The notes under the pieces were generated by a model. It was given only the letters and a program-made list of their open reading frames with translations. It made no database searches and had not been told where the DNA came from. Below are positions 1-64,000 of a stretch of DNA of 64,000 nt, in pieces. The position numbers and the translations under genes are program-made. How positions within the stretch are numbered: position 1 is the first letter of the stretch; every line of letters starts with the position of its first letter. Source of the DNA: Lentimicrobiaceae bacterium (lineage in GTDB: Bacteria > Bacteroidota > Bacteroidia > Bacteroidales > UBA4417); assembly GCA_033809755.1 (NCBI GenBank), contig JAPXLB010000003.1, positions 68,961 through 132,960 of the forward strand. Reading direction: 5' to 3'.

Positions 1-2
1 CC

Positions 3-530
3 CTATCCTTTTTTCAGACCAACGTTTTACAAACTCAAAAACTTTACAAAACAGCCTTCGATTTAGCCGATTTAAAAGGCAGCGAAACCGTTTACGATTT
101 ATATTGCGGAACCGGAACCATAAGCATATACATGGCTCAGGTTGCAAAAAAAGTTGTAGGCATTGAATATGTTGATATGGCTATTGACGATGCTAAAATA
201 AACGCAAAAATTAATAACCTCGATAATATCAGTTTTTATGCAGGCGATATTGCAAAAGTATTGAACGACGATTTTGTAAAAACCAATGGTAAACCCGACG
301 TTATAATCACCGACCCACCACGAGCCGGCATGCACGAAAAAGTTGTAAAACAATTGCTTAATATCGAAGCCGAAAAAATTGTTTACGTAAGCTGTAATTC
401 GGCTACACAAGCCAGAGACGTTAAATTATTGTCGGAAAAATACACACCCGTTATTTCCAAAGCCTTCGATATGTTTCCGCATACCCATCATACGGAAAAT
501 GTTATCTTACTGAAAAAGAAAAATAGTTAG
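3..530 (+). CDS. rlmD: 23S rRNA (uracil-5-)-methyltransferase, RlmD/RumA family; 5' end lies outside the window
   Basis: The frame is open from base 3. SAM motif I VYDLYCGTGTIS lies upstream of the listed ATG. DPPRAGMH, VYVSCNSATQARD and DMFPHTHHTENV match conserved RumA/TrmA motifs. Confidence 0.85.
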   Translation, partial: LSFFQTNVLQTQKLYKTAFDLADLKGSETVYDLYCGTGTISIYMAQVAKKVVGIEYVDMAIDDAKINAKINNLDNISFYAGDIAKVLNDDFVKTNGKPDVIITDPPRAGMHEKVVKQLLNIEAEKIVYVSCNSATQARDVKLLSEKYTPVISKAFDMFPHTHHTENVILLKKKNS

Positions 531-547
531 CTTTTAGCTGATAAAGG

Positions 548-672
548 TAGAAATTAGAAATTAGAAATTAGAATTATCAAGTTTTAACTCTAAACTCGAA
601 ACTCCTTACTCTCCCGAAACTTCGGGATACCCCGTACCACGCAACCCGTAACCCGTAACCCGAACCACCCAT
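548..672. repeat. Intergenic heptamer-periodic block: (AGAAATT)n, (AACTCNN)n, TCCCGAAACTTCGGGA palindrome (612-627), (ACCCGTA)n
   Basis: Read directly: tagaaattagaaattagaaattag; taactctaaactcgaaactcc; ccccgtaccacgcaacccgtaacccgtaacccgaaccaccca. It lies between convergent genes. Confidence 0.8.
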
Positions 673-1211
673 CACTCATCTACAGGTTTTATCATACAGT
701 AACGATTGCAAATAATATCAACTACTTCGGTAGGACTTTCATCAGATAGTTCTATAATTATCTTTGCCTGTGAGTAATAAAATTTTCTTTTTTGATAAAT
801 TTCTTTGTGTTTATCTATTTCGGCGTCTGTATCGTTAAATTTATCAAAAAGCGGTCGCTGTTTTGGCGATTTGTACAGCCTTTTAAATAAAATATCTTCA
901 TCAACATTTAAAAATATAGTAATACCGCTGTTGTTCATTATGTCGATGTTATTATAAAAGCAAGGTGTACCGCCACCAACAGAGCAAACGCCCGAAAAGT
1001 TTTCAGAAACTTCTATCAATAATTGTTGCTCAAGTTCTCTAAAATCTTTCTCCGAAAATTTCTGAAAAAAGGAATTGATGCTATATTTATACTTTTTCTC
1101 AAATTCTTTATCCAAATCTATAAACTCCAATCCAAGGCGCTTAGCCAACTTCCTGCTGACAGTCGATTTGCCTGCACCCATATAACCCAACAAGTAAATA
1201 ATATCGCCCAT
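672..1211 (-). CDS. aroK: Shikimate kinase
   Basis: 179 aa. P-loop GYMGAGKSTVSRKLAKRLGLEFIDLD, and the size is typical of AroK. Confidence 0.9.
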   Translation of the reverse strand: MGDIIYLLGYMGAGKSTVSRKLAKRLGLEFIDLDKEFEKKYKYSINSFFQKFSEKDFRELEQQLLIEVSENFSGVCSVGGGTPCFYNNIDIMNNSGITIFLNVDEDILFKRLYKSPKQRPLFDKFNDTDAEIDKHKEIYQKRKFYYSQAKIIIELSDESPTEVVDIICNRYCMIKPVDE

Positions 1212-1286
1212 AATGATTATATTTCTACAAAATTACAAGTTTTTATAATAAAAATAGCATAAAATACATACTTTTGAAGGAGAATT

Positions 1287-3212
1287 ATGGCACATCCTTT
1301 AGACATACTTAAACAATATTGGGGCTACGACAGTTTTAGAGAGAAACAATTAGAAATAATTGACTCTGTGCTTGCCGGCAACGATACTTTGGCTTTGCTT
1401 CCAACCGGTGGCGGAAAATCTATTTGTTTTCAAGTTCCGGCTCTTATGATGCAAGGTGTTTGTGTTGTTGTTACGCCTCTTATTGCTCTGATGATCGACC
1501 AGGTTAATAATTTAAGGAAACGAAATATTTCGGCTTATGCTATTCATTCGGGACTTAACTATCGCGAAATTGAAAACATCATGTTTTTGTGTAATTCGGG
1601 AGAAGTGAAATTCCTGTATCTGTCGCCAGAACGTTTGGTATCGGAGAAATTTTTATCGGTTTTTAAACAAACAAATGTGACTCTCATCGCTGTTGATGAA
1701 GCTCATTGTATTTCAGAATGGGGTTACGACTTCCGTCCGCCATATCTTAAAATTGCAGATATTCGTCCTTTGTTTCCCGAAGCTCCTGTTATTGCACTCA
1801 CAGCTACTGCAGTTCCTGAAATTGCCGATGATATACAGAAAAAATTACTCTTTAAAAAGAGCAATGTTTTCGTAAAAAGCTTTGTCAGGACTAACTTATC
1901 ATACATTGTTAGAAAAGTTGAAGACAAATATGCTAAAATTGTGCGAATTTGCAATTCTATTAAAGGAACCGGAATAGTTTACGTTAGAAACAGAAGACTT
2001 ACCGTTGAAATTTCTAAATATTTGAACCTAAATAACATTAAAGCCGACTATTACCACGCCGGCTTGAGCACAGACGAACGCAACAGAAAACAAGACGAAT
2101 GGTATAATAACAAAACTCGTGTTATGGTCAGCACCAACGCTTTTGGCATGGGAATTGACAAATCAGACGTTAGGTTTGTTATACACTTCGATATTCCCGA
2201 AAACATTGAAGCATACTATCAAGAAGCCGGTAGAGCCGGCAGAGACGAGAAAAAAGCCTATGCGGTTATATTATATAACAACGAAGATATTGCAAACAGT
2301 ATCAGACTTGTAGAACAATCGTGGCCCAGCATTGATATTATAAAGAATGTATATCAAAAAATTTGCGAATATACTCAAGTAGCTGTCGATACAGAAGTCT
2401 TTGGCTCATTTGATTTCGATTTGGGATTGTTTTGCGAAAAGTATAAACTAAAACCCATAAACGTTTTTAGCGCCGTTAAAATTCTCGAAAGAGAAGGTTA
2501 TATTGCAACTAACGAACCATGGAATAGTTCGTCAAAGCTGCTATTTACCGTCAGCAAAGAAGAGCTATTCGGCTATCAGGAAGCCGACGCCAAAATGGAA
2601 AAACTAATTAAAACAATTTTGCGAATGTACGGTGGTGTGTTTTCTTCATTTGTAAATATCGATGAAAACAAAATTGCGCGAGCTGTCAATATCGACAGAC
2701 CCATAGTTGACAAAATGCTTAAAAAACTTGACACAGACGGAATTATATCGTACCTACCCAAAAAAACAAAGAATCAGCTGTTTTTTACTTCACGAAGAAT
2801 AAACTCAAAGGATATAAACTTAAGCCGCGAATACTACTTCAACAGAAAACAAAATGCAATAGAGAAAAACAAGGCTATGGTTTACTATTTGCAATCGGAA
2901 ACCTGCAGAAGTATGTATTTAGTTTCGTATTTTGGCGAAAAAAAGGCAAAGCCTTGCGGTACTTGCGATTACTGTTTATCAAAAAAAAGAGATAAACAAA
3001 AGGAAAAGGAAATAAGTAAAGAAATTAAAACCAGACTCATAAAATTGCTGAAAAATCAGGAATTGAGTGTGAGAGAAGTGGTAGGTGAAATAAAAGAATA
3101 CTCCGAAGTTGATATACTAAACACAATACAATCGCTGATTGATAAGGGGATATTAATCTCGGATATGAATATCATCAAATACAACAAAAACAAAAAAGCC
3201 CCACGAAAGTAG
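1287..3212 (+). CDS. recQ: RecQ-family ATP-dependent DNA helicase
   Basis: FREKQLEII, LLPTGGGKS (motif I), DEAHCISEWGYDFRP (DEAH box), TNAFGMGIDKSDVRFVIH, YYQEAGRAGRD. Confidence 0.9.
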   Translation: MAHPLDILKQYWGYDSFREKQLEIIDSVLAGNDTLALLPTGGGKSICFQVPALMMQGVCVVVTPLIALMIDQVNNLRKRNISAYAIHSGLNYREIENIMFLCNSGEVKFLYLSPERLVSEKFLSVFKQTNVTLIAVDEAHCISEWGYDFRPPYLKIADIRPLFPEAPVIALTATAVPEIADDIQKKLLFKKSNVFVKSFVRTNLSYIVRKVEDKYAKIVRICNSIKGTGIVYVRNRRLTVEISKYLNLNNIKADYYHAGLSTDERNRKQDEWYNNKTRVMVSTNAFGMGIDKSDVRFVIHFDIPENIEAYYQEAGRAGRDEKKAYAVILYNNEDIANSIRLVEQSWPSIDIIKNVYQKICEYTQVAVDTEVFGSFDFDLGLFCEKYKLKPINVFSAVKILEREGYIATNEPWNSSSKLLFTVSKEELFGYQEADAKMEKLIKTILRMYGGVFSSFVNIDENKIARAVNIDRPIVDKMLKKLDTDGIISYLPKKTKNQLFFTSRRINSKDINLSREYYFNRKQNAIEKNKAMVYYLQSETCRSMYLVSYFGEKKAKPCGTCDYCLSKKRDKQKEKEISKEIKTRLIKLLKNQELSVREVVGEIKEYSEVDILNTIQSLIDKGILISDMNIIKYNKNKKAPRK

Positions 3213-3238
3213 GGCTTTTAGTAATTAAGTAAAATAAA

Positions 3239-3511
3239 TTACTTAACTGCTTTTTGTAGTTCAGAACCTGGTTTGAATTTTACTACTTTCTTAGCAGCAA
3301 TTTTAATTTCTTTACCAGTTTGAGGATTGCGTCCTTTACGAGCAGCTCTTTTAGCTACGCTAAAGCTACCCCAACCTACTAAAGATACGCGTTCACCTTT
3401 TTTTAACGCTTTTTTTGTTACTTCCATGAAAGCGTCTAAAGCACGTCTGGTATCAACTTTTGTTAAACCAGCTTCTGCAGCCATTGCATCAATTAATTCT
3501 GATTTGTTCAT
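3239..3511 (-). CDS. hup: HU-family DNA-binding protein
   Basis: 90 aa. MNKSELIDAMA...GERVSLVGWGSFSV..RAARKGRNPQTG is the canonical HU/IHF signature. Confidence 0.95.
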   Translation of the reverse strand: MNKSELIDAMAAEAGLTKVDTRRALDAFMEVTKKALKKGERVSLVGWGSFSVAKRAARKGRNPQTGKEIKIAAKKVVKFKPGSELQKAVK

Positions 3512-3678
3512 TTTTTTGGGTATTAAGTTAATAAATAATATAACAACGCAAAAGTAATACTATTTATTTGTAATGCAACCGTTTATAAACAAATTTTTTA
3601 CAAAATGTTAATAAATAGGGGTTTTTGTTAATAAAATAGCCATAAAACCTAGATAAAACTACTATTTTGGGAATATTT

Positions 3679-4647
3679 TTATTCAAAAACTAAAGATTTT
3701 ACACTTTTTCCTCTCAAAAATTCTTCCACTTTCATCCTTTTTCTTCCCTCAAGTTGCATTTCTTCTATGAAAATCCAGCCATTCGAAACCATTATTTTAA
3801 TGTAATTAACATTATCGGTAACCAAATTACCTAAAATAAAATTGTCATGATTTTCCCTCTCAAACTTCACTTTATAAATTTTTGCCGAATAAATCTTATC
3901 GTCGTTGATTAACATAAAGTGAGTAAAGGCTGCCGGATAAGGTGATAATCCTCTAACAAGATTAAAAATGCTCTCACCGTCCTTGCTCCAATCAATTAAG
4001 CAATCGTTTTTAAATATTTTTGGAGCAAGTTTCAACTCACCTTCTACAGACATATCGTTTTGCTTAGTGCAAACATAATTCCCACTAACTATCTTTTCAA
4101 TAGTTTCTAACATTAATTTTTGCCCAAACGGAACAAGTTTATCATGAAGTTCGCCTGCGGTTTCATCGTCGCCAATGGGAACCTCTACATAATCGATGAT
4201 ATTTCCTTCATCAATTTTTTCGTTTATAAAAAAAGTTGTAAGCCCTGTACGACTTTCACCATTAATTACAACCCAATTAATCGGAGCAGCTCCCCTGAAT
4301 TGAGGCAATACAGAAGCGTGTAAATTAATTGTTCCGTATTTGGGAATTTTCCACACTGATTCGGGCAACATTCGAAAAGCAACAACGACAAACAAATTTG
4401 CGTCTAATTGCCTAATTCTATCAATAAAATCGGGTGAAGATAGGTTTTGTGGCTGTAATATAGGCAAGTCAAGCTGTAAAGCAGCTTTTTTAACCGGCGA
4501 TTCGTTTAACTTTAAACCACGCCCAGCAGGCTTATCCGGAACGGTAACTACAGCTGCTATGTGGTGTCCGGCTTCGTAAATCGCAAAAAGTTGCGGGACT
4601 GCAAAATCTGCAGTCCCCATAAAAATTATCTTAAGTTTATCTTGCAA
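3679..4647 (-). CDS. fmt: Methionyl-tRNA formyltransferase
   Basis: 322 aa. IIFMGTADFAVP, NLHASVLPQFRGAAPINW and a C-terminal Fmt domain. Confidence 0.9.
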   Translation of the reverse strand: MQDKLKIIFMGTADFAVPQLFAIYEAGHHIAAVVTVPDKPAGRGLKLNESPVKKAALQLDLPILQPQNLSSPDFIDRIRQLDANLFVVVAFRMLPESVWKIPKYGTINLHASVLPQFRGAAPINWVVINGESRTGLTTFFINEKIDEGNIIDYVEVPIGDDETAGELHDKLVPFGQKLMLETIEKIVSGNYVCTKQNDMSVEGELKLAPKIFKNDCLIDWSKDGESIFNLVRGLSPYPAAFTHFMLINDDKIYSAKIYKVKFERENHDNFILGNLVTDNVNYIKIMVSNGWIFIEEMQLEGRKRMKVEEFLRGKSVKSLVFE

Positions 4648-4671
4648 AATAATAATCGTGTTGGTAAATTA

Positions 4672-5361
4672 TTATTCCCCCATTTTTCCTTCGGCACTTG
4701 CTATATATTTGTCTATGTTTCGGGCTTCAAAGCTCATGTAATGATCGATTTTAATTTTATTGTATAATTCAATAGCTTTCTTGTAATCGCCCATTTCTTC
4801 GTAAACAAACGCTGCACGCAACAAATAAATAGGTGTAATCAAATCGTTAGGTTTGTACGAATATGCTTTTTGATAGTAATTTGCAGCTTGGTTAAGGTCG
4901 TTAAGCTCCGAGTATGCATCGCCAATATTGCCGTAAGCCATTATTCTTAATATATAATCTTTGCTTTTGAACTTTTTCAAATATTTGATGGCTTCTTCGA
5001 AATTGCCTTGTTTTAAATATATGGAACCAATGTAATATTTAGCCAAATTTCCAGCCTTTGTCGAACTATATGTTTCCGAAATATCAATAAATCCTGGATA
5101 ATTACCATCTCCGTATAAGGCTTTATCTAATGAGTCTATTTCAAAGTACTTTTGAGCCATAAATATCTGACTTTCAGCTTCTTTTGCTCTCGGGTTTACA
5201 TAAAACTTTTGAAATGCAAATATTCCCAATACTACTACTATTATAGCTCCTAAAATAATAGTAAGTACTTTTTGGTTTTTTTCAATAAAGTGTTCTGTTT
5301 TGCTTAATGCATCTTCAATTACGTGAATCTTTTCTTCTGTTGCTTGTTTTTTCTTAGCCAT
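4672..5361 (-). CDS. Membrane-anchored tetratricopeptide-repeat protein
   Basis: N-terminal TM helix (LTIILGAIIVVVLGIFAF), then TPR-like repeats (AKYYIGSIYLKQGNFEEAIKYL, AANYYQKAY). Confidence 0.6.
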   Translation of the reverse strand: MAKKKQATEEKIHVIEDALSKTEHFIEKNQKVLTIILGAIIVVVLGIFAFQKFYVNPRAKEAESQIFMAQKYFEIDSLDKALYGDGNYPGFIDISETYSSTKAGNLAKYYIGSIYLKQGNFEEAIKYLKKFKSKDYILRIMAYGNIGDAYSELNDLNQAANYYQKAYSYKPNDLITPIYLLRAAFVYEEMGDYKKAIELYNKIKIDHYMSFEARNIDKYIASAEGKMGE

Positions 5362-5461
5362 ATTAATTTAAATTTGTGGGTGCAAAATTAGATAATATTT
5401 TCATATTTTTGCAAATGTATACGATTTTTTTGTTTTTATGTAAATTAATCGCATAGCAGCT

Positions 5462-6274
5462 ATGAAAAAACTTATAGGCTTTTTGTTGGTTTTTATTTTG
5501 TCGGCACAAGCGTTTGCCAACGATGGTTGGGTTGTGAGAGGCAGATGCAACGCTAGAGGTAATGTTACTTACCTGCAAAGATATTTTATAGATGGAAACA
5601 AAGTTAAATTTGAACAATACAACTTTATATATTCGTGCGACTTATCTTCGGGCAAACTTATTTTAATTGATATTGATAGTATGTTGTGTGCCGTTACCAC
5701 TATAAATGAGTACGAAGAAAAAAATACAAAAATATACGAAGATTTTTTGCTTAATAGTTTTCTTAAATTTTGGGATAGCTTTGCCGATAACGATATTGAT
5801 ACTGCAAATGCAAGTGTTATTATTGATAATAAGTTTTCGCCTATAAGCGAAGATAGTATAACTATTACCAGAATCAATGATGGCATGAAGCTGTTAGGAC
5901 ACAACGTTTCGGAATATGAAGTGAGAGTAAATAACAAACGTGTAGAGCGATTTTTTCATACCTACGAAGTTGCTTGCTTCAATTCTGTCGATTTAAATGC
6001 ATTGAACAATCTTGAAAACCTGATACATCCCACCGATTATTCATTTCATTATACTGCAACTCAGAAATATACCGACTTTAAAAAAAACGGTTTAATCATT
6101 AGACGATTTTTATATGTCGACGATTTTGTTGAAGAGTATCAAGTAAACTGGTACGAAAACACCGATATACCTGCGTTTCACTACGAAGTTCCATGGCAAT
6201 GTAAAGTTATTTCGCTGGACAAATGGTTTGAACTCTTTCATCCTACAAACAGAAAATACGACGACTACGAATAA
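5462..6274 (+). CDS. Hypothetical exported protein
   Basis: 270-aa ORF with a signal peptide (MKKLIGFLLVFILSAQAFA). I recognised no motif. Confidence 0.5.
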   Translation: MKKLIGFLLVFILSAQAFANDGWVVRGRCNARGNVTYLQRYFIDGNKVKFEQYNFIYSCDLSSGKLILIDIDSMLCAVTTINEYEEKNTKIYEDFLLNSFLKFWDSFADNDIDTANASVIIDNKFSPISEDSITITRINDGMKLLGHNVSEYEVRVNNKRVERFFHTYEVACFNSVDLNALNNLENLIHPTDYSFHYTATQKYTDFKKNGLIIRRFLYVDDFVEEYQVNWYENTDIPAFHYEVPWQCKVISLDKWFELFHPTNRKYDDYE

Positions 6275-6283
6275 CTACAAATT

Positions 6284-6985
6284 ATGGATAATAGCGACAA
6301 TACAGCAAATACTGTAAGGCAAATAGAGATTTTAAAGCAATTTGTAACCGAAAATCGTTACCAAAGGATGTTGAGTATTGTTGAAGAAAGAACTCAATAT
6401 ATGAGTATTGTCTTGGAAAATATTTATCAACCGCACAATACAAGCGCTGTACTTCGCTCCTGCGATTGTTTCGGTATTCAAGATGTTCACGTTATCGAAA
6501 ACGAAAATAAGTACAGCCTAAATAAAGATATTGCCTTAGGCTCATCGAATTGGCTTAATATAATGCGGTATAACAAAGACGAAAACAATACAGTTGAGTG
6601 TCTTGAATTGTTGAAAAGCAAAGGATATCGCCTGGTAGCCACCCTACCCTCGCCTACAGCTACTTCCATATTCGATTTTGATGTATCGGCAGGAAAATTC
6701 GCTTTGCTTATGGGTACGGAACTCACAGGTTTAAGCGATATTGCCTGCAAAATGGCTGACGAAAATATTTATTTACCTATGGTAGGCTTTACCGAAAGCC
6801 TTAATATATCGGTAACCGCTGCTACATTTATGTTTTACCTATCTCAGAAAATCAAAAAACTTGATATAGCTTGGCAGCTAGATGATATTACCAAAAATGA
6901 AGTTTTGCTAAATTGGCTAATAAATTCAGTTAAAAGTGGTAATGAGATATTAAATAGATTTGATGGTGAAGGGTGTTTGGTGTAG
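6284..6985 (+). CDS. SpoU/TrmH-family RNA 2'-O-methyltransferase
   Basis: NTSAVLRSCDCFGIQDVHVI, LLMGTELTGLS and IPMVGFTESLNISVTAA are the three SpoU motifs. Confidence 0.8.
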   Translation: MDNSDNTANTVRQIEILKQFVTENRYQRMLSIVEERTQYMSIVLENIYQPHNTSAVLRSCDCFGIQDVHVIENENKYSLNKDIALGSSNWLNIMRYNKDENNTVECLELLKSKGYRLVATLPSPTATSIFDFDVSAGKFALLMGTELTGLSDIACKMADENIYLPMVGFTESLNISVTAATFMFYLSQKIKKLDIAWQLDDITKNEVLLNWLINSVKSGNEILNRFDGEGCLV

Positions 6986-6986
6986 T

Positions 6987-7200
6987 TTCGAGTATTGAGT
7001 TACGAGTTATGAGTCTCTAAACTACTGATTCAGGACTCTCCCGAAACTTCGGGATAGAACTCAGAACTATCACGAACCACATAGCACTTTGACATTTCGA
7101 CACCTCGGCTACGCTCGGTGGACACTAGCTCAATGAGCGAAGTGCTGCAACTCAGAACTCAGAACTCAGGACTAACCCACACTAATCACCAAATAAATTT
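6987..7200. repeat. Mosaic intergenic repeat: G/T-rich GAGT heptamers, TCCCGAAACTTCGGGA palindrome (7039-7054), R3-like palindromic unit (7083-7146), AGAACTC heptamers
   Basis: Read directly: gtttcgagtattgagttacgagttatgagt ... tcccgaaacttcggga ... aactcagaactcagaactcagg. Confidence 0.8.
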
Positions 7201-7258
7201 TTACTATCTTTGCACAATTACTTATCAAATAAATGTTTAACATAAAATATGTTCAATT

Positions 7259-7690
7259 ATGGGAAAAGGCGATAAAAAAACTAAAAGAGGAAAAATTATA
7301 AAGGGAAGCTACGGTGTAACTCGCAGACGTAAAGCAAAAAAACAACAAGCAATTGCTGAAAAACCTGCCGAAGTTAAAAAAGCAGCAGCTGAAAAAGAAG
7401 TAGAAAAAGTTGTTGAGAAAAAGGAAGTAGCAGAAAAAGCTACTGAGAAAAAAGTTGCGGAGAAAAAAGAAGTAACAGAAAAAGTTACTGAGAAAAAAGA
7501 AGTAACAGAAAAAGCTACTGAGAAAAAAGTAGCAGAAAAAAAAGAAGCAGCGGAGAAAGCTACTGAGAAAAAAGAAGTAACAGAAAAAGCCGCTGAGAAA
7601 AAAGAAGTAGAAAAAGAAACTAAACCTAAGGCTAAAAAAACTGCAACAAAAGAAGAATCAACTGAAGCTGAGAAGAAAGAGGAAGAATAG
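7259..7690 (+). CDS. Ribosomal protein bTHX-like N-terminus fused to a Lys/Glu-rich tandem-repeat tail
   Basis: The N-terminus MGKGDKKTKRGKIIKGSYGVTRRRKAKK resembles 30S protein THX. Residues ~45-120 are repeats of roughly 10 aa (EKATEKKEVT), encoded by ~30-nt DNA repeats at ~7390-7620. TATCTTTG -7 box at 7205-7212. Confidence 0.6.
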   Translation: MGKGDKKTKRGKIIKGSYGVTRRRKAKKQQAIAEKPAEVKKAAAEKEVEKVVEKKEVAEKATEKKVAEKKEVTEKVTEKKEVTEKATEKKVAEKKEAAEKATEKKEVTEKAAEKKEVEKETKPKAKKTATKEESTEAEKKEEE

Positions 7691-7696
7691 TACTAA

Positions 7697-8470
7697 CTAC
7701 TCAAACGTGAATGAGAGTTGAAAAATTTTTGACGTTAACTTTTCTATGCCTAATGTGTAAATTTGATCGTTGCGTTTGATGACATCAATTATACCGTAGG
7801 ACATACTTGCTTCTACACCAAATTTAAAATAAGCCGTATAAAAATCAAAGCCGGCTCCTGCAAATGCATAAAAATCATTTCTATTAAGGAAAACGTAACC
7901 TGCGTTTTCCTTTTCTCTTTTCTTGGCATTTGAAGCTAAATCGAGCATGTATTTAGCTCCGGCAAACACATAAGGTCGTACGTTATGCATACGGTCGCCT
8001 TTGTATTTTACAAACAATGGAAAATCAATATAAGTAGATTGTATGTCTTTATCTGCTCTGTGTATATATGGAGTTTCATCTTCGTTGTAAATCAATAAAT
8101 CGTACTGCAATCTTCTTTCACCAAATGATAATGAAGGTGTAAGTCGCAAATCGAAGTGCTCGCTCATTCGCATATTGCCTATTATTCCAATAACAAACCC
8201 GAAACTGGGTCTGCCTTCAACATTATAAAGTCTTGCTGAATCGCAATTAAGATCAGGCATGTTTTGTTTAGTGTTATTGTTGTAATACATCACATTTTGA
8301 AAATCATCGGCGGTTTTTATGGTAAATAGCATCTGATTGGTTCCCAATAAAAAGCCAAAATGATATTTAGCATTGTCGAAATATAACAAATTAGGCACTT
8401 GCCTCGATTGCGAGTAAGTTCTGAGAGTAATAAAAAGAGCAATAAAAACTAATATGTATGTTTTTTTCAT
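7697..8470 (-). CDS. Outer-membrane beta-barrel protein (PorT-like, tentative)
   Basis: Signal peptide MKKTYILVFIALFITLRTYSQ, alternating beta-strand pattern, C-terminal aromatic (FQLSFTFE). The family assignment is from memory only. Confidence 0.45.
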   Translation of the reverse strand: MKKTYILVFIALFITLRTYSQSRQVPNLLYFDNAKYHFGFLLGTNQMLFTIKTADDFQNVMYYNNNTKQNMPDLNCDSARLYNVEGRPSFGFVIGIIGNMRMSEHFDLRLTPSLSFGERRLQYDLLIYNEDETPYIHRADKDIQSTYIDFPLFVKYKGDRMHNVRPYVFAGAKYMLDLASNAKKREKENAGYVFLNRNDFYAFAGAGFDFYTAYFKFGVEASMSYGIIDVIKRNDQIYTLGIEKLTSKIFQLSFTFE

Positions 8471-8520
8471 TTATTGATTTTCAATTTTTACAAGTTACTA
8501 ACGTTAGAATTTTGTATTTA

Positions 8521-9231
8521 TTATTTTTCCGCTACATATAAATTGCAAATACCACCTGTATATTTGTAATAAATACAGTTACTGTATCCATTGTTTACAA
8601 TTATTTCGACCATTTTATCATTCTTTGGAAATTCGGCAATTGTTTCGGGCAAATACTTATACGCATATTTATTTTTAGAAACTAACTTCCCTATTACAGG
8701 TATAATTTGTTTAGAATAAAATTTGTACAAATTTTTAAGCGGGAATTTATTCGGTTCCGAAAATTCTAATATAAACACCTTACCTTTTGTTTTCAGCACT
8801 CTATGCATCTCGGTAAGACCTTTATTTAAATCGGCAAAATTTCTAATCCCAAAAGCAACCATGACTGCATCAAAACTATTGTCGTCGAAAGGTAAATTTT
8901 CGGCACTTGCTTCCACAAAAGACACATTGGTTATATTGTTTTTCTTAGCTTTTTGTCTTGCTATTTCCATCATATTTGTAGAAATATCAACAGCAACAAC
9001 TTCGGCATTGTGTTTTTTTATTAGATTAAAAGCCAAGTCGCCTGTTCCTGTACCAACATCAAGTACTTTTTCTGGTTTGTTTGAAATCAGTTGTTTTATT
9101 AGTTTTTTTCTCCAAATTTTATCAATACCAAACGATAACACATGATTCAAGGTATCGTATTTTGGGGCAATGTTGTTAAACATATCTTTAACAACAGATT
9201 TATCAGAGTAATTGTCTTTTGATATTGACAT
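8521..9231 (-). CDS. ubiE: Demethylmenaquinone/ubiquinone methyltransferase UbiE/MenG
   Basis: FNNIAPKYDTLNHVLSFGIDKIWRK and the SAM motif VLDVGTGTGDLA. The start overlaps the stop of the upstream gene (TAATG). Confidence 0.9.
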   Translation of the reverse strand: MSISKDNYSDKSVVKDMFNNIAPKYDTLNHVLSFGIDKIWRKKLIKQLISNKPEKVLDVGTGTGDLAFNLIKKHNAEVVAVDISTNMMEIARQKAKKNNITNVSFVEASAENLPFDDNSFDAVMVAFGIRNFADLNKGLTEMHRVLKTKGKVFILEFSEPNKFPLKNLYKFYSKQIIPVIGKLVSKNKYAYKYLPETIAEFPKNDKMVEIIVNNGYSNCIYYKYTGGICNLYVAEK

Positions 9232-10274
9232 TAAACAATTTTATTGTTTTTGTGCAATTCGTCTATAAGTTCTTTTTTGCTTATAGGCACAACACCCGGT
9301 TTTTGGCACACCAAACCGCCTGCAATATTAGAAATAACTGCAATGTGCTTAAAGTCGATAGATGCAATCAGACCGAGAGTTGCAACACTTATAACGGTAT
9401 CGCCCGCTCCCGAAACATCGGAAATACTGCGTGCTATTGTCGGGTGCAGACTGCAAGTCTGTTTGTTATCGGTAAAAGTACTGACAAAAGAACCTTTTTC
9501 AGAAAGAGTAATCAAAACGTTTTTAACATATAGTTTTTCATGGATTATCATTGCGGCACTTGCCAACGAATCAATATTGTCAGGATTTACTTTTATGGAT
9601 AAACCTTCCGAAATTTCTTTCAAATTCGGCTTAAAGAGCGTTACGTTTCTAAAACTCAAAAAATTGTTTTTCTTAGGGTCAACAGCGACTGGAACATTAT
9701 ATTTTGCAGCTATTACGCCAATACTTTTAATTACATTGGCAGTCAACACGCCTTTGTTGTAATCTTGAAGTAAAATAGCCTTTGGTGAATTGTTTGCAAA
9801 ATAGTTTTGTATATTGCTGATAAGTTGGTCTTCAACCTCTTTTGGAATATCGTCTGTTTTTTCTTCATCAACTCGCAGTAGTTGTACCTTGTTGCTTACA
9901 ATACGAATTTTAGTAGTCGTTATTGAATTGCTGTTTTTTATCAAACCCTGAGTAGAAATATTATTTTCTTCAAACAGTTTAATGATAGCATCGGCGCTTT
10001 TATCTGTACCAATAACTGAAAAAACAACAGGTTCGGCTTCCAATTTTTTAATATTCAAAGCAACGTTAGCAGCACCGCCAAGCATATTTTTTCGACCCTT
10101 CAGATTAACCACCGGAACAGGTGCTTCGGGCGAAATCCTATCGACTGTTCCATTCAGATACGTGTCTAACATTACATCGCCGACAATAACAACTTTTTGG
10201 TCTTTTACTTCTTTAAAAAATGTTTCTACCTGAACGATAAGATTATCCATAATTATTTTTGTATGATGAAACAA
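9231..10274 (-). CDS. PfkB-family sugar kinase, RfaE domain-I-like (heptose-7-phosphate kinase type)
   Basis: VVIVGDVMLDTY, GGAANVA and the C-terminal DVSGAGDTVISV PfkB signature. An alternative start is M9 (10250). Confidence 0.7.
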   Translation of the reverse strand: MFHHTKIIMDNLIVQVETFFKEVKDQKVVIVGDVMLDTYLNGTVDRISPEAPVPVVNLKGRKNMLGGAANVALNIKKLEAEPVVFSVIGTDKSADAIIKLFEENNISTQGLIKNSNSITTTKIRIVSNKVQLLRVDEEKTDDIPKEVEDQLISNIQNYFANNSPKAILLQDYNKGVLTANVIKSIGVIAAKYNVPVAVDPKKNNFLSFRNVTLFKPNLKEISEGLSIKVNPDNIDSLASAAMIIHEKLYVKNVLITLSEKGSFVSTFTDNKQTCSLHPTIARSISDVSGAGDTVISVATLGLIASIDFKHIAVISNIAGGLVCQKPGVVPISKKELIDELHKNNKIV

Positions 10275-10276
10275 GT

Positions 10277-11482
10277 TTACTGAAGCATATCAAGTGCTTT
10301 TTTCAATCTATTTACAGCTTCAATAAGATTTTCTTCGGTAGTTGCATACGACATTCTGAAACAGTTTGGAGCACCAAATGCAGCTCCCGGAACACTTGCA
10401 ATATGAGCAACATCAAGTAGAAAATCGCAAAATTCGCCATCGTTGCTTATTGGTTTGCCGTTATATTTTTTGCCAAGAATACCTGAAATATCCGAAAATA
10501 CATAGAATGCTCCATCTGGCACTGGTGTTTTAATTCCTTCAATTTCGTTAAGCAGTTTAACAAACATATCACGTCTTTTTCTGAAAGCGTCTCTCATTTT
10601 TGCAACATCCGAACCAGGAGCATCGCCAATGCTAAGAGCCGATATAGCTGCTTTTTGAGATATGGAAGAAGTTCCCGAAGTAATTTGTCCTTGCAACTTG
10701 GTACAAGCAGCCGCAATTTCGTTGGTTGCAGCCATATATCCAATACGCCAACCCGTCATTGCATAACCTTTTGAGACTCCATTTATCAATATTACTCTAT
10801 CTTTTATTGTATTAAAAGATGCCAAACTTTCGTGTTTGCCAACGTAGTTGATATATTCGTAGATTTCGTCGGAAATAATAAAGATATTTTCATGCTTTTC
10901 AAAAACCTTGCAAAGTGCTTCCAATTCGGCACGTGAATATACGCTACCCGATGGATTACAAGGACTACTAAAGATAAACATTTTGGTTTTATCGGTAATG
11001 GCTGCTTCTAACTGTTGCGGTGCTATTTTGTAGTTAGAATTTATATCGGCTGAAATGTTGACAACTACACCTTCGGCTAATTTTACCAATTCTTTGTACG
11101 ACACCCAATATGGAGCAGGTATAATAACTTCGTCGCCGGGATTTATCAAACATAAAATAGCATTGGCTAACGATTGTTTTGCACCTGTTGATACAACTAT
11201 GTTAGATGCCTTATAATCTAAATTATTATCGCGTTTAAGTTTGGTAACAACCGCCTGACGCAAATCCATGTATCCCGGAACTGGAGTATAATGAGTGAAA
11301 TTATTGTCTATAGCGTCTTTGGCTGCACCTTTTATATAATCGGGAGTATCAAAATCGGGCTCGCCTATACTTAAATTAATAACATCAACGCCTTGTGCCT
11401 GTAGCTCGCGGCTACGCTGACTCATAGCTAAGGTTTCCGACTCAGCTAAGGAATTAATTCTGTTTGATAAAATATTGCTCAT
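10277..11482 (-). CDS. Class I pyridoxal-phosphate aminotransferase (aspartate aminotransferase type)
   Basis: 401 aa. LSIGEPDFDTP, SSPCNPSG and SKGYAMTGWRIGY (PLP lysine motif). Confidence 0.9.
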   Translation of the reverse strand: MSNILSNRINSLAESETLAMSQRSRELQAQGVDVINLSIGEPDFDTPDYIKGAAKDAIDNNFTHYTPVPGYMDLRQAVVTKLKRDNNLDYKASNIVVSTGAKQSLANAILCLINPGDEVIIPAPYWVSYKELVKLAEGVVVNISADINSNYKIAPQQLEAAITDKTKMFIFSSPCNPSGSVYSRAELEALCKVFEKHENIFIISDEIYEYINYVGKHESLASFNTIKDRVILINGVSKGYAMTGWRIGYMAATNEIAAACTKLQGQITSGTSSISQKAAISALSIGDAPGSDVAKMRDAFRKRRDMFVKLLNEIEGIKTPVPDGAFYVFSDISGILGKKYNGKPISNDGEFCDFLLDVAHIASVPGAAFGAPNCFRMSYATTEENLIEAVNRLKKALDMLQ

Positions 11483-11797
11483 CTTTTTAATATTTAATTT
11501 ATTGATTCGACAAAATAAAAAATCCTAACAAAATTAGGAGTTTGCAAAAGGCAAAATTAACTATTTTATTGATAAAGTCTATCTTTTTGCAATAAAATTG
11601 TTGTCCTTGTAGTTTAATTTCAAATATTTACAATATTTTTCAGCCAGGTCGATTAAAACTAATCACAAGCAAAGCCGTTGTACTTGCTCATGTGTAAGGT
11701 CTTTTGCTAAGCTTTGATGTATTTTAACAAATTTAATAAACTGCAATTATTATTAAAACATTACATTTGCAAAACTTAAACAAACAAATTTATATTC

Positions 11798-12529
11798 ATG
11801 CTTTCACTTTTAATTAAGGAAGTTAAAGGCTTTTTAAGTTCGGTTACCGGTTATTTGGTTATAATTGTTTACCTAATACTTAACGGCTTGTTGTTATGGG
11901 TCTTGCCATCGGCGTTTAACCTACTCAACTACGGATACGCCAGCTTAGACAACTATTTTATGTTGGCACCATGGCTGTTTCTGTTTTTAGTACCAGCCAT
12001 TACCATGCGTACCTTTTCCGAAGAAAACAAAAGCGGCACAATTGAATTGTTGCTTACCAAACCAATTTCGGAAATGGGTATAATTATGGCTAAGTATTTG
12101 GCTTCGGTACTGCTTATATTACTCTCAATAGCGCCAACACTCATATATTATATTTCCATTTATATGCTCGGAAATCCTGTTGGAAACATCGATACAGGCG
12201 GAACTTGGGGTGCTTTTATAGGTTTGTTTTTTCTTGCCAGTTCTTTTGCAGCAATAGGTGTTTTTTCTTCCGGAATATCGTCCAATCAGGTGGTTGCTTT
12301 TATTATTGCCTTCCTTCTTTCTATAGTAATGTACATTGGTTCCGACTTTGTTGCCGGTATTAATATTTTCAATAAAGTGGCTTACTTCATCGAACAATTA
12401 GGCATAAACACGCACTATATCAATATGAGCAAAGGCGTTATCGACACGAGAGATGTAATTTACTTCCTGTCGTTAATTGCATTTTTCTTACTAATTACGC
12501 GTTTTAACATTGAAAAACGCAAGTGGTAA
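11798..12529 (+). CDS. gldF: Gliding-associated ABC transporter permease GldF
   Basis: 243-aa polytopic protein. TMRTFSEENKSGTIELLLTKPIS and GVIDTRDVIYFLS match GldF as I remember it. gldG follows directly. Confidence 0.8.
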   Translation: MLSLLIKEVKGFLSSVTGYLVIIVYLILNGLLLWVLPSAFNLLNYGYASLDNYFMLAPWLFLFLVPAITMRTFSEENKSGTIELLLTKPISEMGIIMAKYLASVLLILLSIAPTLIYYISIYMLGNPVGNIDTGGTWGAFIGLFFLASSFAAIGVFSSGISSNQVVAFIIAFLLSIVMYIGSDFVAGINIFNKVAYFIEQLGINTHYINMSKGVIDTRDVIYFLSLIAFFLLITRFNIEKRKW

Positions 12530-12547
12530 CCTTAATAATTTATTGGA

Positions 12548-14287
12548 ATGAAAGATAAAAAAAATATAAAGAAAAATGTAATTACTAAGCTACTGATTGG
12601 TATTCTGTTTATTATTGTAATAAATATTCTGTCGAGTTTTATTCATTTCAGAATAGATATAACTTCAGAAAAGAGATACACCTTAGCTCCTGCTACAAAA
12701 AAAATCCTTAAGGATTTAGACGACATTGTATATTTTAAAATTTACTTAGATGGCGATTTTCCCCCAGGGTTTATCAGATTGCAAAAAGAAACAAGAGAAA
12801 TGCTAAATCAGTTTAGAGCATACTCTAATAAAATACAATTTGAGTTTACCGATCCGTCCAAAATAAGTAATCAAAAACAGCGAGAAGATTTTTTTAAGCA
12901 GATTATCAGCGAAGGAGTTAATCCTACAGAATTGCAGGTAAAAGACAAAGACGGATATTCCAGAAAATTGATTTTCCCGGGTGGAGTGGCAAATTATAAA
13001 GATAAAAAAGTCGCAATTCAACTTGTTGAAAATCAGAGTGGTAAAAACCCAGAACTAGCTTTAAACAGTGCTGTTGAAGCTCTTGAATATAATCTTGCTA
13101 ACAGTTTGCGTAAACTCATTGGTAAATCTAAGAAAAAAATAGCTTTTGTTGAAGGACATGGCGAACTTCCACTGCTATACAGACAAGGTGCAATTGCCGA
13201 TTTGTCGGAGTTTTACGTTGTTGAAAAAGTAGAAATTGATGGCAAGTTTTCATCTCTGACAAAAAGGCATCCCGTTGATGAAGACTCGACTAATTATTTT
13301 GTAAAAAACAACTACGATGCTATTATCATTGCCAAGCCTACCGAAATGTTCAGTCGTGATGAAAAAGACAAGTTTATAATAGACCAATACGTTATGAACG
13401 GCGGAAAAGTGTTGTGGCTTATTGATGGCGTAAGAGCAAGCATGGACAGCCTGCAAAGCAAAAGTCAGACCGTTGGTATGAGCAACGACCTTAATATCGA
13501 CGATATGCTTTTTAACTACGGCGTCAGAATAAATCATAACTTAGTTACCGACCTAAATGCACTTCCAATTCCTGTAGTAGTCGACAATAGCGGAACACAA
13601 AGAATGATACCATGGGTGTTTATGCCTGTTTTGGTTCCAACCGCCGAACATCCAATTGTTAGAAATGTAAATTTAATCAGAACCGAATTTATAAGCAGTA
13701 TTGATACTATTGAAGTTCCCGATTTGAAGAAAACCATACTGCTAAGCACTTCGCAATATAGCAAAGCATACAATGCTCCTGTTATGGTTAAGCTCAGCTA
13801 TCTGTACGAGCAACCCGACGTAAAACAATATAATCAGAGCAATTTGCCGGTTTCGGTGTTGGTTGAAGGAAAATTCACATCACTGTTCAGGAACAGAATA
13901 CCGCAGGAAATAGCAACGGCTCCTTCTATTAAGTTTTTACCTGAAAGTGAAAATACAGCCATGATTTTTGTTGCCGACGGCGATATTATTAAAAATCAGG
14001 TTCAATTCACATCCGGAAGTCCTGTTGCTCTGCCATTAGGTTACGATAAGTACACTCAAACCAAATTCGGAAACAGTGACTTTATCCTAAACTGCATTGA
14101 CTACCTATGCGACGATAGTCGTTTGTTCGAGCTTCGCTCGCGCAAAATTGAACTACGACTTTTAGATACACAAAAAACTGAAAATAGATTAAAATGGCAA
14201 GTTATTAATTTGGCTTTACCTGTTGCTATTGTGATATTAGCTGCTATTGTTCAGTATTTTGCAAGAAAGAAAAAATATTCTTATTAA
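12548..14287 (+). CDS. gldG: Gliding-associated ABC transporter auxiliary protein GldG
   Basis: 579 aa with N- and C-terminal TM anchors. ITSEKRYTLAPATKKIL motif and the gldF-gldG-DUF4340 gene order. Confidence 0.8.
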   Translation: MKDKKNIKKNVITKLLIGILFIIVINILSSFIHFRIDITSEKRYTLAPATKKILKDLDDIVYFKIYLDGDFPPGFIRLQKETREMLNQFRAYSNKIQFEFTDPSKISNQKQREDFFKQIISEGVNPTELQVKDKDGYSRKLIFPGGVANYKDKKVAIQLVENQSGKNPELALNSAVEALEYNLANSLRKLIGKSKKKIAFVEGHGELPLLYRQGAIADLSEFYVVEKVEIDGKFSSLTKRHPVDEDSTNYFVKNNYDAIIIAKPTEMFSRDEKDKFIIDQYVMNGGKVLWLIDGVRASMDSLQSKSQTVGMSNDLNIDDMLFNYGVRINHNLVTDLNALPIPVVVDNSGTQRMIPWVFMPVLVPTAEHPIVRNVNLIRTEFISSIDTIEVPDLKKTILLSTSQYSKAYNAPVMVKLSYLYEQPDVKQYNQSNLPVSVLVEGKFTSLFRNRIPQEIATAPSIKFLPESENTAMIFVADGDIIKNQVQFTSGSPVALPLGYDKYTQTKFGNSDFILNCIDYLCDDSRLFELRSRKIELRLLDTQKTENRLKWQVINLALPVAIVILAAIVQYFARKKKYSY

Positions 14288-14324
14288 TAGATATTAGACT
14301 AATATGTTAAATTATGTAATAAAT

Positions 14325-14405
14325 GGTGATGAGTGATGAGTGATGAGTGATGAGTGAGAGGCAAAACTCTAATCACCCACCACCCACCACCCACCACCCA
14401 CCACC
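14325..14405. repeat. Heptamer-arm hairpin: (GGTGATGA-type)n / loop / (CACCCAC-type)n
   Basis: ggtgatgagtgatgagtgatgagtgatgagtgagag-gcaaaa-ctctaatcacccaccacccaccacccaccacccaccacc. The arms pair with A.C mismatches on the + strand, which become U.G wobbles on the - strand. Confidence 0.85.
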
Positions 14406-14435
14406 GAACACCATTAAACAAAAACACACAATCAT

Positions 14436-15524
14436 ATGAAGAAATTTAGAATACCACTTTTGATATTAGCAATACTAGCGATAATCATTTTAATTGTCGC
14501 CAATTATCAAAGCAATAAGGAATTTAGGAGCAAAGAGAACAACTTCGCGGTAGAAGATACTGCTTCTATCACAAAATTCTTTCTTGCCGATAGAATCGAT
14601 CGATATATTAAGTGTACACGACAAGATGATGGCAAGTGGATTATAAACGATACTTTTCCGGCAAACAAAGAAGTTGTCGATATGCTTTTGTCGACATTTG
14701 CAACTTTAGATGTTAAATATCCGGTTTCTTATGCTGCTACCGAAAATATCATTAAGAGCCTGTCTGTCAATTCGGTAAAAACTGAAATATATCAGAAAGT
14801 ATATCGTATAAATTTATTTAATCGCATAAAACTGTTTCCACGCGAAAAATTAACCCGAACATATTATGTTGGTAGCGAAACTATGGACAAACTGGGTTCG
14901 TTTTTAATTATGGAAGGCAGCAAACAACCGTATGTGGTTAGCATTCCTGGTTTAAGGGGATTTATTAGCACCCGTTACACGACCAATATTTTGAACTGGC
15001 GTAATCGTAATTTGATAAATATGAGACTGAACGAAATCAAACAAATATCTCTTGTTTACCCCGACGAACCTACCGAATCGTTTACGCTTGTGAATAATAA
15101 CAATAAATCCATATCATTGTTTACATATCCTCACAAAAAGCAAATACACGATTTTGATACACTCAAGGCAATTCAGTATTTCAACAATTTTAAAGACCTT
15201 AATTGCGAAGCCGTAAGAGACGATTTTTCGCAAGCAAAAATGGATTCTTTAAATAATCAAACACCTTACTTCAGCTTAGAAATAACCGATTTTAATAATA
15301 AAACTCTTGAATTAAAAGCGTGGAAAAGAAAAGCAGCCCCTGGTGCAATAAATATCGACGATGGTAGCGACCTAGAGTACGACCCCGACAGGATGTTTGC
15401 AACACTTAGCACAACTAGAGACGTTTACGTAATTCAGTATTACGCTTTCGGAAATATTATTCTTCCTATAGATTGGTTTGATAAAAATTGGAAAGAAAAA
15501 CTTGATATTGTTGACATTTTTTAA
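14436..15524 (+). CDS. DUF4340-like protein that usually follows gldG
   Basis: 362 aa with an N-terminal anchor (IPLLILAILAIIILIV). Call rests on its position after gldG; I recognised no catalytic motif. Confidence 0.55.
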   Translation: MKKFRIPLLILAILAIIILIVANYQSNKEFRSKENNFAVEDTASITKFFLADRIDRYIKCTRQDDGKWIINDTFPANKEVVDMLLSTFATLDVKYPVSYAATENIIKSLSVNSVKTEIYQKVYRINLFNRIKLFPREKLTRTYYVGSETMDKLGSFLIMEGSKQPYVVSIPGLRGFISTRYTTNILNWRNRNLINMRLNEIKQISLVYPDEPTESFTLVNNNNKSISLFTYPHKKQIHDFDTLKAIQYFNNFKDLNCEAVRDDFSQAKMDSLNNQTPYFSLEITDFNNKTLELKAWKRKAAPGAINIDDGSDLEYDPDRMFATLSTTRDVYVIQYYAFGNIILPIDWFDKNWKEKLDIVDIF

Positions 15525-15553
15525 AATAATAGTATATTTGCAAAAATTTTCAA

Positions 15554-15627
15554 GGTCCCGTAGCTCAGCTGGATAGAGCAACAGCCTTCTAAGCTGTGGG
15601 TCATAGGTTCGAATCCTATCGGGATCG
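15554..15627 (+). tRNA. tRNA-Arg (anticodon TCT)
   Basis: Cloverleaf read by hand: acceptor GGTCCCG/CGGGATC, D arm GCTC..GAGC, anticodon stem ACAGC/GCTGT with loop CTTCTAA, T arm ATAGG-TTCGAAT-CCTAT. CCA is not encoded. Confidence 0.9.
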
Positions 15628-15654
15628 CAACTTTTTCATAACTTTAATGTTTTA

Positions 15655-15687
15655 AACAAAAAAACTGCTGAAATGGCAGTTTTTTTG
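15655..15687. terminator. Bidirectional intrinsic terminator between the tRNA and the paralogue array
   Basis: A-tract, stem AACTGC/GCAGTT with a 7-nt loop, then a T-tract (aaaaaaactgctgaaatggcagttttttt). Confidence 0.7.
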
Positions 15688-15708
15688 TTGTATAATGGCT
15701 TTTTAATT

Positions 15709-16116
15709 TCACTTAGTTTTATAACCTGTGTTCATAAACTTACCAATTAACGTGGTTTCCTTTATCTCGCCATTCGGCATTATTTTAACTTTTATGCCAT
15801 TGCGTATTATAAATACTTCTTGCCTATAAGGTGTTATAACTCCAACTATACCCTTGCGAGTTTCGTGCGGGTTTAATATCTCGGGTTCATCGCTACTTTT
15901 CGTTTTTTTAGTATATGCTATTCCACAATAATTGTTTTCCACTATTTCACCGGATTTAACCTTAAGTGTAAAAACAGCTGACAAAAGTAAAAATAAAGCT
16001 ATTAATATTGTCAAGTTATCAAAATGTACGCTTATTTTACCTAACCATAAACTTATTACAAATAGTACTAAAAAAAATACAGAATACGCATAATTGTCTA
16101 TGTGTTTAAAATTCAT
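15709..16116 (-). CDS. Two-TM protein of unknown family, paralogue 4 of 4
   Basis: MNFKHIDNY start, two hydrophobic helices, conserved C-terminal domain SGEIVENNY..PEILNPHETRKGI.GV.TPY. Its start overlaps the upstream stop (ATGA). Confidence 0.75.
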   Translation of the reverse strand: MNFKHIDNYAYSVFFLVLFVISLWLGKISVHFDNLTILIALFLLLSAVFTLKVKSGEIVENNYCGIAYTKKTKSSDEPEILNPHETRKGIVGVITPYRQEVFIIRNGIKVKIMPNGEIKETTLIGKFMNTGYKTK

Positions 16117-16541
16117 ATCTTAATTTTTTTAGTGTAACCTATATTTGCTATTTTACCAATAAATGTAGTTTCTTTCACTTTACCCTCTGGCGTTATTATA
16201 GCCTTTATTCCATTGCGAATTTTAAAAACATCAGGACTATACGGAGTTTTTACTCCATCTATACCTTTGCGAGTTTCATGCGGATTTAATATTTCAGGCT
16301 GACAGCTTCCGTCTTCTTTTTTCGTATGTCCTACACCTGAATAATTGTTTTCTACTATTTCGCCGGATTGAGTTTCAGCAGTGTATATAAGTAACAACAT
16401 AGCTATAAATCCTAAGATTGCACTTACATATAAGGTTGTTTTACTGTCAGAAGGAACGAGAAAATATTTCAGTATTAAAATTCCTGAAATAGCCAATAAT
16501 GGCGCTGCTTTTGCATAATTATCAATGTGTTTAAACTTCAT
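16113..16541 (-). CDS. Two-TM protein of unknown family, paralogue 3 of 4
   Basis: Same architecture as its neighbours. 4-nt ATGA overlaps at both ends. Confidence 0.8.
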   Translation of the reverse strand: MKFKHIDNYAKAAPLLAISGILILKYFLVPSDSKTTLYVSAILGFIAMLLLIYTAETQSGEIVENNYSGVGHTKKEDGSCQPEILNPHETRKGIDGVKTPYSPDVFKIRNGIKAIITPEGKVKETTFIGKIANIGYTKKIKI

Positions 16542-16963
16542 ATTTTAAATTTGTTAGTGTAACCTACATTTGCTATTTTACCTAACAAAGTCGTTTCTTC
16601 TACTTTGCCGGTTGGTGTTATTCTCGCTTTTATACCATTACAGATTTTAAATACCTTCTCTGTATTATATGGTGTTTTTACTCCGTCTATACCTTTGCGG
16701 GTTTCGTGTGGCTTCAATATTTCAGGCTGGCAGCTTCCGTCTTCTTTTTTTGTGTAGCCTGTACCCAAGTAATTATTTTCCACGATTTCGCCTGATTTAA
16801 ACCAGTAAGTATATCCCATCAATATTAAAGCAGTTACACATAAAGCCATCCCCACAGAGAAGTACGGCTTAACTCCTAATAGACCAGGAGCAAACATTAT
16901 AATTACTCCTAAAGCTCCTATTATTAGACCTTTTGTATAATTATCAATATGTTTAAACTTCAT
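16538..16963 (-). CDS. Two-TM protein of unknown family, paralogue 2 of 4
   Basis: Same architecture. The last 64 residues are identical to paralogue 1, but the N-terminal TM region is unrelated in sequence. Confidence 0.8.
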   Translation of the reverse strand: MKFKHIDNYTKGLIIGALGVIIMFAPGLLGVKPYFSVGMALCVTALILMGYTYWFKSGEIVENNYLGTGYTKKEDGSCQPEILKPHETRKGIDGVKTPYNTEKVFKICNGIKARITPTGKVEETTLLGKIANVGYTNKFKI

Positions 16964-17379
16964 ATTTTAAATTTGTTAGTGTAACCTACGTTTGCTATTT
17001 TACCTAACAAAGTCGTTTCTTCTACTTTGCCGGTTGGTGTTATTCTCGCTTTTATACCATTACAGATTTTAAATACTTTCTCTGTATTATATGGTGTTTT
17101 TACTCCGTCTATACCTTTACGGGTTTCGTGTGGTTTTAATATTTCGGGTTGGCAGTTTCCGTCTTCTTTTTTCGTATATCCTATACCGGAATAATTATTT
17201 TCTACAATTTCACCGGATTGAAAAAGATAAGCGTATAAAGCAATGATTATAATCAATACAGGTATAATCATAAACGAATACATAAAAACCTTACTTCTAT
17301 TTAGAACTACTATATTACAAAGCCATAATAGACCTAAAATAAATGCTATTGAGTAATTATCAATGTGTTTTAATTTCAT
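16960..17379 (-). CDS. Two-TM protein of unknown family, paralogue 1 of 4
   Basis: MKLKHIDNY start, two TM helices and the conserved C-terminal domain. Confidence 0.8.
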   Translation of the reverse strand: MKLKHIDNYSIAFILGLLWLCNIVVLNRSKVFMYSFMIIPVLIIIIALYAYLFQSGEIVENNYSGIGYTKKEDGNCQPEILKPHETRKGIDGVKTPYNTEKVFKICNGIKARITPTGKVEETTLLGKIANVGYTNKFKI

Positions 17380-17385
17380 GTCTTT

Positions 17386-17469
17386 TTATTTTAACAATCT
17401 GATTATTATAATTGTACCTGCTATTATTAGTACTATTAACGTTAAATTTTTGGTTTTATTATTTTTCAT
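17386..17469 (-). CDS. Candidate 27-codon hydrophobic mini-ORF (MKNNKTKNLTLIVLIIAGTIIIIRLLK)
   Basis: Translated by hand; it is below the ORF-track cutoff. It has one TM-like core flanked by basic residues and ends 6 nt before the first paralogue's ATG. The region is AT-rich, so it could be a chance ORF. Confidence 0.3.
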   Translation of the reverse strand: MKNNKTKNLTLIVLIIAGTIIIIRLLK

Positions 17470-17507
17470 TTTATTTGCTTGTTTATAAATATTTATTTTT
17501 TTTGCAT

Positions 17508-17578
17508 AAACTCTTGTAAGGTTTATGGCGTGTTAAGGCGCCGCTTGAAACAAAGCTATACCTTACAGGGGTTTTTTT
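17508..17578 (+). ncRNA. Candidate structured small RNA, copy 1 (three-stem fold plus U-tract)
   Basis: Outer stem 17511-17522/17560-17571. Inner hairpins GGCG..CGCC and GCTT-gaaaca-AAGC. A run of 7 T at 17572-17578. Promoter-like TTTG (17474-17477) lies 19 nt before TTTTTTTG (17497-17504). Confidence 0.5.
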
Positions 17579-17693
17579 ATTTCATTATGGATAAACAGTA
17601 CTGTATCTTTTGTCCGCTTTTTCTACTCCCTATTGTTAATTTTACGTTTCCTAAATATATTTGGTTATTTATAAAAAATTATTAATTTTGCAT

Positions 17694-17764
17694 AAACTCT
17701 TATGTGGGTTATGGAGTGTTATGGCTCTGCTTGAAACAAAGCTACCCCACATAAGAGTTTTTTT
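17694..17764 (+). ncRNA. Candidate structured small RNA, copy 2
   Basis: Outer stem 17697-17708/17746-17757 has a different sequence from copy 1 but keeps the pairing. The inner hairpin is GGAG..CTCT in place of GGCG..CGCC. A run of 7 T at 17758-17764. TTTG (17660-17663) lies 19 nt before TAATTTTG (17683-17690). Confidence 0.55.
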
Positions 17765-17851
17765 ATTTCAGAAAATTACTCTAAATAAAAAACCCAACTC
17801 TTCTCAGTGTCGGGCTTGTTTTTAATGTTGTTGTCAGATAAATATAAATTC

Positions 17852-17988
17852 GGCTATTAGCTGTTGGCTTTTTTGTGATTGGTGGTCAGTGGTGGTTGAT
17901 GAGTGTCCTGCACAATTCGACCATTCAACACGTAATATTAACCACGTAACACGTAACACGTAACACGCACCCCGCACCACGCAACTCC
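17852..17988. repeat. Mosaic heptamer block: TTAGC/TTGGC and GGTGATT-type modules, then (ACGTAAC)n/CCGCACC modules
   Basis: ggctattagctgttggc..gtgattggtggtcagtggtggttgatgagtg ... cacgtaacacgtaacacgtaacacgcaccccgcaccacgcaac. Confidence 0.8.
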
Positions 17989-18045
17989 AACTTCAAGGTT
18001 TTATCGGACAATAATGATTTTATAAGTTTTTAGAAAAAAAAACGC

Positions 18046-19713
18046 TTAACTCAATCCTTCAATATTTCCATCAACTATTTTAATGTTTTTAGCTTGTGGT
18101 TCCTTGGGTAGTCCGGGCATACGCATCATTTCGCCGGCAATAGCAACAATAAACTCCGAACCGTTGTTAATTACAATATCGTTGATTTTAAAAGTAAAAT
18201 CCTTTGCTACGCCGTATTGTTTCGGGTCGGCTGAGAACGAATATTGCGTTTTGGCAATACATACAGGCATTTTTTCTAATTCGGTACCCTTTATTTTTTG
18301 AAGTATTTTGTATGCTTTTTCGTTGAAAACAACATTTTTTGCTCCGTAAATATTAAGGGCAATTTTATTAACCTTAGTCTCAATAGAGTCGTCATCATCG
18401 TAAGTATAAATTAAATCTTTCGATGGGTTGTTTTCAATAATGTCAACCACCAATTTAGCCATATCAATAGCTCCTTCGCCACCTTTGGCAAATCCTTCGT
18501 TTATGGCAAAAGGCACGTTTTGGTTGCGACAATAATCTTCAATAAGTTTTAGTTCTTCTTCGGTATCGGTATGGAATTTATTTAGTGCAACAAGTACACT
18601 TTGTCCGAAATCTTTAAGGTTATCTAAGTGCTTTTGTAAGTTTTCGAATCCTTTTTTAAGACCTTCAATGTTTTCCTTTTCAATTTCGTTTAAAGGAACG
18701 TCACCGTGCATTTTGAGTCCCTGAGCAGTAACAACAACAACAGTTAGTTTAGGTTTTAGATTATTTTTACGACATTTAATATTAAAGAATTTTTCTGCAC
18801 CTAAATCAGCTCCGAAGCCTGCTTCTGTAATTACGTAGTCGCCATAAGTCATAGCCATTTTTGTAGCTAAAACAGAATTGCAACCATGCGCAATATTGGC
18901 AAAAGGTCCGCCATGAACAAAAGCCGGTGTGTTTTCGGTAGTTTGAACCAAGTTGGGCGAAATGGCATCTTTCATCAAGACTGTTATAGCTCCTTGAATT
19001 TCCAAGTCTTTTACCATAAACGGTTCTCCATCAAAAGTATATCCTAGCAATATATCGCCAATACGTCTTTCCAAATCAACTTCATCAACTGCAAGGCATA
19101 AAATAGCCATAAGCTCCGAAGCGGCTGTTATATCAAATCCAGACTCCATTGGAACGCCATTGGAAGGTCCGTTTAAACCTGTAACCACATAGCGTAAATT
19201 GCGGTCGTTTACATCGAGAACTCTTTTCCAAACTACTTCTTTTAAAGCCTTATCTCCCGATCTATTTCGCCAAATATAATTGTCAAGCACAGCCGAAATA
19301 GTGTTGTGAGCCGAAGTTACTGCATGAAAATCGCCTGTAAAATGCAAGTTTATGTTTTCCATTGGCAAAACTTGCGAATAACCGCCACCAGCTGCTCCGC
19401 CTTTCATTCCAAATACTGGTCCCAACGAAGGTTCACGCAAGGTTACTATGGCGTTTTTGCCTATTCTATTAAGTCCTAAAGCCAAACTTATTGACATAGT
19501 TGTTTTTCCAATACCTTTCTTGGTTGGCGTTATGGCAGTAACTAATATTAAGTTGCTTTTGGCTACTTTTTCATCGTCTATAAGTCGTACCGGCAATTTA
19601 GCCATATACGGTCCGTAATTTTGTACATCGTCTTTTGGAACACCTATTTGATGAGCAACATTTTTAATTTTTTCAAGTTTTGTCTCTCTAGCTATCTGTA
19701 TGTCTGTCTTCAT
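18046..19713 (-). CDS. fhs: Formate--tetrahydrofolate ligase
   Basis: 555 aa. [38 protein letters not shown] and [14 protein letters not shown]. Confidence 0.95.
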
Positions 19714-19843
19714 ATTTTAGTATGTGTGTTTGTGGTTAAAAGTTAATATTTATTGCTATTTGAATTGTGCACATTTTGGCACAAAAAGAGTACCATTTGT
19801 TGTAATAATGACCTTTTGTCTTTGAATTTGAAACTAAATTATG

Positions 19844-21304
19844 TTAATTTTCATTTTCTCTACTTTTAATAAGCATTGCAAATGATTTTAACTTGAATAA
19901 GCCTAATAAAACTGCCAATAAAAGTGAGATTAACCCTACCAATAAAAATTCGGCAATCCAATTATAATCAATATATTTAAATATTACATTTACTGCAATA
20001 ATTGATAGTACAAAAGCAACAACTCTTGCAATAAACCCTTTTGAAATTTTGATTTTAAAAATTTTGATGACTAATATAATTTGAACAATTGCCGTAAAAA
20101 ATTGTGTTGTAACACTTGCTACAGCCGAGCCCAAAGCCATATACTTGGGTATTAGTATCAAGTTTATTACTAAGTTGATAGTCAAAGCAATAGCCGATAC
20201 AATATTAAGTTCGCGTAAATTGTTGTTTGCCGTAAGGAGTGTTCCGAAAATGTAAACCATTCCAACAGGAATACAGCACAATATTATTATTTTGAAAACT
20301 GCAGTTGATTCGGCTTGCTGACTGTGATATAACAAATCAATAATATCGCTTCCGTAGAATGAAGATTGTATGCCAGCAATAATAACAAATGTAAAAAGCA
20401 ATACAAACGAGGTTTTGATTATTTCGGTAACATTTTGTTTTTCTTTTATTAACCTTGAAAAAATCGGTAATAAAAGGACTGAAAATAAATACGAAACCAT
20501 ATTTACGGCGTCTAACCATCGGAATGCTTTACCGTAGACGTTTGCCTGACTTGTTCCTAAATTATCTCCCAATAATCTTTCAAGCATCACGGCATCAATG
20601 CGATTGTAGAACGACATTAACAGAACCAATAATGCGAAAGGCAGACTTTTTTTCAGTATTACCAAGAAAAAAGTATAATTCCACGTTAATCTTCTGAATT
20701 TAGATTTTCGTGCAACGATGACAAAGGCAACCAAAGCCGTTAGTACGTACGAAGCAGTCTGTGCGTAAATAAACCAAAGTATATCAAATTGTTTTTCGGT
20801 TATTCTGCCCCAAATCAAAACGCTACATATTACTATCATTAGGGTTCGGTCAAGTACCGAAATAATACTATCGGTTTTGAACATCAATAAACCCGAAATA
20901 TTCGACCTTAGATATAATATCAGCGAAGCTAAAAATTGATTTAACGCCAAGAAAAACAAGAAGTACAAGTGTTGTTTATCGTAGCCAATGATAAGGGCTA
21001 CAGCATAAATAATCACGAAGTAAACCATTCCCAAAATAAACCTTATAACTATTAAGCTGCTAAAGTGTTTATTCAAAAGGAAACTATTTTGTGCAATGTT
21101 TCTGTTGTTAAAATTTGTAATCCCGAAATCTAAAATAATATTGAAAAGGAAAGAAAAATTAAGTATAGAAAAGTACAAGCCGTACTGCTCAGGCGAAACT
21201 ATATTTTGAACAGTCCTGTCTATACCGAATATCCATATGGGTTTTACCAAGAAATTCAGTAAAAGCAGAAATATTAAATTAGTTACAAATTTTCGTTTAA
21301 ACAT
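19844..21304 (-). CDS. MOP/Wzx-type polysaccharide flippase
   Basis: Polytopic membrane protein in a glycosyltransferase cluster. I prefer the start MFKRKF at 21304, because the 31-codon extension to 21397 runs into the intergenic repeat. Confidence 0.7.
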   Translation of the reverse strand: MFKRKFVTNLIFLLLLNFLVKPIWIFGIDRTVQNIVSPEQYGLYFSILNFSFLFNIILDFGITNFNNRNIAQNSFLLNKHFSSLIVIRFILGMVYFVIIYAVALIIGYDKQHLYFLFFLALNQFLASLILYLRSNISGLLMFKTDSIISVLDRTLMIVICSVLIWGRITEKQFDILWFIYAQTASYVLTALVAFVIVARKSKFRRLTWNYTFFLVILKKSLPFALLVLLMSFYNRIDAVMLERLLGDNLGTSQANVYGKAFRWLDAVNMVSYLFSVLLLPIFSRLIKEKQNVTEIIKTSFVLLFTFVIIAGIQSSFYGSDIIDLLYHSQQAESTAVFKIIILCCIPVGMVYIFGTLLTANNNLRELNIVSAIALTINLVINLILIPKYMALGSAVASVTTQFFTAIVQIILVIKIFKIKISKGFIARVVAFVLSIIAVNVIFKYIDYNWIAEFLLVGLISLLLAVLLGLFKLKSFAMLIKSRENEN

Positions 21305-21377
21305 TTTTGTTTGAAATAAAACAAACGTCAAAAGTAAACAAAATCTTAATTTGCAAGTGTTTTTATTTATTATATAT

Positions 21378-21452
21378 AGCTTTTGACTATTAGCCATTAG
21401 CTTTTAGCTAAACTAAGAACAGCCAACAGCTAAGGGCTAACGGCTAATTGCC
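21378..21452. repeat. Heptamer-arm hairpin (TTAGC-type arm / GCTAA-type arm)
   Basis: agcttttgactattagccattagcttttagc - loop - gccaacagctaagggctaacggctaattgcc. Confidence 0.8.
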
Positions 21453-21543
21453 AAATAAATATTTTGTATTTTTACAGTCTGATATCTTTTTTAGATAAAA
21501 ATTTATTAAATTTGCAACATAAAAACTAATAGAACTAAAAGAC

Positions 21544-22671
21544 TTGAAAATAGCAGTTAATACTCGATTATTACTTCCGGACAAGATAGACGGCATAGGC
21601 ATGTTTACCCGCGAAACTATGAAAATTATAGTTCAGGAAAATCCGGAACATAAGTTTTATTTTTTGTTCGACAGGTGTTACGATTCGCAGTACATATTTT
21701 CCGATAATGTCAAGCCCGTAGTGATACCACCACCTACAAGGCATCCTATACTGACTAACACTTGGTTTCATTGTTGTTTACCTTTGGTTTTCAAAAGAAT
21801 AAAACCTGATTTATTTATATCTACCGATGGAATATTATCGGCTAACACTAAGGTAAAGCAACTTTCGGTTATACACGATTTGAATTTTGAGCACAATCCC
21901 GATGACTTGCCTAAGGTTTATTTGAAATTTTACAAGAAAAACATACCTGCAAGCGTAAAAAGAGCGGTTAGAGTTGCTACTGTTTCCGAGTTTTCAAAGC
22001 AAGATATAGCTAAAATTTACAATTACGATTTAGATAAAATTGACGTAGTGGGCAACGGTGCAAACGAGAAATTTGTACCAAGCGTTTTTTCGGAACGTCA
22101 AAATATTAAGGAAAAATACACCGATGGCGACGAATACTTCGTATTTGTCGGTTCAATGCACCCACGTAAAAACCTTAGCAGACTGTTTGTGGCTTACGAC
22201 GAATTTTGCTCCGAAAGTCCGAGAAAAGCCAAATTGGTTGTAGTTGGAAGAAAAATGTGGTGGACAAGCGAAATAAACAACGTGTATAATAACATGAAAC
22301 ACAAAGACAATGTTGTGTTTACAGGCAGAGTCCCTGACGACGAACTTGTTTTGTTGATAGGCTCGGCTTTGGCAAGTGTTTATGTATCGTTGTTTGAAGG
22401 TTTTGGTATTCCTATTGTTGAAAGTTTTGCTTGCAATGTGCCTGTAATTACTTCAAACATTACATCTATGCCCGAAATTGCCGGCGATGCAGCTATTTTG
22501 TGTGATCCCTACTCCATTGATAGCATAAAAAATGCTTTAATCACTGTTGCCAACAACGATTCGCTCAGATTAAGTTTAATCGAAAAAGGTATAAAACGAT
22601 TAGAAAATTACTCTTGGGAAAAATCGGCACACAAACTTTGGGACTGTGCTATGAAAGCACTTGAAGAGTAA
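21544..22671 (+). CDS. Glycosyltransferase (GT4/GT1-fold)
   Basis: 375 aa with a TTG start. C-terminal EGFGIPIVESFACNVPVITSN is the E-x7-E retaining-GT motif. Confidence 0.8.
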   Translation: MKIAVNTRLLLPDKIDGIGMFTRETMKIIVQENPEHKFYFLFDRCYDSQYIFSDNVKPVVIPPPTRHPILTNTWFHCCLPLVFKRIKPDLFISTDGILSANTKVKQLSVIHDLNFEHNPDDLPKVYLKFYKKNIPASVKRAVRVATVSEFSKQDIAKIYNYDLDKIDVVGNGANEKFVPSVFSERQNIKEKYTDGDEYFVFVGSMHPRKNLSRLFVAYDEFCSESPRKAKLVVVGRKMWWTSEINNVYNNMKHKDNVVFTGRVPDDELVLLIGSALASVYVSLFEGFGIPIVESFACNVPVITSNITSMPEIAGDAAILCDPYSIDSIKNALITVANNDSLRLSLIEKGIKRLENYSWEKSAHKLWDCAMKALEE

Positions 22672-22689
22672 AACAATAGAACTCTTCTT

Positions 22690-23718
22690 TTAATTTATAA
22701 TATTAACTTCCGGACTTAGTTTTACGTTAAACCTATCGTAAACTGTGTTTACAATGTTTTCTGCAAGATTAACAATATCACTACCTTGAGCATTGCCGTA
22801 ATGCACAAGAATTAATGCTTGTTTGTCGTACACACCGACGTTGCCAAAGCGTTTACCTTTAAAACCGCAAGTGTCTATCAACCAAGCTGCTGCTAACTTC
22901 GATGTATCATCGCCTTGCTTGTAATAAGGCATATTGGGATATTTTTCCAACAGCTTTTGCAAATGCTCGTTATCAATAATAGGATTTTTGAAAAAACTGC
23001 CTGCACTGCCTAAAACATTAGTATCGGGTAGTTTTTCTTGCCTAATGGCAATAACTGCGTTGTAAACATCTTTAATATTTGGATTTGTAATTCCTTGTCG
23101 GCTCAAACGCTCGTTAATATTGCCATAGCTAGTATTAACGACACTGTTTAAATTAAGTTTAAAAGTAACAGAAGTTATAATAAACTGTCCTTTGAGTTTT
23201 GTTTTAAATATAGACGAACGATAAGCGAAATCGCAATCGGATTTACCTATGACTTCGATTTTAAGCGTATTCAGATTTAAAAATTCAACTTCTTCTATCA
23301 CATCTTTAACTTCAACACCATACGCACCAATGTTTTGTATTGGCGAAGCTCCGACTTTTCCGGGAATTAGAGCCAAATTCTCAATACCGCCGTAGCCGTT
23401 ATTAACAGCCCAAGTAACAAAGTCGTGCCACACTTCGCCGGCTTCAACCTTAACAAAAACATTTTTATCGGTCTTGTTTAGTATTTTCGAACCTTTGGTG
23501 TTCATGTGCAGCATCAGTCCATCAAAATTATTTGTCAATAAAATGTTGCTGCCACCACTTAAAATAAATAACTTTGCCGAAAAATTATCTAACACTCTGT
23601 GATTTATGAGTTCGGATATTTGCTCTCGGTTGCTTACAGAAAAGAAATATCGCGTGGTGTAGTCTAAATTAAAAGTGTTGTAATTTTTCAAATTTATGTT
23701 TTCGGCAAGTGTAATCAT
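22690..23718 (-). CDS. murB: UDP-N-acetylenolpyruvoylglucosamine reductase
   Basis: 342 aa. LSGGSNILL, PGKVGASPIQNIGAYGVE and GSAGSFFKNP. Confidence 0.9.
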   Translation of the reverse strand: MITLAENINLKNYNTFNLDYTTRYFFSVSNREQISELINHRVLDNFSAKLFILSGGSNILLTNNFDGLMLHMNTKGSKILNKTDKNVFVKVEAGEVWHDFVTWAVNNGYGGIENLALIPGKVGASPIQNIGAYGVEVKDVIEEVEFLNLNTLKIEVIGKSDCDFAYRSSIFKTKLKGQFIITSVTFKLNLNSVVNTSYGNINERLSRQGITNPNIKDVYNAVIAIRQEKLPDTNVLGSAGSFFKNPIIDNEHLQKLLEKYPNMPYYKQGDDTSKLAAAWLIDTCGFKGKRFGNVGVYDKQALILVHYGNAQGSDIVNLAENIVNTVYDRFNVKLSPEVNIIN

Positions 23719-23794
23719 TAGTAAGCTGATATAATAATTTTAAACAAAAGTAGTTATATTTTTTATAAGACAAGTAATAAGCCCAAATATAGCG

Positions 23795-24910
23795 ATGAAA
23801 AAAAAAGTATTAATATCGGTAACAAACGATTTGGTTAGCGACAATCGCATAGCCAAAACTGCCGATGTGCTTTACGATATGGGTTTCGAAGTCGTTATGA
23901 TTGGCAGAAAAAGGCGTAAAAGTCCGCCTATGCCCGAAAGAAAATACAAAACCAAACGAATGAAGCTTATTTTTGAAAAAGGACCTTTGTTCTACGCCGA
24001 ATACAATATCCGTTTGTTTTTTTTTCTGTGTTTTAACAAGTTTGATTTGTTGGTAAGCAACGATTTGGATACTCTTTTACCTAATTATCTCATTCACAAA
24101 ATCAGACGAACTAATTTGGTTTACGATTCGCACGAGTACTACACCGAAACTCCCGAACTTACAGACAGAAAAACTGTACAAAATATTTGGAAGTTTATTG
24201 AAAGAAAAACCGTACCCAACTTAAAGCACCTGATTACAGTCAGCGATGGCATTAGCGATTTATTTTATCAAAAATACAAAGTTAAGTTTGAAGTTGTAAG
24301 GAACATCCCCCAACCTATTATTGTTGATAAAATCAAGAGCAGAAAGGAGCTTGGTTTGCCCGAAAACACTCCTATTCTACTGCTACAAGGAGCAGGCATA
24401 AATATTGATAGGGGTGCGGAAGAACTTGTTATGGCAATGCCAAAAATTGATGCTTTGCTTCTGATTATTGGTTCGGGAGATGTTATCCCAAAATTAAAAA
24501 ATATGGTTGCCGATATGAAATTAGAAGACAAGATTTGGTTCATCGACCGAATGCCGAAGGAGGAATTGTACAGCTACACTAAAAATGCAACCATTGGATT
24601 ATCAATAGATAAGGATACTAATGTAAATTACCGCTACAGCTTGCCCAATAAGTTGTTCGACTATATTTATGCCGAACTTCCGATTATGGCTTCCAATTTA
24701 GCTGAAGTGAGCAAAATAGTCAACGAATATCAAATCGGATGTATATTGCCAAGTCATAGTACTGAAGACATTGCTAGTACCGCAAACAAAATGCTTAGCG
24801 ACAAAGAACAATTAGGTATATTTGCAAAAAATTGCGTTACTGCTAAAGAAACCTTAAATTGGGAGACGGAAAAGCAAACTTTAATAAAAATTTTTGAGAA
24901 TTTTGTTTAA
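23795..24910 (+). CDS. Glycosyltransferase (GT1-fold)
   Basis: 371 aa. The N-terminal beta-alpha start (KKVLISVTNDLVSDNR), the C-terminal LPNKLFDYIYAELPIMASN and the cluster context. Confidence 0.7.
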   Translation: MKKKVLISVTNDLVSDNRIAKTADVLYDMGFEVVMIGRKRRKSPPMPERKYKTKRMKLIFEKGPLFYAEYNIRLFFFLCFNKFDLLVSNDLDTLLPNYLIHKIRRTNLVYDSHEYYTETPELTDRKTVQNIWKFIERKTVPNLKHLITVSDGISDLFYQKYKVKFEVVRNIPQPIIVDKIKSRKELGLPENTPILLLQGAGINIDRGAEELVMAMPKIDALLLIIGSGDVIPKLKNMVADMKLEDKIWFIDRMPKEELYSYTKNATIGLSIDKDTNVNYRYSLPNKLFDYIYAELPIMASNLAEVSKIVNEYQIGCILPSHSTEDIASTANKMLSDKEQLGIFAKNCVTAKETLNWETEKQTLIKIFENFV

Positions 24911-26039
24911 TCACATACATATAGTTTCGTTCAATGTGCCTTCGCCACCTAATTACGGCGGTGTTATCGACGTTTATTACAAACTTAAGCATTTGCACGA
25001 ATTAGGAATAAAAATACATCTGCACTGCTTTGTATACAATCGTTTGCCCGACCCGGAACTAAACAATTTTTGCGAAAAAGTTTACTATTACGACAGAAAT
25101 ACCAATCCTTTGCTAAATTTTTGCAAAACGCCTTATATAGTTTTAAGTCGAAAATCGGAAAAACTGCTTAATAACTTGCTGGCAGATGACGCTCCTATCC
25201 TTTTTGAAGGAATGCACAGTTGTTACTATATAAACAATAAAAAGCTCAAGGATAGATTGTTAATATATCGCGAAAGCAATATAGAGCACAATTATTACAT
25301 GCAGTTGTGCAAAGCCGAAAGTAAGATTTACAAAAAATTATTCTATTTTGTTGAAAGTCTGAAACTTAAGCGTTTTGAAAAACAGCTTTCGCATTCAAAG
25401 CTGATGTTTGCCGTTTCTAAAAGCGATTACGATTATTTGCAAGATAAGTTCCCAGATAACAAGGTTGTGTATCTGCCTAGCTTTCATGCCAATAATGATG
25501 TGATGAGCAAATCGGGCAAAGGCGATTACGTTTTGTATCATGGCAATTTGTCGGTTGCCGAAAACGAAAAAGCTGCAATTTACTTGATAGCAAATGTTTT
25601 TGAGCAAATGCCCGATACAAAATTTGTCATAGCAGGTTTAAATCCTAGTCAGCGATTAAAAAACAAAGTTGCGACATGTGATAACATTAAACTTGTCGAA
25701 AGTCCTGATAGTCAGACCATGCAAAATTTGATTGCCAATGCACAAATACATATTATGTTTACATTTCAGGCAACAGGTTTAAAACTCAAACTTTTAAACA
25801 CCTTATATTCAGGCAGATACGTTATTTGTAACGACAAAATGCTAAGCGGAACAGGATTAGAAGATTTATGTATTACCGCCAATAATCCGACTGAAATAAT
25901 TTCTGAAATTGATAATTACACGAACACGGAATTTAGCGTTTCGGATATTGAAAAACGCAAAGCAGTTTTGTCTGAAAACTACAGTAATAAAAGAAATGCC
26001 GAAAAATTAGTATCGGAGATAAAAAAGGTGAGCTTATAA
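24894..26039 (+). CDS. Putative glycosyltransferase
   Basis: 381 aa. VPSPPNYGGVIDVYYK start and GT-B-like C-terminal half. It overlaps the upstream GT by 17 nt. Confidence 0.55.
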   Translation: MRILFNHIHIVSFNVPSPPNYGGVIDVYYKLKHLHELGIKIHLHCFVYNRLPDPELNNFCEKVYYYDRNTNPLLNFCKTPYIVLSRKSEKLLNNLLADDAPILFEGMHSCYYINNKKLKDRLLIYRESNIEHNYYMQLCKAESKIYKKLFYFVESLKLKRFEKQLSHSKLMFAVSKSDYDYLQDKFPDNKVVYLPSFHANNDVMSKSGKGDYVLYHGNLSVAENEKAAIYLIANVFEQMPDTKFVIAGLNPSQRLKNKVATCDNIKLVESPDSQTMQNLIANAQIHIMFTFQATGLKLKLLNTLYSGRYVICNDKMLSGTGLEDLCITANNPTEIISEIDNYTNTEFSVSDIEKRKAVLSENYSNKRNAEKLVSEIKKVSL

Positions 26040-26723
26040 ATCTTCAAATCTAACGTCATCAACTCTGCCCCTGTCGCATCTTAAAATTCTGGCAGGAAAT
26101 TGTTGTAGCAGTTGGTAATTGTGCGTAGCCATAAACACTGCTCTACCCGATTTGCTTATATCGTACAATATTTTCATAATTTCGTAAGAAGTCTCGGGGT
26201 CTAAGTTTCCTGTGGGTTCGTCGGCTAAAATTAGCTCCGGATCGTTGATTAATGCTCGTGCAATAGCTACACGTTGCTGTTCGCCACCCGAAAGCTCGTG
26301 TGGTTTTTTAAAACCCTTTGTGATAAGACCGACCTTGTCTAACACTTCGTTGAGCCGATATCGCATAGCTTCTTGCTTTTTCCAACCTGTGGCACGCATA
26401 ACAAAAAGTAAATTATCGTTGACCGAACGGTCGTAAAGCAACTGAAAATCTTGGAAAACAATACCTAACTTGCGTCTTAAAAACGGAATTTCTTTGCGTT
26501 TCAATTCATATAAATTAATTCCCGAAACATTAATTTCTCCTTGCAAAAGAGGAATATCGGCGTAAAGTGTTTTAAGCAGACTGCTTTTTCCCGTTCCGGT
26601 TTTCCCGACCAAATACACAAATTCGCCTTTGTTTATGCTAATATTGACATCAGAAAGAATTAGTATATCTTTTTGATAAATGTAGGCGTTTTTAGTTTCT
26701 AAAATCTTATCCGAAATAATCAT
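26034..26723 (-). CDS. ftsE: Cell-division ABC ATPase FtsE
   Basis: 229 aa. Walker [10 protein letters not shown], signature [15 protein letters not shown], Walker [13 protein letters not shown]. Confidence 0.85.
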
Positions 26724-26767
26724 GCAACAAAGGTAAACAGAATACTTAAATAATCGTCAAATATAAA

Positions 26768-27343
26768 TTATTTTATCAAACCTGCAAATCCCATAAAAGC
26801 CATAGAAAGCAGACCTGCCGTAATGAGCACAATAGGATGACCTTTCATTTTTTCGGGGATATTGACAAGTTCTAGCTGCTCGCGAATACCTGCAAGAAGT
26901 ACCAATGCAAGAGTAAAACCAAGTGCCGTTGCCGACGAGTATACAACGCTTTCTATTAAATTATAGTCTTTTTGAATTGCCAAAATTGCTATACCCAATA
27001 CAGCGCAGTTGGTCGTTATAAGTGGTAAAAATATTCCTAACGCTTGATACAAAGCCGGTGCAGATTTTTTTAGTATTATTTCTACTACTTGTACCAAAAA
27101 TGCGATTATTAAAATAAATGATATTGTTTGCAGAAACTCAATATGCAGTGGAACCAAAATAAAATTATGAACCAGATACGTTACCAAATTCGCCATTGTC
27201 ATTACAAAAACAACAGCCATTCCCATACCAAGCGAAGTGTTGACTTTATTCGACACTCCCAAAAAAGGACATATCCCTAAAAATTGCACCAATACAACAT
27301 TATTGACTAATAAGGCGACAATTATAATTTTAATAATATCCAT
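26768..27343 (-). CDS. rnfA: Rnf electron-transport complex subunit A
   Basis: NNVVLVQFLGICPFLGVS and LITTNCAVLG. Last gene of the rnfBCDGEA cluster. Confidence 0.9.
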   Translation of the reverse strand: MDIIKIIIVALLVNNVVLVQFLGICPFLGVSNKVNTSLGMGMAVVFVMTMANLVTYLVHNFILVPLHIEFLQTISFILIIAFLVQVVEIILKKSAPALYQALGIFLPLITTNCAVLGIAILAIQKDYNLIESVVYSSATALGFTLALVLLAGIREQLELVNIPEKMKGHPIVLITAGLLSMAFMGFAGLIK

Positions 27344-27385
27344 AGTGATTTAATTTTTATTGTTTTTATAAATTGCGATTTGTAA

Positions 27386-27979
27386 CTATTTCTTTTTTCT
27401 CAATACTTTTGTTAGAGCTATTAAGTAGCCGAAAGTGAAAAATGCACCCGGAGGCAAAACAAATAGCAGTATGGTTGTGGCATCGGCAGGAAGCAATCTT
27501 ATATCGAATATACTACCGTTGCCTAAAATTTCTCTAAAACTACCCATAAGTACAAGAGCCAATGTAAAACCTATTCCCATTCCCAATCCGTCTAACATTG
27601 AAGGAATTATTTTGTTTTTCTGAGCAAAGGCTTCGGCACGTCCTAAAATAATGCAGTTCACAACAATTAGAGGAATAAAAATTCCCAACGAATTGTATAA
27701 ATCCGGGAGGTACGCTTTCATTGACAAATCGACAATAGTAACAAAAGCAGCGATTACAGTAATAAACGCTACTATACGAACCTTGTCGGGTATAAAGTTT
27801 TTTAATGCAGAAATAAGTACATTCGAGCATAATAAAACAAAGGTCGTAGCCAATCCCATACCTAAACCGTTCGTGGCAGAAGTTGTTACCGCCAATGTCG
27901 GACAGGTACCTAACACCAAAACAAAAGCAGGGTTTTCTTTTATTATGCCTTTTGTAAAATGTTTAACATTATCATTCAT
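27386..27979 (-). CDS. rnfE: Rnf complex subunit E
   Basis: NPAFVLVLGTCPTLAVTTSATNGLGMGLAT and IPLIVVNCIILGRAEAFA. Confidence 0.9.
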   Translation of the reverse strand: MNDNVKHFTKGIIKENPAFVLVLGTCPTLAVTTSATNGLGMGLATTFVLLCSNVLISALKNFIPDKVRIVAFITVIAAFVTIVDLSMKAYLPDLYNSLGIFIPLIVVNCIILGRAEAFAQKNKIIPSMLDGLGMGIGFTLALVLMGSFREILGNGSIFDIRLLPADATTILLFVLPPGAFFTFGYLIALTKVLRKKK

Positions 27980-28002
27980 CTCAGTATATTTTATTTTAAT
28001 GC

Positions 28003-28581
28003 CTAAGCATCTTTATTTAATAATTCTTGTAATGCGTTGTAAGCTTTTTGGACTCCGTCGCAGAAGGCTCTAGTTGTTACTGTTGAAGCAGTTATTGCAT
28101 CAATTGTTCCACCGTCTTTTTTAACACCCAAATTGCTATTCGGAAGCTCTTTAATTTTCAGACCCGAAAACTGTTTCATAAAACCATCTTCAGTCATTTT
28201 TGAGCCCAATCCTGGGGTTTCGTTATGACTTAAAACAACTATTTTGTTTATGCTACAATCGGGATTGAATCCAACCATCAAGTCGAATCTGCCGCCGTAG
28301 CCCATATTAGTATATGTTTTTATCGCGTATCCTACAGTATCGGTTCCGTTCAAACCGACATATACCACCATGTCGTTGATAGTTTGTGGGTCTATAGTCG
28401 GGTCGTTATCAAAATTAGGAATTACGTTTTTTATGGCACTTACTTCTTTTTCCCTATTAGTTTTTTGTATCGGCTCTTGAGTTACCCCATAAACAAAACT
28501 AAGAGCCGTAGCTACAACAGCAGTAATAATAACTAACGAAAGAACCATATTTGGTAACGTTGAAGGTAATTTCTTGCTCAT
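28003..28581 (-). CDS. rnfG: Rnf complex subunit G (FMN-binding)
   Basis: NETPGLGSK and GGTIDAITASTVTTRA (FMN-attachment region). I prefer the start MSKKLP at 28581, because the longer ORF to 28671 overlaps rnfD. Confidence 0.85.
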   Translation of the reverse strand: MSKKLPSTLPNMVLSLVIITAVVATALSFVYGVTQEPIQKTNREKEVSAIKNVIPNFDNDPTIDPQTINDMVVYVGLNGTDTVGYAIKTYTNMGYGGRFDLMVGFNPDCSINKIVVLSHNETPGLGSKMTEDGFMKQFSGLKIKELPNSNLGVKKDGGTIDAITASTVTTRAFCDGVQKAYNALQELLNKDA

Positions 28582-28591
28582 TATAGTTGAT

Positions 28592-29599
28592 TTAAGATTT
28601 AATTTTTTCGTTTTTAACCTTACCGAACCGCTTTGGCTTGAAGCCCCTATTGATAAGCGGAGTAAAGGCATTCATAATTAGTATTGCAAACGATACCCCG
28701 TCGGGATATGCTCCCCAAACCCTTATTAGTACAGTTATAACCCCACATCCTATTCCAAAGATTAACTTACCTGTGTTCGACATTGGCGTGGTTACTAAAT
28801 CTGTTGCCATAAATATAGCTCCTAAAAATAAACCACCTGTAAGTATATGAAATAGCGGATTTATATATAAGTCGGGGTTGATTAACCAAAGTATTCCTGT
28901 AAAACAAAAGACTGTGAAGATATACGAGAATGGAATATGCCAAGTAATAACTTTACGTATTAGTAGATATAATCCGCCAAGTATGAGGGCTATAACTGAC
29001 ATTTCGCCAAGCGAACCGGCTCTTTCACCTACAAGAAACTGCATATATCCAGGCATTTCTTGCATTATTGCTTCCATTGTTTTGCCTGCTTTAAGACCTT
29101 CTTTAACCAATGTTAGTGATGTAGCACCCGAATAAGCGTCAGCTGCGGAAAAAAATTGATTGGTTGGTGCAGGAAACGTAGTCATATCGGCAGGAAAAGA
29201 TATTAACAAAAAAACACGTCCTACCAAAGCCGGATTAAACGGGTTGTTTCCTAAACCGCCAAACGACATCTTTGCTATTCCTATTGCTACAACAGCTCCA
29301 ATAACTACTTGCCACAGCGGCAGACTCGATGGAACATTAAATGCTAATAAAATTCCGGTTATAACCGCCGAGCCATCAGAAATTGTATTAGGCTTTTTTA
29401 ATAAAAATTTGGTTATCAAATATTCAACTACAACACAAGACACAACCGATACGGCTGTTACGATGAGCGATGATATTCCGAAAAACATTACCGCAACAAA
29501 TAACGCAGGTAAAAGAGCCAATACGACATTCCACATCATTTTTTGCACATTCTGATTGTCGTGAATGTGAGGTGAACCTGATATTGTGAGCATATTCAT
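28592..29599 (-). CDS. rnfD: Rnf complex subunit D
   Basis: 335-aa polytopic protein. ISGSPHIH start and a NqrB/RnfD-like sequence. Confidence 0.9.
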   Translation of the reverse strand: MNMLTISGSPHIHDNQNVQKMMWNVVLALLPALFVAVMFFGISSLIVTAVSVVSCVVVEYLITKFLLKKPNTISDGSAVITGILLAFNVPSSLPLWQVVIGAVVAIGIAKMSFGGLGNNPFNPALVGRVFLLISFPADMTTFPAPTNQFFSAADAYSGATSLTLVKEGLKAGKTMEAIMQEMPGYMQFLVGERAGSLGEMSVIALILGGLYLLIRKVITWHIPFSYIFTVFCFTGILWLINPDLYINPLFHILTGGLFLGAIFMATDLVTTPMSNTGKLIFGIGCGVITVLIRVWGAYPDGVSFAILIMNAFTPLINRGFKPKRFGKVKNEKIKS

Positions 29600-29602
29600 A
29601 TG

Positions 29603-30937
29603 TTATTTTTTTCTATTTCTAATTATTGTTCCTACAGTGTTTTTTCCAACTCTAATATAATCTAATAGTGAGCGATGGGCAGGACAAACGTACTGACAAA
29701 CACCACACTCAACACAGTCCATAATGTGGTTGTTTTCTGCCAATTCCCAATTCTTTACTATTACTGATTTTTCCAATAGATAAGGCTCAAGACCCATAGG
29801 ACAGGTTTCAACGCATTTAGCACAACGTATACAATTGCTTACGGTTTTTCTTGAAGAATCTTTTTCGTTGAGAAATAAAATTCCTGAAGTTCCTTTCATA
29901 ACAACTGCTTCAGTTGAAAAAACTGCTTTTCCCATCATAGGACCACCACTAACAACCTTATAAGTATCGACGGGCAAACCGCCAATATTGTTAATAATAT
30001 CATTTATTGGAGTACCAATTCTAATCATAAAATTATACGATTGCTCCAAAGATTTACCTGCAACAGTTACAACACGTTTTATTAGAGGAATATTTTTCAT
30101 AACCGCCTGATAAATAGCGTACGTAGTTCCAACATTTGAAACAACGCAATCAACTTCAAAAGGTAGTTTTCCCGATGGCACTTCCTTACCTGTAATAGCT
30201 TTAATAAGCTGTTTTTCGGCTCCCTGCGGATATTTAACCTTTAATGGAACTACCTGAACACCCTTATACTTTTGAACAATTTTTTGCATCGCTTCAATAG
30301 CATCAAGTTTGTTGTTTTCAATCCCAATGTAGCACTCATCAACTCCAATAGCTTTCATAATTACTGTAGCTCCGATTACCGCTTCTTCGGTATGTTCCAG
30401 CATCAGTCTATGGTCGGCTGTGAGATACGGCTCGCATTCTGCACCGTTTACAATAAGTGTGGTAACTTTTTTATCTTTCGGAATTGCAAACTTAACATTG
30501 GTCGGAAACGTAGCACCACCAAGACCTACAATTCCCATTTGCTGAATTTTATGGTTAATTGCATCTGCATCTAAATCGGTTGTGCTTATAATATCAGGCG
30601 AAAGGTCGGCAGTTTCAATCCATTGATCTTCTTCGGCTGAAATAAAAATGCTTGTAGCTTTGTATCCGCTTTGCGTAGTATATTCGTCGATTTTAGTAAC
30701 TTTTCCTGTTACGGAAGAATGGATATTAGCTGAAACAAAACCTGATGCTTCGGCTATTAGTTGTCCGGTTTTGACAAAATCGCCTTTATTAACTATTGGT
30801 TTAGATGGGGCACCTATGCTTTGAGCTATAGGTATAACAACTTCGCTAACAATAGGAAATTCGGTAATTGGAATACTTTTTGCCAACTTGTTTTCGGGAG
30901 GATGAACGCCACCTTTCCTAAATGTTTTAAGTCTCAT
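29603..30937 (-). CDS. rnfC: Rnf complex subunit C
   Basis: 444 aa. GIVGLGGATFPT and two ferredoxin motifs, CIRCAKCVETCP and CVECGVCQYVCP. Confidence 0.9.
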   Translation of the reverse strand: MRLKTFRKGGVHPPENKLAKSIPITEFPIVSEVVIPIAQSIGAPSKPIVNKGDFVKTGQLIAEASGFVSANIHSSVTGKVTKIDEYTTQSGYKATSIFISAEEDQWIETADLSPDIISTTDLDADAINHKIQQMGIVGLGGATFPTNVKFAIPKDKKVTTLIVNGAECEPYLTADHRLMLEHTEEAVIGATVIMKAIGVDECYIGIENNKLDAIEAMQKIVQKYKGVQVVPLKVKYPQGAEKQLIKAITGKEVPSGKLPFEVDCVVSNVGTTYAIYQAVMKNIPLIKRVVTVAGKSLEQSYNFMIRIGTPINDIINNIGGLPVDTYKVVSGGPMMGKAVFSTEAVVMKGTSGILFLNEKDSSRKTVSNCIRCAKCVETCPMGLEPYLLEKSVIVKNWELAENNHIMDCVECGVCQYVCPAHRSLLDYIRVGKNTVGTIIRNRKK

Positions 30938-30961
30938 TTATTCAGCTTTTTAGTTTATAAT

Positions 30962-31834
30962 TTACAATGCAACTTGTTCTGCACTTTCTACTTCATTTGC
31001 CTCAACTTTCTTTTTAATCGGAAAATTGATTTCCAGTATGGCTCCTGTTGGACAAACATCAACACACTTACGGCACAATTTGCATTTGTTGAAATCAATA
31101 TAAGCAAGGTTGTTTTCGATAGTAATAGCATCAAACGAGCAGTTTTTAGCACATATTCCGCAGCCAATACAAGCAACAGAACAATTCTTTTTTGCAACTG
31201 CACCTTTTTCTTTATTAACACACGACACGAAAACTCTTCTGTTTTTAGCACCTTTTTGTCGAAGCTCAATAATACTGCGAGGACATGCCTTAACGCAAGC
31301 ACTGCATGCTGTACACTTTTCTTCGTCAACTACAGGCAAACCGGTTTCAGGACTGATATGTATAGCATCGAATAAGCAACTCTCAACGCAATCGCCTAAA
31401 CCCAAACAGCCGTACGAGCACCCCGACTCTCCGCTGTACACCATATGAGCGTACGTACAGTTGTTCGCACCTTGATACATTGTTTTTGTGGCAGCATTGG
31501 TTTTGCTACCGTTGCAACGAACAACAGCAACCATCGGCTCGCTTTCGGTAGCTTGTAAACCCATAATCTCGCCTATAGCTTTCATGGTTTTACTACCACC
31601 AACGGGACAGTTAAGTCCTTCTAGACTTCCGGCTTTTACAATTTGTTCGGCGAGATTTCTGCAACCTGCATAGCCGCAACCGCCACAGTTAGCTCCGGGC
31701 AACGCATCGCTAACAAGGTCAATGCGAGGATCTTCAACGATTTTAAATTTTTGTGCAACAAAGTAAAGTATTATAGCAGCGAATACGCCTATACCCGATA
31801 AGGCAAGAACTGCGTAAAGAATTGTCTGACTCAC
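30962..31834 (-). CDS. rnfB: Rnf complex subunit B (polyferredoxin)
   Basis: N-terminal anchor, [14 protein letters not shown] and several CxxCxxCxxxCP clusters. Confidence 0.9.
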
Positions 31835-31909
31835 GATTTTTTGTTTTAGTTTTTATAACAGCACAAAGATAATAATTAAATATTATTTTATTTTTAAACT
31901 AATAATATT

Positions 31910-32812
31910 TTACGATATTTTATTAACATTTTTTTGTTGAAAATTAATTTGCACTATCAACATACCTGCAAACATAATAAAACAGCCGAGTATTTCTTTC
32001 AATGCAAACTGTTCGTGTAAGACTAACCAACCGCCTACTAAGGCAAATACTGTTTCAAAACTCATTATCAGAGCTGCAAGTGAGGGTTCTACAAGTTTTT
32101 GTCCCATTACTTGTAGCGTATATGCTATACCTACCGATAAAATTCCTGCATATAAAAGCGGAATCAAAGTGCTTTGCATAATGCTTAATGATACATCTTC
32201 AAATATCATTGCAGGTATTAAACTCAACAATCCGGCAATCAAAAATTGCACAAATGCCAAGTTTAATGGCTGAACTTTTTTTAAACATTTGTCTATTACG
32301 TGTATGTGCACTGCCCAACATATTGCACTTATAAACAACAAGATATCGCCTTTTTCCAACCTAAATCCTTTTTGATACGTTAGCAGCATAAGTCCTATGA
32401 GTACTACCAAAATTCCTATCCATTTTTTTCTGCTCACTTTATGACCTAATGCCAATCCCAATAAGGGAACAAAAGCAATGTAAGTTCCTGAAATAAATCC
32501 TGCCTTGCCTGCTCCGGTATATACAATCCCCATTTGCTGCAATGATGATGCAATAAACAAAGCCAAACCTGCATAAATGCTCATTTTAAAATCAGACTTT
32601 GATATTGATTTAATACCCGAACGAATGCAAATAACCACCAACACCGTACCAGCACCGAGTAAAAATCTAAAGACATTGAAGTAAAAGGGACCCATCGTTT
32701 CCATACCTACACGTTGAGCCACAAAGGCAAAGCCCCAAATAATAGCAGCAATCCACAGATATGCGTAACCCGAAATATTTTTTAACGTCTGATTTTTATG
32801 CTCGCTGTTCAT
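31910..32812 (-). CDS. DMT-superfamily (EamA-type) transporter
   Basis: 300 aa, about 10 TM helices and duplicated EamA-like halves. Confidence 0.8.
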   Translation of the reverse strand: MNSEHKNQTLKNISGYAYLWIAAIIWGFAFVAQRVGMETMGPFYFNVFRFLLGAGTVLVVICIRSGIKSISKSDFKMSIYAGLALFIASSLQQMGIVYTGAGKAGFISGTYIAFVPLLGLALGHKVSRKKWIGILVVLIGLMLLTYQKGFRLEKGDILLFISAICWAVHIHVIDKCLKKVQPLNLAFVQFLIAGLLSLIPAMIFEDVSLSIMQSTLIPLLYAGILSVGIAYTLQVMGQKLVEPSLAALIMSFETVFALVGGWLVLHEQFALKEILGCFIMFAGMLIVQINFQQKNVNKIS

Positions 32813-32890
32813 TTGAATGATTAATTTTGTGCAAACTTATACAATTTTTTCTCTTGTAAAAGAATAGGTTTATTTTTATTGAAAGAATTT

Positions 32891-32990
32891 ATTAGCTATT
32901 GGCTTTTGGCTGTTAGCTATTGGCAATTAACAATTAGCAATTAGTAATGAACAATTAGTAATTATTGTTTAGCCCGAAGTTTCGGTATTA
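32891..32990. repeat. Heptamer block (TTAGC/TTGGC type, CAATTAG type) plus CCGAAGTTTCGG hairpin
   Basis: attagctattggcttttggctgttagctattggc aattaacaattagcaattagtaatgaacaattag ... cccgaagtttcgg. Confidence 0.8.
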
Positions 32991-33010
32991 TAGCAAAATT
33001 TGGCTTTAAA

Positions 33011-33302
33011 GGTTCTATTCTTTTTTATATGTTCTTTTGTCTGTGACACAAAAGAACCAAAAAGTCAAGGCTGACATTTCTTTTCTGAATTGCGTTCTCA
33101 TAAATCCTGAGTTCGTGCGGGTGATCTCCGAGCAAGCTCGGAGCTTCCCGCCCTCACTTGGGATTTATTTCGAACTCCATTCAGAAGAAATGTATGCCAT
33201 CCTTTTAAAGCTAAATTTTTGGCTATTGCTTTTCCTTACCGTGACAAATTATTTAAATGAAAAGAAGGAAGTGTATTTATTGCTAAAAAGTTTAACAAAG
33301 TT
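33011..33302 (+). repeat. Dispersed structured repeat R1, copy a
   Basis: Alignable by eye with 55707-55996. It has a 10-bp hairpin (33031-33057) and a ~120-nt rod (33074-33193) of four nested stems. G.U wobbles favour the + strand. Confidence 0.8.
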
Positions 33303-33346
33303 ACTGACTTACGCTTGTTTTACAGAAGCGAGCGAGATACAATCTC

Positions 33347-33562
33347 ACTCATTTAAAATTCTTTTTACGCAGAATATGTATAAAAGAAACGTTAAAAATT
33401 TCTGAATCCCTGTAAGAAATTTAGTTTCTTTTATACGGTTTTTATTGCCGAAAGGCAATAAAAAATTCCTTGTAAAAAGTGTCCTTTCTTTTGTTTCGTT
33501 TTCTTTGGACAAGCAAAGAAAATGAAAGAAACAAAATTGAAACCATAAAAGCTTATCGATTA
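33347..33562. repeat. Dispersed structured repeat R2, copy a
   Basis: Near-identical by eye to 45123-45337. Three perfect hairpins: 13+8 bp; TATTGCC-GAAA-GGCAATA; 9+9 bp. Confidence 0.8.
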
Positions 33563-33592
33563 CAAATAAAAGCATGATTGAGTTTGCTGGTG

Positions 33593-33645
33593 TCTATTGG
33601 CTGTTAGCCGTTGGCTAATGGCTAAAAGCCACGCAACACGTAAAC
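33593..33645. repeat. Heptamer block (TTGGC/TTAGC, GGCTAA) plus CACGCAACACGTAAAC
   Basis: tctattggctgttagccgttggctaatggctaaaagccacgcaacacgtaaac. Confidence 0.75.
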
Positions 33646-33769
33646 AATTTTACTCCGATTTTTGGAATATTTAGCCGATAAACGAGAATTATTTTAACAA
33701 ATTTCATATTTTTGGGGTTTTGAAAGTGAAAGTAAATACAATTAAATAATCTTATAAACACATTAAAAA

Positions 33770-34489
33770 ATGAATTTATTATTATTCAGTAACTCAACAA
33801 ATGCAGGCGAAAATTATCTAGGTTGGACTTTACCTTATTTGAAAGATTTTATTTCGCGTAAAAATTTAAAAAAATGTTTATTCTTCCCTTATGCAGGAGT
33901 AACTTCATCGTGGGACGATTACACAAAAAAAGTTGCCGATGTTTTTTCTCAATTTAATTGCGAAATAATTGGTGTTCACACACAAGATAACATCAAAGAA
34001 GCTATCAATCAGTGCGATGCTATAGTTGTTGGCGGCGGCAACACATTCAGACTTGTACAAACCATGCAGGATAACGGCTCGCTCGAATTAATCAGACAAA
34101 AAGCTATTGAAGGTATGCCATACATCGGTTGGAGTGCAGGTTCAAATATTACTTGTCCTACACTTTGTACAACCAACGATATGCCTATTATTGAGCCAAA
34201 GAGTTTTAAGACTTTAAATTTAATTCCATTCCAAATAAATCCGCATTACCTAGATGCTAATCCCGAAGGACACGGCGGCGAAACACGCGAACAACGAATT
34301 TTGGAATTTTTGGAATTAAATCAAGAAGTTACAGTTGTAGGTTTGAGAGAAGCTACAGCATTGTCGCTTGAAAACAACAATTTAAAACTCATAGGCAAAC
34401 GAAACATGCGTATATTTAAGTACGGAACCGAACCTATGGAAGTTGACAATGCTACCGATATCAACTATTTAATGCAATTGAACGCATAG
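33770..34489 (+). CDS. pepE: Dipeptidase E (peptidase S51)
   Basis: LLLFSNSTNAGENYL, VVGGGNTFRL, YIGWSAGSNI, TTNDMPI and GETREQRILEF. Confidence 0.85.
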   Translation: MNLLLFSNSTNAGENYLGWTLPYLKDFISRKNLKKCLFFPYAGVTSSWDDYTKKVADVFSQFNCEIIGVHTQDNIKEAINQCDAIVVGGGNTFRLVQTMQDNGSLELIRQKAIEGMPYIGWSAGSNITCPTLCTTNDMPIIEPKSFKTLNLIPFQINPHYLDANPEGHGGETREQRILEFLELNQEVTVVGLREATALSLENNNLKLIGKRNMRIFKYGTEPMEVDNATDINYLMQLNA

Positions 34490-34514
34490 TAAATAACTTT
34501 GTCGATTAAAATTT

Positions 34515-36044
34515 ATGAATCAAACCATATTAATTTTAGACTTCGGTTCGCAATACACTCAGCTTATAGCACGCAGAATACGTGAGCTCAGCGTTTACAG
34601 CGAAATTCATCCGTACAACAAAATACCTGAATTGGGTAGCAATATAAAAGGTATTATCCTGTCGGGAAGTCCTTTTTCAGTCTTAGATGACGATGCTCCG
34701 ACTATAGATATAAATTCCTTAAGAAATCGTTATCCAATTTTAGGTATTTGCTACGGAGCTCAGTATTTATCTCATAATTTGGGTGGAAAAGTCGAAAAAT
34801 CGACTGTAAGAGAGTACGGCAGAGCCAATTTGAGTTATATCGACAAGAATAGCGTTTTATTCAAAAACGTTGAGCTTAACTCGCAAGTTTGGATGAGCCA
34901 TGCCGATACTATAACACAGCTACCCGACAATTTTAACGTAATTGCAAGCACTGCCGATGTTAAGGTTGCAGCTTATAAAATTAACAACGAAAACACCTAC
35001 GGATTACAGTTTCACCCCGAAGTGTATCACAGTACAGACGGAAAAACAATTTTGAAAAATTTTGTTTTCGATGTTTGCGGATGCGAACAAAGTTGGACAC
35101 CTAAGTCGTACATTTCGGAAATGGTAAGCAAAATTAAAAATACCGTAGGAGACCAAAATGTCATTCTTGGCTTATCCGGTGGAGTTGATAGCACTGTTTG
35201 TGCCGTATTGCTGCACAAAGCCATTGGCGAGCAATTGCACTGTATTTTTATCGACAACGGTTTGCTTCGTAAAAATGAGTTCAGTTCTGTATTAGACTCT
35301 TACAAAGGCATGGGCTTGAACGTAAAAGGCGTTGATGCCGGAAACAAATTTTTAACAGCTTTAAAAGGCATAACAGACCCCGAAGCTAAGCGTAAAGCAA
35401 TAGGCAGGACTTTTATAGAAGTTTTCGACGAAGAAGCTAAAAAAATCGACAATGCCAATTGGTTAGCACAAGGCACAATTTATCCCGATGTTATTGAATC
35501 GGTTTCGGTTAAGGGACCTTCGGTAAGTATTAAAAGTCATCATAATGTCGGCGGTTTGCCCGACTATATGAAACTCAAATTAGTTGAGCCACTCAGAATG
35601 CTTTTTAAAGATGAAGTCAGAAAAATCGGTACCGAACTTAACATTGACCCGAATATTCTTAATCGACACCCTTTCCCAGGTCCCGGCTTGGGTATCAGAA
35701 TATTGGGAGATATTACAGCTGATAAAGTTAAAATCATACAAGAAGCCGATTATATTTTTATCGACCTTTTGAAAAAACGCGGACTATACGAAAAAGTGTG
35801 GCAAGCCGCTGCTATATTGTTACCAATTAAAAGCGTTGGAGTTATGGGAGACGAACGCACCTACGAAAACGTTGTTGCACTTCGTGCAGTAACTTCCACC
35901 GATGGCATGACCGCCGATTGGTATCACCTACCCTACGATTTTCTAACCGATGTCAGCAATCTGATAATAAACAATGTTAAGGGAATAAACAGAGTTGTTT
36001 ACGATATAAGCTCCAAACCACCTGCTACTATTGAGTGGGAGTAG
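34515..36044 (+). CDS. guaA: GMP synthase (glutamine-hydrolysing)
   Basis: 509 aa. [36 protein letters not shown] and a C-terminal PPATIEWE. Confidence 0.95.
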
Positions 36045-36080
36045 GTTATGGTGGTTGGTGAATGGTGGTGGTTGATGAGT
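36045..36080. repeat. G/T-rich heptamer module (GGTGGTT/GGTGAAT type) at the left edge of the island
   Basis: ggttatggtggttggtgaatggtggtggttgatgag starts directly after the guaA stop. Confidence 0.75.
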
Positions 36081-36485
36081 TTCCAGATACAAGAGTCTGT
36101 CCCGTATAGGTAACTTTTTGCTTTTGTTGCAATTGAATGTATTCTTAATAATACAAAACATGGACATAATTGTATTGTTGAAAATACAATTTTCGCACGA
36201 ATTAAACATTTATTCCGCCTAGATGATCATAAACAAAATTCCTAGAACTTTTCAAATTCTTGAAGTTTTAGGAATTTCACTTTGGGAATGTGGACGGTTT
36301 AGCGGCTGAAGAACAATGGTCATATGTATGAAACGTTGGGGATTGCGGGTTTCGTTTCTGTCTGCCGTTGCAAAAGTTGATGCGGAGCAGAACACTTCAT
36401 GTAACCAATTAACCCCATTGTTTTATACATGATGTTGTATGTTCGGCATTTTTTATCATTTATTCATACAAATATTTATTGTGCT

Positions 36486-37022
36486 CTACCAATTCAGTGC
36501 CTTGGTATACAGGCTCTCATTCTCTTTAAAATCATTGGGAAAGATTTTATAATCAATTCCATAATCTATTAGATATTGAAAAGAGCAATTGGTCTTATTT
36601 TTCTTTGAGAAATGATACAAGTTCCATAAATATCTTTTTGAAGAACCAGAAACACAAATTCTATTTATTTCATATTGGAATATTTTAAATTCAGTTGTTG
36701 ATATGTTTCCTGTTAATTTTAAATAGCAAATATAATCTATATAAGAAAACAACTTGTCAATTGAAACTTCCAGTTCACTACCATGAAATAAATCTCCGTA
36801 CCAATTTTGATTATAGTCAACTACATACATTGTTTTTGATAAATTCTGGTCAAATCTAAGTTTTTCCAGAATTTGATTGATAAATTCTGCACGTTTAGTT
36901 TTCAAACTTTTATGCCATTGCCAATAAACGAAAACACCACCAACGGCGATAAATATCAATGAAACTATTGTAAGCCAATTCTCAATAGTTAATTTTACAC
37001 ATAAGGTCATATTGTCATTCAT
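36486..37022 (-). CDS. Hypothetical membrane-anchored protein (island gene 5)
   Basis: 178 aa. One N-terminal TM helix (WLTIVSLIFIAVGGVFVYW). I recognised no motif. Confidence 0.55.
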   Translation of the reverse strand: MNDNMTLCVKLTIENWLTIVSLIFIAVGGVFVYWQWHKSLKTKRAEFINQILEKLRFDQNLSKTMYVVDYNQNWYGDLFHGSELEVSIDKLFSYIDYICYLKLTGNISTTEFKIFQYEINRICVSGSSKRYLWNLYHFSKKNKTNCSFQYLIDYGIDYKIFPNDFKENESLYTKALNW

Positions 37023-37083
37023 TATTTTCTACTATTTTCTTTAAGTTTAATTTGTTTCAAATCATCGGTTTTCTTTATGCTGA

Positions 37084-37171
37084 CACACAACGTCTTATAT
37101 ACGTAACAAATGTACAACATTCTTAAAAAAAGCAACTCATAATGTTATAAAAAACATATTTATTTAATCAA
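37084..37171 (-). promoter_or_regulatory. Island upstream module, copy C (short)
   Basis: gacacacaacgtcttATATACGTAACAAATGTACAACATTC...CATATTTATTTAATCAA aligns with the gene-proximal part of copies A and B. It lies 61-150 nt upstream of the 178-aa gene. Confidence 0.5.
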
Positions 37172-37445
37172 TAATAAAAATTAATGATACTTAAATGTTT
37201 GGCTCAACAGCAATATTAACTGCCAAATGCGATAAGGGAAGGAAAAGTTTCGTGTATAATAATTATGCTAACGGCTACGTATGTGGAAAGCAGACGATTG
37301 CGAGTTTAAACTAATAAAATCTTTACAATTTTTAAATGAGCTATAACCTCTGAATAACCTACTGAAAGTGCATTTTGTTATATCGCATGTTAAGTGTTAT
37401 TTATATTTTTAATTTATTGTCAATTGACAGTTTAAAATTTATGTA

Positions 37446-38129
37446 TTACATCATATCCTCAATATATTCTTTAAGAATTGAATTATTTATACTTTCTGTT
37501 AGCTCATGTGCTATTTGTCGTAATGATGTATATGCAGGATTATTCTCAAATAAAACGATTTGTCCGTTTACAATTAACTTTAATGAGTCATTTTGTTTAA
37601 ATTGATAATATTGGTTATTTATTTTAATGTCAAAATGATTTCCCCCGTCTTGTTCTGCTATTGAAAGAATTAATTTTTCTCTTGTCAAAATAAAACCGCT
37701 AGGATCATCGTAAATAACCTGATTATACCAATTTTCAAAATCTAATTTGTCGTTTTGCTGCCATTCGTTTTTATAAAATAATGGTTTAAAGGTGTACTTA
37801 TTTACATCATTAATCCCATTAATTTCTTTTATCACTAATCCCATATAAATTGGCATATAAATAACGGTGCAATTTCTCATCCCTTTAATAATAAAATTTG
37901 ACATTCCTCCCGATTTAGTAGATGAATCCCAATACGAAATAGAGTCTTTTTTCTCTAAGAGTTTAAGAGCTGATACATCACGGTTTTTATCTTTTAATAA
38001 ATTTCTTAAACTAACAGATATTCGTTTTATTTCGGTTATGTCTCCTTTATCATATTCTATACAAGATTTTTTGAGAAAGTAGTATTGTTCCCTAAAATTG
38101 TCTATTATTGCTAACTTGTCTCTTTTCAT
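37446..38129 (-). CDS. Hypothetical protein (island gene 4)
   Basis: 227-aa ORF, soluble. I recognised no motif. Confidence 0.55.
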   Translation of the reverse strand: MKRDKLAIIDNFREQYYFLKKSCIEYDKGDITEIKRISVSLRNLLKDKNRDVSALKLLEKKDSISYWDSSTKSGGMSNFIIKGMRNCTVIYMPIYMGLVIKEINGINDVNKYTFKPLFYKNEWQQNDKLDFENWYNQVIYDDPSGFILTREKLILSIAEQDGGNHFDIKINNQYYQFKQNDSLKLIVNGQIVLFENNPAYTSLRQIAHELTESINNSILKEYIEDMM

Positions 38130-38176
38130 TCGTTTTTATGTAAATAGCATGTTGATTAATTCCTTAAGTTAAATAG

Positions 38177-38312
38177 CACATAACGAAAACTGGTAGCCAT
38201 AATTGCCGGATTTACAGCACTTTCGCATCAATTTAGCACTTCGGTTCGTTAAAAGCACCAAAGTTTAAGTTGGCACAAAAGCCGGCAATTATCGGCTAAC
38301 ATATGTTATGTG
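38177..38312 (-). repeat. 136-nt imperfect inverted repeat E1, integron attC-like
   Basis: Termini CACATAAC (38177-38184) and GTTATGTG (38305-38312). Inner stem ATAATTGCCGG/CCGGCAATTAT plus TAGCC/GGCTA, with one bulged base (38293). Central region of ~70 nt. It starts 22 nt after the upstream gene's stop and ends 47 nt before the next ATG. Confidence 0.5.
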
Positions 38313-38334
38313 TATTTAATTATTTATCAATATA

Positions 38335-39375
38335 TTAAAACGCTTCATTTATATTTGAAATTCCTGCTTCTAATAATAAAGTTGCAAATTGAATTCCATT
38401 TACTAATTGAACTTTGTAATTTTTTGCCAACTCTTCACAATCAATTGAGTAACTATCAGCCGAAGAAATCACCCACGCAATTTTTGAAAAACCGTCATCC
38501 ATACTGCTATCTTTATATTCTTTGTATTCATTGATTTGTTCCAAAGCCCAAGAATTTGTTTCACCGTCGTGAAATTTTGCCTGAACATAAATTATTGTTT
38601 TTATTGGTTCAAAAGTTGCAATTATATCTGCATCTCCGCTTTTATCACTTTCGTTTTTAGCGGGAATATATACTTTTGATGCTCCAATTTTTCTAAAATA
38701 CCATTGAATTAATAACTCAAATTTGTCTGGGTTTAATTGACTTTTAATAATATCTAATACTTCGTTTTTTGCAGTTTCGATAATTAAACTATATAAATTT
38801 ATTGGTTTTTTGTTGTTATATGCTGTTATTGCAGTTTTTATACTTTGCTCCAAATCTGATATACAAGCATTTGTATTCTGTATTTTCATTCTTGCAGTCA
38901 AAGCATTATCTGCGTAATCATATCGAGAAATATTTGTTGCTATCGGCTTAACTCGTCTAAAAAACCCTAAATCAATATGATTTTCATTGTCAGGTTTAAT
39001 TCGATATAAACAATTATTGTCATCTTTGACAATAGAATTATCCCACCAGTCTTTTAGATTTTTAACATCTAATTCTACACTTGTAATTATTTCGTCATCA
39101 ATAATTTCATATATGGAAAATACTCCTGAACCTGGCACTAAAATATAATCTCCTTTCTCCATTTCGGAAATAAATCGCCACAAGTTATATCTTGTTCTTG
39201 GTCTATTTCCCCAAGTTTTATCAAAATAATTTTCAAACTCGTCCCAATTTCCACTACATTTTTCAATAAATTGAGGTTCTGAAAAATCCGAATATCCAAT
39301 TGATATTAATCCTTTATCCAATAATGGATATGCTAATTCAGCATGATGAGAAATCCTATGAAGCCAATAATTCAT
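38335..39375 (-). CDS. Mrr-type (PD-(D/E)xK) restriction endonuclease domain with an unassigned N-terminal domain (island gene 3)
   Basis: The C-terminal FELLIQWYFRKIGA...SGDADIIATF...IIYVQAKF matches the Mrr catalytic core (D...QxK). The ~180-aa N-terminal domain (MNYWLHRIS...KGDYILVPGSGVFSIYEI) may be a PUA/EVE-like reader. Confidence 0.7.
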   Translation of the reverse strand: MNYWLHRISHHAELAYPLLDKGLISIGYSDFSEPQFIEKCSGNWDEFENYFDKTWGNRPRTRYNLWRFISEMEKGDYILVPGSGVFSIYEIIDDEIITSVELDVKNLKDWWDNSIVKDDNNCLYRIKPDNENHIDLGFFRRVKPIATNISRYDYADNALTARMKIQNTNACISDLEQSIKTAITAYNNKKPINLYSLIIETAKNEVLDIIKSQLNPDKFELLIQWYFRKIGASKVYIPAKNESDKSGDADIIATFEPIKTIIYVQAKFHDGETNSWALEQINEYKEYKDSSMDDGFSKIAWVISSADSYSIDCEELAKNYKVQLVNGIQFATLLLEAGISNINEAF

Positions 39376-39411
39376 ATTATTTATTTATTTGATTATCATT
39401 ATTTTTTATTA

Positions 39412-39547
39412 CACATAACAGTTTTCAGCTATACGCAGGCAGGACTTTTTACCACTAAACTTCCTAAATAGTGCTGAACTTTAAATTTACTACTTTCCTG
39501 TCCTACGGAGCACGAAACTCCTACTAGCGTATAGCTGATGTTATGCC
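39412..39547 (-). repeat. 136-nt imperfect inverted repeat E2, integron attC-like
   Basis: Termini CACATAAC (39412-39419) and GTTATGCC (39540-39547). 12-bp stem TCAGCTATACGC/GCGTATAGCTGA (39425-39436/39527-39538) with asymmetric spacers (5 nt versus 1 nt). Branch hairpin GGAG-cacgaaa-CTCC. It ends 36 nt before the next ATG. Confidence 0.5.
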
Positions 39548-39610
39548 TTCGCACTTCTTTTTTAATCGTGTCAGCTTTTGTCATTTAACATCTATTTTGG
39601 CACATAGGAA

Positions 39611-42600
39611 TTAATATTCCAATCTGTTTCTTTCTGCTTCTTCGTCCATTCGTTTTGCATCTGCTAAATAACCTTGCTGCATTCGTTTAAATATCTCAGC
39701 AACATTAGGGTATTTATTTTTAAAACCATTTGATAATTTCTCAAAGTAGGCGGCTTTTCCTCTTTCAATATCTCCACCATCAAAAGCACCTCTAGTGGAC
39801 ATACCTCGTTTATTAAACATGGCAGATGAATAACCTCCTTTCAATTCATCTGTGTTGATTTCTTCAATAATTTGAAATATTTTTTCTTCTGGCCAAAAAT
39901 TACTGTTTTCAGGATACTGTGCTAAAATTTTACCAATCTCATTGTCGGCAGCTTCTAGTCTACTTACATTTTCTGCTAAAAATCTTGTTTTTGTAACCCA
40001 ATTTTTCAATATCGTTTCATCTATAAAATTATCCTCTTTCATACCTGGAATTTTTTTCCATGAATGAAGCAGATGGTAGGCTTGTTTTGCTCTATTTTGG
40101 ATAGCTTCGTCAGAAATACCTTCTCGTTCTTTTTCCAATAATGTTTTGTCTTTTGGAATGTAAATACACTTTAAAACCTCAATAAAAAAATCAGGGTTGT
40201 TTGCCAATTCTTCTTCTAAAATCTTAGGGCTTCTCCTTGCCCCGTATGAATCTAATATTGGAAGATAAAGCCACTCCAAATGAATAAGGGTTGATTTTTC
40301 AATATCTGTACGCTTGTCAAGTTCTTCAAAAATTCGTTCAATTTCATAACCTATGAAACGTGGCGTTTCACTTGCTTCCTCTGTCGCTGCTTTTTTCAAC
40401 ATCTCTGAAAGCAGATTACTTGAAATTACGTTTGCTAAATGTGAAGCTATATCTATTGCAGAAAAGAATCTTTTGTATTTCAAAAGCATTTCAATTCCAA
40501 TTGTTTTTTCTTCATCGGTAATATGATAAAAATGTGGGTTGATGTTTTGCCAATATTCATTTTGTATTTCTTCATCTAATGAAGCTACATAATTCCATAA
40601 TTGTTGATTTTGATTTAGTGGAATTAGAACATTAGAAAGTGCTTTATTGCTAAACTTCTTTTCTTGTAATTCTTTGAATAATGATTTTATCCAATCAAAG
40701 TTTTCAATGATTGATTTACGATAGATAAAGTTGTGAGCAAAACCAATAAGATTTTTATCGTCATACAAACATTCACAAACTGTAATAACTTCTTCTTTAT
40801 TTGTAATTATGCCAGCTAAAGCACCACCTAAAAGCCAAAACTCTTTAACTTGTTTTCGTAATTCTAAGGTTGCGTTTAAGCCTAATTCTTGAAGAAAAAC
40901 AGTCACTGCTGTTTTTCTTGCTTCATCAATACGCTTTTGTTGTTGATCGTACAGTTCACCTGACTTATTAAGTTCGTATTTAAAGCCTTCTGGAAACTTA
41001 GGCCAATGTTCATTGAAAAGCCAAATGTATTTGTGGATGGTGTCTGTTGGTTGAAGTTTGTTATACAAATTTTCCAACCGTACCAACTCGGATTCTGGTA
41101 AAGCCCAATCGGTATCAGGATGAGACCTGTGATGATTTAAAATTCCCCTTATTGTTTCCCAAGTTGAAAATTTTTCCTGTTTGATATTTGGGTAAACTTC
41201 ATCAGCCCAATCTAAAACTCTTTTTCTGTCTTTAGGAGAAAGATTGGGTATTTCTTTTATGAGTTGAGAAAATTTTTCTTCATCATTATCAAAAAGGTTT
41301 ATAAGCATTTCTATTACTGATGAATGCGTATTCCATATTTCTTTATATGTGTATGTAAGGTTAGTGTTCTTGTCAAACATTCGCCAACGCATTTTATGTG
41401 TAGGATGAGCAATCCCGTGATGGTCAGGAAGCATTCTTATTAAAAGATTCCAACCCAATTCTTTTTCTTTTTCAGTAACGAATTTTAGAATTTCCATTCT
41501 TTCATCAAAAGATGCAAGAGTTTGAAAATGCCACGGTTTAAAAATTTCTGTAACGCTATTCAATGGTCTGTTTGACAAACTACCTCCTGGGTCAAGTCTT
41601 GAAAGTTTTAGCAGAATCAAACTTACATCTCTTAAATATTCTGGCAACCAAGCTAAATTTTCAAGTGCCCACAACAATCCTGTGTGATGACTTGTTTTGT
41701 GCAAAAAACCATCTTCCTCTTTGAACATATCCATTATTTCGGGCTGTTTTTTTGCTAAAGAATTTTTTACAGCTTTGAGAAAACTTTCAGGTGACGCTTC
41801 TGAAATAAGTGGCAATTCGTTGTCAACGGAAATCCAGATTTCTCCACTTGCGTTATAAAGTAAATCAAAAATAATATTATCAACCCAGCTTTGAGGATTA
41901 TCAAGATTGGGGATTTTCACATCATTTAATAGTCCAATTAAAATTAAAGATTGTATTAGCCCTTCCCTAGACCAATTAGAGTATTTGTGTTTTTTGTTGA
42001 AATAAGCCGCAAAACTGTTTTTTTCTTCGGGTTCAATGACTGGATTTCCATTCTTAAACGCCATTGAAAAACATTCTTTAATATTTTGAAAATCTTTTGT
42101 TGTAAGTTGATAGGAAAGATTTGTCCATAAATCTAATGGCGAAGTTAATCGCCAAGTTTTTCCGATTTGTATGATTGGTGATTCTTCAAAATTTCTCCAT
42201 TTGTTAAGTGTTACCAAATAGTCGGAATACTTTTGTTCAGAAAGTTTTTCAATTAGTTCAATATCGCCAACAAAAGTTTCATTCCATCTCCCTAATAAAA
42301 GTGCGGGTATTATCTCACGAATGTTTTCTTTTTCAATCCATTTTGCTTTGTAATAAGGAAAGCCTAGTAGTTTTTTAAGAATAGTAATATTTCGCCCTGA
42401 TTCTTTAGATAATTTTTCTGCATATTCTCTTGATATACCGCTTTCAATTAACGATTTTATTTGCCCGTCCCTATCTATTGTTGGCAGTGTGATAATTTCT
42501 TGATTGAAATTGTCATCTGCACCGAGAGGAACTAATACGTGGTTTCCTTTTGATACAGCTAAGTAAAGAGGTTGCGCTTCATCAAATCTTGGAATGAGAT

Positions 42601-43408
42601 TTAAAGTAGAGGATACATTGTTTCTTACTATTCCACGAAAATTACCTTCTGTATCTATTATTAGTGCTTTAGAAAAAAATCTGTCAGCCTCTTCAGGAGG
42701 AAACGTTTTTGCTGATGCAATAATGAAAGCAATTGCTTCATTTTTTGTAGAAGCTTTAATTCCTTTAATTGTAGGTTCTCCTTGTAATGCTGACAACAAT
42801 AAGTCCTTTTCATATTCTCTGCCTGCAATTATACTTTCAGGTGAAAGAATTAATCCTTTTGGCCCGATTGACCATTCTTCCCAAAATTCATCAGCAGTCA
42901 TTATTCCATCAAATGGATATGTTCCAACTCCATCTTGCGAAGCAAACCAACGTGAAACTGATTGTGCATTATCAAGCCATTGTTCTAAGTCCATTGAATC
43001 ATATACTTTAACATCTTTCCAATGATTTTCGGCTTTTTTTGCTGCAATCCATTCGTCTTTTTTTGTCCAAAGTCTGGGTGTTACAAATATAAAAACAGAA
43101 TCGCTAGGTGTAAAACCTATTGGATTCTTTTTTCTTTTATCATAATCATCATCAGCTTTTCCTTTACAATCAGACGAAGTACCAAACTCCCACAAAGAAG
43201 TTCCTTGAGGTACATAAGCCGTTTCGGTTTCACAAATGACAATTCCATCCCAACCTCCGATATAGGTCGCACTACCTGAAGGAAGATTTGCTTTTGTGCT
43301 TGCAGGCGTTGTTGCTCTTACTAATCTTGAAATTAAATAAGGCAAAACAGCCTTTGAAAAGGTTGTGTCTGCCCATCTTTCGAGATTATTTCTGGTAACA
43401 AGTTTCAT
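39611..43408 (-). CDS. 1265-aa protein of unknown function (island gene 2)
   Basis: Long uninterrupted ORF with no Walker A or helicase motif. The ~170-aa N-terminal globular region (GGWDGIV...SLWEFGTSSDCKGK) is followed by more than 1000 aa that look helical-repeat-like. Antisense ORFs inside it were rejected. Confidence 0.8.
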   Translation of the reverse strand: MKLVTRNNLERWADTTFSKAVLPYLISRLVRATTPASTKANLPSGSATYIGGWDGIVICETETAYVPQGTSLWEFGTSSDCKGKADDDYDKRKKNPIGFTPSDSVFIFVTPRLWTKKDEWIAAKKAENHWKDVKVYDSMDLEQWLDNAQSVSRWFASQDGVGTYPFDGIMTADEFWEEWSIGPKGLILSPESIIAGREYEKDLLLSALQGEPTIKGIKASTKNEAIAFIIASAKTFPPEEADRFFSKALIIDTEGNFRGIVRNNVSSTLNLIPRFDEAQPLYLAVSKGNHVLVPLGADDNFNQEIITLPTIDRDGQIKSLIESGISREYAEKLSKESGRNITILKKLLGFPYYKAKWIEKENIREIIPALLLGRWNETFVGDIELIEKLSEQKYSDYLVTLNKWRNFEESPIIQIGKTWRLTSPLDLWTNLSYQLTTKDFQNIKECFSMAFKNGNPVIEPEEKNSFAAYFNKKHKYSNWSREGLIQSLILIGLLNDVKIPNLDNPQSWVDNIIFDLLYNASGEIWISVDNELPLISEASPESFLKAVKNSLAKKQPEIMDMFKEEDGFLHKTSHHTGLLWALENLAWLPEYLRDVSLILLKLSRLDPGGSLSNRPLNSVTEIFKPWHFQTLASFDERMEILKFVTEKEKELGWNLLIRMLPDHHGIAHPTHKMRWRMFDKNTNLTYTYKEIWNTHSSVIEMLINLFDNDEEKFSQLIKEIPNLSPKDRKRVLDWADEVYPNIKQEKFSTWETIRGILNHHRSHPDTDWALPESELVRLENLYNKLQPTDTIHKYIWLFNEHWPKFPEGFKYELNKSGELYDQQQKRIDEARKTAVTVFLQELGLNATLELRKQVKEFWLLGGALAGIITNKEEVITVCECLYDDKNLIGFAHNFIYRKSIIENFDWIKSLFKELQEKKFSNKALSNVLIPLNQNQQLWNYVASLDEEIQNEYWQNINPHFYHITDEEKTIGIEMLLKYKRFFSAIDIASHLANVISSNLLSEMLKKAATEEASETPRFIGYEIERIFEELDKRTDIEKSTLIHLEWLYLPILDSYGARRSPKILEEELANNPDFFIEVLKCIYIPKDKTLLEKEREGISDEAIQNRAKQAYHLLHSWKKIPGMKEDNFIDETILKNWVTKTRFLAENVSRLEAADNEIGKILAQYPENSNFWPEEKIFQIIEEINTDELKGGYSSAMFNKRGMSTRGAFDGGDIERGKAAYFEKLSNGFKNKYPNVAEIFKRMQQGYLADAKRMDEEAERNRLEY

Positions 43409-43475
43409 ATTTTAATTGCGATTTCTTTTGTTTCTCTTTATGCTTCTTGTCGGTGGTATCTTCTTTTAGAGTGAG

Positions 43476-43672
43476 GCATAACGCCCCATATACGTAACAA
43501 ATGTACAACATTCGTACATATAAAACACAATTTGAATAACAAAAATACATTTATTTATCCAACAAACAAATTTTATAACACCAAATATTATTTTTGTACC
43601 TAATGGCAAAATCCGACAAGTAAAAGAAGCGTTTTATAAATAAGCTTTAAGGGTATATCTCTTTTGAAGTAT
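43476..43672 (-). promoter_or_regulatory. Island upstream module, copy A
   Basis: Aligns by eye with 44878-45048 over ~170 nt. On the - strand it contains TATTTTTG (a TAnnTTTG-type box) and the ATGTAC-gaatgtt-GTACAT hairpin. On the + strand it has TATTTTTG followed by the mini-ORF ATGGCAAAATCCGACAAGTAA. Confidence 0.55.
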
Positions 43673-43767
43673 AAGCCTGCTAACAGACGACAATACGCAA
43701 CGTAAGGATTTTGCGGTGACGAACCAATTATCAGTAACAAACCTTGCTGGCTAGCAATGCGTTTAAC

Positions 43768-44814
43768 CTACCAATAACACTCCCATGGTGTATAACAGCA
43801 CCTTATGCCCAGCTTTTTTATTATCCTTCCGTTATAATAAGTCAAATAATTTTCGTCTGCAATTGATTTGTTCTTGATTTTCCAATAATTTTTGAGTCTA
43901 TTTCCAAGTGAAGAAACGGCAACTTTACATCGAATATTACTCATTTCCTTTCCCCAATGAGTTCCATGATGTGGTAATATCACCATATCCCAATATGAAT
44001 TGTTTGAAACAGATAAATTATATTCCAATGCATTGTCTATCTCATTTGCCTCCAAATCACCTAAAAACAATAGCTGATTATTACAATATGCTAATGATAT
44101 TCTATTTGCAATTCCTCTTAATTCATCATTTAAATTTTTAATATGCTTCAATCTTTCATTACGCTGTTCAGAATCAATTAAATTTATTGTTCCTTTCTCT
44201 GTTTGCTCCGACTCAAAATTAAATTCTTCTTCTTTATCTTGATAGAAAGAATTATCTAATGTCTTATATATTTTTTGTAAAATGTCATCTTTCTGTAATT
44301 CTTCATTAAAAAGCTTTATTACTTTTTCTACCGATTCGGTAAAGGAATTGTCTATCTCTCTTGGAGGCCAAATTACTTGAAATGATTTCTGACCCAAATT
44401 AATAAAATCACCCTGGGAAACAGGAATAACATTGAACCTTCTATTATAGCTGATTTTTGAGATTAAATTAATAAAATCATACTCCATACTTCCTGAATCA
44501 TTACCCAACAAGTAAAAATTAACCGTCTGGAAAGCTTTTAGCAATGCAGACCTATTACTAAATTTTGGAAGTCTAGGGAAATAGACGGTATCTATATGGG
44601 CACACATCCCCGAATGTGCAATATTCACTAAACCACTATAATGGTCAGAATGGAAATGTGACAACACGAACGAAAATGGAAAGGAATGACAAAATCTATA
44701 TAATAATCCCTTATTCACGTCGTGCTGGGAACCAAAGTCAGTTACAAGTCTTTCATTTTTTAATCTAAAATCAACAAACAGACCATCTCCAATGTCATTT
44801 ATTATTACAATCAT
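43768..44814 (-). CDS. Metallo-beta-lactamase-fold hydrolase, ComEC-like subtype (island gene 1)
   Basis: HxHxDH motif SHFHSDHYSG, then FLGDLE and ILPHHGTHWG, which resembles the ComEC/Rec2 MBL domain. There are no membrane segments. Confidence 0.75.
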   Translation of the reverse strand: MIVIINDIGDGLFVDFRLKNERLVTDFGSQHDVNKGLLYRFCHSFPFSFVLSHFHSDHYSGLVNIAHSGMCAHIDTVYFPRLPKFSNRSALLKAFQTVNFYLLGNDSGSMEYDFINLISKISYNRRFNVIPVSQGDFINLGQKSFQVIWPPREIDNSFTESVEKVIKLFNEELQKDDILQKIYKTLDNSFYQDKEEEFNFESEQTEKGTINLIDSEQRNERLKHIKNLNDELRGIANRISLAYCNNQLLFLGDLEANEIDNALEYNLSVSNNSYWDMVILPHHGTHWGKEMSNIRCKVAVSSLGNRLKNYWKIKNKSIADENYLTYYNGRIIKKLGIRCCYTPWECYW

Positions 44815-44860
44815 AATGCAATTTTTAATATTTTATTTTCAAACTTTCTTTTCTTAATTA

Positions 44861-45048
44861 CTTACAACAATTATTTTCACGTATCAAATGTACAACATTT
44901 TTATAAAAACAAGTAAAAACGCAAATTTATTTATCCAACAAACAAATCAAATAACACCAAATGTTATTTTTGTAGTTAATGGCAAAATCCGACAAGAAAA
45001 AGAAACGTTTTATAAATAAGCTTTAAGGGTATATCTCTTTTGGAATAT
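44861..45048 (-). promoter_or_regulatory. Island upstream module, copy B
   Basis: See copy A. The + strand mini-ORF is intact here (44979-45026, MAKSDKKKKRFINKL). Confidence 0.55.
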
Positions 45049-45049
45049 T

Positions 45050-45117
45050 GTTAGCTATTGGGCATTGGCTATTGGCTATTAGCCATTGGCTATTGGCTGA
45101 TGCGTGTTGCGGGTTAG
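45050..45117. repeat. G/T-rich heptamer block (ATTGGCT type) plus GCGTGTTGCGGGTTAG
   Basis: gttagctattgggcattggctattggctattagccattggctattggctgatgcgtgttgcgggttag. Confidence 0.8.
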
Positions 45118-45122
45118 ATTTT

Positions 45123-45337
45123 ACTCATTTAAAATCCTTTTTACGCAGAATATGTATAAAAGAAACGTTAAAAATTTCTGAATCCCTGTAAGAAATTTAG
45201 TTTCTTTTATACGGTTTTTATTGCCATAGGGCAATAAAAAATTCCTTGTAAAAAGTGTCTTTTCTTTTGTTTCGTTTTCTTTGGACAAGCAAAGAAAATG
45301 AAAAAAACAAAATTGAAACCGTAAAAGTTTATTGATT
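45123..45337. repeat. Dispersed structured repeat R2, copy b
   Basis: Near-identical by eye to 33347-33562. The tetraloop hairpin has loop ATAG where copy a has GAAA. Confidence 0.8.
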
Positions 45338-45454
45338 GGAAAAAAGCCTAATTTGGATAACTGTTAGCTGGTATGAGGTGCGGGTTAGTTCTGAGTCGGG
45401 AGTATTGAGTTGAAACATTTCGGTCGCTGAGCGCCGAAGCCCAATGTATTATCT

Positions 45455-45519
45455 ATTTTCGGCATTTCGATACACCGATATTTCACTTCGTTCAATATCG
45501 GCACTCAATGACCGAAAAT
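45455..45519. repeat. Palindromic unit R3, copy a
   Basis: ATTTTCGG...CCGAAAAT outer stem and CCGATATT/AATATCGG inner stem. Shares CATTTCGATAC and CACTCAATGACCGAAAAT with 56028-56091. Confidence 0.7.
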
Positions 45520-45543
45520 ATAAAACTCGTAACTAACACCGAC

Positions 45544-45620
45544 CAATCACCAATCACCAATCACCAATCACCAATCACCAATCACCAATCACCACTCACC
45601 ACTCACCACTCACCACCACC
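45544..45620. repeat. C/A-rich heptamer array: (CAATCAC) about 7 times, then (CACTCAC) 3 times
   Basis: caatcaccaatcaccaatcacc...actcaccactcaccactcaccaccaccc. It abuts the 3' end of osmC, and heptamer-like sequence (caccaatcac) continues a few codons into the gene. Confidence 0.85.
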
Positions 45621-45622
45621 CA

Positions 45623-46039
45623 CTATTCACCAATCACTATCTCATGCGTAATTTTCATTACCTGCTTGTAAACATGATTTACCCCACAATACTTTTCTAA
45701 CGATAAGTTTACGGCTTTTTCAACTTTTTCCTTATCAATATTATCGCCTTTCAGCTTGTATATGATGTGCATAGCAGTGTAGTGCTTTGGATGTTCTTCG
45801 GTCATTTCGGCTTCAATAACTACGTCAAATTCGTCGAATTGTACTTTCATTTTGTTTAAAATAGATACAACGTCCATTCCTGTACATCCAGCCAATGCTG
45901 TTATCATCAACGGTTTTGGAAGTACACCGCTCTCTTCTCCGCCACTTTCAACCTTCGCATCCATAATTACATCGTGATTGTTAACTTTCGATAGGAATTT
46001 CATCTTTCCTTGCCATTTAGTTTCAATAGTCTGTTTCAT
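45623..46039 (-). CDS. OsmC/Ohr-family peroxiredoxin-like protein
   Basis: PKPLMITALAGCTGMDVVSIL and LEKYCGV. I prefer the start MKQTIE (46039) over the hydrophobic 19-codon extension. Confidence 0.8.
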   Translation of the reverse strand: MKQTIETKWQGKMKFLSKVNNHDVIMDAKVESGGEESGVLPKPLMITALAGCTGMDVVSILNKMKVQFDEFDVVIEAEMTEEHPKHYTAMHIIYKLKGDNIDKEKVEKAVNLSLEKYCGVNHVYKQVMKITHEIVIGE

Positions 46040-46197
46040 AATTAGTAATATTAGTATGTTAGTACAAAAGTATAAAATTGTTTTGCAAAAGTACAAAATA
46101 TCTATATATCTATATGTTTTTATATTTAGATTTGAAACTTTTTAAAATTTTTCCAATTATCAAACTTTGCAGGTTATAAAAATGTTATATATTTGCA

Positions 46198-46355
46198 AGC
46201 GAAAATTGGTTCTACAAAAGATTAAAAGGGAATGCCGTGAGAATCGGCAACAGTACCCGCTGCTGTGAGTTTTAAAAGCATTTTTATTAAGCCACTGTAT
46301 TTTTATGGGAAGGCAAAAATGTACGAAACAAGTCAGAAGACCTACCATTTTCAAA
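46198..46355 (+). promoter_or_regulatory. Cobalamin (B12) riboswitch
   Basis: AAGGGAATGCCGTGAGAATCGGCA, CCCGCTGCTGTGA, GCCACTG, GGGAAGGC and the B12 box AGTCAGAAGACCTACC (46331-46346). P1 is aaaattggt/accatttt. Promoter TTTG 46166-46169 and TATATTTG 46188-46195. Confidence 0.85.
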
Positions 46356-46487
46356 TTACATAATACGACTTCCGGGATTAGAGGTCTGAGATGTGTCGAT
46401 ATTTCAGTATATTACCTCCATCCATTTCGTATTTTGTTATAAATAGATATTGAAGTATTTATTAATGAACAATTAAAATATAACAAA

Positions 46488-49400
46488 ATGAGAAAATTTA
46501 ATCTGTTGCTATTAGCATTAATTGCTATTATTCAAACAAGTGTAGCTCAAACAAAATTGAGCGGAGAGTACATAATTAGCCAAAACACAGCACATAATCC
46601 TGATTATACAAGTTTTCAGGCAGCGATTGACGATGCTACAACCAAAGGTGTACAAGGTATAGTTACCTTTAAGGTTATGCCTGGCACTTATGAAGAGTTT
46701 GTATCTATTACGACTATTAACGACCTAAGTGCTGAAAATCAGATTGTTTTTAAAGGTATAGCTCCCGACAACCAACAAGTTGTTTTAACCGGAAATGCAG
46801 GATATTTAGAAAAACCAATAATTAAATTTTCGGCGGTAAGGTACATTACTTTTAAAAACATGAAAATAGTTACCACATCAAGTAATTATGGGAATTTAGT
46901 TGTGTTTGAAAATAAAGTTAATAACTTGACCTTCGACAGTATATATTTTCATGGTATTGATGTTACTGCTAATACATTTAACAACGACAAACATATTATT
47001 TTCGATAATAGCAAAAGTGCCGATTACACCGATTCGGATTTACATTTTTTAAATTCGCAATTTGTAAATGGTAACATGGCTTTTTACTTACAAGGCAATA
47101 ACGCTATAACTCCGCCCGACAGCAACTTAGTAATTGAAAACTGCACGTTTACAAACCAGTACACAAAAACTATTTATGCCACTTATCAAAAAAACGCTTC
47201 CATCAAAAATAATAAAATCAGCAACAACGAAGATATAAAAAACGGATTTCAAGCTATTGATTTGTTTCGGGTTTACGACAATAGCATAATTGAAAACAAT
47301 ATAATCAACATTGATTTTTCGACAAAAGACGGAACAGGTATTGAAGTTCGTCCTGCTATTGGCTCTGCCACAGAACCTGTTATTATAAGAAATAATATGG
47401 TTAAAATTACTTCCAATTCCAACCTTAATTATGCTTTCAAACTTTCTAACAGTAGTAGCGAAAATGTAATTCTGGCTAACAATACTGCACTTATGCAAGG
47501 CACAGGAAGCGGTGCTGTTGTTTACATTGATGCCGTCATCCCAAACTTTAAAATGTATAATAATCTGTTTGTAAGCGAAAATAGTGGATATATTGTCAGG
47601 CATCAGAAAACGGATATAAGTAATTTTACTTCCAATTTTAACAGATGTCTTTTCAACGGTAACTATTACGGCAGAATCGGCTCAAACGAATATGCTACTT
47701 TACAGGAATGGCAAACGGCTTCCGGTAACGATAATAACACAGAAATTATAAGTACAAATCCTTTTATTTCGAATACCAATCTGCATATAAGTAATAGCAC
47801 AAACCTAACTGTTGCAAATCCTTTGAGCTACGTAACTCACGATATCGACAACGAACTGCGTTCGACAACGACACCGTGTGCAGGTGCTGACGAAATCGTT
47901 TCGGGTGGAAATCTTCCACCATACGTTGCAAACCCTATCAGCGACGTTATTTTTGAAAATGCAAACGACAGCACAATTATTTCGTTAAACAATACTTTTG
48001 CCGACCCCGACGACCCAGATGAGGATATTGTAATAAGTATTGCGTCGAATTCCAATCCGCAATTGGTTGAAGCTACGTTGCTTGCAGGAAACAGAGATTT
48101 GAAAGTCAAACGAATAAGTCCTGATGCAGGCACTTCAACTATAGTTTTATCGGCAAATAGCAATGGACAAACTGTTGAAACTTCTTTTAACGTAATATGC
48201 AATGTTCCGGCAGTTGCTCCCGTTATTGCCAATCAGGTTGACCCTGTGAATTTTACCACGTATCCCGAAACTAAAACCATTAATCTTACCAATGCTTTTG
48301 CAGTTCCGGGCAACCCCAATGCCAACATGCAACTGACAATTCAAAGTTCTACTAACACTCATGTTCAGTCTTCTCTTTCTGCAAATATATTGACCTTACA
48401 GAGAATCAATCCTACAGCTTTCACTAATCACGAAGTTGTAATACGTTGTACGTACAACAGCTTATTTGTTGATATGACAATACTAATGTCGGGCACTGAA
48501 GCTACTGCAGCACATGGTACAGCAACTTTTGAAGATATTACACTGAACAGTAATGGCACATGGACGCCGCCACAAACAGGTGATAATGAAATGATTAGCG
48601 ACACATGGAGCTTTTATAACCATTATCATAATTCGTATTGGGGTGGATTTACCGCTTCAAACAGGACAGATACGACATTAAGCGGAATGGCTGCTCAATA
48701 TACTGCTATTGCAGGCGAAGGCGTAAACGAATCAGAGCAATATGCAGTCGGCTTTACAATGGGTTATCCTGCTGATGTAAAACCCGTTGATAATAATCCG
48801 GACGTTGTTTCGGGCTGCTACGTAACCAACAATTTATGGGCATACAGAGCAATTTTGGAAGGTGATGGTTATGGTCCTGCTTTCGGTGGAAACTCCGGAA
48901 ATGACCCCGACTACTTCAGAGTTTGGGCTGTTGGAAAAAGAGAAAATAACACATATACCGACACATTGTACTACTACCTTGCCGACTACCGTTCGCCAAA
49001 CAACTCGGAAGATTATGTTGTTAACACTTGGGAATGGTTTGACCTTTCTACTATGGGAATTATAAAATCCATACGCTTTGGGTTGCAATCGTCAAGGAGT
49101 AATGCGTGGGGAATGACTACACCTGCTTATTTTTGCATGGACGACTTCAACGGCATCCCTCCCACTACACCAAACCAACCGCCTTACGTTGCTAACAGCA
49201 TCGACGATGTGCTATTTACAACTTATCCTTGTTACGATACATTAGACTTAACTAATACCTTTGCCGACCCCGACGATCCAAGCGACAGTATTGTTTTAAG
49301 CGTTGGTGGTAATACTAATCCGCAACTTGTTCAGGCAACTATTGATGAAAAAACGCTGTATTTGGAAAGACTTTCAAGCGAAAATGATACGGTTCTCATT

Positions 49401-50309
49401 ACCATAAATGCCGAAAGCAATGGACAATACGCCAACACGTCGTTTAATGTGTTTTGTACCGATCCGCAAAACCTTCCGCCTTATGTGTTGAATCCTATTC
49501 CTGATGTTACTTTTGAGTACTATCCCGACTACGATACATTGGATTTATCGAACACATTTGCCGACCCTGACGACCCAAGCGACAGTATTGTGTTAAGCGT
49601 TACAAATAATACAAATCCTGAGCTTGTTCAAACCATTCTGGAAGATAAAACATTGTATTTAGAACGACTTAGTGCCGAAGTAGGCGACGTGGTTATCACC
49701 ATAAATGCCAATAGTGCCGGACAAGAAGTAGCAACCGTATTTACAGTTCATTGCTTGCCTATACCCAATCCTGAGCCGTACTTGGCAAATCCGATTGAGC
49801 ACATTTACATATACGATTATCCTTTCGATACTACGTTCAGCCTGATTGGAACCGTCTCCGACCCTGATGTTTGCGACTCTCTGATAGTATATACAGTCAT
49901 AAATAACAGCTCGCCTAACGATATTGAAGCCGTGATTGACAACAATAGCAATATGACTATTTCCAGATTAAATCCCAATCATGCCGAAGTTGTTGTAACC
50001 GTCAGAGCTACCAGCAACGACCAATTTATCGATTTCGAGATTGATATCACAAACGTATTGTATGAAAACGTGTATTCGTATGATAATTCAACAGCAATAT
50101 ATCCAAATCCTACTTCAAAATACATTAAAATTGAGAGCTCGAAAGATTTTTCTGGATATATGATATTAAATTCTAATGGAAATGTTATTAAGAACAGCGT
50201 TCTTGATAATAAAATAATAGATGTCAGTAATTTAATGCCTGGAAATTACATACTTATAATTATTGATAACAATAGAAAACATACAACACATAAGTTTATC
50301 AAAATATAA
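46488..50309 (+). CDS. 1273-aa secreted multidomain protein with a T9SS C-terminal sorting domain; B12-riboswitch controlled
   Basis: Signal peptide, then a beta-helix-like N-terminal third, then five ~95-aa repeats (PPYVANPI...NTFADPDDP). A central ~210-aa domain (ATFEDITL..YWGGFTASN..PAYFCMDDF, nt ~48520-49150) follows. The C-terminal IYPNPTSKYIKIE...LMPGNYILII is a Por-type secretion tail. Confidence 0.8.
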   Translation: MRKFNLLLLALIAIIQTSVAQTKLSGEYIISQNTAHNPDYTSFQAAIDDATTKGVQGIVTFKVMPGTYEEFVSITTINDLSAENQIVFKGIAPDNQQVVLTGNAGYLEKPIIKFSAVRYITFKNMKIVTTSSNYGNLVVFENKVNNLTFDSIYFHGIDVTANTFNNDKHIIFDNSKSADYTDSDLHFLNSQFVNGNMAFYLQGNNAITPPDSNLVIENCTFTNQYTKTIYATYQKNASIKNNKISNNEDIKNGFQAIDLFRVYDNSIIENNIINIDFSTKDGTGIEVRPAIGSATEPVIIRNNMVKITSNSNLNYAFKLSNSSSENVILANNTALMQGTGSGAVVYIDAVIPNFKMYNNLFVSENSGYIVRHQKTDISNFTSNFNRCLFNGNYYGRIGSNEYATLQEWQTASGNDNNTEIISTNPFISNTNLHISNSTNLTVANPLSYVTHDIDNELRSTTTPCAGADEIVSGGNLPPYVANPISDVIFENANDSTIISLNNTFADPDDPDEDIVISIASNSNPQLVEATLLAGNRDLKVKRISPDAGTSTIVLSANSNGQTVETSFNVICNVPAVAPVIANQVDPVNFTTYPETKTINLTNAFAVPGNPNANMQLTIQSSTNTHVQSSLSANILTLQRINPTAFTNHEVVIRCTYNSLFVDMTILMSGTEATAAHGTATFEDITLNSNGTWTPPQTGDNEMISDTWSFYNHYHNSYWGGFTASNRTDTTLSGMAAQYTAIAGEGVNESEQYAVGFTMGYPADVKPVDNNPDVVSGCYVTNNLWAYRAILEGDGYGPAFGGNSGNDPDYFRVWAVGKRENNTYTDTLYYYLADYRSPNNSEDYVVNTWEWFDLSTMGIIKSIRFGLQSSRSNAWGMTTPAYFCMDDFNGIPPTTPNQPPYVANSIDDVLFTTYPCYDTLDLTNTFADPDDPSDSIVLSVGGNTNPQLVQATIDEKTLYLERLSSENDTVLITINAESNGQYANTSFNVFCTDPQNLPPYVLNPIPDVTFEYYPDYDTLDLSNTFADPDDPSDSIVLSVTNNTNPELVQTILEDKTLYLERLSAEVGDVVITINANSAGQEVATVFTVHCLPIPNPEPYLANPIEHIYIYDYPFDTTFSLIGTVSDPDVCDSLIVYTVINNSSPNDIEAVIDNNSNMTISRLNPNHAEVVVTVRATSNDQFIDFEIDITNVLYENVYSYDNSTAIYPNPTSKYIKIESSKDFSGYMILNSNGNVIKNSVLDNKIIDVSNLMPGNYILIIIDNNRKHTTHKFIKI

Positions 50310-50370
50310 AATGGCTCACGTGGTTTTTTAATTTTTTTGTTTTAGTTAATATTAAACACTACACCATTTG

Positions 50371-50402
50371 CAATACAAGGAGCTACAACGCTCCTTGTGT
50401 TG
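50371..50402 (+). terminator. Stable hairpin downstream of the T9SS gene (terminator-like, no clear U-tract)
   Basis: caatacaaggagc-tacaac-gctccttgtgttg: a 13-bp stem with one wobble. Confidence 0.4.
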
Positions 50403-50493
50403 TATTACGAAATTTTAATTAAATCGAGAACAAAATGTCAAATTTCATTTGTACATTTGCACAATAAATATGTAACAATAAAAACAACAAAAT

Positions 50494-53373
50494 ATGATTA
50501 CAAATAACTTTATTAAACGACACAACGGTCCTACCGAAGAGCAAATTAAACAAATGTTAAATGTTGTCGGTGCAAGCAGTCTCGACGACCTTATGAACCA
50601 AACCATACCCGATAACATCAGATTGCCTAAGCCATTAAATTTACCCAAGGGCATGAACGAATTTGAATACATGAATCACATTTCGGGATTAGCCGAAAAA
50701 AACCAAACATTCAAATCGTTTATCGGACAAGGATATTACGATACCATAACCCCGGGCGTAATTATGCGCAATATATTTGAAAATCCCGGCTGGTACACAT
50801 CATATACGCCTTATCAGGCAGAAATATCGCAAGGACGTTTGGAAGCACTATTAATCTTTCAAACCGTAGTCAGCGATTTAACCGGCATGCCAATAGCCAA
50901 CGCAAGTTTGTTAGACGAAGGTACATCGGCTGCCGAAGCTATGATTATGCTGTATAACACTGCTCCCAAAAATAAAAACGGAGAAAAACCAAATACTTTG
51001 TTAGTCAGCAAAAACACATTCATACAAACTATTGATGTTCTTAATACTCGTGCTCATCGTCTTGGTATTAATGTAAAGTTAGTTGACGACAACAACTTTA
51101 ATTTCAGCGACGATGTTTATGCTATATTGGTACAATATCCCGACAAGAACGGAAATATCAATAACTATAAGGCATTGTGCGAAGAAGCTCATAAAAACAA
51201 CGTAAAAGTAATTGTAGCTGCCGATATTTTAAGTTTAGCTTTGCTAACTCCTCCGGGAGAATGGGGAGCCGATGTTGTTGTTGGTAGTACACAACGTTTG
51301 GGTATCCCGATGGGATTTGGCGGACCTCACGCAGGTTATTTTGCCACTAAAGATGACTACAAACGTAATATTCCGGGACGTATTATTGGTGTTACTATCG
51401 ATAAAAAAGGAAATAAAGCTCTAAGAATGGCGTTGCAAACTCGCGAACAGCACATTAAACGCGAAAGAGCTACTTCAAACATTTGTACTGCTCAAGCTTT
51501 GTTGGCTACTATGGCTGGAATGTATGCCGTTTATCATGGTGCAGAAGGAATTAGAGAAATAGCCAGACATATTAATATTCTTACAGGAGTTTTGGCTCAG
51601 GAAGTTGCAAAATACGGTTATAAACAAATCAACACCGACTTTTTCGATACATTATTAATTCAAATCCCTGACAATGCCAAGATTGAAGACATCAGAAAGA
51701 TGGCTTTGGATAAAAAAATGAACTTACATTATGTCGATGAAAAACATATCAACATAAGTTTGGGAGAAACCGCATGCCTTGATGATATCAATACATTGTT
51801 AGAGATTTTTGCCAAAGCTGCAAATAAAGAGTTTACAAAGTTTGTTTGCAATCCTGATGTTTGCAAAACTATAAAGACTTTTGACGAAGGTTTCAACCGC
51901 AAATCGCCTTATCTGACTGATAGCGTTTTCAACGATTATCACTCCGAAACAGGTATGATGCGTTACTTGAAAAAGTTAGAAAACAGAGACTTGGCTCTAA
52001 ACCGTACAATGATACCATTAGGTTCATGTACAATGAAGCTTAACGCAGCTGTTGAAATGATGCCGTTAAGCTTTAGCAAGTTTACCAATGTACACCCATT
52101 TGCTCCTACCGACCAAGTTCAGGGTTACCTTGAACTTATCAGTAATTTGGAAAGAGATTTATGCGAAATAACCGGCTTTGATTCTATGTCTTTCCAACCT
52201 AACTCGGGTGCTTCGGGCGAATATACCGGTTTGTTGGTTATTCGTGCATATTTGGACAGCATTAATCAAGGACACAGAAACATTTGTTTAATTCCATCGT
52301 CGGCTCACGGAACCAACCCCGCTAGCGCAGTTATGGCAGGAATGACAACTGTTACAGTTAAAAGCGACGAAAATGGCAACATTGACATAGAAGACCTTAA
52401 ACTAAAAGCCGAAAAACACAAAGACAACTTAGGTGCAATTATGGTTACCTACCCTTCAACTCACGGAGTATATGAAGAAGGTATCAGAAAAATTGTTGAT
52501 ATTGTTCACGAAAATGGCGGTCAGGTTTATATGGACGGTGCTAACATGAACGCACAGGTCGGATTTACCAACCCAGGTTTCATAGGAGCCGACGTTTGCC
52601 ACTTGAACCTACACAAGACCTTTGCAATACCTCACGGTGGCGGCGGTCCAGGTGTTGGTCCTATTGGAGTTGCAAAACACCTTACACCATTCTTACCTGG
52701 TCACAGCATTACAAAAATAGGCACCGATAAATCTATTAGTGCTGTGTCTTCGGCTGCATTTGGTAGCGCTTATGTGTTGCCTATTACTTACGGTTACATT
52801 AAACTATTAGGACAAGAAGGATTGGAAAAAGCTACGCAGCTTGCAACACTTAATGCCAACTATTTGAAAAAACGTTTGGAAGGACATTACAAAGTTCTTT
52901 ATACAGGCAAAAACGATCGCGTTGCTCACGAATTTATCATAGATTGTAATCAGTTTTTGAAAACTGCTAATATCACAGCTGCTGACATTGCAAAACGTTT
53001 GATGGACTATGGTTTCCACGCTCCTACTGTGGCTTTCCCGGTTATAGGAACATTGATGATAGAACCTACCGAAAGTGAACCGCTTAGCGAGCTCGACAAA
53101 TTTGCAGATGCTTTAATCGATATCAGAAAAGATATTGCTGATATTGAAAGCGGAAAGTGCGATAAAAACGATAACATCATTAAAGATGCTCCGTTTACAA
53201 TTGAAATGGCTACCGCCGATGATTGGGATAAGCCATATTCGAGACAAAAAGCTCTTTTCCCACTAAATTGTGGTAAAGTAGATAAGTACTTCCCGGCTGT
53301 AACCCGCGTTGACGATGCTTACGGCGACAGAAACTTAATGCCGGTGTACTCGGATTTTGTTAGCAAAGACTAA
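50494..53373 (+). CDS. gcvP: Glycine dehydrogenase (decarboxylating), single-chain P protein
   Basis: 959 aa. YTPYQAEISQGRLEALL, NLHKTFAIPHGGGGPG (PLP lysine). TACATTTG -7 box at 50452-50459. Confidence 0.95.
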   Translation: MITNNFIKRHNGPTEEQIKQMLNVVGASSLDDLMNQTIPDNIRLPKPLNLPKGMNEFEYMNHISGLAEKNQTFKSFIGQGYYDTITPGVIMRNIFENPGWYTSYTPYQAEISQGRLEALLIFQTVVSDLTGMPIANASLLDEGTSAAEAMIMLYNTAPKNKNGEKPNTLLVSKNTFIQTIDVLNTRAHRLGINVKLVDDNNFNFSDDVYAILVQYPDKNGNINNYKALCEEAHKNNVKVIVAADILSLALLTPPGEWGADVVVGSTQRLGIPMGFGGPHAGYFATKDDYKRNIPGRIIGVTIDKKGNKALRMALQTREQHIKRERATSNICTAQALLATMAGMYAVYHGAEGIREIARHINILTGVLAQEVAKYGYKQINTDFFDTLLIQIPDNAKIEDIRKMALDKKMNLHYVDEKHINISLGETACLDDINTLLEIFAKAANKEFTKFVCNPDVCKTIKTFDEGFNRKSPYLTDSVFNDYHSETGMMRYLKKLENRDLALNRTMIPLGSCTMKLNAAVEMMPLSFSKFTNVHPFAPTDQVQGYLELISNLERDLCEITGFDSMSFQPNSGASGEYTGLLVIRAYLDSINQGHRNICLIPSSAHGTNPASAVMAGMTTVTVKSDENGNIDIEDLKLKAEKHKDNLGAIMVTYPSTHGVYEEGIRKIVDIVHENGGQVYMDGANMNAQVGFTNPGFIGADVCHLNLHKTFAIPHGGGGPGVGPIGVAKHLTPFLPGHSITKIGTDKSISAVSSAAFGSAYVLPITYGYIKLLGQEGLEKATQLATLNANYLKKRLEGHYKVLYTGKNDRVAHEFIIDCNQFLKTANITAADIAKRLMDYGFHAPTVAFPVIGTLMIEPTESEPLSELDKFADALIDIRKDIADIESGKCDKNDNIIKDAPFTIEMATADDWDKPYSRQKALFPLNCGKVDKYFPAVTRVDDAYGDRNLMPVYSDFVSKD

Positions 53374-53395
53374 CGTCTTTGGGTGATCGGTAAAA

Positions 53396-53465
53396 GTTCT
53401 GAGTTCTGAGTTCTGAGTTTTGAGTATCTCAACTCGAAACTCTTAACTCAACACTCGTAACTAAC
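53396..53465. repeat. Heptamer-arm hairpin: (GTTCTGA)n / (AACTCNN)n
   Basis: gttctgagttctgagttctgagttttgagt-atctc-aactcgaaactcttaactcaacactcgtaac. The GAG/CTC triplets pair every 7 nt. It lies between convergent genes. Confidence 0.85.
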
Positions 53466-53466
53466 C

Positions 53467-54261
53467 CTACAATCCAAACATCTCGAGCGCCTTAATAGTT
53501 TCTTTATGTGCTGTAGGAGCGGCTGCAACTATTTCGGCTCCGAACAGATAATTATTACCGTTTTTAAAATCGCTGACTACCCCACCCGCTTGCTTTATTA
53601 TGATGACTCCGGCGGCTACGTCCCATGGTTTGAGACCAAACTCGTAAAATCCTTGAAATCTACCGCAAGCGGTATAAGCAATATCGACTGCTGCCGAGCC
53701 TAAACGTCTGACTCCCGACGAATTGCTTAAAAAATACTTAAACACTTTTACATATTCGTCCATTTTTTCGTAGTCTTGATAAGGAAAACCCGTAGCAAAA
53801 AGCGATGAAATAAGTTCGGGTTTGTCGTGTACCGTAATAACTTCGCCATTCAAATAGGATTTAGAGTTTTTATAAGCATAAAAACATTCGTCTAAATTTG
53901 GCTCATAAATTACACCGACAACTATTTCCGAGTCTTCCATAAGAGCAATGCTTGTGCAATATATCGGAACTTTATTAACAAAATTGGTTGTGCCGTCCAA
54001 AGGGTCGATAATCCAATTGTATTTTTCAGCTCTGTGTGTTTCAACACCTTCTTCGGTAATAAATCCGGCTTCGGGCAATATTTTTTTCAATGCCTCGACT
54101 ATCATTTTTTCGGCGTTAACATCAACGTAAGTAACAAAATCGCGTACGCCTTTGTTTTTAATATCCGTAACCTTAATTTTTTCAATTTCAGTCATCAAAA
54201 AGTTGCCGACTTCCTTTGATATTGCTATCACGCTGTCGCATATGTCTTTATAATTTATCAT
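53467..54261 (-). CDS. suhB: Inositol monophosphatase family protein (SuhB-like)
   Basis: WIIDPLDGTTNF and WDVAAGVIII motifs. 264 aa. Confidence 0.85.
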   Translation of the reverse strand: MINYKDICDSVIAISKEVGNFLMTEIEKIKVTDIKNKGVRDFVTYVDVNAEKMIVEALKKILPEAGFITEEGVETHRAEKYNWIIDPLDGTTNFVNKVPIYCTSIALMEDSEIVVGVIYEPNLDECFYAYKNSKSYLNGEVITVHDKPELISSLFATGFPYQDYEKMDEYVKVFKYFLSNSSGVRRLGSAAVDIAYTACGRFQGFYEFGLKPWDVAAGVIIIKQAGGVVSDFKNGNNYLFGAEIVAAAPTAHKETIKALEMFGL

Positions 54262-55559
54262 GATAAAACTTTAACTGTATAACATTCATCTTCAATATCT
54301 AACAATACAACGTCGGTAATTATATTTATCAAATCTTCGTTGTATTCTGATTTTGCTCTTATATAATTTTCGGTAAAACCGTGCATAATATTGTCTTTAT
54401 TATCTTTTTCCCACAACACCTTAGCTTTCAAACCTTTATGCTTTTTATAAAATTCCGACTTTTTCTGCAAACATAATTCATTCAACCTATCATGCCTAAT
54501 GTTTTTTGTATTGCCGTTAACTTTAATATCAAAGCCGGAAGCAACAGTATTAGGACGGTCGGAATAGGTGAAAATATGCAAATCGCTTATATTTAATGAC
54601 TTGATAAAATCGTAGGTTTCATCGAACAACTCGTCGGTTTCGGTAGGAAATCCGACAATAACATCAGCGGCTATGTACGCATCGGGAATAACTTTGTTTA
54701 TATACTTAACTTTTTCTTCAAAAACACTTCTTTTGTACTTTCTACGCATATCTTTGAGAACGCTATCGGAACCGCTTTGCAAAGGAATATGAAAGTGTGG
54801 CATGATGTTTTTTGCCGTCGCAGCCAAATCAATTATTTCAAAAGAAAGCAATTCAGGTTCAATTGATGATATTCTGAGCCGTTCCAATCCATCGACTTGC
54901 GAAAGTTGAACAAGCAAATCGTAAAAATTTTCGTTGTTAGGTTTGCCGAAATCTCCAATGTTAACTCCTGTCAAAACTATTTCCTTAACTCCCGAACCGA
55001 CAATTTCATTGGCTTGCGAAACAATATTCTTTATTGTACCACTCCGACTTTTACCTCTTATATAAGGTATGTAACAGTACGAACAAAAATAATTGCATCC
55101 GTCTTGAACTTTCAAAAAAGAACGTGTACGTTGACCTATTGAGTAAGAATTAAAAAAATTGTTTACGTGTTTTATTGGACTTACATCAACATGTTTTTTA
55201 GAATTGATGTTATACTCATTAAGTATATTTGAAAGTTGATTCTTATTTTCGTTGCCAATTACCCAGTTAACATTTTTCAGATTTAAGTATTTATCGGTGT
55301 TTCCTTGTACATCGCAGCCAATAACGCCTATAAGCGAATTTGGAAATCTTTTAGCCAAACTTCTAACCAAAGTAAGGCACTTTTTCGATGCAACTGAGGT
55401 AACCGAACAGGTATGAATAATAAAAATATCGGCATTGCTTTTAATGTCAACTATCTCGAATTTATTTTTATCTAAATTGTTAATAATAGTACCGGTTTCG
55501 GCAAAGTTTAATTTGCAACCGAAAGTATGAAAAGCAATTCTTGTTTTACTATTTACCAT
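54258..55559 (-). CDS. mtaB: Radical-SAM methylthiotransferase, MtaB type
   Basis: FHTFGCKLNFAETG (MTTase N-domain) and the radical-SAM cluster CNYFCSYCYIPYIRG. 433 aa. Confidence 0.8.
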   Translation of the reverse strand: MVNSKTRIAFHTFGCKLNFAETGTIINNLDKNKFEIVDIKSNADIFIIHTCSVTSVASKKCLTLVRSLAKRFPNSLIGVIGCDVQGNTDKYLNLKNVNWVIGNENKNQLSNILNEYNINSKKHVDVSPIKHVNNFFNSYSIGQRTRSFLKVQDGCNYFCSYCYIPYIRGKSRSGTIKNIVSQANEIVGSGVKEIVLTGVNIGDFGKPNNENFYDLLVQLSQVDGLERLRISSIEPELLSFEIIDLAATAKNIMPHFHIPLQSGSDSVLKDMRRKYKRSVFEEKVKYINKVIPDAYIAADVIVGFPTETDELFDETYDFIKSLNISDLHIFTYSDRPNTVASGFDIKVNGNTKNIRHDRLNELCLQKKSEFYKKHKGLKAKVLWEKDNKDNIMHGFTENYIRAKSEYNEDLINIITDVVLLDIEDECYTVKVLS

Positions 55560-55633
55560 GTTGCAAAGGTACTTCTTTTGCTTTTTTAAAGTGTATATTT
55601 TTGTATTTATACTAGAAATATCTTTAATTACAA

Positions 55634-55665
55634 ATTGGCTTTTGGCTGTTAGCTGTTGGCTTTTG
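55634..55665. repeat. G/T-rich heptamer module (TTGGC/TTAGC type)
   Basis: ttggcttttggctgttagctgttggcttttgc. Confidence 0.75.
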
Positions 55666-55706
55666 CGTCCCTAAATCTCGAGATTGTTGTAAAATTTATC
55701 TTCATA

Positions 55707-55996
55707 GGTTTTATTCTTTTTTATATGTTCTTTTGTCTTAATACAAAAGAACCAAAAAATCAAGGCTGACATTTCTTTTCTGAATTGCGTTCTCATAAAT
55801 CCTAAGTTCGTGCGGGTGATCTCCTCGCAAGCTCGGAGCTTCCCTTTCTCACTAAGGATTTATTTCGAACTACATTCAGAAGAAATGTATGCCATCCTCT
55901 TAAAGCAAAATTTCCGGCTATTGTAATTTCTTCTCACAACAGACTATTAATGCTAAAAGAGTGAAGTTTATTTATTGCAAAAAAACTTAACAAAGT
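55707..55996 (+). repeat. Dispersed structured repeat R1, copy b (partly degenerate stems)
   Basis: Aligns with 33011-33302. The central CTCCGAG/CTCGGAG and GCGGG/CCCGC stems carry mismatches in this copy. Confidence 0.8.
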
Positions 55997-56027
55997 CGCT
56001 GAAACTCAGAACTCGATAACACCCTCC

Positions 56028-56091
56028 ATTTTCGGCATTTCGATACAGCAATATTCGCTTAACTCAATATCGACACTCAATGACCGAAAAT
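56028..56091. repeat. Palindromic unit R3, copy b
   Basis: attttcggcatttcgataca...cactcaatgaccgaaaat. Confidence 0.7.
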
Positions 56092-56095
56092 TTCG

Positions 56096-56148
56096 AAACG
56101 CGAACCACGTAACCCGTACCCCGCAACCCGCAACACGCACCGCCACCT
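56096..56148. repeat. C/A-rich heptamer block (ACCCGTA/CCGCAAC type)
   Basis: aaacgcgaaccacgtaacccgtaccccgcaacccgcaacacgcaccgccacc, followed by ttcaagg as at 17991. Confidence 0.8.
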
Positions 56149-56207
56149 TCAAGGCTTTATATAACTGTATGATAATTGCATTAATTAAATTTTCTTGTTA
56201 AAACTTG

Positions 56208-56272
56208 TTAAGAACTATTCTTAATTAAGAAAAGTTATTTATCTTTGCAAAGTATCAAATAAGAATTATTCT
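56208..56272 (+). promoter_or_regulatory. Promoter region of the fur-dps-prx cluster with two palindromes (candidate Fur/PerR operators)
   Basis: TTAAGAA-cta-TTCTTAA (56208-56224), -7 box TATCTTTG (56240-56247) and AGAAT-t-ATTCT (56262-56272). Confidence 0.4.
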
Positions 56273-56277
56273 ATTTT

Positions 56278-56694
56278 ATGAAAACAACGGAAGAAATAGG
56301 AAATATTTTATCGGAAAAAGGTTTAAAAGTTACACCTCAAAGGATTAGCGTGTATAAAGCAATTTGCAATTTACATACGCATCCCACAACCGATGATATT
56401 ATTGAAGAAGTGAAAAAAGACAATGCGTATATCTCTAATGCAACGGTTTACAATGTGTTGGATAGCTTTGTCAAGAAAGGTATAGTTGAAAGAATAAAGA
56501 CCGATAAGGACAAAATGAGATATGATTTAATGCTTAAAAAGCATCACCATATCTACTGTTCTAAAAGCATGGAAATAATGGATTATTATTCGGAAGAGAT
56601 TGACAAATACCTTGAAAAATATTTTACCGACAATCCGATAAAAAATTTTAACATAAAAAGCATACAACTCCAAATTAACGGTGAATATAAATGA
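56278..56694 (+). CDS. Fur-family transcriptional regulator (PerR-like by context)
   Basis: 138 aa. LKVTPQRISVYKAI winged helix and the HHHIYC metal-site region. It sits upstream of dps and a peroxiredoxin. Confidence 0.8.
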   Translation: MKTTEEIGNILSEKGLKVTPQRISVYKAICNLHTHPTTDDIIEEVKKDNAYISNATVYNVLDSFVKKGIVERIKTDKDKMRYDLMLKKHHHIYCSKSMEIMDYYSEEIDKYLEKYFTDNPIKNFNIKSIQLQINGEYK

Positions 56695-56733
56695 AATTAG
56701 AAATCAAACATTAATCTTTAAAAAACAATAACC

Positions 56734-57201
56734 ATGAAAAATCAAATTAATTTAAAACAAGATTACTCCAAACAAGTAATAGATAAACTAAACACTTATT
56801 TAAGCAATGTGCAAATTGCATATCAAAACACACGCGGTTACCACTGGAACATAGTAGGTAGAAAATTCTTTGTATTGCACCAAAAATACGAAGAGTGGTA
56901 CGACCAATTGAATGATATGGCTGACGAAATCGCAGAACGTATATTAATGTTAGGCGGCACACCTGTACACACATATTCAAAATACATACAATTGGCGACA
57001 ATTAAAGAAAAAGAAAATATCAGTTCGTGCGAAGCAACAATAAAAGAAGTAATTTCTGAAATACTCACACTACTCGACCAAGAAAGAGAAATTATATCGT
57101 TTGCTTCCGAAAATGGCGACGATGGAACTGTAGATATGCTTACAGGATACATTTCTGCTCAAGAAAAGCTCATTTGGATGTACAATGCCATGATTAAATA
57201 A
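56734..57201 (+). CDS. dps: Dps-family ferritin-like protein
   Basis: 155 aa. NTRGYHWNIVGRKFFVLHQKYEEWYDQLNDMADEIAERI carries the ferroxidase-site residues. Confidence 0.85.
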   Translation: MKNQINLKQDYSKQVIDKLNTYLSNVQIAYQNTRGYHWNIVGRKFFVLHQKYEEWYDQLNDMADEIAERILMLGGTPVHTYSKYIQLATIKEKENISSCEATIKEVISEILTLLDQEREIISFASENGDDGTVDMLTGYISAQEKLIWMYNAMIK

Positions 57202-57253
57202 AAAAATAAATAGAAATTAAATTAAACAATAACCAATAAAAATTTTTAAAACA

Positions 57254-57967
57254 ATGGAAGAAATTAAAATGAACGAAACTATTGCAATGCCACGTATTGG
57301 CGATAAAGCTCCTGAATTTACAGCTGTTACCACACAAGGTACAATAAATTTCCCGTCTGATTACAAAGGACACTGGACTATTTTATTTAGCCACCCTGCA
57401 GACTTTACACCGGTTTGTACTACCGAATTTATGACCTTTGCTACAATGGCAGAAGATTTTGAAAAAGCTAATTGTAAACTTGTAGGTCTTTCGGTTGACG
57501 GACTTCATAGCCACATTGCTTGGCTTAGAACCATCAAAGAAAAAATCGATTACAAAGGAATGAAAAATGTTGAAGTGAAATTCCCTTTGATTGATGATAT
57601 TAGCATGAATGTAGCTAGTAAGTACGGTATGATTCAACCTAAAACATCTGCAACTTCTGCTGTTCGTGCGGTATTTTTTATCGACCCGAAAGGTATTATC
57701 AGAGCTATGATGTACTACCCACAAAGCACAGGACGTAATTTCCCCGAATTGTACAGAGTTCTTATTGCACTTCAAACCACCGATGAGTTTGGTGTTGCAA
57801 CTCCAGCCGATTGGCAACCCGGCGACGAAGTTATAGTTCCTCCTGCAAATTCATGCGGAATAGCACAAGAAAGAACCGAAAAACCCGGCGATATGAAATG
57901 CTACGATTGGTTCTTCTGTACGAAGGAATTGGATAAAGAAACTATTATGAAAAAGTTAATTAAGTAG
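57254..57967 (+). CDS. Peroxiredoxin (Prx6/1-Cys-like)
   Basis: LFSHPADFTPVCTTEF active site. 237 aa. Confidence 0.9.
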   Translation: MEEIKMNETIAMPRIGDKAPEFTAVTTQGTINFPSDYKGHWTILFSHPADFTPVCTTEFMTFATMAEDFEKANCKLVGLSVDGLHSHIAWLRTIKEKIDYKGMKNVEVKFPLIDDISMNVASKYGMIQPKTSATSAVRAVFFIDPKGIIRAMMYYPQSTGRNFPELYRVLIALQTTDEFGVATPADWQPGDEVIVPPANSCGIAQERTEKPGDMKCYDWFFCTKELDKETIMKKLIK

Positions 57968-57992
57968 CAAAATGTGATTTTTAGTTAATTTT

Positions 57993-58026
57993 AAAGCTGC
58001 CTCAAATTTTGGGGCAGCTTTTTTTC
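57993..58026 (+). terminator. Intrinsic terminator after the peroxiredoxin gene
   Basis: AAGCTGCC-tcaaattttgg-GGCAGCTT followed by TTTTTTT. Confidence 0.8.
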
Positions 58027-58114
58027 AATTTTTAGAATTTATCAACTTAATAAAAAGGTAATGTAATAAATTGCGGATATTTCATAAATTTGCACTGCGA
58101 AAAGCAAGAACCTT

Positions 58115-58981
58115 ATGAATATTTATTACGACATTGATAAAGCACATGAAATAGTCAGACCTGTTGTTACTGTCGGCACTTTCGACGGAATTCACGTTGC
58201 TCACAGACAAATTATCGATGAACTGAATAATTACGCCGAAAAAATTGGCGGACAAAGTACACTTATCACTTTTTCCCCTCACCCAAGACAAGTTTTGCAA
58301 CCCACAAGCGACTTCAAGTACATTCTTACACAAAACGAAAAAATTGAACTGCTTAAACAAACATCGCTTAAAAACCTTATCATCATTAACTTTGACCTAA
58401 ATTTTGCCAAAACAAATTATCAGGATTTTGTTGTGAATTATTTGGTAAATAAATTAAACATTTCGGCTATTGTTTTAGGCTTCGACCATCATTTTGGTAA
58501 GAACAGAGAAGGCAACAACGAACTTTTGTCCGATTTGGGAGAGAAATATAATTTCAGAGTGAAACAGATTTCAGACATTAAGGTTAAAAATTACTCTGTA
58601 AGCTCCACAGCTATAAGGGATGCAATTATTAGTTCCGATATTAAAACTGCCAATGAGTTATTGGGATACGATTTTTTTGTTGCAGAAAAGTTGAATTTCT
58701 TGGAAGTTGTTGATGAAAAACATCTAAAATTTTCAATTTCTGTTGCTGACGACAAAGTTATGCCTCAAAAAGGTGTTTTTCGTGTAGAAATTAATTGCGG
58801 AGATAATTGCAGGAAAGGTATTTTAATCATTAATCCCAAAGAAAACACAAATCTAATATATACCAATAACACACCCGAAAACCTATTGCTCGACAATCGT
58901 TTGGTTAACATTGTTTTGGTTGAGACTATTTCGGAAAATTGCGACGATTTTCATAATTCTATTAATAAAATTGATTTTTGA
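58115..58981 (+). CDS. ribF: Bifunctional riboflavin kinase/FMN adenylyltransferase
   Basis: VVTVGTFDGIHVAHRQII, ITFSPHPRQV and GFDHHFGKNREG. Confidence 0.8.
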   Translation: MNIYYDIDKAHEIVRPVVTVGTFDGIHVAHRQIIDELNNYAEKIGGQSTLITFSPHPRQVLQPTSDFKYILTQNEKIELLKQTSLKNLIIINFDLNFAKTNYQDFVVNYLVNKLNISAIVLGFDHHFGKNREGNNELLSDLGEKYNFRVKQISDIKVKNYSVSSTAIRDAIISSDIKTANELLGYDFFVAEKLNFLEVVDEKHLKFSISVADDKVMPQKGVFRVEINCGDNCRKGILIINPKENTNLIYTNNTPENLLLDNRLVNIVLVETISENCDDFHNSINKIDF

Positions 58982-58992
58982 ATTAACCTTAT

Positions 58993-59751
58993 ATGAAGAT
59001 AATATTTTTAGGCACAGGAACATCGGTAGGAACGCCAGTAATAGCTTGCAATTGCGAGGTTTGCAAAAGCAACGATAAGCGAGATTTTAGATTCAGGACT
59101 TCACTTTATATTGAACACGAAAACGCTAAAATCGTAATTGATTGCGGTCCCGATTTCCGATTGCAAATGCTTAATAACAATATTAAAGACATTGATGCTG
59201 TTTTCTTCACACACAAGCACCGCGATCATACGGCAGGCATCGACGATATAAGACCTTTCAACTTTATGCTAAACAAAGCCGTTGATGTTATTGCCAACAA
59301 CGAAACAATAGAAGTGATAAAGGCGAGCAACAAATATATTTTTGATAAAATATACAAAGATGCTCCTTGTTTAAATATTATTGAAATTGAAAATAAAGAA
59401 TTTGAATACAAAGGCATCAAAATCAACCCTATTAGCGTACTGCATGCCAACGAAACTGTTTTCGGATACCGAATTGCCGGTCTCACCTACATAACCGACG
59501 CTAATTACATTTCGGAAACCGAATTGCAAAAAGCTAAAAACAGCGATGTTTTGATACTAAATTCATTGGCACGATACAAACATCGTTCGCATTTTTCGCT
59601 TGACGAATCATTGCAAATTGTTGAGCAGGTAAAACCTAAAATTGCTTACCTGACGCACATTAGCCACGGTATGGGATTACACGCTCAAACACAGTCGGAA
59701 TTACCGGAAAATGTGTTTTTAGCTTACGATGGATTGATAATTGAAATTTAG
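58993..59751 (+). CDS. MBL-fold metallo-hydrolase (PhnP-like)
   Basis: IIFLGTGTSVGTP, CNCEVC zinc knuckle and FFTHKHRDHTAGIDD (HxHxDH variant). Confidence 0.75.
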   Translation: MKIIFLGTGTSVGTPVIACNCEVCKSNDKRDFRFRTSLYIEHENAKIVIDCGPDFRLQMLNNNIKDIDAVFFTHKHRDHTAGIDDIRPFNFMLNKAVDVIANNETIEVIKASNKYIFDKIYKDAPCLNIIEIENKEFEYKGIKINPISVLHANETVFGYRIAGLTYITDANYISETELQKAKNSDVLILNSLARYKHRSHFSLDESLQIVEQVKPKIAYLTHISHGMGLHAQTQSELPENVFLAYDGLIIEI

Positions 59752-59835
59752 TTTCGAGTTCTGAGTATTGAGTTCCGAGTGTCAAAACTCCTAACTCATA
59801 ACTCTCCCGAAACTTCGGGACAGAACTCAAAACTA
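59751..59835. repeat. Heptamer-arm hairpin plus TCCCGAAACTTCGGGA palindrome (59805-59820)
   Basis: gtttcgagttctgagtattgagttccgagtg-tcaa-aactcctaactcataactc tcccgaaacttcggga cagaactcaaaac. Confidence 0.85.
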
Positions 59836-61458
59836 CTACAAAATAGGACCTGCCTTAACAAGTCTCTTTCCTTCTTCGTTATCGGTGTATTTTTCAAAGT
59901 TATTGATAAACCTTTGAGCCAAATCTTTAGCTTTGGCGTGCCAATCGCTTTCGTTGGCGTAAGTATTTTTCGGGTTTAGAATTTCAGTAGTAACTCCTTT
60001 CAATTCTTTTGGAATTTCCAAGTTGAAATACGGTATTGTTTCGGTACTCGATTTTTCAATATCGCCGTTTAAAATAGCATCGATTATAGCTCTTGTTTCT
60101 TTAATAGAAATACGTTTGCCTGTTCCGTTCCAACCTGTGTTAACCAAATATGCTTTAGCTCCCGATGCTTCCATTCGTTTAACAAGTTCTAATGCATACT
60201 TTGTCGGGTGAAGCGTTAAGAAAGCATTTCCGAAACAAGCCGAAAAAGTCGGTTGTGGTGTGGTAATACCTCTTTCGGTTCCGGCTAATTTTGAAGTAAA
60301 TCCCGAAAGGAAATGGTATTCGGTTTGTTCGGGTGATAATTTGCTAACAGGCGGGAATACCCCGAATGCATCGGCAGTCAAGAAGATAACCTTTGTTGCA
60401 TGTCCGGCTTTTGAAATAGGTTTTACGATATTATTGATATGATAAATAGGATACGAAACTCTGGTGTTTTCAGTCTTTGACGCATCCGAAAAATCGACGT
60501 CATTTGTATCGGTAACGACTACGTTTTCTAGTAAAGCATCACGTTTGATGGCATTGTAGATATCCGGTTCGTTCTCTTTGCTCAAGTTGATACATTTAGC
60601 GTAGCAACCACCTTCAAAGTTGAAAACTCCGTCATCGTCCCAACCGTGCTCGTCGTCTCCTATCAATGCTCTTTTTGGGTCGGTTGATAAAGTGGTTTTT
60701 CCGGTACCGGATAAGCCGAAGAAAATAGCAACATCGCCGTCTTTTCCTCTATTAGCCGAACAGTGCATTGCAGCTATACCTTTCAAAGGCAAGTAGTAAT
60801 TCATCATTGAGAATATACCTTTTTTCATTTCACCACCATACCATGTTCCTCCAACAAGTTGCATACGCTCTTTCAAATTAAAAGCAACGAAGTTTTCGGA
60901 ATTTAATTTATGTTTTTCCCAATTTTTATTGGTTGTTTTTGAAGCCATCAGAACAACAAAGTCGGGCTTATAAGTTTTTAATTCTTCATCGGTTGGACGA
61001 ATAAACATGTTTTTTACAAAATGTGCTTGCCAAGCTACTTCCATAACAAACCTTACGCACAATCTGGTGTCCTTATTAGCACCGCAATACGCATCCATAA
61101 CGTACAACTTTTTGTTTGAGAGCTGTTTCTGCGAAATTTCTTTCAAATCGCTCCAAACTTCATAACTCATAGGATGGTTGTCGTTAGTGCCTTGTGTTGA
61201 CCACCAAACTGTGTCTTTTGAAACCTCATCGACAACAATATATTTGTCCTTTGGCGAACGACCTGTAAAAACTCCAGTATCAACACTAACAGCTCCAAAA
61301 TTGGTCAAACGACCTTTTTCAAAACCCGTTAAACTTTTGTCCATTTCGTGTTCGAACAAAATTTCGTAATCAGGATTGTAGTATAGTTCTTTTGTTCCTG
61401 TAATACCATACTGTTCAACATCCACATAAAATCCTTTCTTGTTTATAGCTTCAATCAT
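59836..61458 (-). CDS. pckA: Phosphoenolpyruvate carboxykinase (ATP)
   Basis: 540 aa. [13 protein letters not shown] kinase-1a motif and IGDDEHGW. Confidence 0.95.
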
Positions 61459-61578
61459 AACCTGTAAATGTTTAATAAATTTTTGTTTCTGATTTTTCTA
61501 CAAAGGTAGGCTATATTAATTGAATATTAAACAATAATTAAAAATTTAATTTTTTGTGTATCTTGTGAAACAATAATA

Positions 61579-61613
61579 GAAAAGGCTGTCCCTGTGTAAA
61601 AGACAGCCTTTTC
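61579..61613 (-). terminator. Terminator hairpin after ppdK
   Basis: AAAGGCTGTC-cctgtgtaaaa-GACAGCCTTT. T-rich on the - strand after the stem. Confidence 0.65.
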
Positions 61614-61636
61614 GAGTATTTAGCTATGAAAATGTT

Positions 61637-64000
61637 TTACTTTTTCGTTGCAGTTTTTTTCGGAGCCGTTTTGGTAGCTTTTTCCGCTTTGCAGTCTCTT
61701 ACTTTTTTGTTTTCTATGCTCTCTTTAACTGCAGCTTGAGCAGCAGCAACACGTGCTATAGGAACGCGGAAAGGCGAACAGCTAACATAGTTAAGACCAA
61801 TTTGGTGGCAGAACTCAACCGATGAAGGTTCACCGCCGTGCTCACCACAAATACCCAACTTAATATTAGGACGTGTTTTCTTTCCTCTTTCGACAGCCAT
61901 TTTCATCATTTCGCCTACTCCCACTCTATCAACAACTTGGAACGGATCGTATTCTAAAATACCTTTTTTCAAATAAATTGGTAAGAACTTGCCTGCGTCG
62001 TCGCGTGAGTAACCGAAAGTCATTTGTGTAAGGTCGTTGGTTCCAAACGAGAAGAACTCTGCTGATTCTGCAATTTTGTCAGCAATTATACAAGCTCTTG
62101 GAATTTCAATCATAGTACCTACCAAATAATCAATTCTATCTTTTCTTTCTTTAAAGATAGCTTCGGCAGTGTTTCTAACCACATCTTCCTGCATCTTCAT
62201 TTCTTCGTATGTACCTGTAAGCGGTATCATAATTTCCGGGAATGTTTCAATACCTTTCTTTTTCAAGTTAAGAGCAGCTTCAATGATAGCTCTGGTTTGC
62301 ATTTCCGAAATTTCGGGATAAGTATTACCAAGACGACAACCTCTGTGACCAAGCATCGGGTTAGTTTCTTCAAGCGCTTCAACTTTATCTTTAACTTCTT
62401 GTAAAGAAAGTCCCATTTCTTTTGCCATTTCTTTCTGAGTTTCTTCAGTTTTAGGTACAAACTCATGCAAAGGTGGGTCAAGCAAACGAACGGTAACAGG
62501 AAGACCTTGCATTGCTTCTAAAATTCCTTCAAAGTCTTTACGTTGAATTGGTAATAATTTGCTAAGAGCTTTTCTTCTTCCGGCTTCGTCGTCGGAAAGA
62601 ATCATTTCACGCATTGCGATAATTTTTTCTCCTTCAAAGAACATATGTTCGGTACGGCAAAGACCTATACCTGTGGCTCCAAAACTTCTTGCGGTTTTTG
62701 CATCATGTGGAGTATCGGCATTGGTACGAACCAACATGCGAGAGTATTTATCGGCAAGTTTCATTAATTTTTTGAAGTCTTCGCTTAGTTCGGGATCTTT
62801 AGTTGCAAGTTCGCCTTCATAGACTTCGCCTGTAGAACCATTAAGAGAAATAAAATCACCTTCTTTAAATACTTGTCCTGCAATTGTAAGAGTGCGTTTT
62901 TCGTAGTTGATGACAATTTTATCAGCACCCGAAACGCAACATTTACCCATACCTCTGGCAACAACAGCAGCGTGCGAAGTCATACCACCGTGTGAAGTCA
63001 AAATTCCTTCAGAAACTGTCATACCTTTAAGGTCTTCGGGCGATGTTTCTATACGAACAAGAATAGCTTTTTTCTTTTTTTCGAACATAGCTGCTGCGTC
63101 GTCGGCTGAAAATACTATCTGACCGTAGGCAGCTCCCGGCGAAGCAGGTAAACCTTTGGTAAGAACTTTTGCTTTTTTAATAGCTTCGGGAGTGAATACA
63201 GGGTGAAGAAGTTCATCTAATTTGTTAGGCTCGATGCGTAATAGAGCTGTTTTTTCGTCTATTAATTTTTCACTAAGCATATCCATAGCTATTTTAACCA
63301 TAGCCTGACCTGTACGTTTTCCGCTACGAGTTTGAAGTATCCATAATTTACCGTCTTGAATGGTAAATTCAAGGTCTTGCATGTCTTTGTAGTGCTTTTC
63401 TAATTTCTTTTGAATTTTGAAAAGCTCATTATATTGTTTCGGCATAGCTTCTTCTAATGAAGCGAATTTTGCCTTTCTTTCTTTTTCGCTAACTCCTGCT
63501 TGCTTAGCCCACTCTTTTGAGTGCATTTCGGTAATTTGAAGCGGAGTTCTGATACCTGCAACAACGTCTTCGCCTTGTGCGTTAATTAGATATTCGCCGT
63601 TGAAGTGTGGCAAACCGTTAGCTGAGTTACGTGTAAATGCAACACCGGTAGCCGAATTGTCGTCTAAGTTACCAAAAACCATAGCCTGCACGTTAACAGC
63701 AGTACCCCACTCGTCGGGAATATGGTTAAGTTCGCGGTACAAAACAGCTCTTTCATTCGACCAGCTATCGAAAACTGCGCAAATTGCTCCGTTTAGTTGT
63801 TCGTATGCATCTTCCGGAAATTCTTTTTTGGTTTGTTTGAAAACGGCTTTTTTAAAGCGTTTTACCAATTCTTTTAAATCGCTGGTAGTTAGCTCGTTAT
63901 CTCTTTTAACGCCTTTTTCTTTCTTTAATTCTTCAATAATAACTTCGAAAGGATCTTGAGCGTTTTTATCAGTTGGTTTCATTCCTAAAACAACGTCGCC
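61637..64000 (-). CDS. ppdK: Pyruvate, phosphate dikinase (N-terminus beyond the window end)
   Basis: GGMTSHAAVVARGMGK (phosphohistidine), LCRTEHMF and GICGEHGGEPSS. The frame stays open upstream of the listed Met to base 64000. Confidence 0.95.
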   Translation of the reverse strand, partial: GDVVLGMKPTDKNAQDPFEVIIEELKKEKGVKRDNELTTSDLKELVKRFKKAVFKQTKKEFPEDAYEQLNGAICAVFDSWSNERAVLYRELNHIPDEWGTAVNVQAMVFGNLDDNSATGVAFTRNSANGLPHFNGEYLINAQGEDVVAGIRTPLQITEMHSKEWAKQAGVSEKERKAKFASLEEAMPKQYNELFKIQKKLEKHYKDMQDLEFTIQDGKLWILQTRSGKRTGQAMVKIAMDMLSEKLIDEKTALLRIEPNKLDELLHPVFTPEAIKKAKVLTKGLPASPGAAYGQIVFSADDAAAMFEKKKKAILVRIETSPEDLKGMTVSEGILTSHGGMTSHAAVVARGMGKCCVSGADKIVINYEKRTLTIAGQVFKEGDFISLNGSTGEVYEGELATKDPELSEDFKKLMKLADKYSRMLVRTNADTPHDAKTARSFGATGIGLCRTEHMFFEGEKIIAMREMILSDDEAGRRKALSKLLPIQRKDFEGILEAMQGLPVTVRLLDPPLHEFVPKTEETQKEMAKEMGLSLQEVKDKVEALEETNPMLGHRGCRLGNTYPEISEMQTRAIIEAALNLKKKGIETFPEIMIPLTGTYEEMKMQEDVVRNTAEAIFKERKDRIDYLVGTMIEIPRACIIADKIAESAEFFSFGTNDLTQMTFGYSRDDAGKFLPIYLKKGILEYDPFQVVDRVGVGEMMKMAVERGKKTRPNIKLGICGEHGGEPSSVEFCHQIGLNYVSCSPFRVPIARVAAAQAAVKESIENKKVRDCKAEKATKTAPKKTATKK

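Follow-up and report, generated by a model that had tools for sequence, protein, structure and literature searches.

Intergenic DNA of an uncultured Bacteroidales/Lentimicrobiaceae MAG (35% GC genome) carries heptanucleotide arrays organised mostly as convergent pairs, in which a C(/A)-rich array comes after a G(/T)-rich one, whichever strand is read. We regard them as heptanucleotide SSR arrays of the same class as the cyanobacterial STRR and heptameric long SSRs, with a G-first order that would derive from fold-back and a status of mostly tolerated DNA, an overall reading to which we assign a probability of about 0.6.

Heptamer arrays are concentrated between genes

In the window, by which we mean the whole 64-kb stretch of DNA analysed, period-7 runs account for 641 of the 7,774 intergenic nucleotides (29 gaps), compared with 30 ± 28 nt (maximum 115) in 100 dinucleotide-preserving shuffles. 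This upholds the 7-nt periodicity between genes that an earlier sequence-only reading had described. Periods 5, 6 and 8–12 show no excess above background in the same 29 gaps, and coding DNA contains 21 nt of period-7 sequence in 55,854 nt. Each array listed in that reading was found at the coordinates given there, by inspection of the sequence and TRF (for example TAGAAAT ×3.7 at 548, CCCGTAA at 631, GTGATGA ×4.6 at 14326, CACCCAC ×4.6 at 14374, ACCAATC ×10.6 at 45542 and AGTTCTG ×4.4 at 53395), and its description of STRR-like arrays drawn from a few families is borne out, with at least five families in this genome. Its statement that nearly every longer gap carries arrays is correct as to presence and overstated as to extent: strict arrays occupy 9 of the 21 gaps of ≥100 nt, about half, together with two short convergent gaps and one degenerate array at 36045 (Table 1). 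The arrays are not assembly artefacts, because the same arrays, or versions with other unit numbers, recur in independent assemblies from related strains; the GTGATGA array is the end point of several short-read contigs.

Table 1 Heptamer modules of the window and their parts
Feature	Position	Context	Parts
M1	527–672	occupies whole convergent gap, stop to stop	TTAGC remnant 527–546; TAGAAAT ×3.7 548–576; AACTCNN array 582–608; palindrome CTCTCCCGAAACTTCGGGA 609–627; CCCGTAA/ACGCAAC array 628–672
M2, nested	6960–7195	outer G arm within SpoU C-terminus	outer G arm GGTGAAG.. 6960–6983; inner GAGTTNN arm 6984–7017, AACTC units 7018–7035, palindrome 7036–7054, AACTC arm 7055–7084; R3-like filler 7085–7145; AACTCAG ×3.6 7146–7176; outer C arm CTAACCCACACTAATCACC 7177–7195
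M3	14322–14413	between gldG and DUF4340 gene	GTGATGA ×4.6; 12-nt centre; CACCCAC ×4.6
M4	17852–17990	3' region of formate-tetrahydrofolate ligase gene (− strand)	G/T arrays of TTAGC/TTGGC and GGTGATT type 17852–17905; ACGTAAC/ACGCACC arrays 17927–17990
M5	21378–21452	divergent gap	TTAGC-type arm 21378–21411; GCTAA/GCCAA-type arm 21418–21452
M6	32889–33645	divergent gap	TTAGC/TTGGC array 32889–32964; inverted palindrome CCCGAAGTTTCGG at 32973; filler R2 about 32973–33307; filler R1 33342–33569; second TTGGC array 33593–33625; short ACGCAAC/ACGTAAA arm 33626–33645
Lone degenerate G/T array	36045–36080	right after guaA stop codon	GGTGGTT/GGTGAAT type
M7	45050–45640		TTGGCTA ×6.4 45050–45100; GCGTGTTGCGGGTTAG 45102–45117; R1 copy 45118–45345; G arms GGTGCGGGTTAGTTCTGAGT.. 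45368–45412; R3 hairpin filler 45413–45524; AACTCGTAACTAAC, CCAATCA ×7 and CCACTCA ×3 45525–45640
M8	53380–53466	convergent gap filled	outer GGGTGATCGGT remnant; AGTTCTG ×4.4; AACTCNN arm
M9	55634–56150	divergent gap	TTGGCTN ×4.4 55634–55666; R2 copy 55669–56002; AACTC units 56004–56025; R3 copy 56026–56095; ACGTAAC/CCGCAAC array 56096–56150
M10	59750–59842	fills convergent gap	GAGTTNN arm 59750–59783; AACTCNN arm 59784–59801; palindrome 59802–59820; AACTC units 59821–59842

Arm order is an intrinsic property of the modules

All 10 window modules with both forms have the keto-rich arm on the left and the amino-rich arm on the right, as the sequence-only reading had noted. G − C is above zero for the left arm in 9 of the 10 and below zero for the right arm in all 10, the TTAGC family being near neutral. 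That reading had interpreted the order as a fixed + strand polarity, which is a misreading: the reverse complement of a G/T arm followed by a C/A arm is again a G/T arm followed by a C/A arm. Arm order is therefore an intrinsic and strand-symmetric property of the module that cannot track strand or replichore, nor be set against replichore or GC skew as that reading had proposed, and the rule is trivially true whichever way the flanking genes point.

The rule is general across many unrelated bacteria. Among 57 unique reverse-complementary heptamer pairs from independent contigs (45 contigs, 34–67% GC, 42 heptamer consensus families), 45 are G-first, 4 C-first and 8 neutral (p = 8e-10); counted per consensus family, the tally is 32 G-first versus 4 C-first. 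The G-then-C order is kept even where the arms are not complementary, as in L127 and in M4, whose right arrays (ACGTAAC/ACGCACC) do not complement its left G/T arrays. Intergenic DNA outside the arrays is not GC-skewed relative to genes, which makes the polarity a feature of the arrays alone.

Arms gain and lose units independently

The arrays are hypermutable, with whole 7-nt units gained or lost in each arm independently, as by slipped-strand mispairing. In the gldG gap, M3 has 3 + 1, 4 + 4 or 7 + 3 units among strains, which differ by indels of 7 or 21 nt; M4 has one additional TAACACG unit in strain L109, and the C arm of M7 has about 5 units in L232, 10 in the window and 12 in L238. M10 in L232 is nearly identical to the window copy. 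Other strains carry other heptamer families at the M2, M5, M8 and M9 sites. The M2 site of L105 holds just a simple GGTGATG/CATCACT module and is missing the inner module, the M5 site of L103 and L109 has a different nested module, and the M8 site of L238 has a GGTGATT/CACCCAT module of equal total length (93 nt). At the M9 site, L232 and L238 lack R2 and R3 and show concentric arms in the order TTGGC, GGTGATG, GAGTTAC, centre, AGAACTC, CACCAAT..; unit number differs between these two strains in all but the GAGTTAC arm, in outer arms as readily as in inner ones.

Distant relatives (GldG identity 56–61%) keep period-7 arrays, including downstream of gldG, with 14–15 period-7 runs per 21.7 kb and none of period 8 or 9. 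The array at 36045–36080 borders a variable 36–45 kb region. A matched pair of arms around the 9-kb island, which the earlier reading raised tentatively, is not supported by the strain loci: strains differ in the slot to the left of OsmC, but the guaA side could not be recovered from other strains.

Modules are hot spots for insertion of small repeats

The centre and arms of the modules are hot spots for small-repeat insertion, in agreement with the earlier suggestion that the arms mark insertion targets: strains differ in the 16-nt palindrome TCCCGAAACTTCGGGA, which is present or absent inside arms, in the MITE-like fillers R1, R2 and R3, and in one whole inner module. M7 of L238 contains three additional palindrome copies and that of L232 other filler, and one palindrome insertion is bordered by a duplicated AGTTCTG heptamer. 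Inner-module differences among strains give rise to concentric ('onion') arm orders. A 94-nt unit comprising GAGTT/AACTC and the palindrome is present at two loci, M10 and 6983–7076 in M2 (80% identity), and a third locus shares 42 nt of it. Such recurrence looks less like independent birth than like an element that has been dispersed by mobility or conversion. An Rfam search with M6 returned no match.

The modules might accordingly be viewed as non-autonomous MITE- or REPIN-like elements with heptamer-built terminal inverted repeats, moved by a transposase whose gene lies elsewhere in the genome and nested through loop-targeted insertion. The 94-nt unit fits such a reading, as do the presence or absence of the M2 inner module among strains, the clear mobility of the palindrome and R1–R3, and the heptamer duplicated around one palindrome. 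We nevertheless consider it unlikely. Arm lengths shift unit by unit and separately in each arm, whole modules have neither a constant length nor a target-site duplication, and some arms come from non-complementary families. Pfam lists for the 64-kb window and the fetched strain loci contain no transposase gene, and one transposase family would not explain a G-first order shared by 42 or more heptamer consensus sequences that are unrelated to each other, on contigs of 34–67% GC.

Most paired arms fold into imperfect hairpins

Same-family arm pairs give long hairpins in which helices of about 5 bp are separated by 2×2 internal loops. Folding is much better than in shuffles for 53374–53466, 59745–59845, 14300–14420 and 21370–21460 (z −4.1 to −11.1; paired values −4.1/−5.6 for M5, −5.1/−5.3 for M8 and −7.4/−6.5 for M10). 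The proposal that adjacent pairs make long imperfect hairpins thus stands for most pairs and fails for two: 17848–17992 (M4) forms no hairpin beyond shuffles (z 0.0/0.7), and 527–672 (M1) is not one single hairpin (z −2.2/−2.0). The M3 arms are two transitions per unit apart, which produces A·C mismatches in + strand RNA and G·U pairs in − strand RNA; the folding energy is −29.6 versus −61.9 kcal/mol.

Transcribed modules, located after stop codons and in operon spacers, may form stable RNA hairpins that could buffer 3' ends or insulate neighbouring genes, and M5 overlaps the annotated start of a polysaccharide-synthesis (flippase-type) ORF. The modules are not canonical intrinsic terminators.

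A stronger functional reading would make the modules selected RNA or DNA structures, serving as bidirectional insulators or terminators or as 3'-end-stabilising hairpins, with G-first order masking the C-rich, Rho-attracting arm once it is transcribed from either direction. Three convergent gaps are module from stop to stop (531–671, 53374–53466 and 59752–59835) and offer no other terminator candidates, both strands have strong folding z-scores, modules stay in the same gaps as families change, even at 56–61% protein identity, and Xanthomonas repeats cluster at stop codons (PMC4692102). This reading seems to us improbable, however, because the hairpins are not followed by U-tracts and a terminator scan misses the modules, because the hairpin is almost gone in some strains (3 + 1 units) and two modules do not fold, and because divergent-gap modules also lie upstream of promoters. 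M4 is followed by a real intrinsic terminator, as read from the sequence. In addition, a sense-strand preference is absent (39 versus 40) among lone arrays lying >15 nt away from a stop codon, which argues against strong Rho-based orientation selection.

Fold-back copying as a possible origin of G-first pairs

We infer that the G-first order is the footprint of pair birth by fold-back copying off the G/T-rich strand. A nascent G/T-rich array would fold back on itself through G·T pairs and serve as primer for its own copying. By this intramolecular template switch a complementary C/A-rich arm would arise 3' of the G/T-rich array, and each arm would later drift on its own by slippage. When 359 arrays were folded as single-stranded DNA, the G-rich strand folded better in 174 and its complement in 22, the difference being small (−0.027 versus −0.017 kcal/mol per nt). 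This bias was counted toward the plausibility of a fold-back asymmetry. In none of the strain pairs compared does one strain have an unpaired G array where the other has a newly formed, mirror-symmetric pair. At variable positions the arms are not mirror copies of each other (M8 and L229), so that a fold-back origin, if any, must be old on the time scale of slippage. The G-then-C order of the modules with non-complementary arms (17852–17990 and L127) goes beyond what fold-back by itself predicts.

The same order could be left by break repair, if, at a break in an intergenic gap, a slipping polymerase or a reiterative, telomerase-like one extended each 3' end with G-rich heptamers and the ends were then joined, so that the two arms, made independently, have their G-rich strands toward the centre as in head-to-head telomere fusion. 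Such scars would account for the universal G-first order, for arms that are independent in unit number and variant pattern, for different-family pairs that are still G-then-C, and for foreign DNA at the module centre. We hold this to be very unlikely: no candidate enzyme was identified, new units show no sign of being added at the centre-facing end, and G-richness is not pronounced in many families, with TTAGC near neutral. Outer arms also vary in unit number as readily as inner ones, so ordinary slippage is enough to explain the dynamics.

Under our preferred reading of slippage arrays paired by fold-back, the modules may largely be tolerated extragenic DNA, in the manner of REP/BIME sequences. 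Persistence in the same gap despite sequence turnover could mean function, which the term 'tolerated DNA' underplays.

Comparison with known repeats

The repeat class is already known from cyanobacteria, Xanthomonas and Bacteroidetes; what is added here is the arm-order rule across many unrelated bacteria. As relayed in PMC4679880, heptamer SSRs are the most abundant class of long SSR in bacteria and were proposed to originate by polymerase slippage (Mrazek 2007). In cited accounts (Mazel 1990; Mrazek 2007), STRR and heptameric long SSRs are built from 7-nt units, fall into several families within a genome, are scattered over many intergenic loci and are polymorphic in copy number, all features of the arrays described here, whereas the STRR of heterocystous cyanobacteria have other unit sequences and belong to another phylum. 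Few arrays are paired in Nostoc (PMC4692102), whereas here pairing is the rule.

REPs are described as fixed 20–40-nt palindromes with a conserved GTAG/CGTC tag (PMC3733652), and are mobilised by RAYT transposases (PMC3116915). The heptamer modules resemble REP, BIME and REPIN sequences in being extragenic, dispersed, hairpin-forming insertion targets with possible roles in mRNA 3'-end stability, but differ in having 7-nt periodicity and unit-wise length change. The Nostoc SDR of Elhai et al. in 2008 are reportedly mobile repeats of about 20 nt, inserted inside hairpins and tandem heptamer repeats. Our 16-nt palindrome behaves like the SDR so described, with another sequence and in another phylum, and the likeness serves as a lead only.

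The sequence-only reading knew of no equivalent description for Bacteroidota. Intergenic heptamer direct repeats had, however, already been reported in five Bacteroidetes (Flexibacter, Paludibacter, Gramella, Aequorivita and Elizabethkingia), and TAACTGA and other heptamer repeats also in Beggiatoaceae and Cyanobacteria (MacGregor 2015, PMC4679880). In that study several heptamer families form assemblages in one gap, close relatives lack them at the corresponding site, and the repeats are places where contigs break. It followed one unit, TAACTGA, which occurs mostly as single arrays just upstream of start codons, with one inverted case, and does not describe the arm-order rule; TAACTGA is absent as a tandem repeat here.

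The closest parallel in organisation is Xanthomonas, with 70–75 convergent inverted heptamer pairs (GGGAATC) per genome, the two arrays near each other and one on either strand (Rehm et al. 2015, PMC4692102). These pairs are often at or overlapping stop codons and have no leading/lagging strand link, and their arrays vary in length and sequence between close species while keeping the single-or-pair type (PMC4692102). Both systems comprise intergenic heptamer arrays of variable unit number in which the convergent arrangement is G-rich first. Xanthomonas, a 65% GC gammaproteobacterium, has one dominant G3-containing, G-quadruplex-capable family, whereas the modules described here draw on at least five families, mostly without G3 runs, are concentrically nested and are interrupted by other small repeats.

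Period-7 arrays are predominantly intergenic

Period-7 runs cover 641 of the 7,774 intergenic nucleotides of the window (29 gaps) and just 21 of the 55,854 coding nucleotides; 100 shuffles of the intergenic DNA that keep its dinucleotide content give 30 ± 28 nt. Periods of 5, 6 and 8–12 nt are at background level in the same intergenic gaps. The 7-nt enrichment anticipated by the sequence-only reading is thus present, TRF lists a period-7 array at each of the sites it had named, and direct reading bears out its few unit families (GAGTTNN/NNAACTC, GGTGATG/CATCACC-type, TTRGCNN/NNGCYAA, ACGYAAC-type and TAGAAAT). Its statement that nearly every longer gap carries such an array was too broad: arrays lie at about 12 dispersed intergenic loci in the 64 kb, and of the gaps that reach 100 nt about half carry one. 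The gaps of the variable region at 36–45 kb contain none.

Independent assemblies of related strains have the same arrays, or variants of them in unit number, so they are not artefacts. Short-read (Logan) contigs at five fetched loci (L102, L104, L106, L107 and L108) stop, at their 3′ ends, inside the GTGATGA array downstream of gldG; heptamer arrays systematically break short-read assemblies of this lineage.

CCC or GGG at 7-nt spacing is found in only three window arrays (645, 14376 and 56113), and the GAGTT, TTAGC and TAGAAAT families have no G3 tracts at that spacing. The minus strand of 14374–14405 reads (GGGTGGT)x4, a canonical G-quadruplex motif; it alone among the window arrays is closely similar to the G4-type heptamers of Xanthomonas.

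Heptamer modules (M1–M10), repeats within them and neighbouring features of the window
Feature	Position	Period-7 arrays (TRF start)	Folding z, two strands
M1	527–672	548, 586, 631	
M2	6960–7195	7149	
M3	14322–14413	14326, 14374	−4.3/−11.1
M4	17852–17990	17927	
M5	21378–21452	21387, 21425	−4.1/−5.6
M6	32889–33645	32890	
M7	45050–45640	45054, 45542 (10.6 copies)	
M8	53380–53466	53395	−5.1/−5.3
M9	55634–56150	55635, 56111	
M10	59750–59842	59782	−7.4/−6.5
16-nt palindrome	609–627, 7036–7054, 59802–59820, 32973–32985		
Filler R1	33342–33569 = 45118–45345		
Filler R2	33048–33307 = 55743–56002		
Filler R3	45413–45524 = 56026–56095, partly 7085–7145		
Lysine-rich protein	7259–7690		
Four small paralogous ORFs	15709–17379		
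~139-nt element, two copies	17446–17584, 17632–17770		
Flippase-type ORF	19844–21397		
guaA–OsmC variable slot	36100–45000		
Mrr_cat-domain protein	38335–39375		
Island non-coding duplicates	37074–37125 = 43465–43516; 43549–43672 = 44925–45048		
Cobalamin riboswitch	46190–46363		
AhpC–FAD-synthetase gap	57968–58114		

The G-rich arm comes first

In all ten modules a G/T-rich array (arm) precedes a C/A-rich one, with the G-rich strands converging on the module centre. This order had been noticed from the sequence alone and taken for a fixed strand polarity. The order stands; the polarity is a tempting misreading, since the reverse complement of a G/T-rich arm followed by a C/A-rich arm is again a G/T-rich arm followed by a C/A-rich arm, and the order is therefore strand-symmetric. 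By construction it therefore does not depend on how the flanking genes are oriented and cannot relate to replichore, and a replichore test was rejected on this logic. The cumulative GC skew of the window is monotonic, with no switch within it.

As an independent test, AGTTNNGAGTTNNGAGTTNNGAGT was searched for on both strands of metagenome contigs, which does not bias the position of the partner array. The resulting 120 loci span 31–68% GC. With the GAGTT strand taken as forward, about 21 modules have their AACTC arrays on the downstream side and a single one has them upstream. Where neighbouring period-7 arrays have opposite GC skews, the order is G-then-C in 53 cases and C-then-G in 9 (19 versus 6 without the GAGT family). 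A strict set, restricted to reverse-complementary consensus units and with duplicates removed, comprises 57 modules on 45 contigs, among which 45 are G-first (G-rich arm, then C-rich arm), 4 C-first and 8 neutral (p = 8e-10); a count of consensus units instead of modules gives 32 versus 4 over 42 units. The G-first modules of this set span GC contents of 0.34–0.67, and GC skew fits the rule better than keto skew. G-first order is thus general: in reverse-complementary heptamer pairs of unrelated metagenomic contigs the G-rich arm leads about ten times as often as the C-rich arm. Background composition was rejected as the cause, because non-array intergenic DNA has no GC skew relative to genes and shows only an excess of A over T before start codons.

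Lone arrays also appeared to point away from the nearest ORF (72 versus 31; strict set, 32 versus 12), a count on which we do not rely; G/T-rich arrays contain stop and start codons, so that crude ORF boundaries are biased. The preference vanishes for lone arrays more than 15 nt from a stop codon (39 versus 40, under a filter that is distorted for pairs by removing their proximal arms), so it is only for pairs that the rule can be taken as established. What began as a local remark has become a testable, general and unexplained rule, and any mechanism or function proposed for heptamer pairs must now account for this asymmetry.

Two unrelated contigs, L201 (GC 0.60) and L167 (GC 0.61), each carry at least five G-first hairpin modules within 10–15 kb, drawn from different unit families, which indicates that heptamer-pair density is strongly genome-specific outside the Bacteroidota as well.

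Folding and gene context of the modules

Modules whose arms belong to one family fold far better than shuffles on both strands; the usual predicted structure is a row of short helices of 5 bp with 2x2 internal loops between them. The proposal that adjacent arms make long hairpins accordingly holds for same-family modules and fails for 17848–17992 and 527–672, which do not fold above shuffles. Both nevertheless keep the G/T-then-C/A order, so the hairpin is common rather than defining. The arms of M3 differ by two transitions per unit, which places A·C mismatches in the transcribed plus strand and G·U pairs on the minus strand; the predicted folding energies are −29.6 and −61.9 kcal/mol, respectively. 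Judged from this model, M3 does not look like the product of selection on an mRNA hairpin.

Modules occupy varied positions relative to genes. Three fill convergent gaps from stop codon to stop codon, M3 is in the spacer of an operon, with 24 nt between it and the next start codon, and M4 is flanked by a stop codon on one side and a real intrinsic terminator on the other. Others lie upstream of candidate promoter boxes of the Bacteroidetes type (TAnnTTTG, recognised by eye), and some are in divergent gaps. An intrinsic terminator is a G+C-rich stem-loop with a U-tract directly after it. A terminator scan of the first 20 kb (M1–M4) returned no array hairpin, save a 5-pair chance hit at 17851, and direct reading finds no T-runs after the right arms. 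Without support from the consensus scan over those 20 kb, the modules were rejected as canonical intrinsic terminators. The broader idea that they are hairpins selected as insulators or terminators is considered unlikely. A known RNA family was likewise rejected: at the gathering threshold Rfam recognises just a cobalamin riboswitch and a tRNA in the window.

Length change, turnover and insertion among strains

The window is part of a 202-kb contig, and the product of its gldG is closest to proteins of uncultured Bacteroidales and Lentimicrobiaceae MAGs. Syntenic loci were compared among close strains (L103, L105, L109, L110, L111, L232 and L238) and with two distant relatives, L240 (61% GldG identity) and L241 (56%).

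Arrays change length unit by unit. The gldG–DUF4340 gap (M3) carries 4+4, 3+1 or 7+3 units of GTGATGA+CACCCAC depending on the strain, so the two arms change independently and by whole units. Clean indels within arrays measure 7 or 21 nt. Three strains differ in the C arm of M7, with roughly 5, 10 or 12 units, and L232 and L238 differ in unit number in four of the five concentric arms of M9, the GAGTTAC arm alone being identical. The arrays would suit strain typing of the lineage.

The annotated start of a polysaccharide-synthesis (flippase-type) ORF lies inside a TTAGC heptamer array (21378–21411), and the protein is called as 517, 503 or 486 aa depending on the strain. From the sequence, unit changes in this array could shift the start or frame, a possible form of phase variation.

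Whole modules are also replaced, and nested, at fixed sites. At the SpoU gap (M2), L105 carries a simple GGTGATG/CATCACT module; in the window a GAGTT/AACTC module, the palindrome and filler are nested between remnants of GGTGATG/CATCACT outer arms. Two strains have a different nested module at 21398 (M5), and at 53374–53466 (M8) the L238 counterpart is a GGTGATT/CACCCAT module that matches the window module in total length. In L232 and L238, M9 is free of the fillers R2 and R3 and has a mirrored family order: TTGGC, GGTGATG and GAGTTAC, then AGAACTC and CACCAAT. A heptamer-rich Bacteroidales lineage with several comparable strains thus allows turnover to be followed site by site.

Small repeats have inserted within the modules. 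L238 carries the palindrome TCCCGAA(A/G)(C/T)TTCGGGA at three sites inside heptamer arms (18882, 19163 and 19191 of that locus) where the window has none, one copy being bordered by a duplicated AGTTCTG unit. Two polymorphic insertions have 7-nt and 5-nt flanking duplications, which are ambiguous inside a tandem array. The 16-nt palindrome behaves as an independent tiny mobile element. In a genome collection CTCTCCCGAAACTTCGGGA was found at 101 loci, spread over many Bacteroidota and further phyla and nearly all without heptamer flanks. The exact 19-mer occurs in Flavobacterium, Pedobacter, Chitinophagaceae, Armatimonadota and others, within unrelated repeat contexts; the scan says no more than that this small hairpin motif is widespread. 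The fillers R1–R3 are dispersed, hairpin-rich repeats inside heptamer modules, with copies 85–94% identical. They have no Rfam match (a permissive scan of the R1/R2 region gave chance-level matches only), and may be MITE-like elements or structured RNAs. The presence or absence of palindrome, fillers and nested modules between strains supports the earlier suggestion that arms are insertion targets.

Possible origins of paired arms

As the origin of the pairs we infer a fold-back, in which a nascent G/T-rich array would fold back on itself through G·T pairs and copy itself, leaving a complementary arm on its 3′ side; a composite array copied in one step would acquire a mirrored family order. 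The predicted self-folding of 359 arrays supports it, as the G-rich strand folds better in 174 and the complement in 22, with a small energy difference. Against it, the arms are not mirror copies at variable positions, and non-complementary pairs keep the G-then-C order.

A 94-nt module that occurs twice in the window at 80% identity also argues against fold-back, its dispersal suggesting mobility or gene conversion. The same repeated unit would fit a MITE- or REPIN-like mobile family, an explanation we nonetheless consider improbable: no duplication flanks whole modules, and the Pfam lists for the window and the fetched strain loci include no RAYT (IS200-like) transposase. Origin of the modules through break healing by reiterative 3′-end synthesis appears less probable still. 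We put at roughly one in five the probability of a further reading, in which G-first order is a near-universal rule across bacterial phyla and dozens of unrelated unit sequences and reports an undescribed DNA-level process that assembles the palindromes from 3′ ends directed towards the centre of the module. One candidate would be fold-back template switching with a bias to G/T-rich nascent strands, another reiterative extension of 3′ ends in break repair. Heptamer modules would then document a repair pathway and not selection, and their density would serve to flag the genomes where this pathway operates.

Neighbouring variable features

Between guaA, whose window product is alone in its 90% identity cluster, and an OsmC-family gene lies a variable slot that is probably a defence island. 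In the window it encodes a protein with an Mrr_cat restriction-endonuclease domain, a 1265-aa protein and others without Pfam matches; in L232 the slot holds a ResIII/RE_endonuc gene, and in L238 a gene of 917 aa without Pfam matches. This island may sit between matched heptamer arms, as the sequence-only reading suggested; the strain loci compared reach it from the OsmC side. Non-coding duplicates upstream of the island genes (81–92% identity) contain ATATACGTAACAAATGTACAACATT, have a related stretch in L232 and may be shared promoter or regulatory regions.

Four tandem paralogous ORFs of 135–142 aa, without Pfam matches, recur with a period of ~420 nt; L109 has just two, together with an insertion that comprises three HTH-domain genes and a 328-aa gene. 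Upstream of the cluster, two ~139-nt copies (77% identical) each end in a stem-loop with a T-run after it (GCATAAACTCTT...GGGGTTTTTTT). These may be small RNAs or attenuators, and a permissive Rfam scan of 17380–17860 gave chance-level matches only.

A lysine-rich protein with weak HC2 (histone H1-like) and Thx similarity contains coding repeats of 15, 30, 45 and 75 nt, which account for the non-heptamer TRF rows at 7376–7615; it has 143 aa in the window and 133–136 aa in other strains. A 1273-aa DUF4465/Por secretion-tail protein is preceded by the cobalamin riboswitch (113 bits). The AhpC–FAD-synthetase gap, 147 nt in the window, is ~2.3 kb longer in L232 (4179–6629), with three extra ORFs (258, 368 and 62 aa) that have no Pfam match.

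Relation to known repeat systems

Heptamer repeats have been known since 1990; they form the most frequent class of long simple repeat in bacteria. The window arrays are head-to-tail 7-nt copies in excess over chance, at dispersed and mainly intergenic loci, with whole-unit variation between strains, as in heptanucleotide SSR/STRR arrays. They belong to this known class, here with convergent pairing and in a Bacteroidales lineage. Neither the generality of G-first order across many unit families and phyla nor concentric multi-family nesting with strain-level turnover was found described in the heptamer-repeat literature consulted.

The original STRR units differ from the window families (GAGTTNN, GGTGATG, TTRGCNN, ACGYAAC and TAGAAAT), and the host is a Bacteroidales/Lentimicrobiaceae MAG rather than a cyanobacterium; neither strand of the window contains tandem TAACTGA. 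REP/REPIN elements are fixed, imperfect palindromes of 20–40 nt with a GTAG or CGTC tag, whereas the window arms vary in length and have no such tag. CRISPR arrays have repeats of ~24–48 nt with unique spacers, in contrast to the contiguous 7-nt units here.

Mrazek 2007, as cited in PMC4679880, ranks heptanucleotides first in abundance among the long SSRs of many prokaryotes, and a slippage linked to the footprint of the polymerase was proposed for them. A Nostoc study still treats their role as open. MacGregor 2015 (PMC4679880) reports intergenic heptamer repeats, including multi-family assemblages, in five Bacteroidetes, with close relatives lacking repeats in the same gaps and assemblies broken within them. 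Rehm et al. 2015 (PMC4692102) describe two GGGAATC arrays "with convergent orientation", one per strand, in 70 and 75 cases in two Xanthomonas genomes. In view of these two descriptions, the statement that no equivalent description is known for the Bacteroidota does not hold and the convergent pair is not new. The Xanthomonas pairs are often at stop codons, show no leading- or lagging-strand preference and vary in length between species (PMC4692102). The window modules share with them same-unit arrays on opposite strands and G-rich strands that converge (10 of 10 modules, with hairpin folds where the arms are of one family).

Follow-up and report, generated by a model that had tools for sequence, protein, structure and literature searches.

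Two tandem copies of a candidate small RNA gene with a closed three-way junction in the tRNA-Arg/fhs spacer of a Lentimicrobiaceae bacterium

Genomic context of the locus

The DNA analysed here (64 kb; further referred to as the window) originates from a member of the Lentimicrobiaceae, a family known mainly from uncultured metagenome-assembled genomes (MAGs). At the locus under study, a tRNA-Arg(UCU) gene on the + strand (15554-15628) is followed by its own terminator hairpin (15655-15689; inverted repeat I3) and by a segment of approximately 1.8 kb (about 15690-17465), which constitutes an insertion relative to a sister species and carries four tandem paralogous membrane-protein genes on the - strand (15709-17379). 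Next to this segment lie two related units on the + strand (17506-17584 and 17692-17770). They are followed by a terminator-like hairpin with a T run on the - strand (CCCGAC...GTTGGG TTTTTT; 17787-17825), which is kept in the sister species, by the convergent gene coding for formate-tetrahydrofolate ligase (fhs; 18046-19713, - strand), and by a gene coding for a polysaccharide biosynthesis protein (- strand). The hairpin at 17787-17825, which was identified by reading the sequence and was missed by a simple terminator scan, probably ends the fhs transcript short of the two units. No coding gene was present on the + strand downstream of the units; as the next two genes are located on the - strand, the same-strand downstream gene that would characterize a riboswitch or a cis-acting leader was lacking.

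The four membrane-protein paralogues could not be assigned to any family of Pfam, NCBIfam, PADLOC, or PHROGs, and their protein family comprises 5 clusters among 5.8 billion proteins. Remote members of this family adjoin tyrosine integrase genes, in one case next to a tRNA-Val gene, and occur without the RNA described below. In the window, the paralogue-containing segment stands in place of about 45 nt of the spacer that separates the tRNA terminator from the RNA promoter in the sister species. In L039, a further MAG of the window's species, the segment contains two paralogues together with extra HTH genes. The segment is thus a variable islet, probably derived from a mobile element. This variability and the integrase-linked relatives indicate that the adjacency of the RNA units to the paralogue operon is secondary, a recent accident in the history of the locus.

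Structure of the two RNA units

Both units occur in the same register, with an offset of 186 nt and without indels, and they share, as had been described in an earlier note on this DNA, the flanking sequences TTTTGCATAAACTCTT (at 17500 and 17686) and TTTTTTTATTTCA, which are exact in both copies. They belong to a longer duplicated segment that includes an upstream part (17446-17584 and 17632-17770; repeat family D4). For the spacer between the units (17585-17659, + strand), the sister species has no equivalent. The final stretch of this spacer, roughly 28 nt long (17632-17659), is part of the duplicated upstream segment and is poorly conserved.

The common three-stem fold that the same note had proposed was retrieved as both the minimum free energy (MFE) and the centroid structure of each copy. 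It consists of a three-way junction with a folding energy of -28.4 kcal/mol for copy 1 and -29.7 kcal/mol for copy 2 (z-scores of -4.7 and -6.0, respectively), and 0 of 200 dinucleotide shuffles folded as well. The architecture comprises an outer helix P1 of 13-15 bp, a 4-nt J1/2 (UUAU), P2 of 5 bp with a 6-nt loop, P3 of 4 bp (loop GAAACA), which abuts P2 without a linker, a J3/1 of 3 nt, and seven U residues right after P1. In copy 1 (17508-17578, + strand; about 65-71 nt, with a predicted 5' end and a 3' end within the U run), P1 is formed by the arms CTCTTGTAAGGT/ACCTTACAGGGG (17510-17522/17560-17572), P2 by GGCG(U)/(G)CGCC (17527-17531/17538-17542), and P3 by 17543-17546/17553-17556, the U run being located at 17572-17578. 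In copy 2 (17694-17764, + strand), the conservative paralogue, P1 is formed by the arms CTCTTATGTGGG/CCCACATAAGAG (17694-17708/17746-17760), amounting to 15 bp if AAA/UUU is counted and to 13 bp otherwise, P2 by GGAG(U)/(G)CUCU (17713-17717/17724-17728), and P3 by 17729-17732/17739-17742, with the U run at 17758-17764. The hairpin P3 (GCTT-GAAACA-AAGC) is unchanged between the copies and the run of seven T residues occurs directly 3' of P1 in both, again in line with the first description. The longest single-stranded stretch in the RNA does not exceed 6 nt, and no competing structure was found in its folding ensemble. A terminator stem that encloses a branched insert of 33 nt, as P1 does, is unusual. 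A kissing interaction between L2 and L3 (GUU/AAC) was considered too and was dropped, as it is kept neither in the sister copy nor in the L039 variant.

Promoters and terminators

Each unit is preceded by a sequence with the geometry of the Bacteroides-type sigma-A promoter, an assignment of the earlier note that was confirmed. The promoter of copy 1 (17474-17504, + strand) consists of a -33 box TTTG (17474-17477), a 19-nt spacer, and the -7 box TTTTTTTG (17497-17504), and that of copy 2 (17660-17690, + strand) of TTTG (17660-17663), 19 nt, and TAATTTTG (17683-17690). The latter promoter matches TTTG-N17-21-TAnnTTTG exactly. The -7 box of copy 1 in the window contains one mismatch, through which a conserved A is lost; the same box reads TATTTTTG, an exact TAnnTTTG, both in the same-species MAG L039 and in the sister species. 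Because of this lost A, copy 1 may be weakly expressed or decaying in the window's strain. Throughout the 64-kb window, 14 exact matches to TTTG-N17-21-TAnnTTTG were found versus 5.0 +/- 2.4 expected, and several of the other matches are located just upstream of genes or of a cobalamin riboswitch. This enrichment and positioning indicate that the organism does use this promoter type.

The TTTG/TAnnTTTG motif is the consensus of the primary sigma factor of Bacteroidota and is carried by 76% of the intergenic sRNA candidates of B. thetaiotaomicron, in which the high-confidence sRNA class is defined by an own transcription start site plus an intrinsic terminator (PMC7366714). An own promoter of the sigma-ABfr type, in an exact form, precedes copy 2, and the same is true of copy 1 in L039 and of the single copy in the sister species. 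A Rho-independent terminator, consisting of P1 (13-15 bp) followed by U7 or U8, can be recognized at the sequence level in all four sequences (4/4).

Covariation and strand specificity

The two copies differ at 15 of the 79 alignment columns, 13 of these differences being located in stems. Nevertheless, all 22 base pairs are standard in both copies (22/22), although in five pairs both partners were exchanged and in three others only one of them, via G.U. When the 3' partners were slid by 1-3 columns as a register-shift control, the paired fraction amounted to 41-55% and no double changes were left. In a simulation of 15 random substitutions (200,000 trials), no pair was broken in a fraction of only 1.1e-4 of the trials. 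The compensatory nature of the changes in P1 and P2, as read in the earlier note, was thus upheld by the complete set of pairs, the five double changes, and the failing shift controls. Further, RNAalifold predicted the same junction with five covarying pairs when no structure was supplied, based on an alignment of four distinct sequences from two species only. All five double compensatory changes are located on one branch, that of copy 1, and hence represent few independent events.

Because of its U.G and G.U pairs, the fold is specific to the + strand. Indeed, these pairs become A.C on the - strand, on which the reverse complement of copy 1 folds at only -17.2 kcal/mol, in line with the earlier note, according to which G.U pairs occur upon folding of the + strand only. 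In total, five G.U-type pairs are strand-specific, and the T run is present on the + strand only.

Occurrence in a sister species

The locus of the window, which comes from an uncultured Bacteroidales bacterium, is carried by three NCBI MAGs and one JGI contig. The spacer of L039 is 99% identical to that of the window; it differs, among other positions, in the -7 box base mentioned above, in the L3 loop of copy 2 (C to A), and in the U run, which is one T longer. Outside the species, the identity of the fhs homologue decreases from 100% to 94% (Lentimicrobiaceae MAG GCA_028697555.1) and then to 76%, and that of the DUF4340 homologue to 91% and then to 50%, which indicates that the lineage is isolated, with one accessible sister species.

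A search of relatives with a covariance model, as the earlier note had called for, revealed a single orthologous copy in this sister species GCA_028697555.1 (L054, 11333-11411; 98 bits). With tRNA-Arg on one side and the fhs 3' end on the other, it is located approximately 85 nt past the tRNA-Arg terminator and on the same strand, and its fold is as stable as that of copy 2 (-29.7 kcal/mol, z = -5.1). The gap between DUF4340 and fhs measures about 590 nt in the sister species versus 2.5 kb in the window, and the paralogue operon is absent from this shorter gap; the sister contig with DUF4340 spans tRNA-Arg and reaches into the 3' end of fhs, and its fhs contig ends 54 nt past the gene. The contigs of a third lineage break off before the RNA spacer, at 345 nt from fhs and at 63 nt from DUF4340. 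In two other related loci (L048 and L073), the synteny differs and the RNA was not found. Similarly, it was not found near the distant homologues of the paralogue genes (L043 and L046).

Selection and history of the RNA gene

At four-fold degenerate sites, the window and the sister species are 68% identical, both in fhs (223 sites) and in DUF4340 (110 sites). Compared with this neutral rate, the sister RNA is far more similar to copy 2, with 75 of the 79 positions being identical (95%; P(<=4 differences) = 5e-9); the differences consist of A5G, by which an A-U pair becomes G-U, and of three L2 loop bases. Between the sister RNA and copy 1, 61 of the 79 positions are identical, and all stem changes among the 18 differences keep the pairs. 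Over the stretch of 38 nt that leads from the -33 box up to the RNA, the sister species and the copy 1 promoter of the window differ at a single position, the -7 box base mentioned above (P = 8e-6). Since neither the DNA preceding the -33 box nor the greater part of the interval from the fhs hairpin to the fhs stop codon could be aligned with the sister species, the conserved block is exactly the predicted promoter, RNA, and terminator. Judged from these rates, the putative RNA gene is under clear purifying selection between the two species. The parts constrained in sequence are the promoter and the apical module, the latter consisting of J1/2 (UUAU), the P2 frame (G-G-N-G-U/G-C-N-C-Y), the P3 hairpin (GCUUGAAACAAAGC), and J3/1 (UAY); the stems vary only where pairing stays intact.

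The sister species combines an RNA body resembling that of copy 2 with a promoter resembling that of copy 1, and its 3' flank starts copy-1-like (TTTCATTAT) and goes on copy-2-like. According to the simplest reading, one ancestral unit would have been present in the tRNA-Arg/fhs spacer of this two-species Lentimicrobiaceae lineage and would have undergone a tandem duplication in the window's species. Copy 2 would then have retained the ancestral RNA body, and copy 1 the ancestral promoter, its body having drifted via G.U intermediates under a selection that was relaxed but still structure-preserving. P1 of copy 1 holds two U.G pairs, which look like such intermediates of compensatory change. 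Alternatively, it is possible that the copy 1 body arrived by recombination from an unsampled allele instead of by drift.

Distribution of the RNA

A search of the whole window against the 4227 models of Rfam 15 at gathering thresholds retrieved only a tRNA and a cobalamin riboswitch. The models covered Bacteroidales-1, Bacteroides-1/2, Flavo-1, FopS/GibS, THF, purine, hammerhead, Y RNA, and 6S, among others. With E-values up to 10, the region 16500-19000 yielded only mir-365, a chance match on the wrong strand with 16.7 bits versus a threshold of 62. This agrees with the earlier statement that the units match no known RNA family, at gathering as well as at permissive thresholds. When the 64-kb window was searched, with filters off, by means of a covariance model of copy 1 and copy 2, only these two units were found (107 bits each), the next-best match reaching 16 bits, their own reverse strands aside. 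No further copies, besides the one of the sister species, were found in about 150 kb of related loci.

Three public collections were scanned for short patterns. The P3 16-mer had 28 matches in viral contigs, all of them unrelated by context, and the pattern GTGTTA-N4-10-GCTTGAAACAAAGC had seven chance matches in JGI metagenome contigs. The relaxed pattern GTGT-N2-5-GG-N4-GCTTGAAANAAAGC, which was set after the sister copy had been seen, had 0 matches in viral contigs. In a set of 185,579 species genomes it had 15, which came from unrelated taxa and of which 0 were confirmed by the covariance model. As the viral, metagenome, and genome collections contain neither of the two source species, these scans mean that the RNA is not widespread, rather than that it is unique. 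Finally, blastn against phage and plasmid records returned AT-rich chance matches only.

Proposed identity and alternative explanations

The two units most probably are paralogues, each of them a stand-alone gene for a small non-coding RNA, a reading to which we assign a probability of about 0.72. Comparison of the two species supports an ancestral, selectively maintained, and presumably independently transcribed RNA gene, of which the window's species has acquired a second copy by duplication. It may be regarded as a candidate for a new lineage-restricted sRNA family of a known kind, restricted to two sister species so far. Transcription by means of the primary Bacteroidota sigma factor would start near A17508-17510 and A17694-17696, a few bases past the -7 box. 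The transcript would fold during its synthesis into the closed three-way junction and, upon pairing of the 3' arm of P1 and synthesis of the following seven U residues, P1 would act as an intrinsic terminator. The predicted product is an RNA of 65-71 nt that should be stable, as its 5' and 3' ends are both enclosed in a single long helix. Its action may proceed via the folded apical module, either bound by a protein or in loop-to-loop contact with another RNA. Because no single-stranded stretch exceeds 6 nt in the predicted fold, such recognition is favoured, with low confidence, over classical linear seed pairing. Sequences complementary to the P1 arms and to P3/L3 were no more frequent in the window than expected by chance.

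A more far-reaching possibility is that the closed junction serves as the RNA subunit or the specific ligand of an unknown protein. Lentimicrobiaceae would then possess a new small RNP, or else an RNA with a sequestering role, the copies of which came to differ in partner specificity or stability after the duplication. The divergence between the copies sits mainly in the P1 helix. Although we hold this to be unlikely, it would, if true, imply a new structured-RNA class instead of one more base-pairing sRNA.

As one alternative, the hairpins could be mere terminators or insulators separating tRNA-Arg, the islet, and the convergent fhs gene, any short transcripts being functionless by-products. 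P1 plus U7 is indeed a terminator by sequence and the locus is a convergence zone, but tRNA-Arg and fhs each possess their own conserved terminator hairpin. Moreover, a plain terminator would require no conserved promoter of its own and no P2-P3 insert with a conservation of 95% versus 68% at neutral sites, which makes this explanation improbable.

Less probable still is that the RNAs regulate the divergent four-gene paralogue operon or serve as type I/III-like antitoxins for it. The immediate divergent adjacency, with the copy 1 promoter at approximately 95 nt from the first paralogue's start codon, is what this idea rests on, together with the restriction of both the operon and the duplication to the species of the window. 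However, the RNA is strongly constrained in the sister species, in which no paralogue gene is present, and L043 and L046 contain paralogue homologues without the RNA nearby, so that the conserved linkage between RNA and toxin gene expected for an RNA antitoxin is lacking. Also, when duplex energies were compared with Duplexfold, a crude check that ignores accessibility, the operon leader ranked only 47th and 34th among 53 start regions, and matches to the P1 arms in the window did not exceed chance level. The link with the paralogue operon implied in the earlier note was therefore not borne out. The insertion of approximately 1.8 kb in which the operon resides is peculiar to the species of the window, the RNA exists without the operon in the sister species, and the operon leader displays no special complementarity.

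It is equally hard to maintain that the units are palindromic repeats acting at the DNA level, either MITE- or REP-like elements or hairpin sites for a protein or recombinase, with compensatory changes that arise from DNA hairpins. P1 is an inverted repeat of 13-15 bp, perfect in copy 2 (inverted repeat I2), and the locus is adjoined by a tRNA gene and by an inserted islet, relatives of the islet genes being located next to integrases. Against this, only two copies exist in 64 kb, which are tandem and not dispersed; no others were present in about 150 kb of related loci and the collection scans gave chance matches only. Furthermore, the unit occupies the orthologous position in the sister species, the spacer being occupied in both species, and is not flanked by a target-site duplication. 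The strand specificity of the five G.U-type pairs, the conservation of the promoter and the T run, and the covariation or conservation of P2 and P3 inside the palindrome are not expected from a DNA repeat either. The MITE alternative, raised in the earlier note as a possible refutation, hence found no support in the DNA covered (the window, the related loci, and the three collections).

A cis-acting switch is likewise very doubtful. In that case, a ligand or a protein would control termination, and read-through would produce an antisense RNA into fhs. A three-way junction closed by P1 resembles small aptamers, and the arrangement is convergent with fhs in both species. Yet, with a P1 of 13-15 bp, an energy of -28 to -30 kcal/mol, and no alternative fold, switching is hard to picture; no riboswitch family was matched, THF classes included, and the fhs terminator hairpin intervenes. 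Lastly, a micropeptide encoded by a 7-codon ORF (AUG GAG UGU UAU/AUC GGC UCU GCU UGA), whose frame is open in copy 2 and in the sister copy, can practically be discarded, as copy 1 stops after three codons, the ORF, its AUG included, lies hidden within J1/2-P2-P3, and substitutions track base pairs rather than codons.

Comparison with known RNAs and significance

The candidate sRNA gene pair can be compared with several known systems. OmrA/OmrB of enterobacteria and PrrF1/PrrF2 of Pseudomonas are adjacent, same-strand paralogues with their own promoters and terminators; they depend on Hfq, use linear seeds, and diverge in unpaired central regions. The present pair is similar in being tandem, on the same strand, and composed of identical and diverged parts, whereas its divergence is confined to helices and compensatory; homology is not detectable and none is claimed. 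The purine riboswitch class possesses a junction of approximately 70 nt in which P1 closes two hairpins, as is the case here. It differs from the present RNA, in which P2 and P3 measure 4-5 bp, a J2/3 linker is missing, P1 is far longer, and neither a downstream gene nor an expression platform is present.

Closer counterparts are the intergenic sRNAs of Bacteroidota, which share the stand-alone organization, the sigma-ABfr-type promoter, the Rho-independent 3' terminator, the AT-richness, and the narrow range. A narrow distribution is normal for this sRNA class, as 27 of 49 intergenic sRNAs in the high-confidence set of B. thetaiotaomicron are strain-specific (PMC7366714). Both GibS and FopS possess a long single-stranded 5' seed and a simple terminator hairpin (PMC7366714, PMC11697453). 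The FopS family occurs as paralogous copies, and its consensus structure was deposited in Rfam by its authors; the conserved 5' seed of this family, designated R1, is single-stranded and precedes the terminator hairpin (PMC11697453). Unlike GibS and FopS, the present RNA has no free 5' region, P1 beginning 0-3 nt from the predicted 5' end; the whole RNA is one closed junction of which the outer helix is the terminator, and no sequence or Rfam similarity to either of them was found.

To our knowledge, few sRNAs have been described in Bacteroidota outside Bacteroides and Flavobacterium, and none in Lentimicrobiaceae. The RNA gene pair opens or settles no major question. Yet, its combination of a promoter, a terminator, compensatory changes between paralogues, and purifying selection between species is rare for a prediction made from genomes only, and makes it a clean target for validation by Northern blot or RNA-seq. 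The pair of copy 1 and copy 2 represents a natural example of structure-preserving G.U drift after gene duplication. As far as we know, the Bacteroidota lack both Hfq and ProQ, and the closed, seedless architecture predicted here would add a different design to the sRNAs of this phylum.

Flanks of the small RNA locus and the promoter of copy 1

The -7 box of copy 1 of the small RNA candidate (window 17497-17504) read TTTTTTTG in the window, whereas both a metagenome-assembled genome (MAG) of the same species (locus L039) and the sister species, MAG GCA_028697555.1, had TATTTTTG, the exact consensus for this box. Judged from this promoter sequence, the strain of the window may express copy 1 at a reduced level, or the copy may be in decay there. 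The 3' flank of fhs, the formate-tetrahydrofolate ligase gene, carried an array of heptamers, (CACGTAA)n, followed by C-rich CACCCCGCACCACGC (window 17927-17985). The same-species MAG had one additional unit in this array, and other short C-rich repeats occupied the corresponding place in the sister species and in a third lineage. In this third lineage, seven Logan contigs (L049-L053 and L056-L057), originating from at least six sequencing runs, had common end points, namely 345 nt beyond fhs and 63 nt beyond the DUF4340 gene at the other side of the spacer. Since the contigs stop at these points, the spacer expected to hold the RNA is unassembled there; strain heterogeneity or repeats at the locus may account for the shared ends. 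A further fhs homologue (L048 1973-4210), called as a protein of 745 aa, scored 1147 bits, only slightly below the homologue from the sister species. Its neighbourhood was wholly different: upstream lay an Asp-Al_Ex transporter, downstream SHMT, and the RNA was absent.

Other loci in the window

A gldG-like ABC_transp_aux gene (window 12548-14287) was 89.5% identical to that of the sister species at four-fold degenerate sites, compared with 68% for the flanking DUF4340 and fhs genes. This difference points to a recent recombination event at the ABC_transp_aux gene involving the two species. Furthermore, a cobalamin riboswitch (window 46166-46363; 113 bits) was found, with an exact TTTG-N-TAnnTTTG promoter immediately in front of it and an ORF of 1273 aa (46488-50309) downstream.

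The paralogue islet

Relative to the sister species, the islet adjoining copy 1 (window 15690-17465) constituted an insertion of ~1.8 kb. Its genes (15709-17379, minus strand) were four paralogues of 135-142 aa each, arranged in tandem with overlapping starts and stops. A C-terminal domain of ~85 aa was conserved, and the N-terminal half was variable in each paralogue; by eye, each variable half looks as if it contains two membrane-spanning segments. The islet varies among strains, as the content of its counterpart in the same-species MAG (L039 11094-13158) differed: two paralogues were present there versus four in the window, in addition to one gene of 328 aa without annotation and three small HTH genes. 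Searches of the paralogues against Pfam, NCBIfam, PADLOC, and PHROGs returned no match, and their protein family was represented by only five clusters among 5.8 billion proteins. Remote members of this family were adjoined by tyrosine integrases, one such member being located next to tRNA-Val. In appearance, the islet resembles cargo left behind by an integrative element that targets tRNA genes.

Follow-up and report, generated by a model that had tools for sequence, protein, structure and literature searches.

Results

Organization of the guaA-osmC island

The window analyzed in the present study is a 64-kb stretch of a Bacteroidales MAG, which places the host in Bacteroidota, as the first-pass annotation had assumed. 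It carries, between guaA and osmC, a 9.6-kb island of five co-oriented ORFs (Table 1), and the five GTT sites previously assigned to the 5' sides of these ORFs were all found at their annotated positions. ORF3 matched an Mrr-type restriction endonuclease (Pfam Mrr_cat, 4.7e-8; PADLOC PDC-S02, 5e-12) and ORF5 gave a weak MBL/Avs1a-like match that was far below the cut-off, while ORF1, ORF2, and ORF4 had no match in Pfam, NCBIfam, PADLOC, or PDB sequences. The earlier description of the cargo as defence-like may be retained for ORF3 and, weakly, for ORF5, but not for the remaining three. Homologues of ORF4 that were 70-90% identical occurred across Bacteroidota classes (Bacteroidales to Flavobacteriia); since those in two loci (L083 and L085) were not flanked by sites of the hairpin family described below, this gene is not always a cassette. 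A search with the exact guaA product for strains lacking the island returned only one other contig, from the same strain, and no record was found for the osmC product.

Table 1. Positions of cassettes, hairpin sites, and P repeats in the guaA-osmC island, numbered from the first letter of the window.
Feature	Position	Strand	Description
P copy A	44869..45048	-	Ends one base before the G/TT starting the ORF5 unit; repeat families D2-D4
ORF5 unit	43768..44868	-	ORF 43768-44814, 348 aa; starts at GTTGTAAG (44861-44868)
P copy B	43483..43683	-	Between GTTAGCA (43678-43684) and the G/TT starting the ORF4 cassette
ORF4 cassette	39419..43481	-	From TTATGCC to the G of the E2 R' box; ORF 39611-43408, 1265 aa, no known family
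E2	39412..39547	-	attC-like hairpin, ORF4 cassette; R'' GGCATAAC, R' GTTATGTG
ORF3 cassette with E1	38184..39418	-	ORF 38335-39375, 346 aa, Mrr-type restriction endonuclease
E1	38177..38312	-	attC-like hairpin, ORF3 cassette; R'' CACATAAC, R' GTTATGTG
ORF2 cassette with degenerate site	37272..38183	-	ORF 37446-38129, 227 aa, no family match
Degenerate site	37263..37399	-	attC-like, 3' of ORF2; R'' CACTTAAC, R' GTTAGCA
P copy C (diverged)	37092..37271	-	Flanked by GTTAGCA (degenerate site) and by the G/TT starting the ORF1 cassette
ORF1 cassette with E0	36314..37090	-	ORF 36486-37022, 178 aa, no family match
E0	36308..36441	-	attC-like hairpin, ORF1 cassette; final site in the array; R1 82 bits

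Hairpins at the 3' ends of the ORFs

Two inverted repeats, E1 and E2, had been annotated behind ORF3 and ORF4 as attC-like cassette boundaries. Their positions, their distances from the ORFs (22 and 63 nt), their fit to 6 of 7 positions of the attC core boxes, and their common length (exactly 132 nt from CATAAC to GTTATG, and 136 nt end to end) were reproduced. The CATAAC-132 nt-GTTATG pattern occurred twice in the window against an expectation of 0.18, and two occurrences were reached by 1 of 100 shuffles. Both repeats folded as DNA into polar, long imperfect hairpins of approximately 135 nt, with z-scores of -4.4 for E1 and -5.0 to -5.3 for E2, and an equal stability was attained by none of 200 shuffles.

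The reading of these elements had to be revised on two points. E1 and E2 had been considered to have only their ends in common, but belong to one homologous family of fixed length with a conserved interior motif, GACAGnnAAGTGCT...AAAUCC. Furthermore, the mismatch between GGCATAAC and GTTATGTG within E2 had been regarded as a deviation from the core pattern, but the R' box of E2 is part of the next cassette, and GGCATAAC is an exact complement, at 8 of 8 positions, of GTTATGCC (43475-43482), the start of E2's own cassette. The gene-strand scores of the family model, R1, were 87.5 bits for E2 and 76.4 bits for E1, compared with 12.6 and 8.9 bits, respectively, on the opposite strand.

What had been recorded as a weaker 114-nt hairpin behind the last gene proved to be a full member of this family, E0. 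Its R'' is CATACAAC, its R' is a hybrid, GTTCTTC, and its interior CGCATCAACTTTTG..GACAG is common to locus L046. A further, degenerate site follows ORF2; it lies outside the training set, and with filters off R1 matched it along the entire model (21.6 bits, E 5e-4). The four hairpin sites lie inside 3.3 kb, and for at least 18 kb to each side of them no integrase is encoded. R1 had no match in the 64 kb outside the island and none on the 3' side of ORF5, with filters off included, while Rfam identified only a cobalamin riboswitch and a tRNA in the window and had no match at the hairpins.

An alignment of 18 family members from 12 sources showed that lengths range between 124 and 141 nt (all but one, 136-141) in a frame that adds 7 flanking nt. 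The AAC and GTT were invariant in all 18, and the fourth pair, T-A/G, was kept. Paired cells amounted to 84.6%, against 33-41% when the partners were slid, and none of 500 shuffles reached the covariation score obtained, with 89 compensatory cells. In other loci, 43 of 45 R1 matches were on the gene strand, the other two being weak opposite-strand echoes of strong sites.

P repeats at the remaining junctions

The three remaining junctions carry a direct repeat of approximately 190 nt, designated P, which the first-pass annotation had missed. Copies A and B are 92% identical over 124 nt, and a 21-mer core of P occurs three times against an expectation of 0; this core had zero matches in the GTDB representative genomes and likewise in the JGI metagenomes. 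Bacteroidetes -7-like motifs were found in copy A (TAAATTTG) and copy B (TATTTTTG) and, in an imperfect form, in copy C. We also considered the P junctions as long hairpins, and rejected this because their folds contained no clean R''/R' hairpin.

Cassette-end complementarity and reassortment of ORF3

The first bases after G/TT complement the AAC box of the cassette's own downstream hairpin at 8 of 8 positions for ORF4 and ORF3 and at 7 of 8 for ORF1, the start of which is GTTGTGTG; the R'' of the degenerate site similarly matches the start of the ORF2 cassette, GTTATGTG, at 7 of 8 positions. Among 29 cassettes from 12 sources, the complementarity of the six variable R'' positions to the cassette's own start averaged 5.07 of 6 and was perfect in 20, against control values of 2.42 for the R' of the same site and 2.35 for random pairs.

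A comparison of loci revealed the same boundaries. ORF3, at 99% identity, is present behind three different upstream neighbours, namely, ORF4 with E2 in the window, a 143-aa ORF with another hairpin in L008, L009, and L011, and a third element in L010. Homology between the copies begins at GTTATGTG, and the crossover point is resolvable no finer than this common sequence. In L010 and L011, where ORF3 has other upstream neighbours, E1 is still attached to it; in L008 no E1 follows ORF3. Reassortment at the GTT sites, which the first-pass annotation had proposed to look for between strains, is evident for the ORF3 cassette from this comparison of loci. Joints at G/TT, and a cassette that opens with TT... 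and closes with the G of its own site, likewise characterize the gene cassettes of integrons. Together with the strict polarity of the hairpins relative to the genes, these results bear out the earlier view of the hairpins as attC-like cassette boundaries.

Recombinase genes

The absence of an integrase was also upheld: none of the 45 ORFs scanned with Pfam (those outside 26034-33405 and 56278-59751) encodes a recombinase, and tblastn of the whole 64 kb with IntI1 and three array-recombinase fragments returned no match. The window accordingly does not contain an IntI with an I2 helix beside an attI, as a complete integron would. A six-frame search of the island for a recombinase pseudogene with a 103-member profile gave a best independent E of 6.2, while the same profile recovered a relic in L013 at 6e-9.

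Three related loci, L029, L082, and L081 (a complete Deferribacteraceae genome, with the gene at 10001-10837), combine a recombinase gene with an insertion site and R1-type sites. The enzyme appears to be intact in all three, the L029 copy being cut N-terminally by the contig end, and in each locus the R'' of the first cassette is complementary to the junction at 6 of 6 variable positions. Truncated or pseudogenised copies head the arrays in L026, L046, L077, and L013. This Xer/IntI-like recombinase of approximately 280 aa is encoded in the direction of the cassettes, with its stop codon closely followed by the insertion site. It passes NF040815 (234-245 bits, cut-off 220), falls below the TIGR02249 integron integrase (208-223 bits, cut-off 265), and shows a gap of 44-45 residues opposite IntI1 residues ~194-253. 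A tblastn search with IntI1 across 64 loci (a set exclusive of L076-L085) found an insertion-bearing IntI only in the four class-1 control plasmids; among its matches in array loci, those in L029 and L063 are recombinases or recombinase fragments that lack the insertion, and those in L026, L046, and L054 are too short to tell.

Discussion

The hairpins in the guaA-osmC island fold, point in the direction of the genes, and carry an R'' complementary to the start of their own cassette, and ORF3 has been reassorted at GTT. These sequence features show them to be real boundaries of mobile gene cassettes, similar to recombination sites and drawn from a widespread family of hairpins. The island is probably an array of the integron type that comprises five gene cassettes in one orientation and lacks its own recombinase. 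Under this reading, each hairpin (E2, E1, the degenerate site, and E0) would serve as the site at which one cassette recombines, placed at the 3' end of that cassette. From its AAC box (R''), such a site continues through a long stem with covarying pairs, an interior that is conserved in part, and the second arm of the stem to a 4-6-nt bulge (AAAMC) and a closing GTT box (R'). Strand exchange would occur in or next to G/TT, and a cassette would therefore begin with TT... and finish with the G of its own site, its 5' end being complementary to its own R''; after excision, the circle would again have an AAC/GTT box that is paired throughout. Several observations stand against the array: ORF5 has no recognizable site, that of ORF2 is degenerate, E1 is missing behind ORF3 in L008, and the ORF4 homologues of L083 and L085 have no R1 sites.

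The P repeats fit neither a simple cassette nor an insertion-site model. They occupy the position expected of the left arm of an insertion site or of ORF-less, promoter-bearing units from which the downstream cassettes could be transcribed. Instead of ORF-less P cassettes within one array, three small arrays may have been fused head to tail, each headed by a relic platform in which P represents the attI left arm and a promoter, a possibility to which we give some weight while regarding it as rather doubtful. All three copies of P end exactly at a cassette start, copies B and C both follow GTTAGCA, copies A and B contain the -7-like motifs, and the L013 array includes two recombinase-pseudogene repeats, which are all consistent with such a fusion. 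However, the profile search found no recombinase remnant in or beside P, the repeat is unlike the insertion sites that follow the recombinase genes in L029, L081, and L082, the promoter motif is imperfect in copy C, and the P core is absent from both of the large collections searched.

The island, as an array of cassettes, shares many features with integron attC sites and with CALIN elements (Cury et al. 2016, PMC4889954): imperfect hairpins with an AAC and a GTT box at their ends lie 3' of co-oriented, unrelated ORFs, structure is kept more than sequence, cassette ends are complementary, junctions are at G/TT, and no integrase is nearby. A CALIN is defined by at least two nearby attC sites and no integron integrase, and whether the island fits depends on its sites counting as attC. 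An ordinary integron remnant of this type, with canonical attC and a standard IntI with an I2 helix located elsewhere in the genome or lost, would account for the boxes, the cassette logic, and the co-orientation. Integrons have been reported in Bacteroidota (PMC8618304), and the Mrr gene family is found together with a canonical-type attC in L034. Nevertheless, we consider this explanation, and with it the earlier assignment to the canonical attC/IntI system, to be unlikely. The family has the inverse core boxes R'' (RYYYAAC) and R' (GTTRRRY), but not the unpaired spacer of ~5 by 6 nt or the extrahelical L-box bases of attC: its spacer comprises 0-3 nt on the 5' side and a one-sided bulge of 4-6 nt (consensus AAAMC) on the 3' side, with no L bulge, whereas in real class-1 attC sites the spacer was 5 x 6 and the L box had a bulge of one base. 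It also differs from attC in a length fixed near 130 nt and a partly conserved interior, and one of the island cassettes is 4 kb. R1 found no match on class-1 integrons. Conversely, R2, a narrow surrogate covariance model built from six class-1 attC sites, was silent at E0-E2 with filters off, while it scored its training sites at 60-70 bits and the independent L034 site at 24.5 bits; additional class-1 plasmids contributed no further attC types. Moreover, the recombinase that heads related arrays lacks the IntI-specific domain, an insertion-bearing IntI was confined to the control plasmids among the loci searched, and surveys of complete genomes with IntegronFinder found integrons to be almost absent from Bacteroidetes (PMC9024848).

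It is highly improbable that the hairpins are terminators, REP/MITE-like repeats, or single-strand transposon ends that lie between genes by chance; although they are stable intergenic hairpins 3' of ORFs, and a terminator-like hairpin of 73 nt occurs at another point of the window (17691-17763), they are followed by no T-run, are confined to the island rather than present within the 64 kb as many sequence-conserved copies in unrelated intergenic contexts, diverge in their interiors while ends and length are kept and structure covaries, and have an R'' complementary to the distant 5' end of the cassette, which this explanation leaves unaccounted for, and no transposase was found in the window.

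We tentatively propose, at somewhat less than even confidence, that the cassette sites of the guaA-osmC island belong to a distinct integron lineage, the integrase of which is an Xer/IntI-like enzyme of ~280 aa without the I2 helix or additional domain, and which is distributed widely in Bacteroidota, with further representatives in Deferribacteraceae and other lineages. Because there is no recombinase in the window, the link to an NF040815-type enzyme rests on other genomes. Under the cassette-array reading preferred above, the enzyme acting on the island would be a tyrosine recombinase of this type, without the IntI insertion, encoded elsewhere in the genome or lost, and it may act on folded single strands in the manner of IntI. 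Xer-type enzymes are able to use a folded single-strand hairpin, as in the CTX phage, and CTX-type elements exploit XerCD. In these elements and in the pdif modules of Acinetobacter, as would be the case in the related arrays, discrete DNA modules are moved by a simple Xer-like tyrosine recombinase without an I2 helix; however, they depend on 28-bp dif-like sites and the chromosome-dimer resolvases of the host, whereas the related arrays have polar hairpins of 130 nt behind a dedicated recombinase gene. A single long and homogeneous site family that extends through large arrays is also known for the sedentary chromosomal integrons of the Vibrio VCR type, in which it is limited to one genus, in contrast to the several phyla spanned here. 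Restriction and defence cargo is a further feature in common with sedentary chromosomal integrons (compare bioRxiv 10.1101/2024.07.02.601686), and archaeal integrons (PMC9668308) resemble the related arrays in having a recombinase that is co-oriented with the cassettes and an insertion site after its stop codon. Unlike the VCR-type and archaeal systems, the recombinase of the related arrays does not have the insertion that defines IntI.

The IntI-specific additional domain has been used to define IntI (PMC4889954), and the I2 helix or additional domain is held to be the innovation that enabled the recombination of single-strand attC (PMC7790495). The link to a recombinase without this domain opens to testing the long-standing question of whether the I2 helix is truly required for recombining folded cassette sites. 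If the proposal of a distinct lineage is true, it may represent either an ancestral state that preceded I2 or an independent route to cassette capture, and current integron finders would miss or mislabel such arrays; integron-detection tools would need a new site model and a new integrase profile. If these arrays function as a cassette system, Bacteroidota would possess sizeable, overlooked arrays through which restriction genes and other accessory genes are exchanged across classes.

Island organization

The island, an AT-rich stretch of 9.6 kb between guaA and an OsmC-family gene, carries five ORFs, all of which are co-oriented on the minus strand (Table). The same island was present in the Bacteroidales MAG GCA_049658625.1 and in several Logan contigs. 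Outside the island, the scanned ORFs of the 64 kb were housekeeping genes (e.g., FTHFS, GcvP, and PEPCK) or had no Pfam match, with the names of the Rnf genes at ~26-32 kb being carried over from locus L002, where the same island has Pfam annotation. No recombinase was found by Pfam in 45 window ORFs (26034-33405 and 56278-59751 left out) or by tblastn of the 64-kb window with IntI1 and three array-recombinase fragments.

Table. Island features in the window, with the start of each cassette and the AAC box (R'') of its own hairpin
Feature	Position	Strand	Description	Cassette start	Own R''	Match
guaA	34515-36044	+	Island border
E0	36308-36441	-	Hairpin ending the ORF1 cassette
ORF1	36486-37022	-	178 aa	GTTGTGTG	CATACAAC (E0)	7/8
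P copy C	37092-37271	-	Direct repeat
Degenerate hairpin	37263-37399		3' of ORF2
ORF2	37446-38129	-	227 aa	GTTATGTG	CACTTAAC	7/8
E1	38177-38312	-	Hairpin ending the ORF3 cassette
ORF3	38335-39375	-	346 aa	GTTATGTG	CACATAAC (E1)	8/8
E2	39412-39547	-	Hairpin ending the ORF4 cassette
ORF4	39611-43408	-	1265 aa	GTTATGCC (43475-43482)	GGCATAAC (E2)	8/8
P copy B	43483-43683	-	Direct repeat
ORF5	43768-44814	-	348 aa
P copy A	44869-45048	-	Direct repeat
OsmC-family gene	45623-46096	-	Island border

G/T-rich heptamer low-complexity runs (GGTGATT / TTGGCTA type, array strand) lie at both island borders (36045-36080, 45050-45100, and 45540-45640), and L046 has a run of this kind directly next to its truncated recombinase gene (7985-8065). 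Between P copy A and osmC, ~450 nt are non-coding (45100-45540); no recombinase relic was detected in this stretch, which contains two hairpins (45261-45312 and 45407-45528), and a TGCGGGTTAG motif is duplicated between the same two features (45090-45126 and 45361-45397). The 1273-aa DUF4465 protein encoded at 46488-50309, which has a Por-secretion tail, has a cobalamin riboswitch upstream of it (46190-46363, 113 bits). Elsewhere in the window, four ~140-aa ORFs, overlapping and in tandem on the minus strand (15709-17379), for which Pfam gave no match, come after a tRNA (15554-15627), and a 73-nt near-perfect hairpin, AAACTCTTATGTGGG...CCCACATAAGAGTTT (17691-17763), is terminator-like and unrelated to the cassette sites.

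Cassette boundaries and reassortment

The first-pass annotation had proposed E1 and E2 as attC-like cassette boundaries, and both elements were borne out as CATAAC-N120-GTTATG, a pattern with two matches in the window versus 0.18 expected; folded as DNA, they formed long imperfect hairpins (z -4.4 to -5.3). The GTT sites reported upstream of the ORFs were all recovered (5/5). The hairpin after ORF1, regarded as weaker, had been under-called, E0 being a full family member, and the degenerate member 3' of ORF2 had been overlooked. Matches to R1, the covariance model of the hairpin family, were restricted to the island within the 64-kb window and scored 76-87 bits on the gene strand versus 9-13 bits on the opposite strand.

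Read on the gene strand, every cassette begins directly 3' of G|TT with bases complementary to the AAC box in its own downstream hairpin. The two ends of E2 appear mismatched because R'' complements the start of its own cassette. Among 29 consecutive-site cassettes from 12 sources, own-end complementarity at the six variable positions averaged 5.07/6 and was perfect in 20, versus 2.42 for the GTT box (R') of the same site and 2.35 for random pairs; such complementarity is the prediction of a circularisable cassette.

ORF3 (protein P0002) occurs at 99% identity in three contexts: in the window it follows ORF4 and E2; in L008, L009, and L011 it follows an ORF of 143 aa and another hairpin; and in L010 it follows a third element. 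The exact start of homology among these copies is GTTATGTG, and E1 is kept downstream of ORF3 in L010 and L011. In L008 (2940-3072), ORF3 is present without E1, with divergence 16 nt after the stop codon in a contig of 2.9x coverage, and this copy may reflect either a chimeric contig or a deletion.

The cargo had been described as defence-like, which held for ORF3, an Mrr-type nuclease (Pfam 4.7e-8; PADLOC PDC-S02 5e-12), and weakly for ORF5, whose Avs1a/MBL-like signal reached 22 bits where the cut-off is 420; no match was obtained for ORF1, ORF2, or ORF4 in Pfam, NCBIfam, PADLOC, or PDB sequences. Homologues of ORF4, some but not all of which are flanked by family sites, share 70-90% identity across classes of Bacteroidota, which indicates recent horizontal spread.

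P repeats

The other three junctions are occupied by P, a ~190-nt direct repeat that had been missed. The last base of all three copies is the one before a cassette-starting G|TT, and in copies B and C the start is directly preceded by the same GTTAGCA. The core conserved at the 3' end, AATGTTGTACATTTGWTACGT, occurs three times in the window versus 0 expected, holds direct GTTRYRY motifs, and had no matches in GTDB representative genomes or JGI metagenomes. By eye, a Bacteroidetes -7-type motif (TAnnTTTG) was read in copies A and B. P was not an R1-type site in the R1 search, did not fold as one long hairpin, and had no recombinase relic detectable by profile search. Comparable long repeats ending ...GAGAC|GTT are present in the L012 array. 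P may be the relic of an insertion site's left arm, together with a promoter, or alternatively a unit that bears a promoter and has no ORF.

The hairpin family and canonical attC sites

Mrr homologues have a homologous hairpin of near-constant length downstream of them in many Bacteroidota, as well as in two MAGs of the candidate phyla radiation (Parcubacteria and Patescibacteria) and one MAG with the label Proteobacteria. The 18-member alignment from which R1 was derived contains three covarying helices, with pairing in 84.6% of cells versus 33-41% with slid partners, changes on both sides in 18/22 pairs, 89 compensatory cells, and a covariation score reached by 0/500 shuffles. The consensus runs from R'' (nnnTAAC), an A, a stem of at least 11 bp, and a second GC-rich stem through an interior containing GACAGnnAAGTGCT...AAAUCC to the return arms, an AAAMC bulge, and GTTRnnn. 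In other loci, R1 detected 45 sites, of which 43 were on the gene strand and two were weak opposite-strand echoes of strong sites; counts were as high as eight in 6 kb in Salinimicrobium (L030) and five each in L033 and L045, and further sites were found in L081 and L082. The long Bacteroidales cassette array L012 also harbours part of a group II intron (D1-D4, 82 bits); the 5' leader of its DUF6140-Mrr cassette has a DUF805b RNA motif, and 3' of the last site is a CRISPR-like repeat region with low-complexity spacers. The positions of these features are 6173-6309, 9730-9762, and 11036-12266.

The surrogate model R2 was built from six genuine attC sites of plasmid-borne class-1 integrons. In these, the geometry is the textbook one: the R box has 7 bp, the spacer is unpaired and measures 5 x 6 nt, and the L box carries a bulge of a single base. 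In the present family, the 5' side has almost no spacer and the 3' side bears a bulge of 4-6 nt. R2 scored 60-70 bits on its own kind and 24.5 bits on an independent canonical-type site after an Mrr homologue in a Kapabacteria MAG (L034, 1904-2010, GTCTAAC AACTA...), and had no match at E0, E1, or E2 with filters off; R1 had no match in class-1 integron loci. This mutual non-recognition, obtained with a surrogate model, is suggestive of a family distinct from canonical attC. A Victivallaceae MAG (L070) has a GTCTAAC AACT... start by eye and no R2 match. Since Mrr genes of the same family are followed by a canonical-type attC in Kapabacteria and by an R1-type site in Bacteroidota, two types of site appear to share one gene family.

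Recombinases heading related arrays

Three arrays with R1-type sites are headed by a co-oriented, apparently intact tyrosine recombinase gene: L081 (Deferribacteraceae V6Fe1, complete genome), L082, and L029 (Cyclobacterium lianum), in the last of which the N-terminus is cut by the contig end. In all three, the insertion point lies ~50-150 nt past the recombinase stop codon, and R'' of the first cassette complements the junction at 6/6 variable positions and 9/9 of the full 9-mer (e.g., GTTGTGGTG / CACCACAAC in L081). In L026 (Proteiniphilum), L046 (Flavobacterium filum), L077, and L013, what heads the array is a truncated gene or a pseudogene relic of the same enzyme. In L013, two degenerate C-terminus relics (640-743 and 2848-3022, the second at E 6e-9) sit within a repeat following a GTT box inside the array, which suggests that platform fragments can be duplicated within arrays.

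The array-head enzyme (~280 aa) passes NF040815, "site-specific tyrosine recombinase/integron integrase" (234-245 bits, cut-off 220), but fails the integron-integrase model TIGR02249 (208-223 bits versus a cut-off of 265), which it matched in two stretches. Its alignment with IntI1 leaves a gap of 44-45 residues where IntI1 has the IntI-specific additional domain (residues ~194-253), a domain that this enzyme lacks. The additional domain serves in the work of Cury et al. (PMC4889954) to define IntI. In the work of Escudero and colleagues (PMC7790495), the I2 helix is presented as the innovation giving single-strand recombination, and conservation of the insertion is incomplete within the integron-like subgroup of Smyshlyaev et al. 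(2021). Full-text searches of a paper library on integrons and cassette arrays in Bacteroidota returned no description of arrays run by such an enzyme.

Judged from sequence, the hairpins are taken to be genuine cassette recombination sites. [quoted passage not shown] The island is accordingly best read as a putative integrase-less cassette array that is integron-like in its working.

Follow-up and report, generated by a model that had tools for sequence, protein, structure and literature searches.

A repeated module with a predicted promoter in a putative integron-type cassette array of a Bacteroidales genome

Results

A low-GC island with five co-oriented genes

The window (the whole stretch of DNA analysed, 64 kb) holds a low-GC island of 9 kb between guaA and osmC. 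The GC content of the island is 27-34%, against 35-40% in the flanks. It contains five co-oriented ORFs, all on the minus strand. Each of them opens with a GTTRTRN box and is followed on its 3' side by an attC-like site. The cassette ORFs are:

ORF 1, 43768..44814, minus strand: 348-aa MBL-fold protein, with weak matches to Avs1a and to a 6A-MBL protein
ORF 2, 39611..43408, minus strand: 1265-aa protein, no family match; leader from GTTATGCC (43482)
ORF 3, 38335..39375, minus strand: 346-aa protein with an Mrr_cat restriction-endonuclease domain; leader from GTTATGTG (39419)
ORF 4, 37446..38129, minus strand: 227-aa protein, no function assigned; leader from GTTATGTG (38184)
ORF 5, 36486..37022, minus strand: 178-aa protein, no function assigned; leader from GTTGTGTG (37091)

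With an Mrr-like nuclease and an Avs1a-like MBL protein, the predicted cargo looks like anti-phage defence. Inspection by eye shows a hydrophobic stretch at the N terminus of the 178-aa protein. Its cassette recurs, 89% identical, in two contigs from other organisms (L203 and L204). The homology with L203 starts at 37092 and that with L204 at 37096, at CGTTGTG, which is the junction box. The homology of the 1265-aa and MBL genes extends only from about the ATG to the stop codon and is therefore uninformative about this box. In L203, an intron beside the cassette is co-oriented with it, unlike IIC-attC introns.

Other intergenic repeats are abundant in the genome, namely a 228-nt repeat and heptamer arrays. 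The search for an empty site gave none: all the Logan contigs end at the heptamer array after osmC.

Attachment-like sites and cassette junctions

An attC site is an imperfect palindrome located 3' of an ORF; the base of its hairpin is formed by two boxes, the inverse core RYYYAAC and the core GTTRRRY. Our attC-like calls rest on core boxes, length and single-strand DNA folding compared with shuffles. Three folded and two putative sites were found within the 9 kb, one per ORF and co-oriented:

39413..39546, minus strand: attC-like hairpin after the 1265-aa ORF, GCATAAC...GTTATGT, 132 nt from CATAAC to GTTATG
38178..38311, minus strand: attC-like hairpin after the Mrr-like ORF, ACATAAC...GTTATGT, 132 nt
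36308..36440, minus strand: weaker attC-like site after the 178-aa ORF, ATACAAC...GTTCTTC, 131 nt
37266..37395, minus strand: putative degenerate attC after the 227-aa ORF, ACTTAAC...GTTAGCA, 128 nt
43679..43767, minus strand: 3' element of the MBL cassette and weakest candidate, GTTAAAC...GTTAGC, 88 nt

The first two sites have paired ends and an asymmetric bulge. No other hairpin of this kind was found in the window. The folding z was about -5 for the first (-5.0, -5.2 and -4.8) and from -4.4 to about -5.2 for the second, and in both cases 0 of 200 shuffles were as stable. The pattern CATAAC-N120-GTTATG occurs twice, both times at exactly 132 nt, against 0.19 expected. A called 51-aa ORF sits inside the first hairpin. 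The two hairpins are 73% identical to each other, with their arms out of register in the alignment. This identity leaves some room for a family of palindromic repeats. A sequence profile of both retrieved no further copies in 1.95 Mb of DNA.

The site after the 178-aa ORF folds moderately (z -2.1 and -2.9), with paired ends, and is mostly conserved (to 36326) with the copy in L203. No folding was seen in the two other 3' elements, those of the MBL and 227-aa cassettes. Yet 80 nt of the 227-aa element show 74% similarity to the site that follows the 178-aa gene of L203. Likewise, about 50 nt of the MBL element are common to the MBL homologue in L141. The GTTAGCA R' boxes of these two elements also resemble the TTAGCAA-type heptamer repeats of the host. 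Four sites have in common an inverse core ACAC(A/T)TAACAT and lengths of 128-132 nt, and the published range for attC is 57-141 bp (PMC5027507). The loose motif YAACAT-N-GTTRYR, used without a hairpin requirement, appeared everywhere at chance density and was discarded as uninformative.

We compared each inverse core with the 5' end of its own cassette and with that of its neighbour in the array. In four cassettes, the own end gave 9, 11, 10 and 9 matches out of 12, against 7, 9, 5 and 6 for the neighbour, in the same order. The MBL cassette gave 6 against 3. The TIR cassette of L204 gave 11 of 12 against 7. So, the own end beats the neighbour in all six cassettes, including one in an unrelated contig (L204). 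Judged from these base matches, the own-end complementarity is the footprint of a formerly circular cassette joined at G|TT.

The repeated module

An earlier note on this DNA had described, by eye, a repeated module of about 170-190 bp upstream of three island genes. The module is real. Three copies precede genes, and a probable fourth one trails the array:

Module B, 44862..45055, minus strand: opens the array ahead of the MBL-fold cassette, next to host DNA
Module A, 43476..43684, minus strand: upstream of the 1265-aa cassette
Module C, 37085..37272, minus strand: diverged copy, upstream of the 178-aa cassette
Copy D, 36100..36283, minus strand: probable degenerate fourth copy, trailing the last cassette and adjoining guaA, with no gene behind it
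Invariant core in A, 43488..43513, minus strand: gene-strand reading AATGTTGTACATTTGTTACGTATAT, containing GTT boxes 1 and 2

The module is 180-200 nt long. A (43549-43672) and B (44925-45048) are 92% identical over 124 nt. Their local alignment distal to the core has 154 columns at 86% identity (z = 55 against shuffles). C matches A at 81% over 52 nt (37074-37125 and 43465-43516), and its distal similarity beyond this match is weak (z 3.2-3.8). A 21-nt core is common to A, B and C. The core ACGTAWCAAATGTACAACATT has three occurrences in the 64 kb, against 0.00 expected. More precisely, A (43488-43513) and C (37097-37122) have the exact 26-mer ATATACGTAACAAATGTACAACATTC in common, and B keeps 21 nt with one mismatch (44879-44899). 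The same sequences appear in independent assemblies (L002, L003 and L140), so the repeat is no assembly artefact. Short-read contigs break within the module.

The modules end at cassette junctions. A is bounded by GTTAGC (43679-43684), the putative R' of the preceding site, and by the junction box GTTATGC (43476-43482). C is bounded by GTTAGC (37267-37272) and the junction box GTTGTGT (37085-37091). Thus A and C each fill the space from the GTTAGCA that closes the previous 3' element to the G|TT box with which the following cassette begins. In these two copies the core is followed by 9 nt and then by the cassette starts GTTATGC and GTTGTGT. In B, the core is followed by 10 nt and then by GTTGTAA (44862-44868), its proximal end; the 5' junction of the MBL cassette is placed by position only. 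Host heptamer repeats adjoin the distal end of B (GCTAAC, 45050-45055). R''-like boxes are present at the distal edges of B (GCTAAC), C (GCATAAT) and D (GCTAAAC), and GCTAAC can pair with the GTTAGC at the start of A and C. Inside the modules, no sequence complementary to their own 5' ends was found. No copy folds better than shuffles on either strand (z -0.5 to -1.2), and the ends are unpaired.

A profile of A, B and C retrieves only these three copies in the window (E 1e-49 to 3e-59; next E 0.25). All of them stand before island genes, and the remaining 55 kb hold none. The search for further copies, which the earlier note had proposed, added only D, which precedes no gene. D is collinear with the others and keeps GTTACCTATACGGG (counterpart in A, GTTACGTATATGGGG); its -7 box and junction box are lost. 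Its score was reached by 1 of 1000 shuffles against A and 4 of 1000 against B. Some control regions reach about 3%, and for this reason we grade D as probable rather than certain.

Elsewhere, the module had no match in species-representative genomes, JGI metagenomes, viral contigs, plasmids or phages. The core scans of species genomes, metagenomes and viral contigs used exact patterns and gave 0 or chance matches. The module is missing upstream of the homologues of the MBL gene (78, 64 and 49% identity), the 1265-aa gene (87-90%) and the 178-aa gene (89-91%). We thus rejected the idea that it travels with its genes. Relatives of osmC (OsmC identity at most 62%) show no synteny, and the module is absent from the loci around them. 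It is known from three to four copies in one lineage. A group II intron origin was also discarded, with no intron signal in the window.

A predicted promoter box and other signals

The Bacteroidota-type -7 box TACATTTG (TAnnTTTG) lies within the invariant core and is kept in the three gene-bearing copies, as a consensus match:

A, 43498..43505, minus strand
B, 44885-44892, minus strand
C, 37107-37114, minus strand

The box is oriented into the cassette. The distance from it to the junction G is 16-17 nt in all three copies, and to the ATG it is 71-90 nt. Within the island, TAnnTTTG stands before genes only in the module copies. In the window, this motif is over-represented (157 against 103 expected) and is found 10-86 nt before most first genes. 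The -7 consensus TAnnTTTG of Bacteroidota and a mutational test of it were published previously (PMC4747536). A -33 TTG is present at 17-22 nt in the copies, although not in aligned columns. The best reading of TACATTTG is a predicted promoter element for the cassettes. The five cassettes fall into three groups, each headed by a predicted promoter, where the earlier note had counted three genes, each with its module.

That note had also proposed a TAnnTTTG-type box, and the motif type holds. The sequence it chose, TATTTTTG, does not: on the gene strand A alone has it, the corresponding position reads TAAATTTG in B, and C has no counterpart. It is the different box, TACATTTG, that all three copies keep. 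As for a shared promoter-leader cassette, the promoter half stands in altered form, with the predicted -7 box inside the invariant core. The leaders downstream of the box are specific to each cassette and not common to the copies. These leaders gave no Rfam match at E ≤ 1 and folded with z from -0.3 to +1.8, and we discarded a riboswitch or other structured RNA.

Among the palindromes listed before, TGTACA is in all copies, while TACGTA is in A and C only and ATGTAC-n7-GTACAT in A only. The other palindrome present in all copies is AATGT-N3-ACATT, which overlaps the -7 box. In the window this dyad is not enriched (11 matches against 7.5 expected), and it precedes no other window gene. The island encodes no regulator gene. 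An operator of the SOS/LexA type was rejected: the Bacteroidetes SOS boxes (motifs from PMC8565304) are absent. These observations do not sustain the suggested co-regulation by a single factor through the palindromes.

A second TATTTTTG followed by a mini-ORF had been noticed on the opposite strand. Both are found in two copies:

B, plus strand: TATTTTTG box 44965-44972 and 15-codon mini-ORF 44979-45026
A, opposite strand: TATTTTTG box 43589-43596 and 6-codon ORF 43603-43623

C has neither the opposite-strand TATTTTTG nor the ATG of the mini-ORF. The peptide is not conserved (stopped after 6 codons in A, absent in C), and so it is probably non-functional. A 19-mer from the mini-ORF matched five viral contigs. 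All five matches are one high-GC phage gene start and therefore due to chance, and we set aside a small protein.

Discussion

An integron-type reading of the island

We consider with moderate confidence that the island is an integron-type cassette array, and that the repeated module is its gene-less, promoter-carrying expression unit. The module would work as an attI/Pc-like unit, repeated along the array and driving promoterless cassettes. Its role would be that of Pc, or that of the promoter-bearing gene-less cassettes of Vibrio superintegrons. From the position of the -7 box, the predicted transcription start is some 6-11 nt short of the junction. The MBL cassette would then be driven from module B and the 178-aa cassette from module C, with read-through from module A serving the 1265-aa, Mrr-like and 227-aa cassettes.

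The invariant core contains GTT boxes in direct repeat (ATGTTGTAC, TTGTTACGT and then the junction GTTRTR). It may be a present or past attI-like double-stranded target, at which a tyrosine recombinase encoded elsewhere would have inserted the cassettes. The copies may have arisen by duplication of the unit within the array, and the cassette-less copy D would have decayed. The direct repeats are spaced by 11 and 16-17 nt in A and C; in B, box 2 is GATACGT. The analogy with attI is loose, because this box is broken and no inverted L box was seen before the junction. Nor do the modules carry an attC of their own, as a gene-less promoter cassette would: junction boxes flank A and C but no hairpin was found. 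A family match to a recombinase or integrase was not obtained in the 64-kb window, where 50 of the 52 ORFs of at least 100 aa were scanned. The two left out of the scan (16538-16963 and 16960-17379) belong to a run of four small tandem ORFs. A model of tandem integration (attL/attR) was rejected, the pattern of shared flanks being opposite to the one it would appear to predict.

The earlier note had also mentioned a common insertion mechanism. This idea comes closer than co-regulation, with integron-type anatomy and a module that ends exactly at the cassette junction box. The attC-like hairpins, the GTTRTRN junctions and copy D are additions to what that note had described.

Comparison with known systems

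The module resembles the gene-less promoter cassettes of Vibrionaceae superintegrons (Blanco et al. 2024, PMC11014356) in lacking an ORF and lying between coding cassettes. In those cassettes, a sense-strand promoter would switch on promoterless cassettes far from Pc, and by analogy the module may do the same. In contrast, the Vibrio cassettes end in a normal folded attC and the module is unfolded. Here, also unlike in Vibrio, one unit is repeated 3-4 times and its predicted promoter is of the Bacteroidota TAnnTTTG type.

The attI sites with Pc/P2, and the attI-type sites inside arrays (PMC12901181), are non-palindromic and end in a GTT crossover box, as the module does. The DR1, DR2 and R box of attI1 may have a counterpart in the upstream GTT direct repeats. 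Likewise, the attI promoter reads across the junction, and so would the one predicted here. However, the module has no adjacent intI, exists in several copies per array, lacks an L box and has box 2 mutated in B. It shows no sequence similarity to known attI sites.

The island as a whole is like the CALIN and sedentary chromosomal arrays with anti-phage cassettes, which are clusters of attC-like sites without an integrase (PMC9024848; 10.1101/2024.07.02.601686). The likeness includes co-oriented low-GC cassettes and defence-type cargo. The two similar attC-like sites of about 132 nt can be compared with the 133-bp VCR. Unlike a typical CALIN, the island is in a Bacteroidales host, has only five cassettes, includes an ORF of 1265 codons and has two degenerate sites. 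The IntegronFinder 2.0 survey found essentially no integrons in Bacteroidales.

The rAID-1 arrays of gut Bacteroidales (Ross et al. 2019, 10.1101/471110) belong to the same order and are also co-oriented and low in GC, with repetitive intergenic sequences. The island, at 27-34%, lies below their GC limit of 41%. This comparison was made by description. On the other hand, the defining features of rAID-1, a XerD-family recombinase heading the array and a cargo of immunity genes, were not found in the window.

Other explanations

It is rather unlikely that the module is a duplicated promoter/operator with no recombination role, which would place unrelated defence genes under one regulator and make the coincidence with junctions a by-product of the sites where genes were pasted. 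The -7 box and the overlapping dyad AATGT-N3-ACATT are kept in all the gene-bearing copies, the core of A and C is 100% conserved while the flanks diverged, and the gene-less copy D has lost the box; all this would suit such an operator. The unenriched dyad (11 against 7.5), found upstream of no other window gene, does not, nor do the lack of a regulator gene in the island and of Bacteroidetes SOS boxes (PMC8565304). It also leaves unexplained why GTT boxes flank A and C at either end, and why the 124 nt that lie over 35 nt upstream of the -7 box keep 92% identity while the -33 region varies. Less probable is a rAID-like Bacteroidales array, with the module as its repeated intergenic sequence and a XerD-family recombinase lost or located outside the window. 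The host is a Bacteroidales MAG, its co-oriented low-GC genes have repeated sequences between them, and rAID-1 itself has been called reminiscent of integrons (10.1101/471110; PMC12247911). Against this, the defining recombinase is absent from the 64 kb. The genes look like restriction or defence rather than immunity, and one has 1265 codons where 100-300 are usual.

We give still less credit to the module as a long attC of the host. It would be a gene-less cassette made up almost wholly of an attC, and its recombining form would be a folded single strand, as for the Vibrio VCR. A and C do fill complete cassette slots between G|TT boxes. The R''-like boxes at the distal edges of B, C and D agree with this idea, as does the complementarity of GCTAAC with the GTTAGC starting A and C. 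The folding speaks against it, being no better than shuffles on both strands (z -0.5 to -1.2), with unpaired ends. Moreover, 180-200 nt exceeds the 57-141 bp range (PMC5027507), and the modules contain nothing complementary to their own 5' ends. Finally, three independent insertions of a MITE-like or IS-derived mobile promoter are very improbable. The genome is rich in other intergenic repeats (the 228-nt repeat and the heptamer arrays) and short-read contigs break inside the module, as a mobile repeat might lead one to expect. But neither terminal inverted repeats nor target duplications were seen, and no copies exist in the other 55 kb or in the scanned collections. All the copies share one orientation and the same 9-kb island, and each immediately precedes a cassette junction.

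Significance

Integrons are a model system for gene capture and on-demand expression. To our knowledge, surveys report them as almost absent from Bacteroidota, and the rAID arrays of gut Bacteroidales are integron-like only in a loose sense. The island offers the anatomy of cassettes at base-pair resolution in Bacteroidales: G|TT junctions, hairpins, own-end complementarity and a cassette common to other organisms. Tentatively, Bacteroidota may run an integron-like system of their own, with GTTRTG junctions, hairpins of about 130 nt (CATAAC...GTTATG) and defence cargo shared across families. Such a multi-platform integron would have repeated double-stranded attI/Pc-like platforms, each capturing and driving cassettes, with the recombinase acting in trans.

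A known problem of integrons is that cassettes far from Pc are silent. The repeated module suggests an answer, in which a unit of promoter and junction recurs along the array. Should this be confirmed, the module could serve to locate similar arrays in metagenomes of Bacteroidota and, in engineering, as a compact native promoter combined with a landing pad. The spread of attI-type sites within arrays could also be studied on it as a test case.

Island and its genes

The island is a low-GC stretch of about 9 kb (GC 27-34% vs 35-40% in the surroundings). Its five ORFs are all on the - strand. The features are as follows.

Features of the island and its flanks
34515-36044, +, guaA, one island flank
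36486-37022, -, 178-aa protein, function unknown
37446-38129, -, 227-aa protein, function unknown
38335-39375, -, 346-aa Mrr-like protein, Mrr_cat nuclease domain
39611-43408, -, 1265-aa protein, no family match
43768-44814, -, 348-aa MBL-fold protein, weak matches to Avs1a and 6A-MBL
45623-46039, -, OsmC-family gene, the other island flank
43476-43684, -, module A
44862-45055, -, module B
37085-37272, -, module C
~36100-36283, -, module D (probable)

The family scan covered 50 of the 52 window ORFs of at least 100 aa. Among these 50, no ORF matches a recombinase family, and the family-matched ORFs outside the island are all housekeeping. The 1265-aa protein has no match in Pfam, PADLOC, NCBIfam or PDB. 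It is found at 70-90% identity across many Bacteroidota families, and these relatives belong to Flavobacteriia, Sphingobacteriia, Cytophagia, Chitinophagia and Bacteroidia (contigs L189, L191-L195, L201, L202). In the closest relatives, the gene follows a BsuBI/PstI-type restriction gene at a distance of 12 nt and takes fourth place in an HTH-N6 methylase-BsuBI/PstI endonuclease operon. It looks like a defence gene linked to restriction, so far uncharacterised and widely transferred.

A repeated module carries a putative promoter box

The repeats described in the earlier note are real. Modules A and B match at 92% identity over 124 nt; a 21-nt core is common to A, B and C (3 occurrences in the window vs 0 expected). 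A and C also share an exact 26-mer and 81% identity over 52 nt; farther out, the similarity of C to the other copies is weak. A profile built from A, B and C finds no further match in the window. After the last cassette, a degenerate, collinear stretch (~36100-36283) is a probable fourth copy, D. Independent short-read assemblies contain identical module sequences. Their contigs break within the A/B-identical stretch, as expected because it is a repeat.

The Bacteroides -7 consensus is TAnnTTTG (PMC4747536). It is enriched in the window (157 vs 103 expected) and lies 10-86 nt 5' of most first genes. Before island genes, these boxes occur solely within modules. Only TACATTTG, in the core, is kept in A, B and C. 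The junction follows it after 16-17 nt and the ATG after 71-90 nt; transcription would start from it. The earlier note had proposed another gene-strand box, TATTTTTG, which is present in A and specific to that copy. Its opposite-strand box with a mini-ORF exists in A and B, to which it is confined, and is disrupted in A. No structure was seen in the leaders or the opposite-strand transcripts. The Mrr-like and 227-aa cassettes have no TAnnTTTG box of their own; they would be transcribed by read-through from A.

Cassette junctions and attC-like sites

The region of the 178-aa gene is a shared cassette, 89% identical to the comparison contigs L203 and L204. In both, the homology starts at CGTTGTGTG, 70 nt 5' of the ATG, and this position coincides exactly with module C's proximal edge. 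The L203 homology reaches 160 nt beyond the stop codon. This box recurs at a matching distance from the core in A (GTTATGCC, at 9 nt) and B (GTTGTAAG, at 10 nt). The two module-less island genes likewise begin with GTTATGTG.

The 1265-aa, Mrr-like and 227-aa genes are separated by two imperfect palindromes that run from CATAAC to GTTATG. Each measures exactly 132 nt (2 observed vs 0.19 expected), and the window has no others. Their folding energies as single-strand DNA lie 4.4-5.2 sd below those of shuffles; the ends pair, and there is an asymmetric bulge. A third site, 3' of the 178-aa gene, has 131 nt and moderate folding. The element 3' of the 227-aa gene (128 nt) shows no folding; its similarity to the L203 site behind the 178-aa gene is 74% over 80 nt. 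All four have the inverse core ACAC(A/T)TAACAT in common. Integron attC sites are recognized by RYYYAAC and GTTRRRY boxes and a length of 57-141 bp, with 133 bp for the VCR (PMC5027507; PMC12901181). The four island sites carry these attC-defining features, including the VCR-like length.

A palindromic repeat or MITE is a less likely reading of the hairpins. The two good ones are 73% identical to each other, which is a weakness of reading the island as a cassette array. So are the lack of a recombinase match among the 50 scanned ORFs and two degenerate sites, where GTTAGCA resembles the TTAGCAA-type heptamers of the host. A palindromic repeat or MITE does not predict complementarity of a cassette to its own end. 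In a once-circular cassette, the first bases after G|TT would be part of its own core. Its inverse core should then pair better with its own 5' end than with the array-adjacent bases. We scored each inverse core against its own 5' end and against the array neighbour. Out of 12 positions, the matches are 9 vs 7 (1265-aa), 11 vs 9 (Mrr-like), 10 vs 5 (227-aa), 9 vs 6 (178-aa) and 11 vs 7 (a TIR cassette on the unrelated contig L204); the MBL cassette scores 6 vs 3. The own end is better in 6/6 cassettes. The evidence base for the cassette array is one lineage.

L204, an unrelated metagenomic contig, likewise bears a small cassette array (945-2410). The array begins directly where a PepSY_TM host gene ends with its stop codon, and its boxes GTTATGT/GTTATGA sit 35-70 nt 5' of the DUF6686, TIR/SEFIR and 178-aa genes. 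L203 contains a group II intron (1-786) with an RT/maturase ORF and a domain V-VI match to RF00029 (63.7 bits). It stops 8 nt short of the 5' junction of the 178-aa cassette. This intron runs in the direction of the cassette gene, unlike known IIC-attC introns, which are oppositely oriented.

Position and distribution of the module

Modules A and C each start immediately behind a GTTAGCA, which is the putative core of the 3' element ahead of them, and extend to the G|TT where the following cassette begins. Each thus fills a cassette-sized slot of ~180-200 nt. B is the array head, beside host heptamer repeats, and D is the tail. Neither strand of any copy folds better than shuffles (z -0.5 to -1.2) and the ends are unpaired, so the module is not an attC hairpin. 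On the gene strand the core is AATGTTGTACATTTGTTACGTAT; its two GTT boxes are spaced 11 nt apart, and 16-17 nt beyond them comes the junction box. As a loose analogy, this layout recalls DR2, DR1 and the R box of attI1 (PMC12901181). Box 2 is mutated in B and an L box is not seen. The core may be recognized by a recombinase.

The downstream genes each have close homologues in other organisms. The module is missing at MBL-gene homologues of 78, 64 and 49% identity and at 178-aa homologues of 91 and 89%. It is also missing at the closest 1265-aa relatives, where DNA similarity to the window spans just ATG to stop codon. Searches for exact patterns across 185,579 species genomes, JGI metagenomes and IMG/VR gave nothing above chance, nor did BLAST against plasmids and phages. 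Judged by these comparisons, the module is a local element and not cargo moving with the genes. Its copies presumably come from duplication.

Neighbouring repeats and other features

A 228-nt direct repeat (33342-33569 and 45118-45345, 94% identical) flanks pepE, guaA and the island. One copy is 5' of a peptidase S51 gene, the other between module B and osmC. Internally it carries two hairpins, TTTTTATTGCC…GGCAATAAAAA and a 23-nt dyad, and it probably represents a separate family of intergenic repeats. Tandem 7-nt units (TTAGCAA, GCTATTG, ACCAATC and GGTGGTT types) form arrays at 32891-32964, 33580-33629, 36046-36080, 45054-45098 and 45542-45640. They directly adjoin the guaA stop, the osmC stop and the EamA start. 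The heptamer unit is similar to the GTTAGCA box that bounds A and C distally. In eight samples, short-read contigs all stop at the array that follows osmC.

The intergenic DNA from the EamA gene to the 228-nt repeat includes a GC-richer stretch (33037-33200) with no Rfam match. In it, a long dyad, CTGAATTGCGTTC…GAACTCCATTCAGAAG, encloses a GAGCAAGCTCGGAGC hairpin. Divergent from osmC, a gene for a 1273-aa DUF4465 protein that has a T9SS sorting domain (46488-50309) is preceded by a cobalamin riboswitch (46190-46363, +, 113 bits). At 15554-17379, four - strand ORFs of 135-142 aa, tandem and overlapping, come after tRNA-Arg(TCT). The two scanned have no Pfam match. All four may be a paralogous small-gene array beside the tRNA.

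Comparison with known systems

By its sequence features, the island fits an integron-type array with no integrase in the window (CALIN, a cluster of attC sites without integrase). By analogy, the module would be a repeated attI/Pc-like expression unit, that is, an insertion site with a cassette promoter. It would be functionally akin to promoter-bearing gene-less cassettes of the Vibrio superintegron (PMC11014356) and to attI-type sites inside arrays (PMC12901181). IntegronFinder 2.0 reported essentially zero integrons in Bacteroidetes (PMC9024848), and a defence-cassette study of chromosomal integrons lists Bacteroidota as an integron-less clade (10.1101/2024.07.02.601686). The rAID-1 arrays of gut Bacteroidales, termed integron-like, have a XerD-family recombinase and immunity genes as their defining features (10.1101/471110; PMC12247911); neither was found here. 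The island would be a Bacteroidales cassette array with integron anatomy and a repeated non-hairpin promoter/junction unit.
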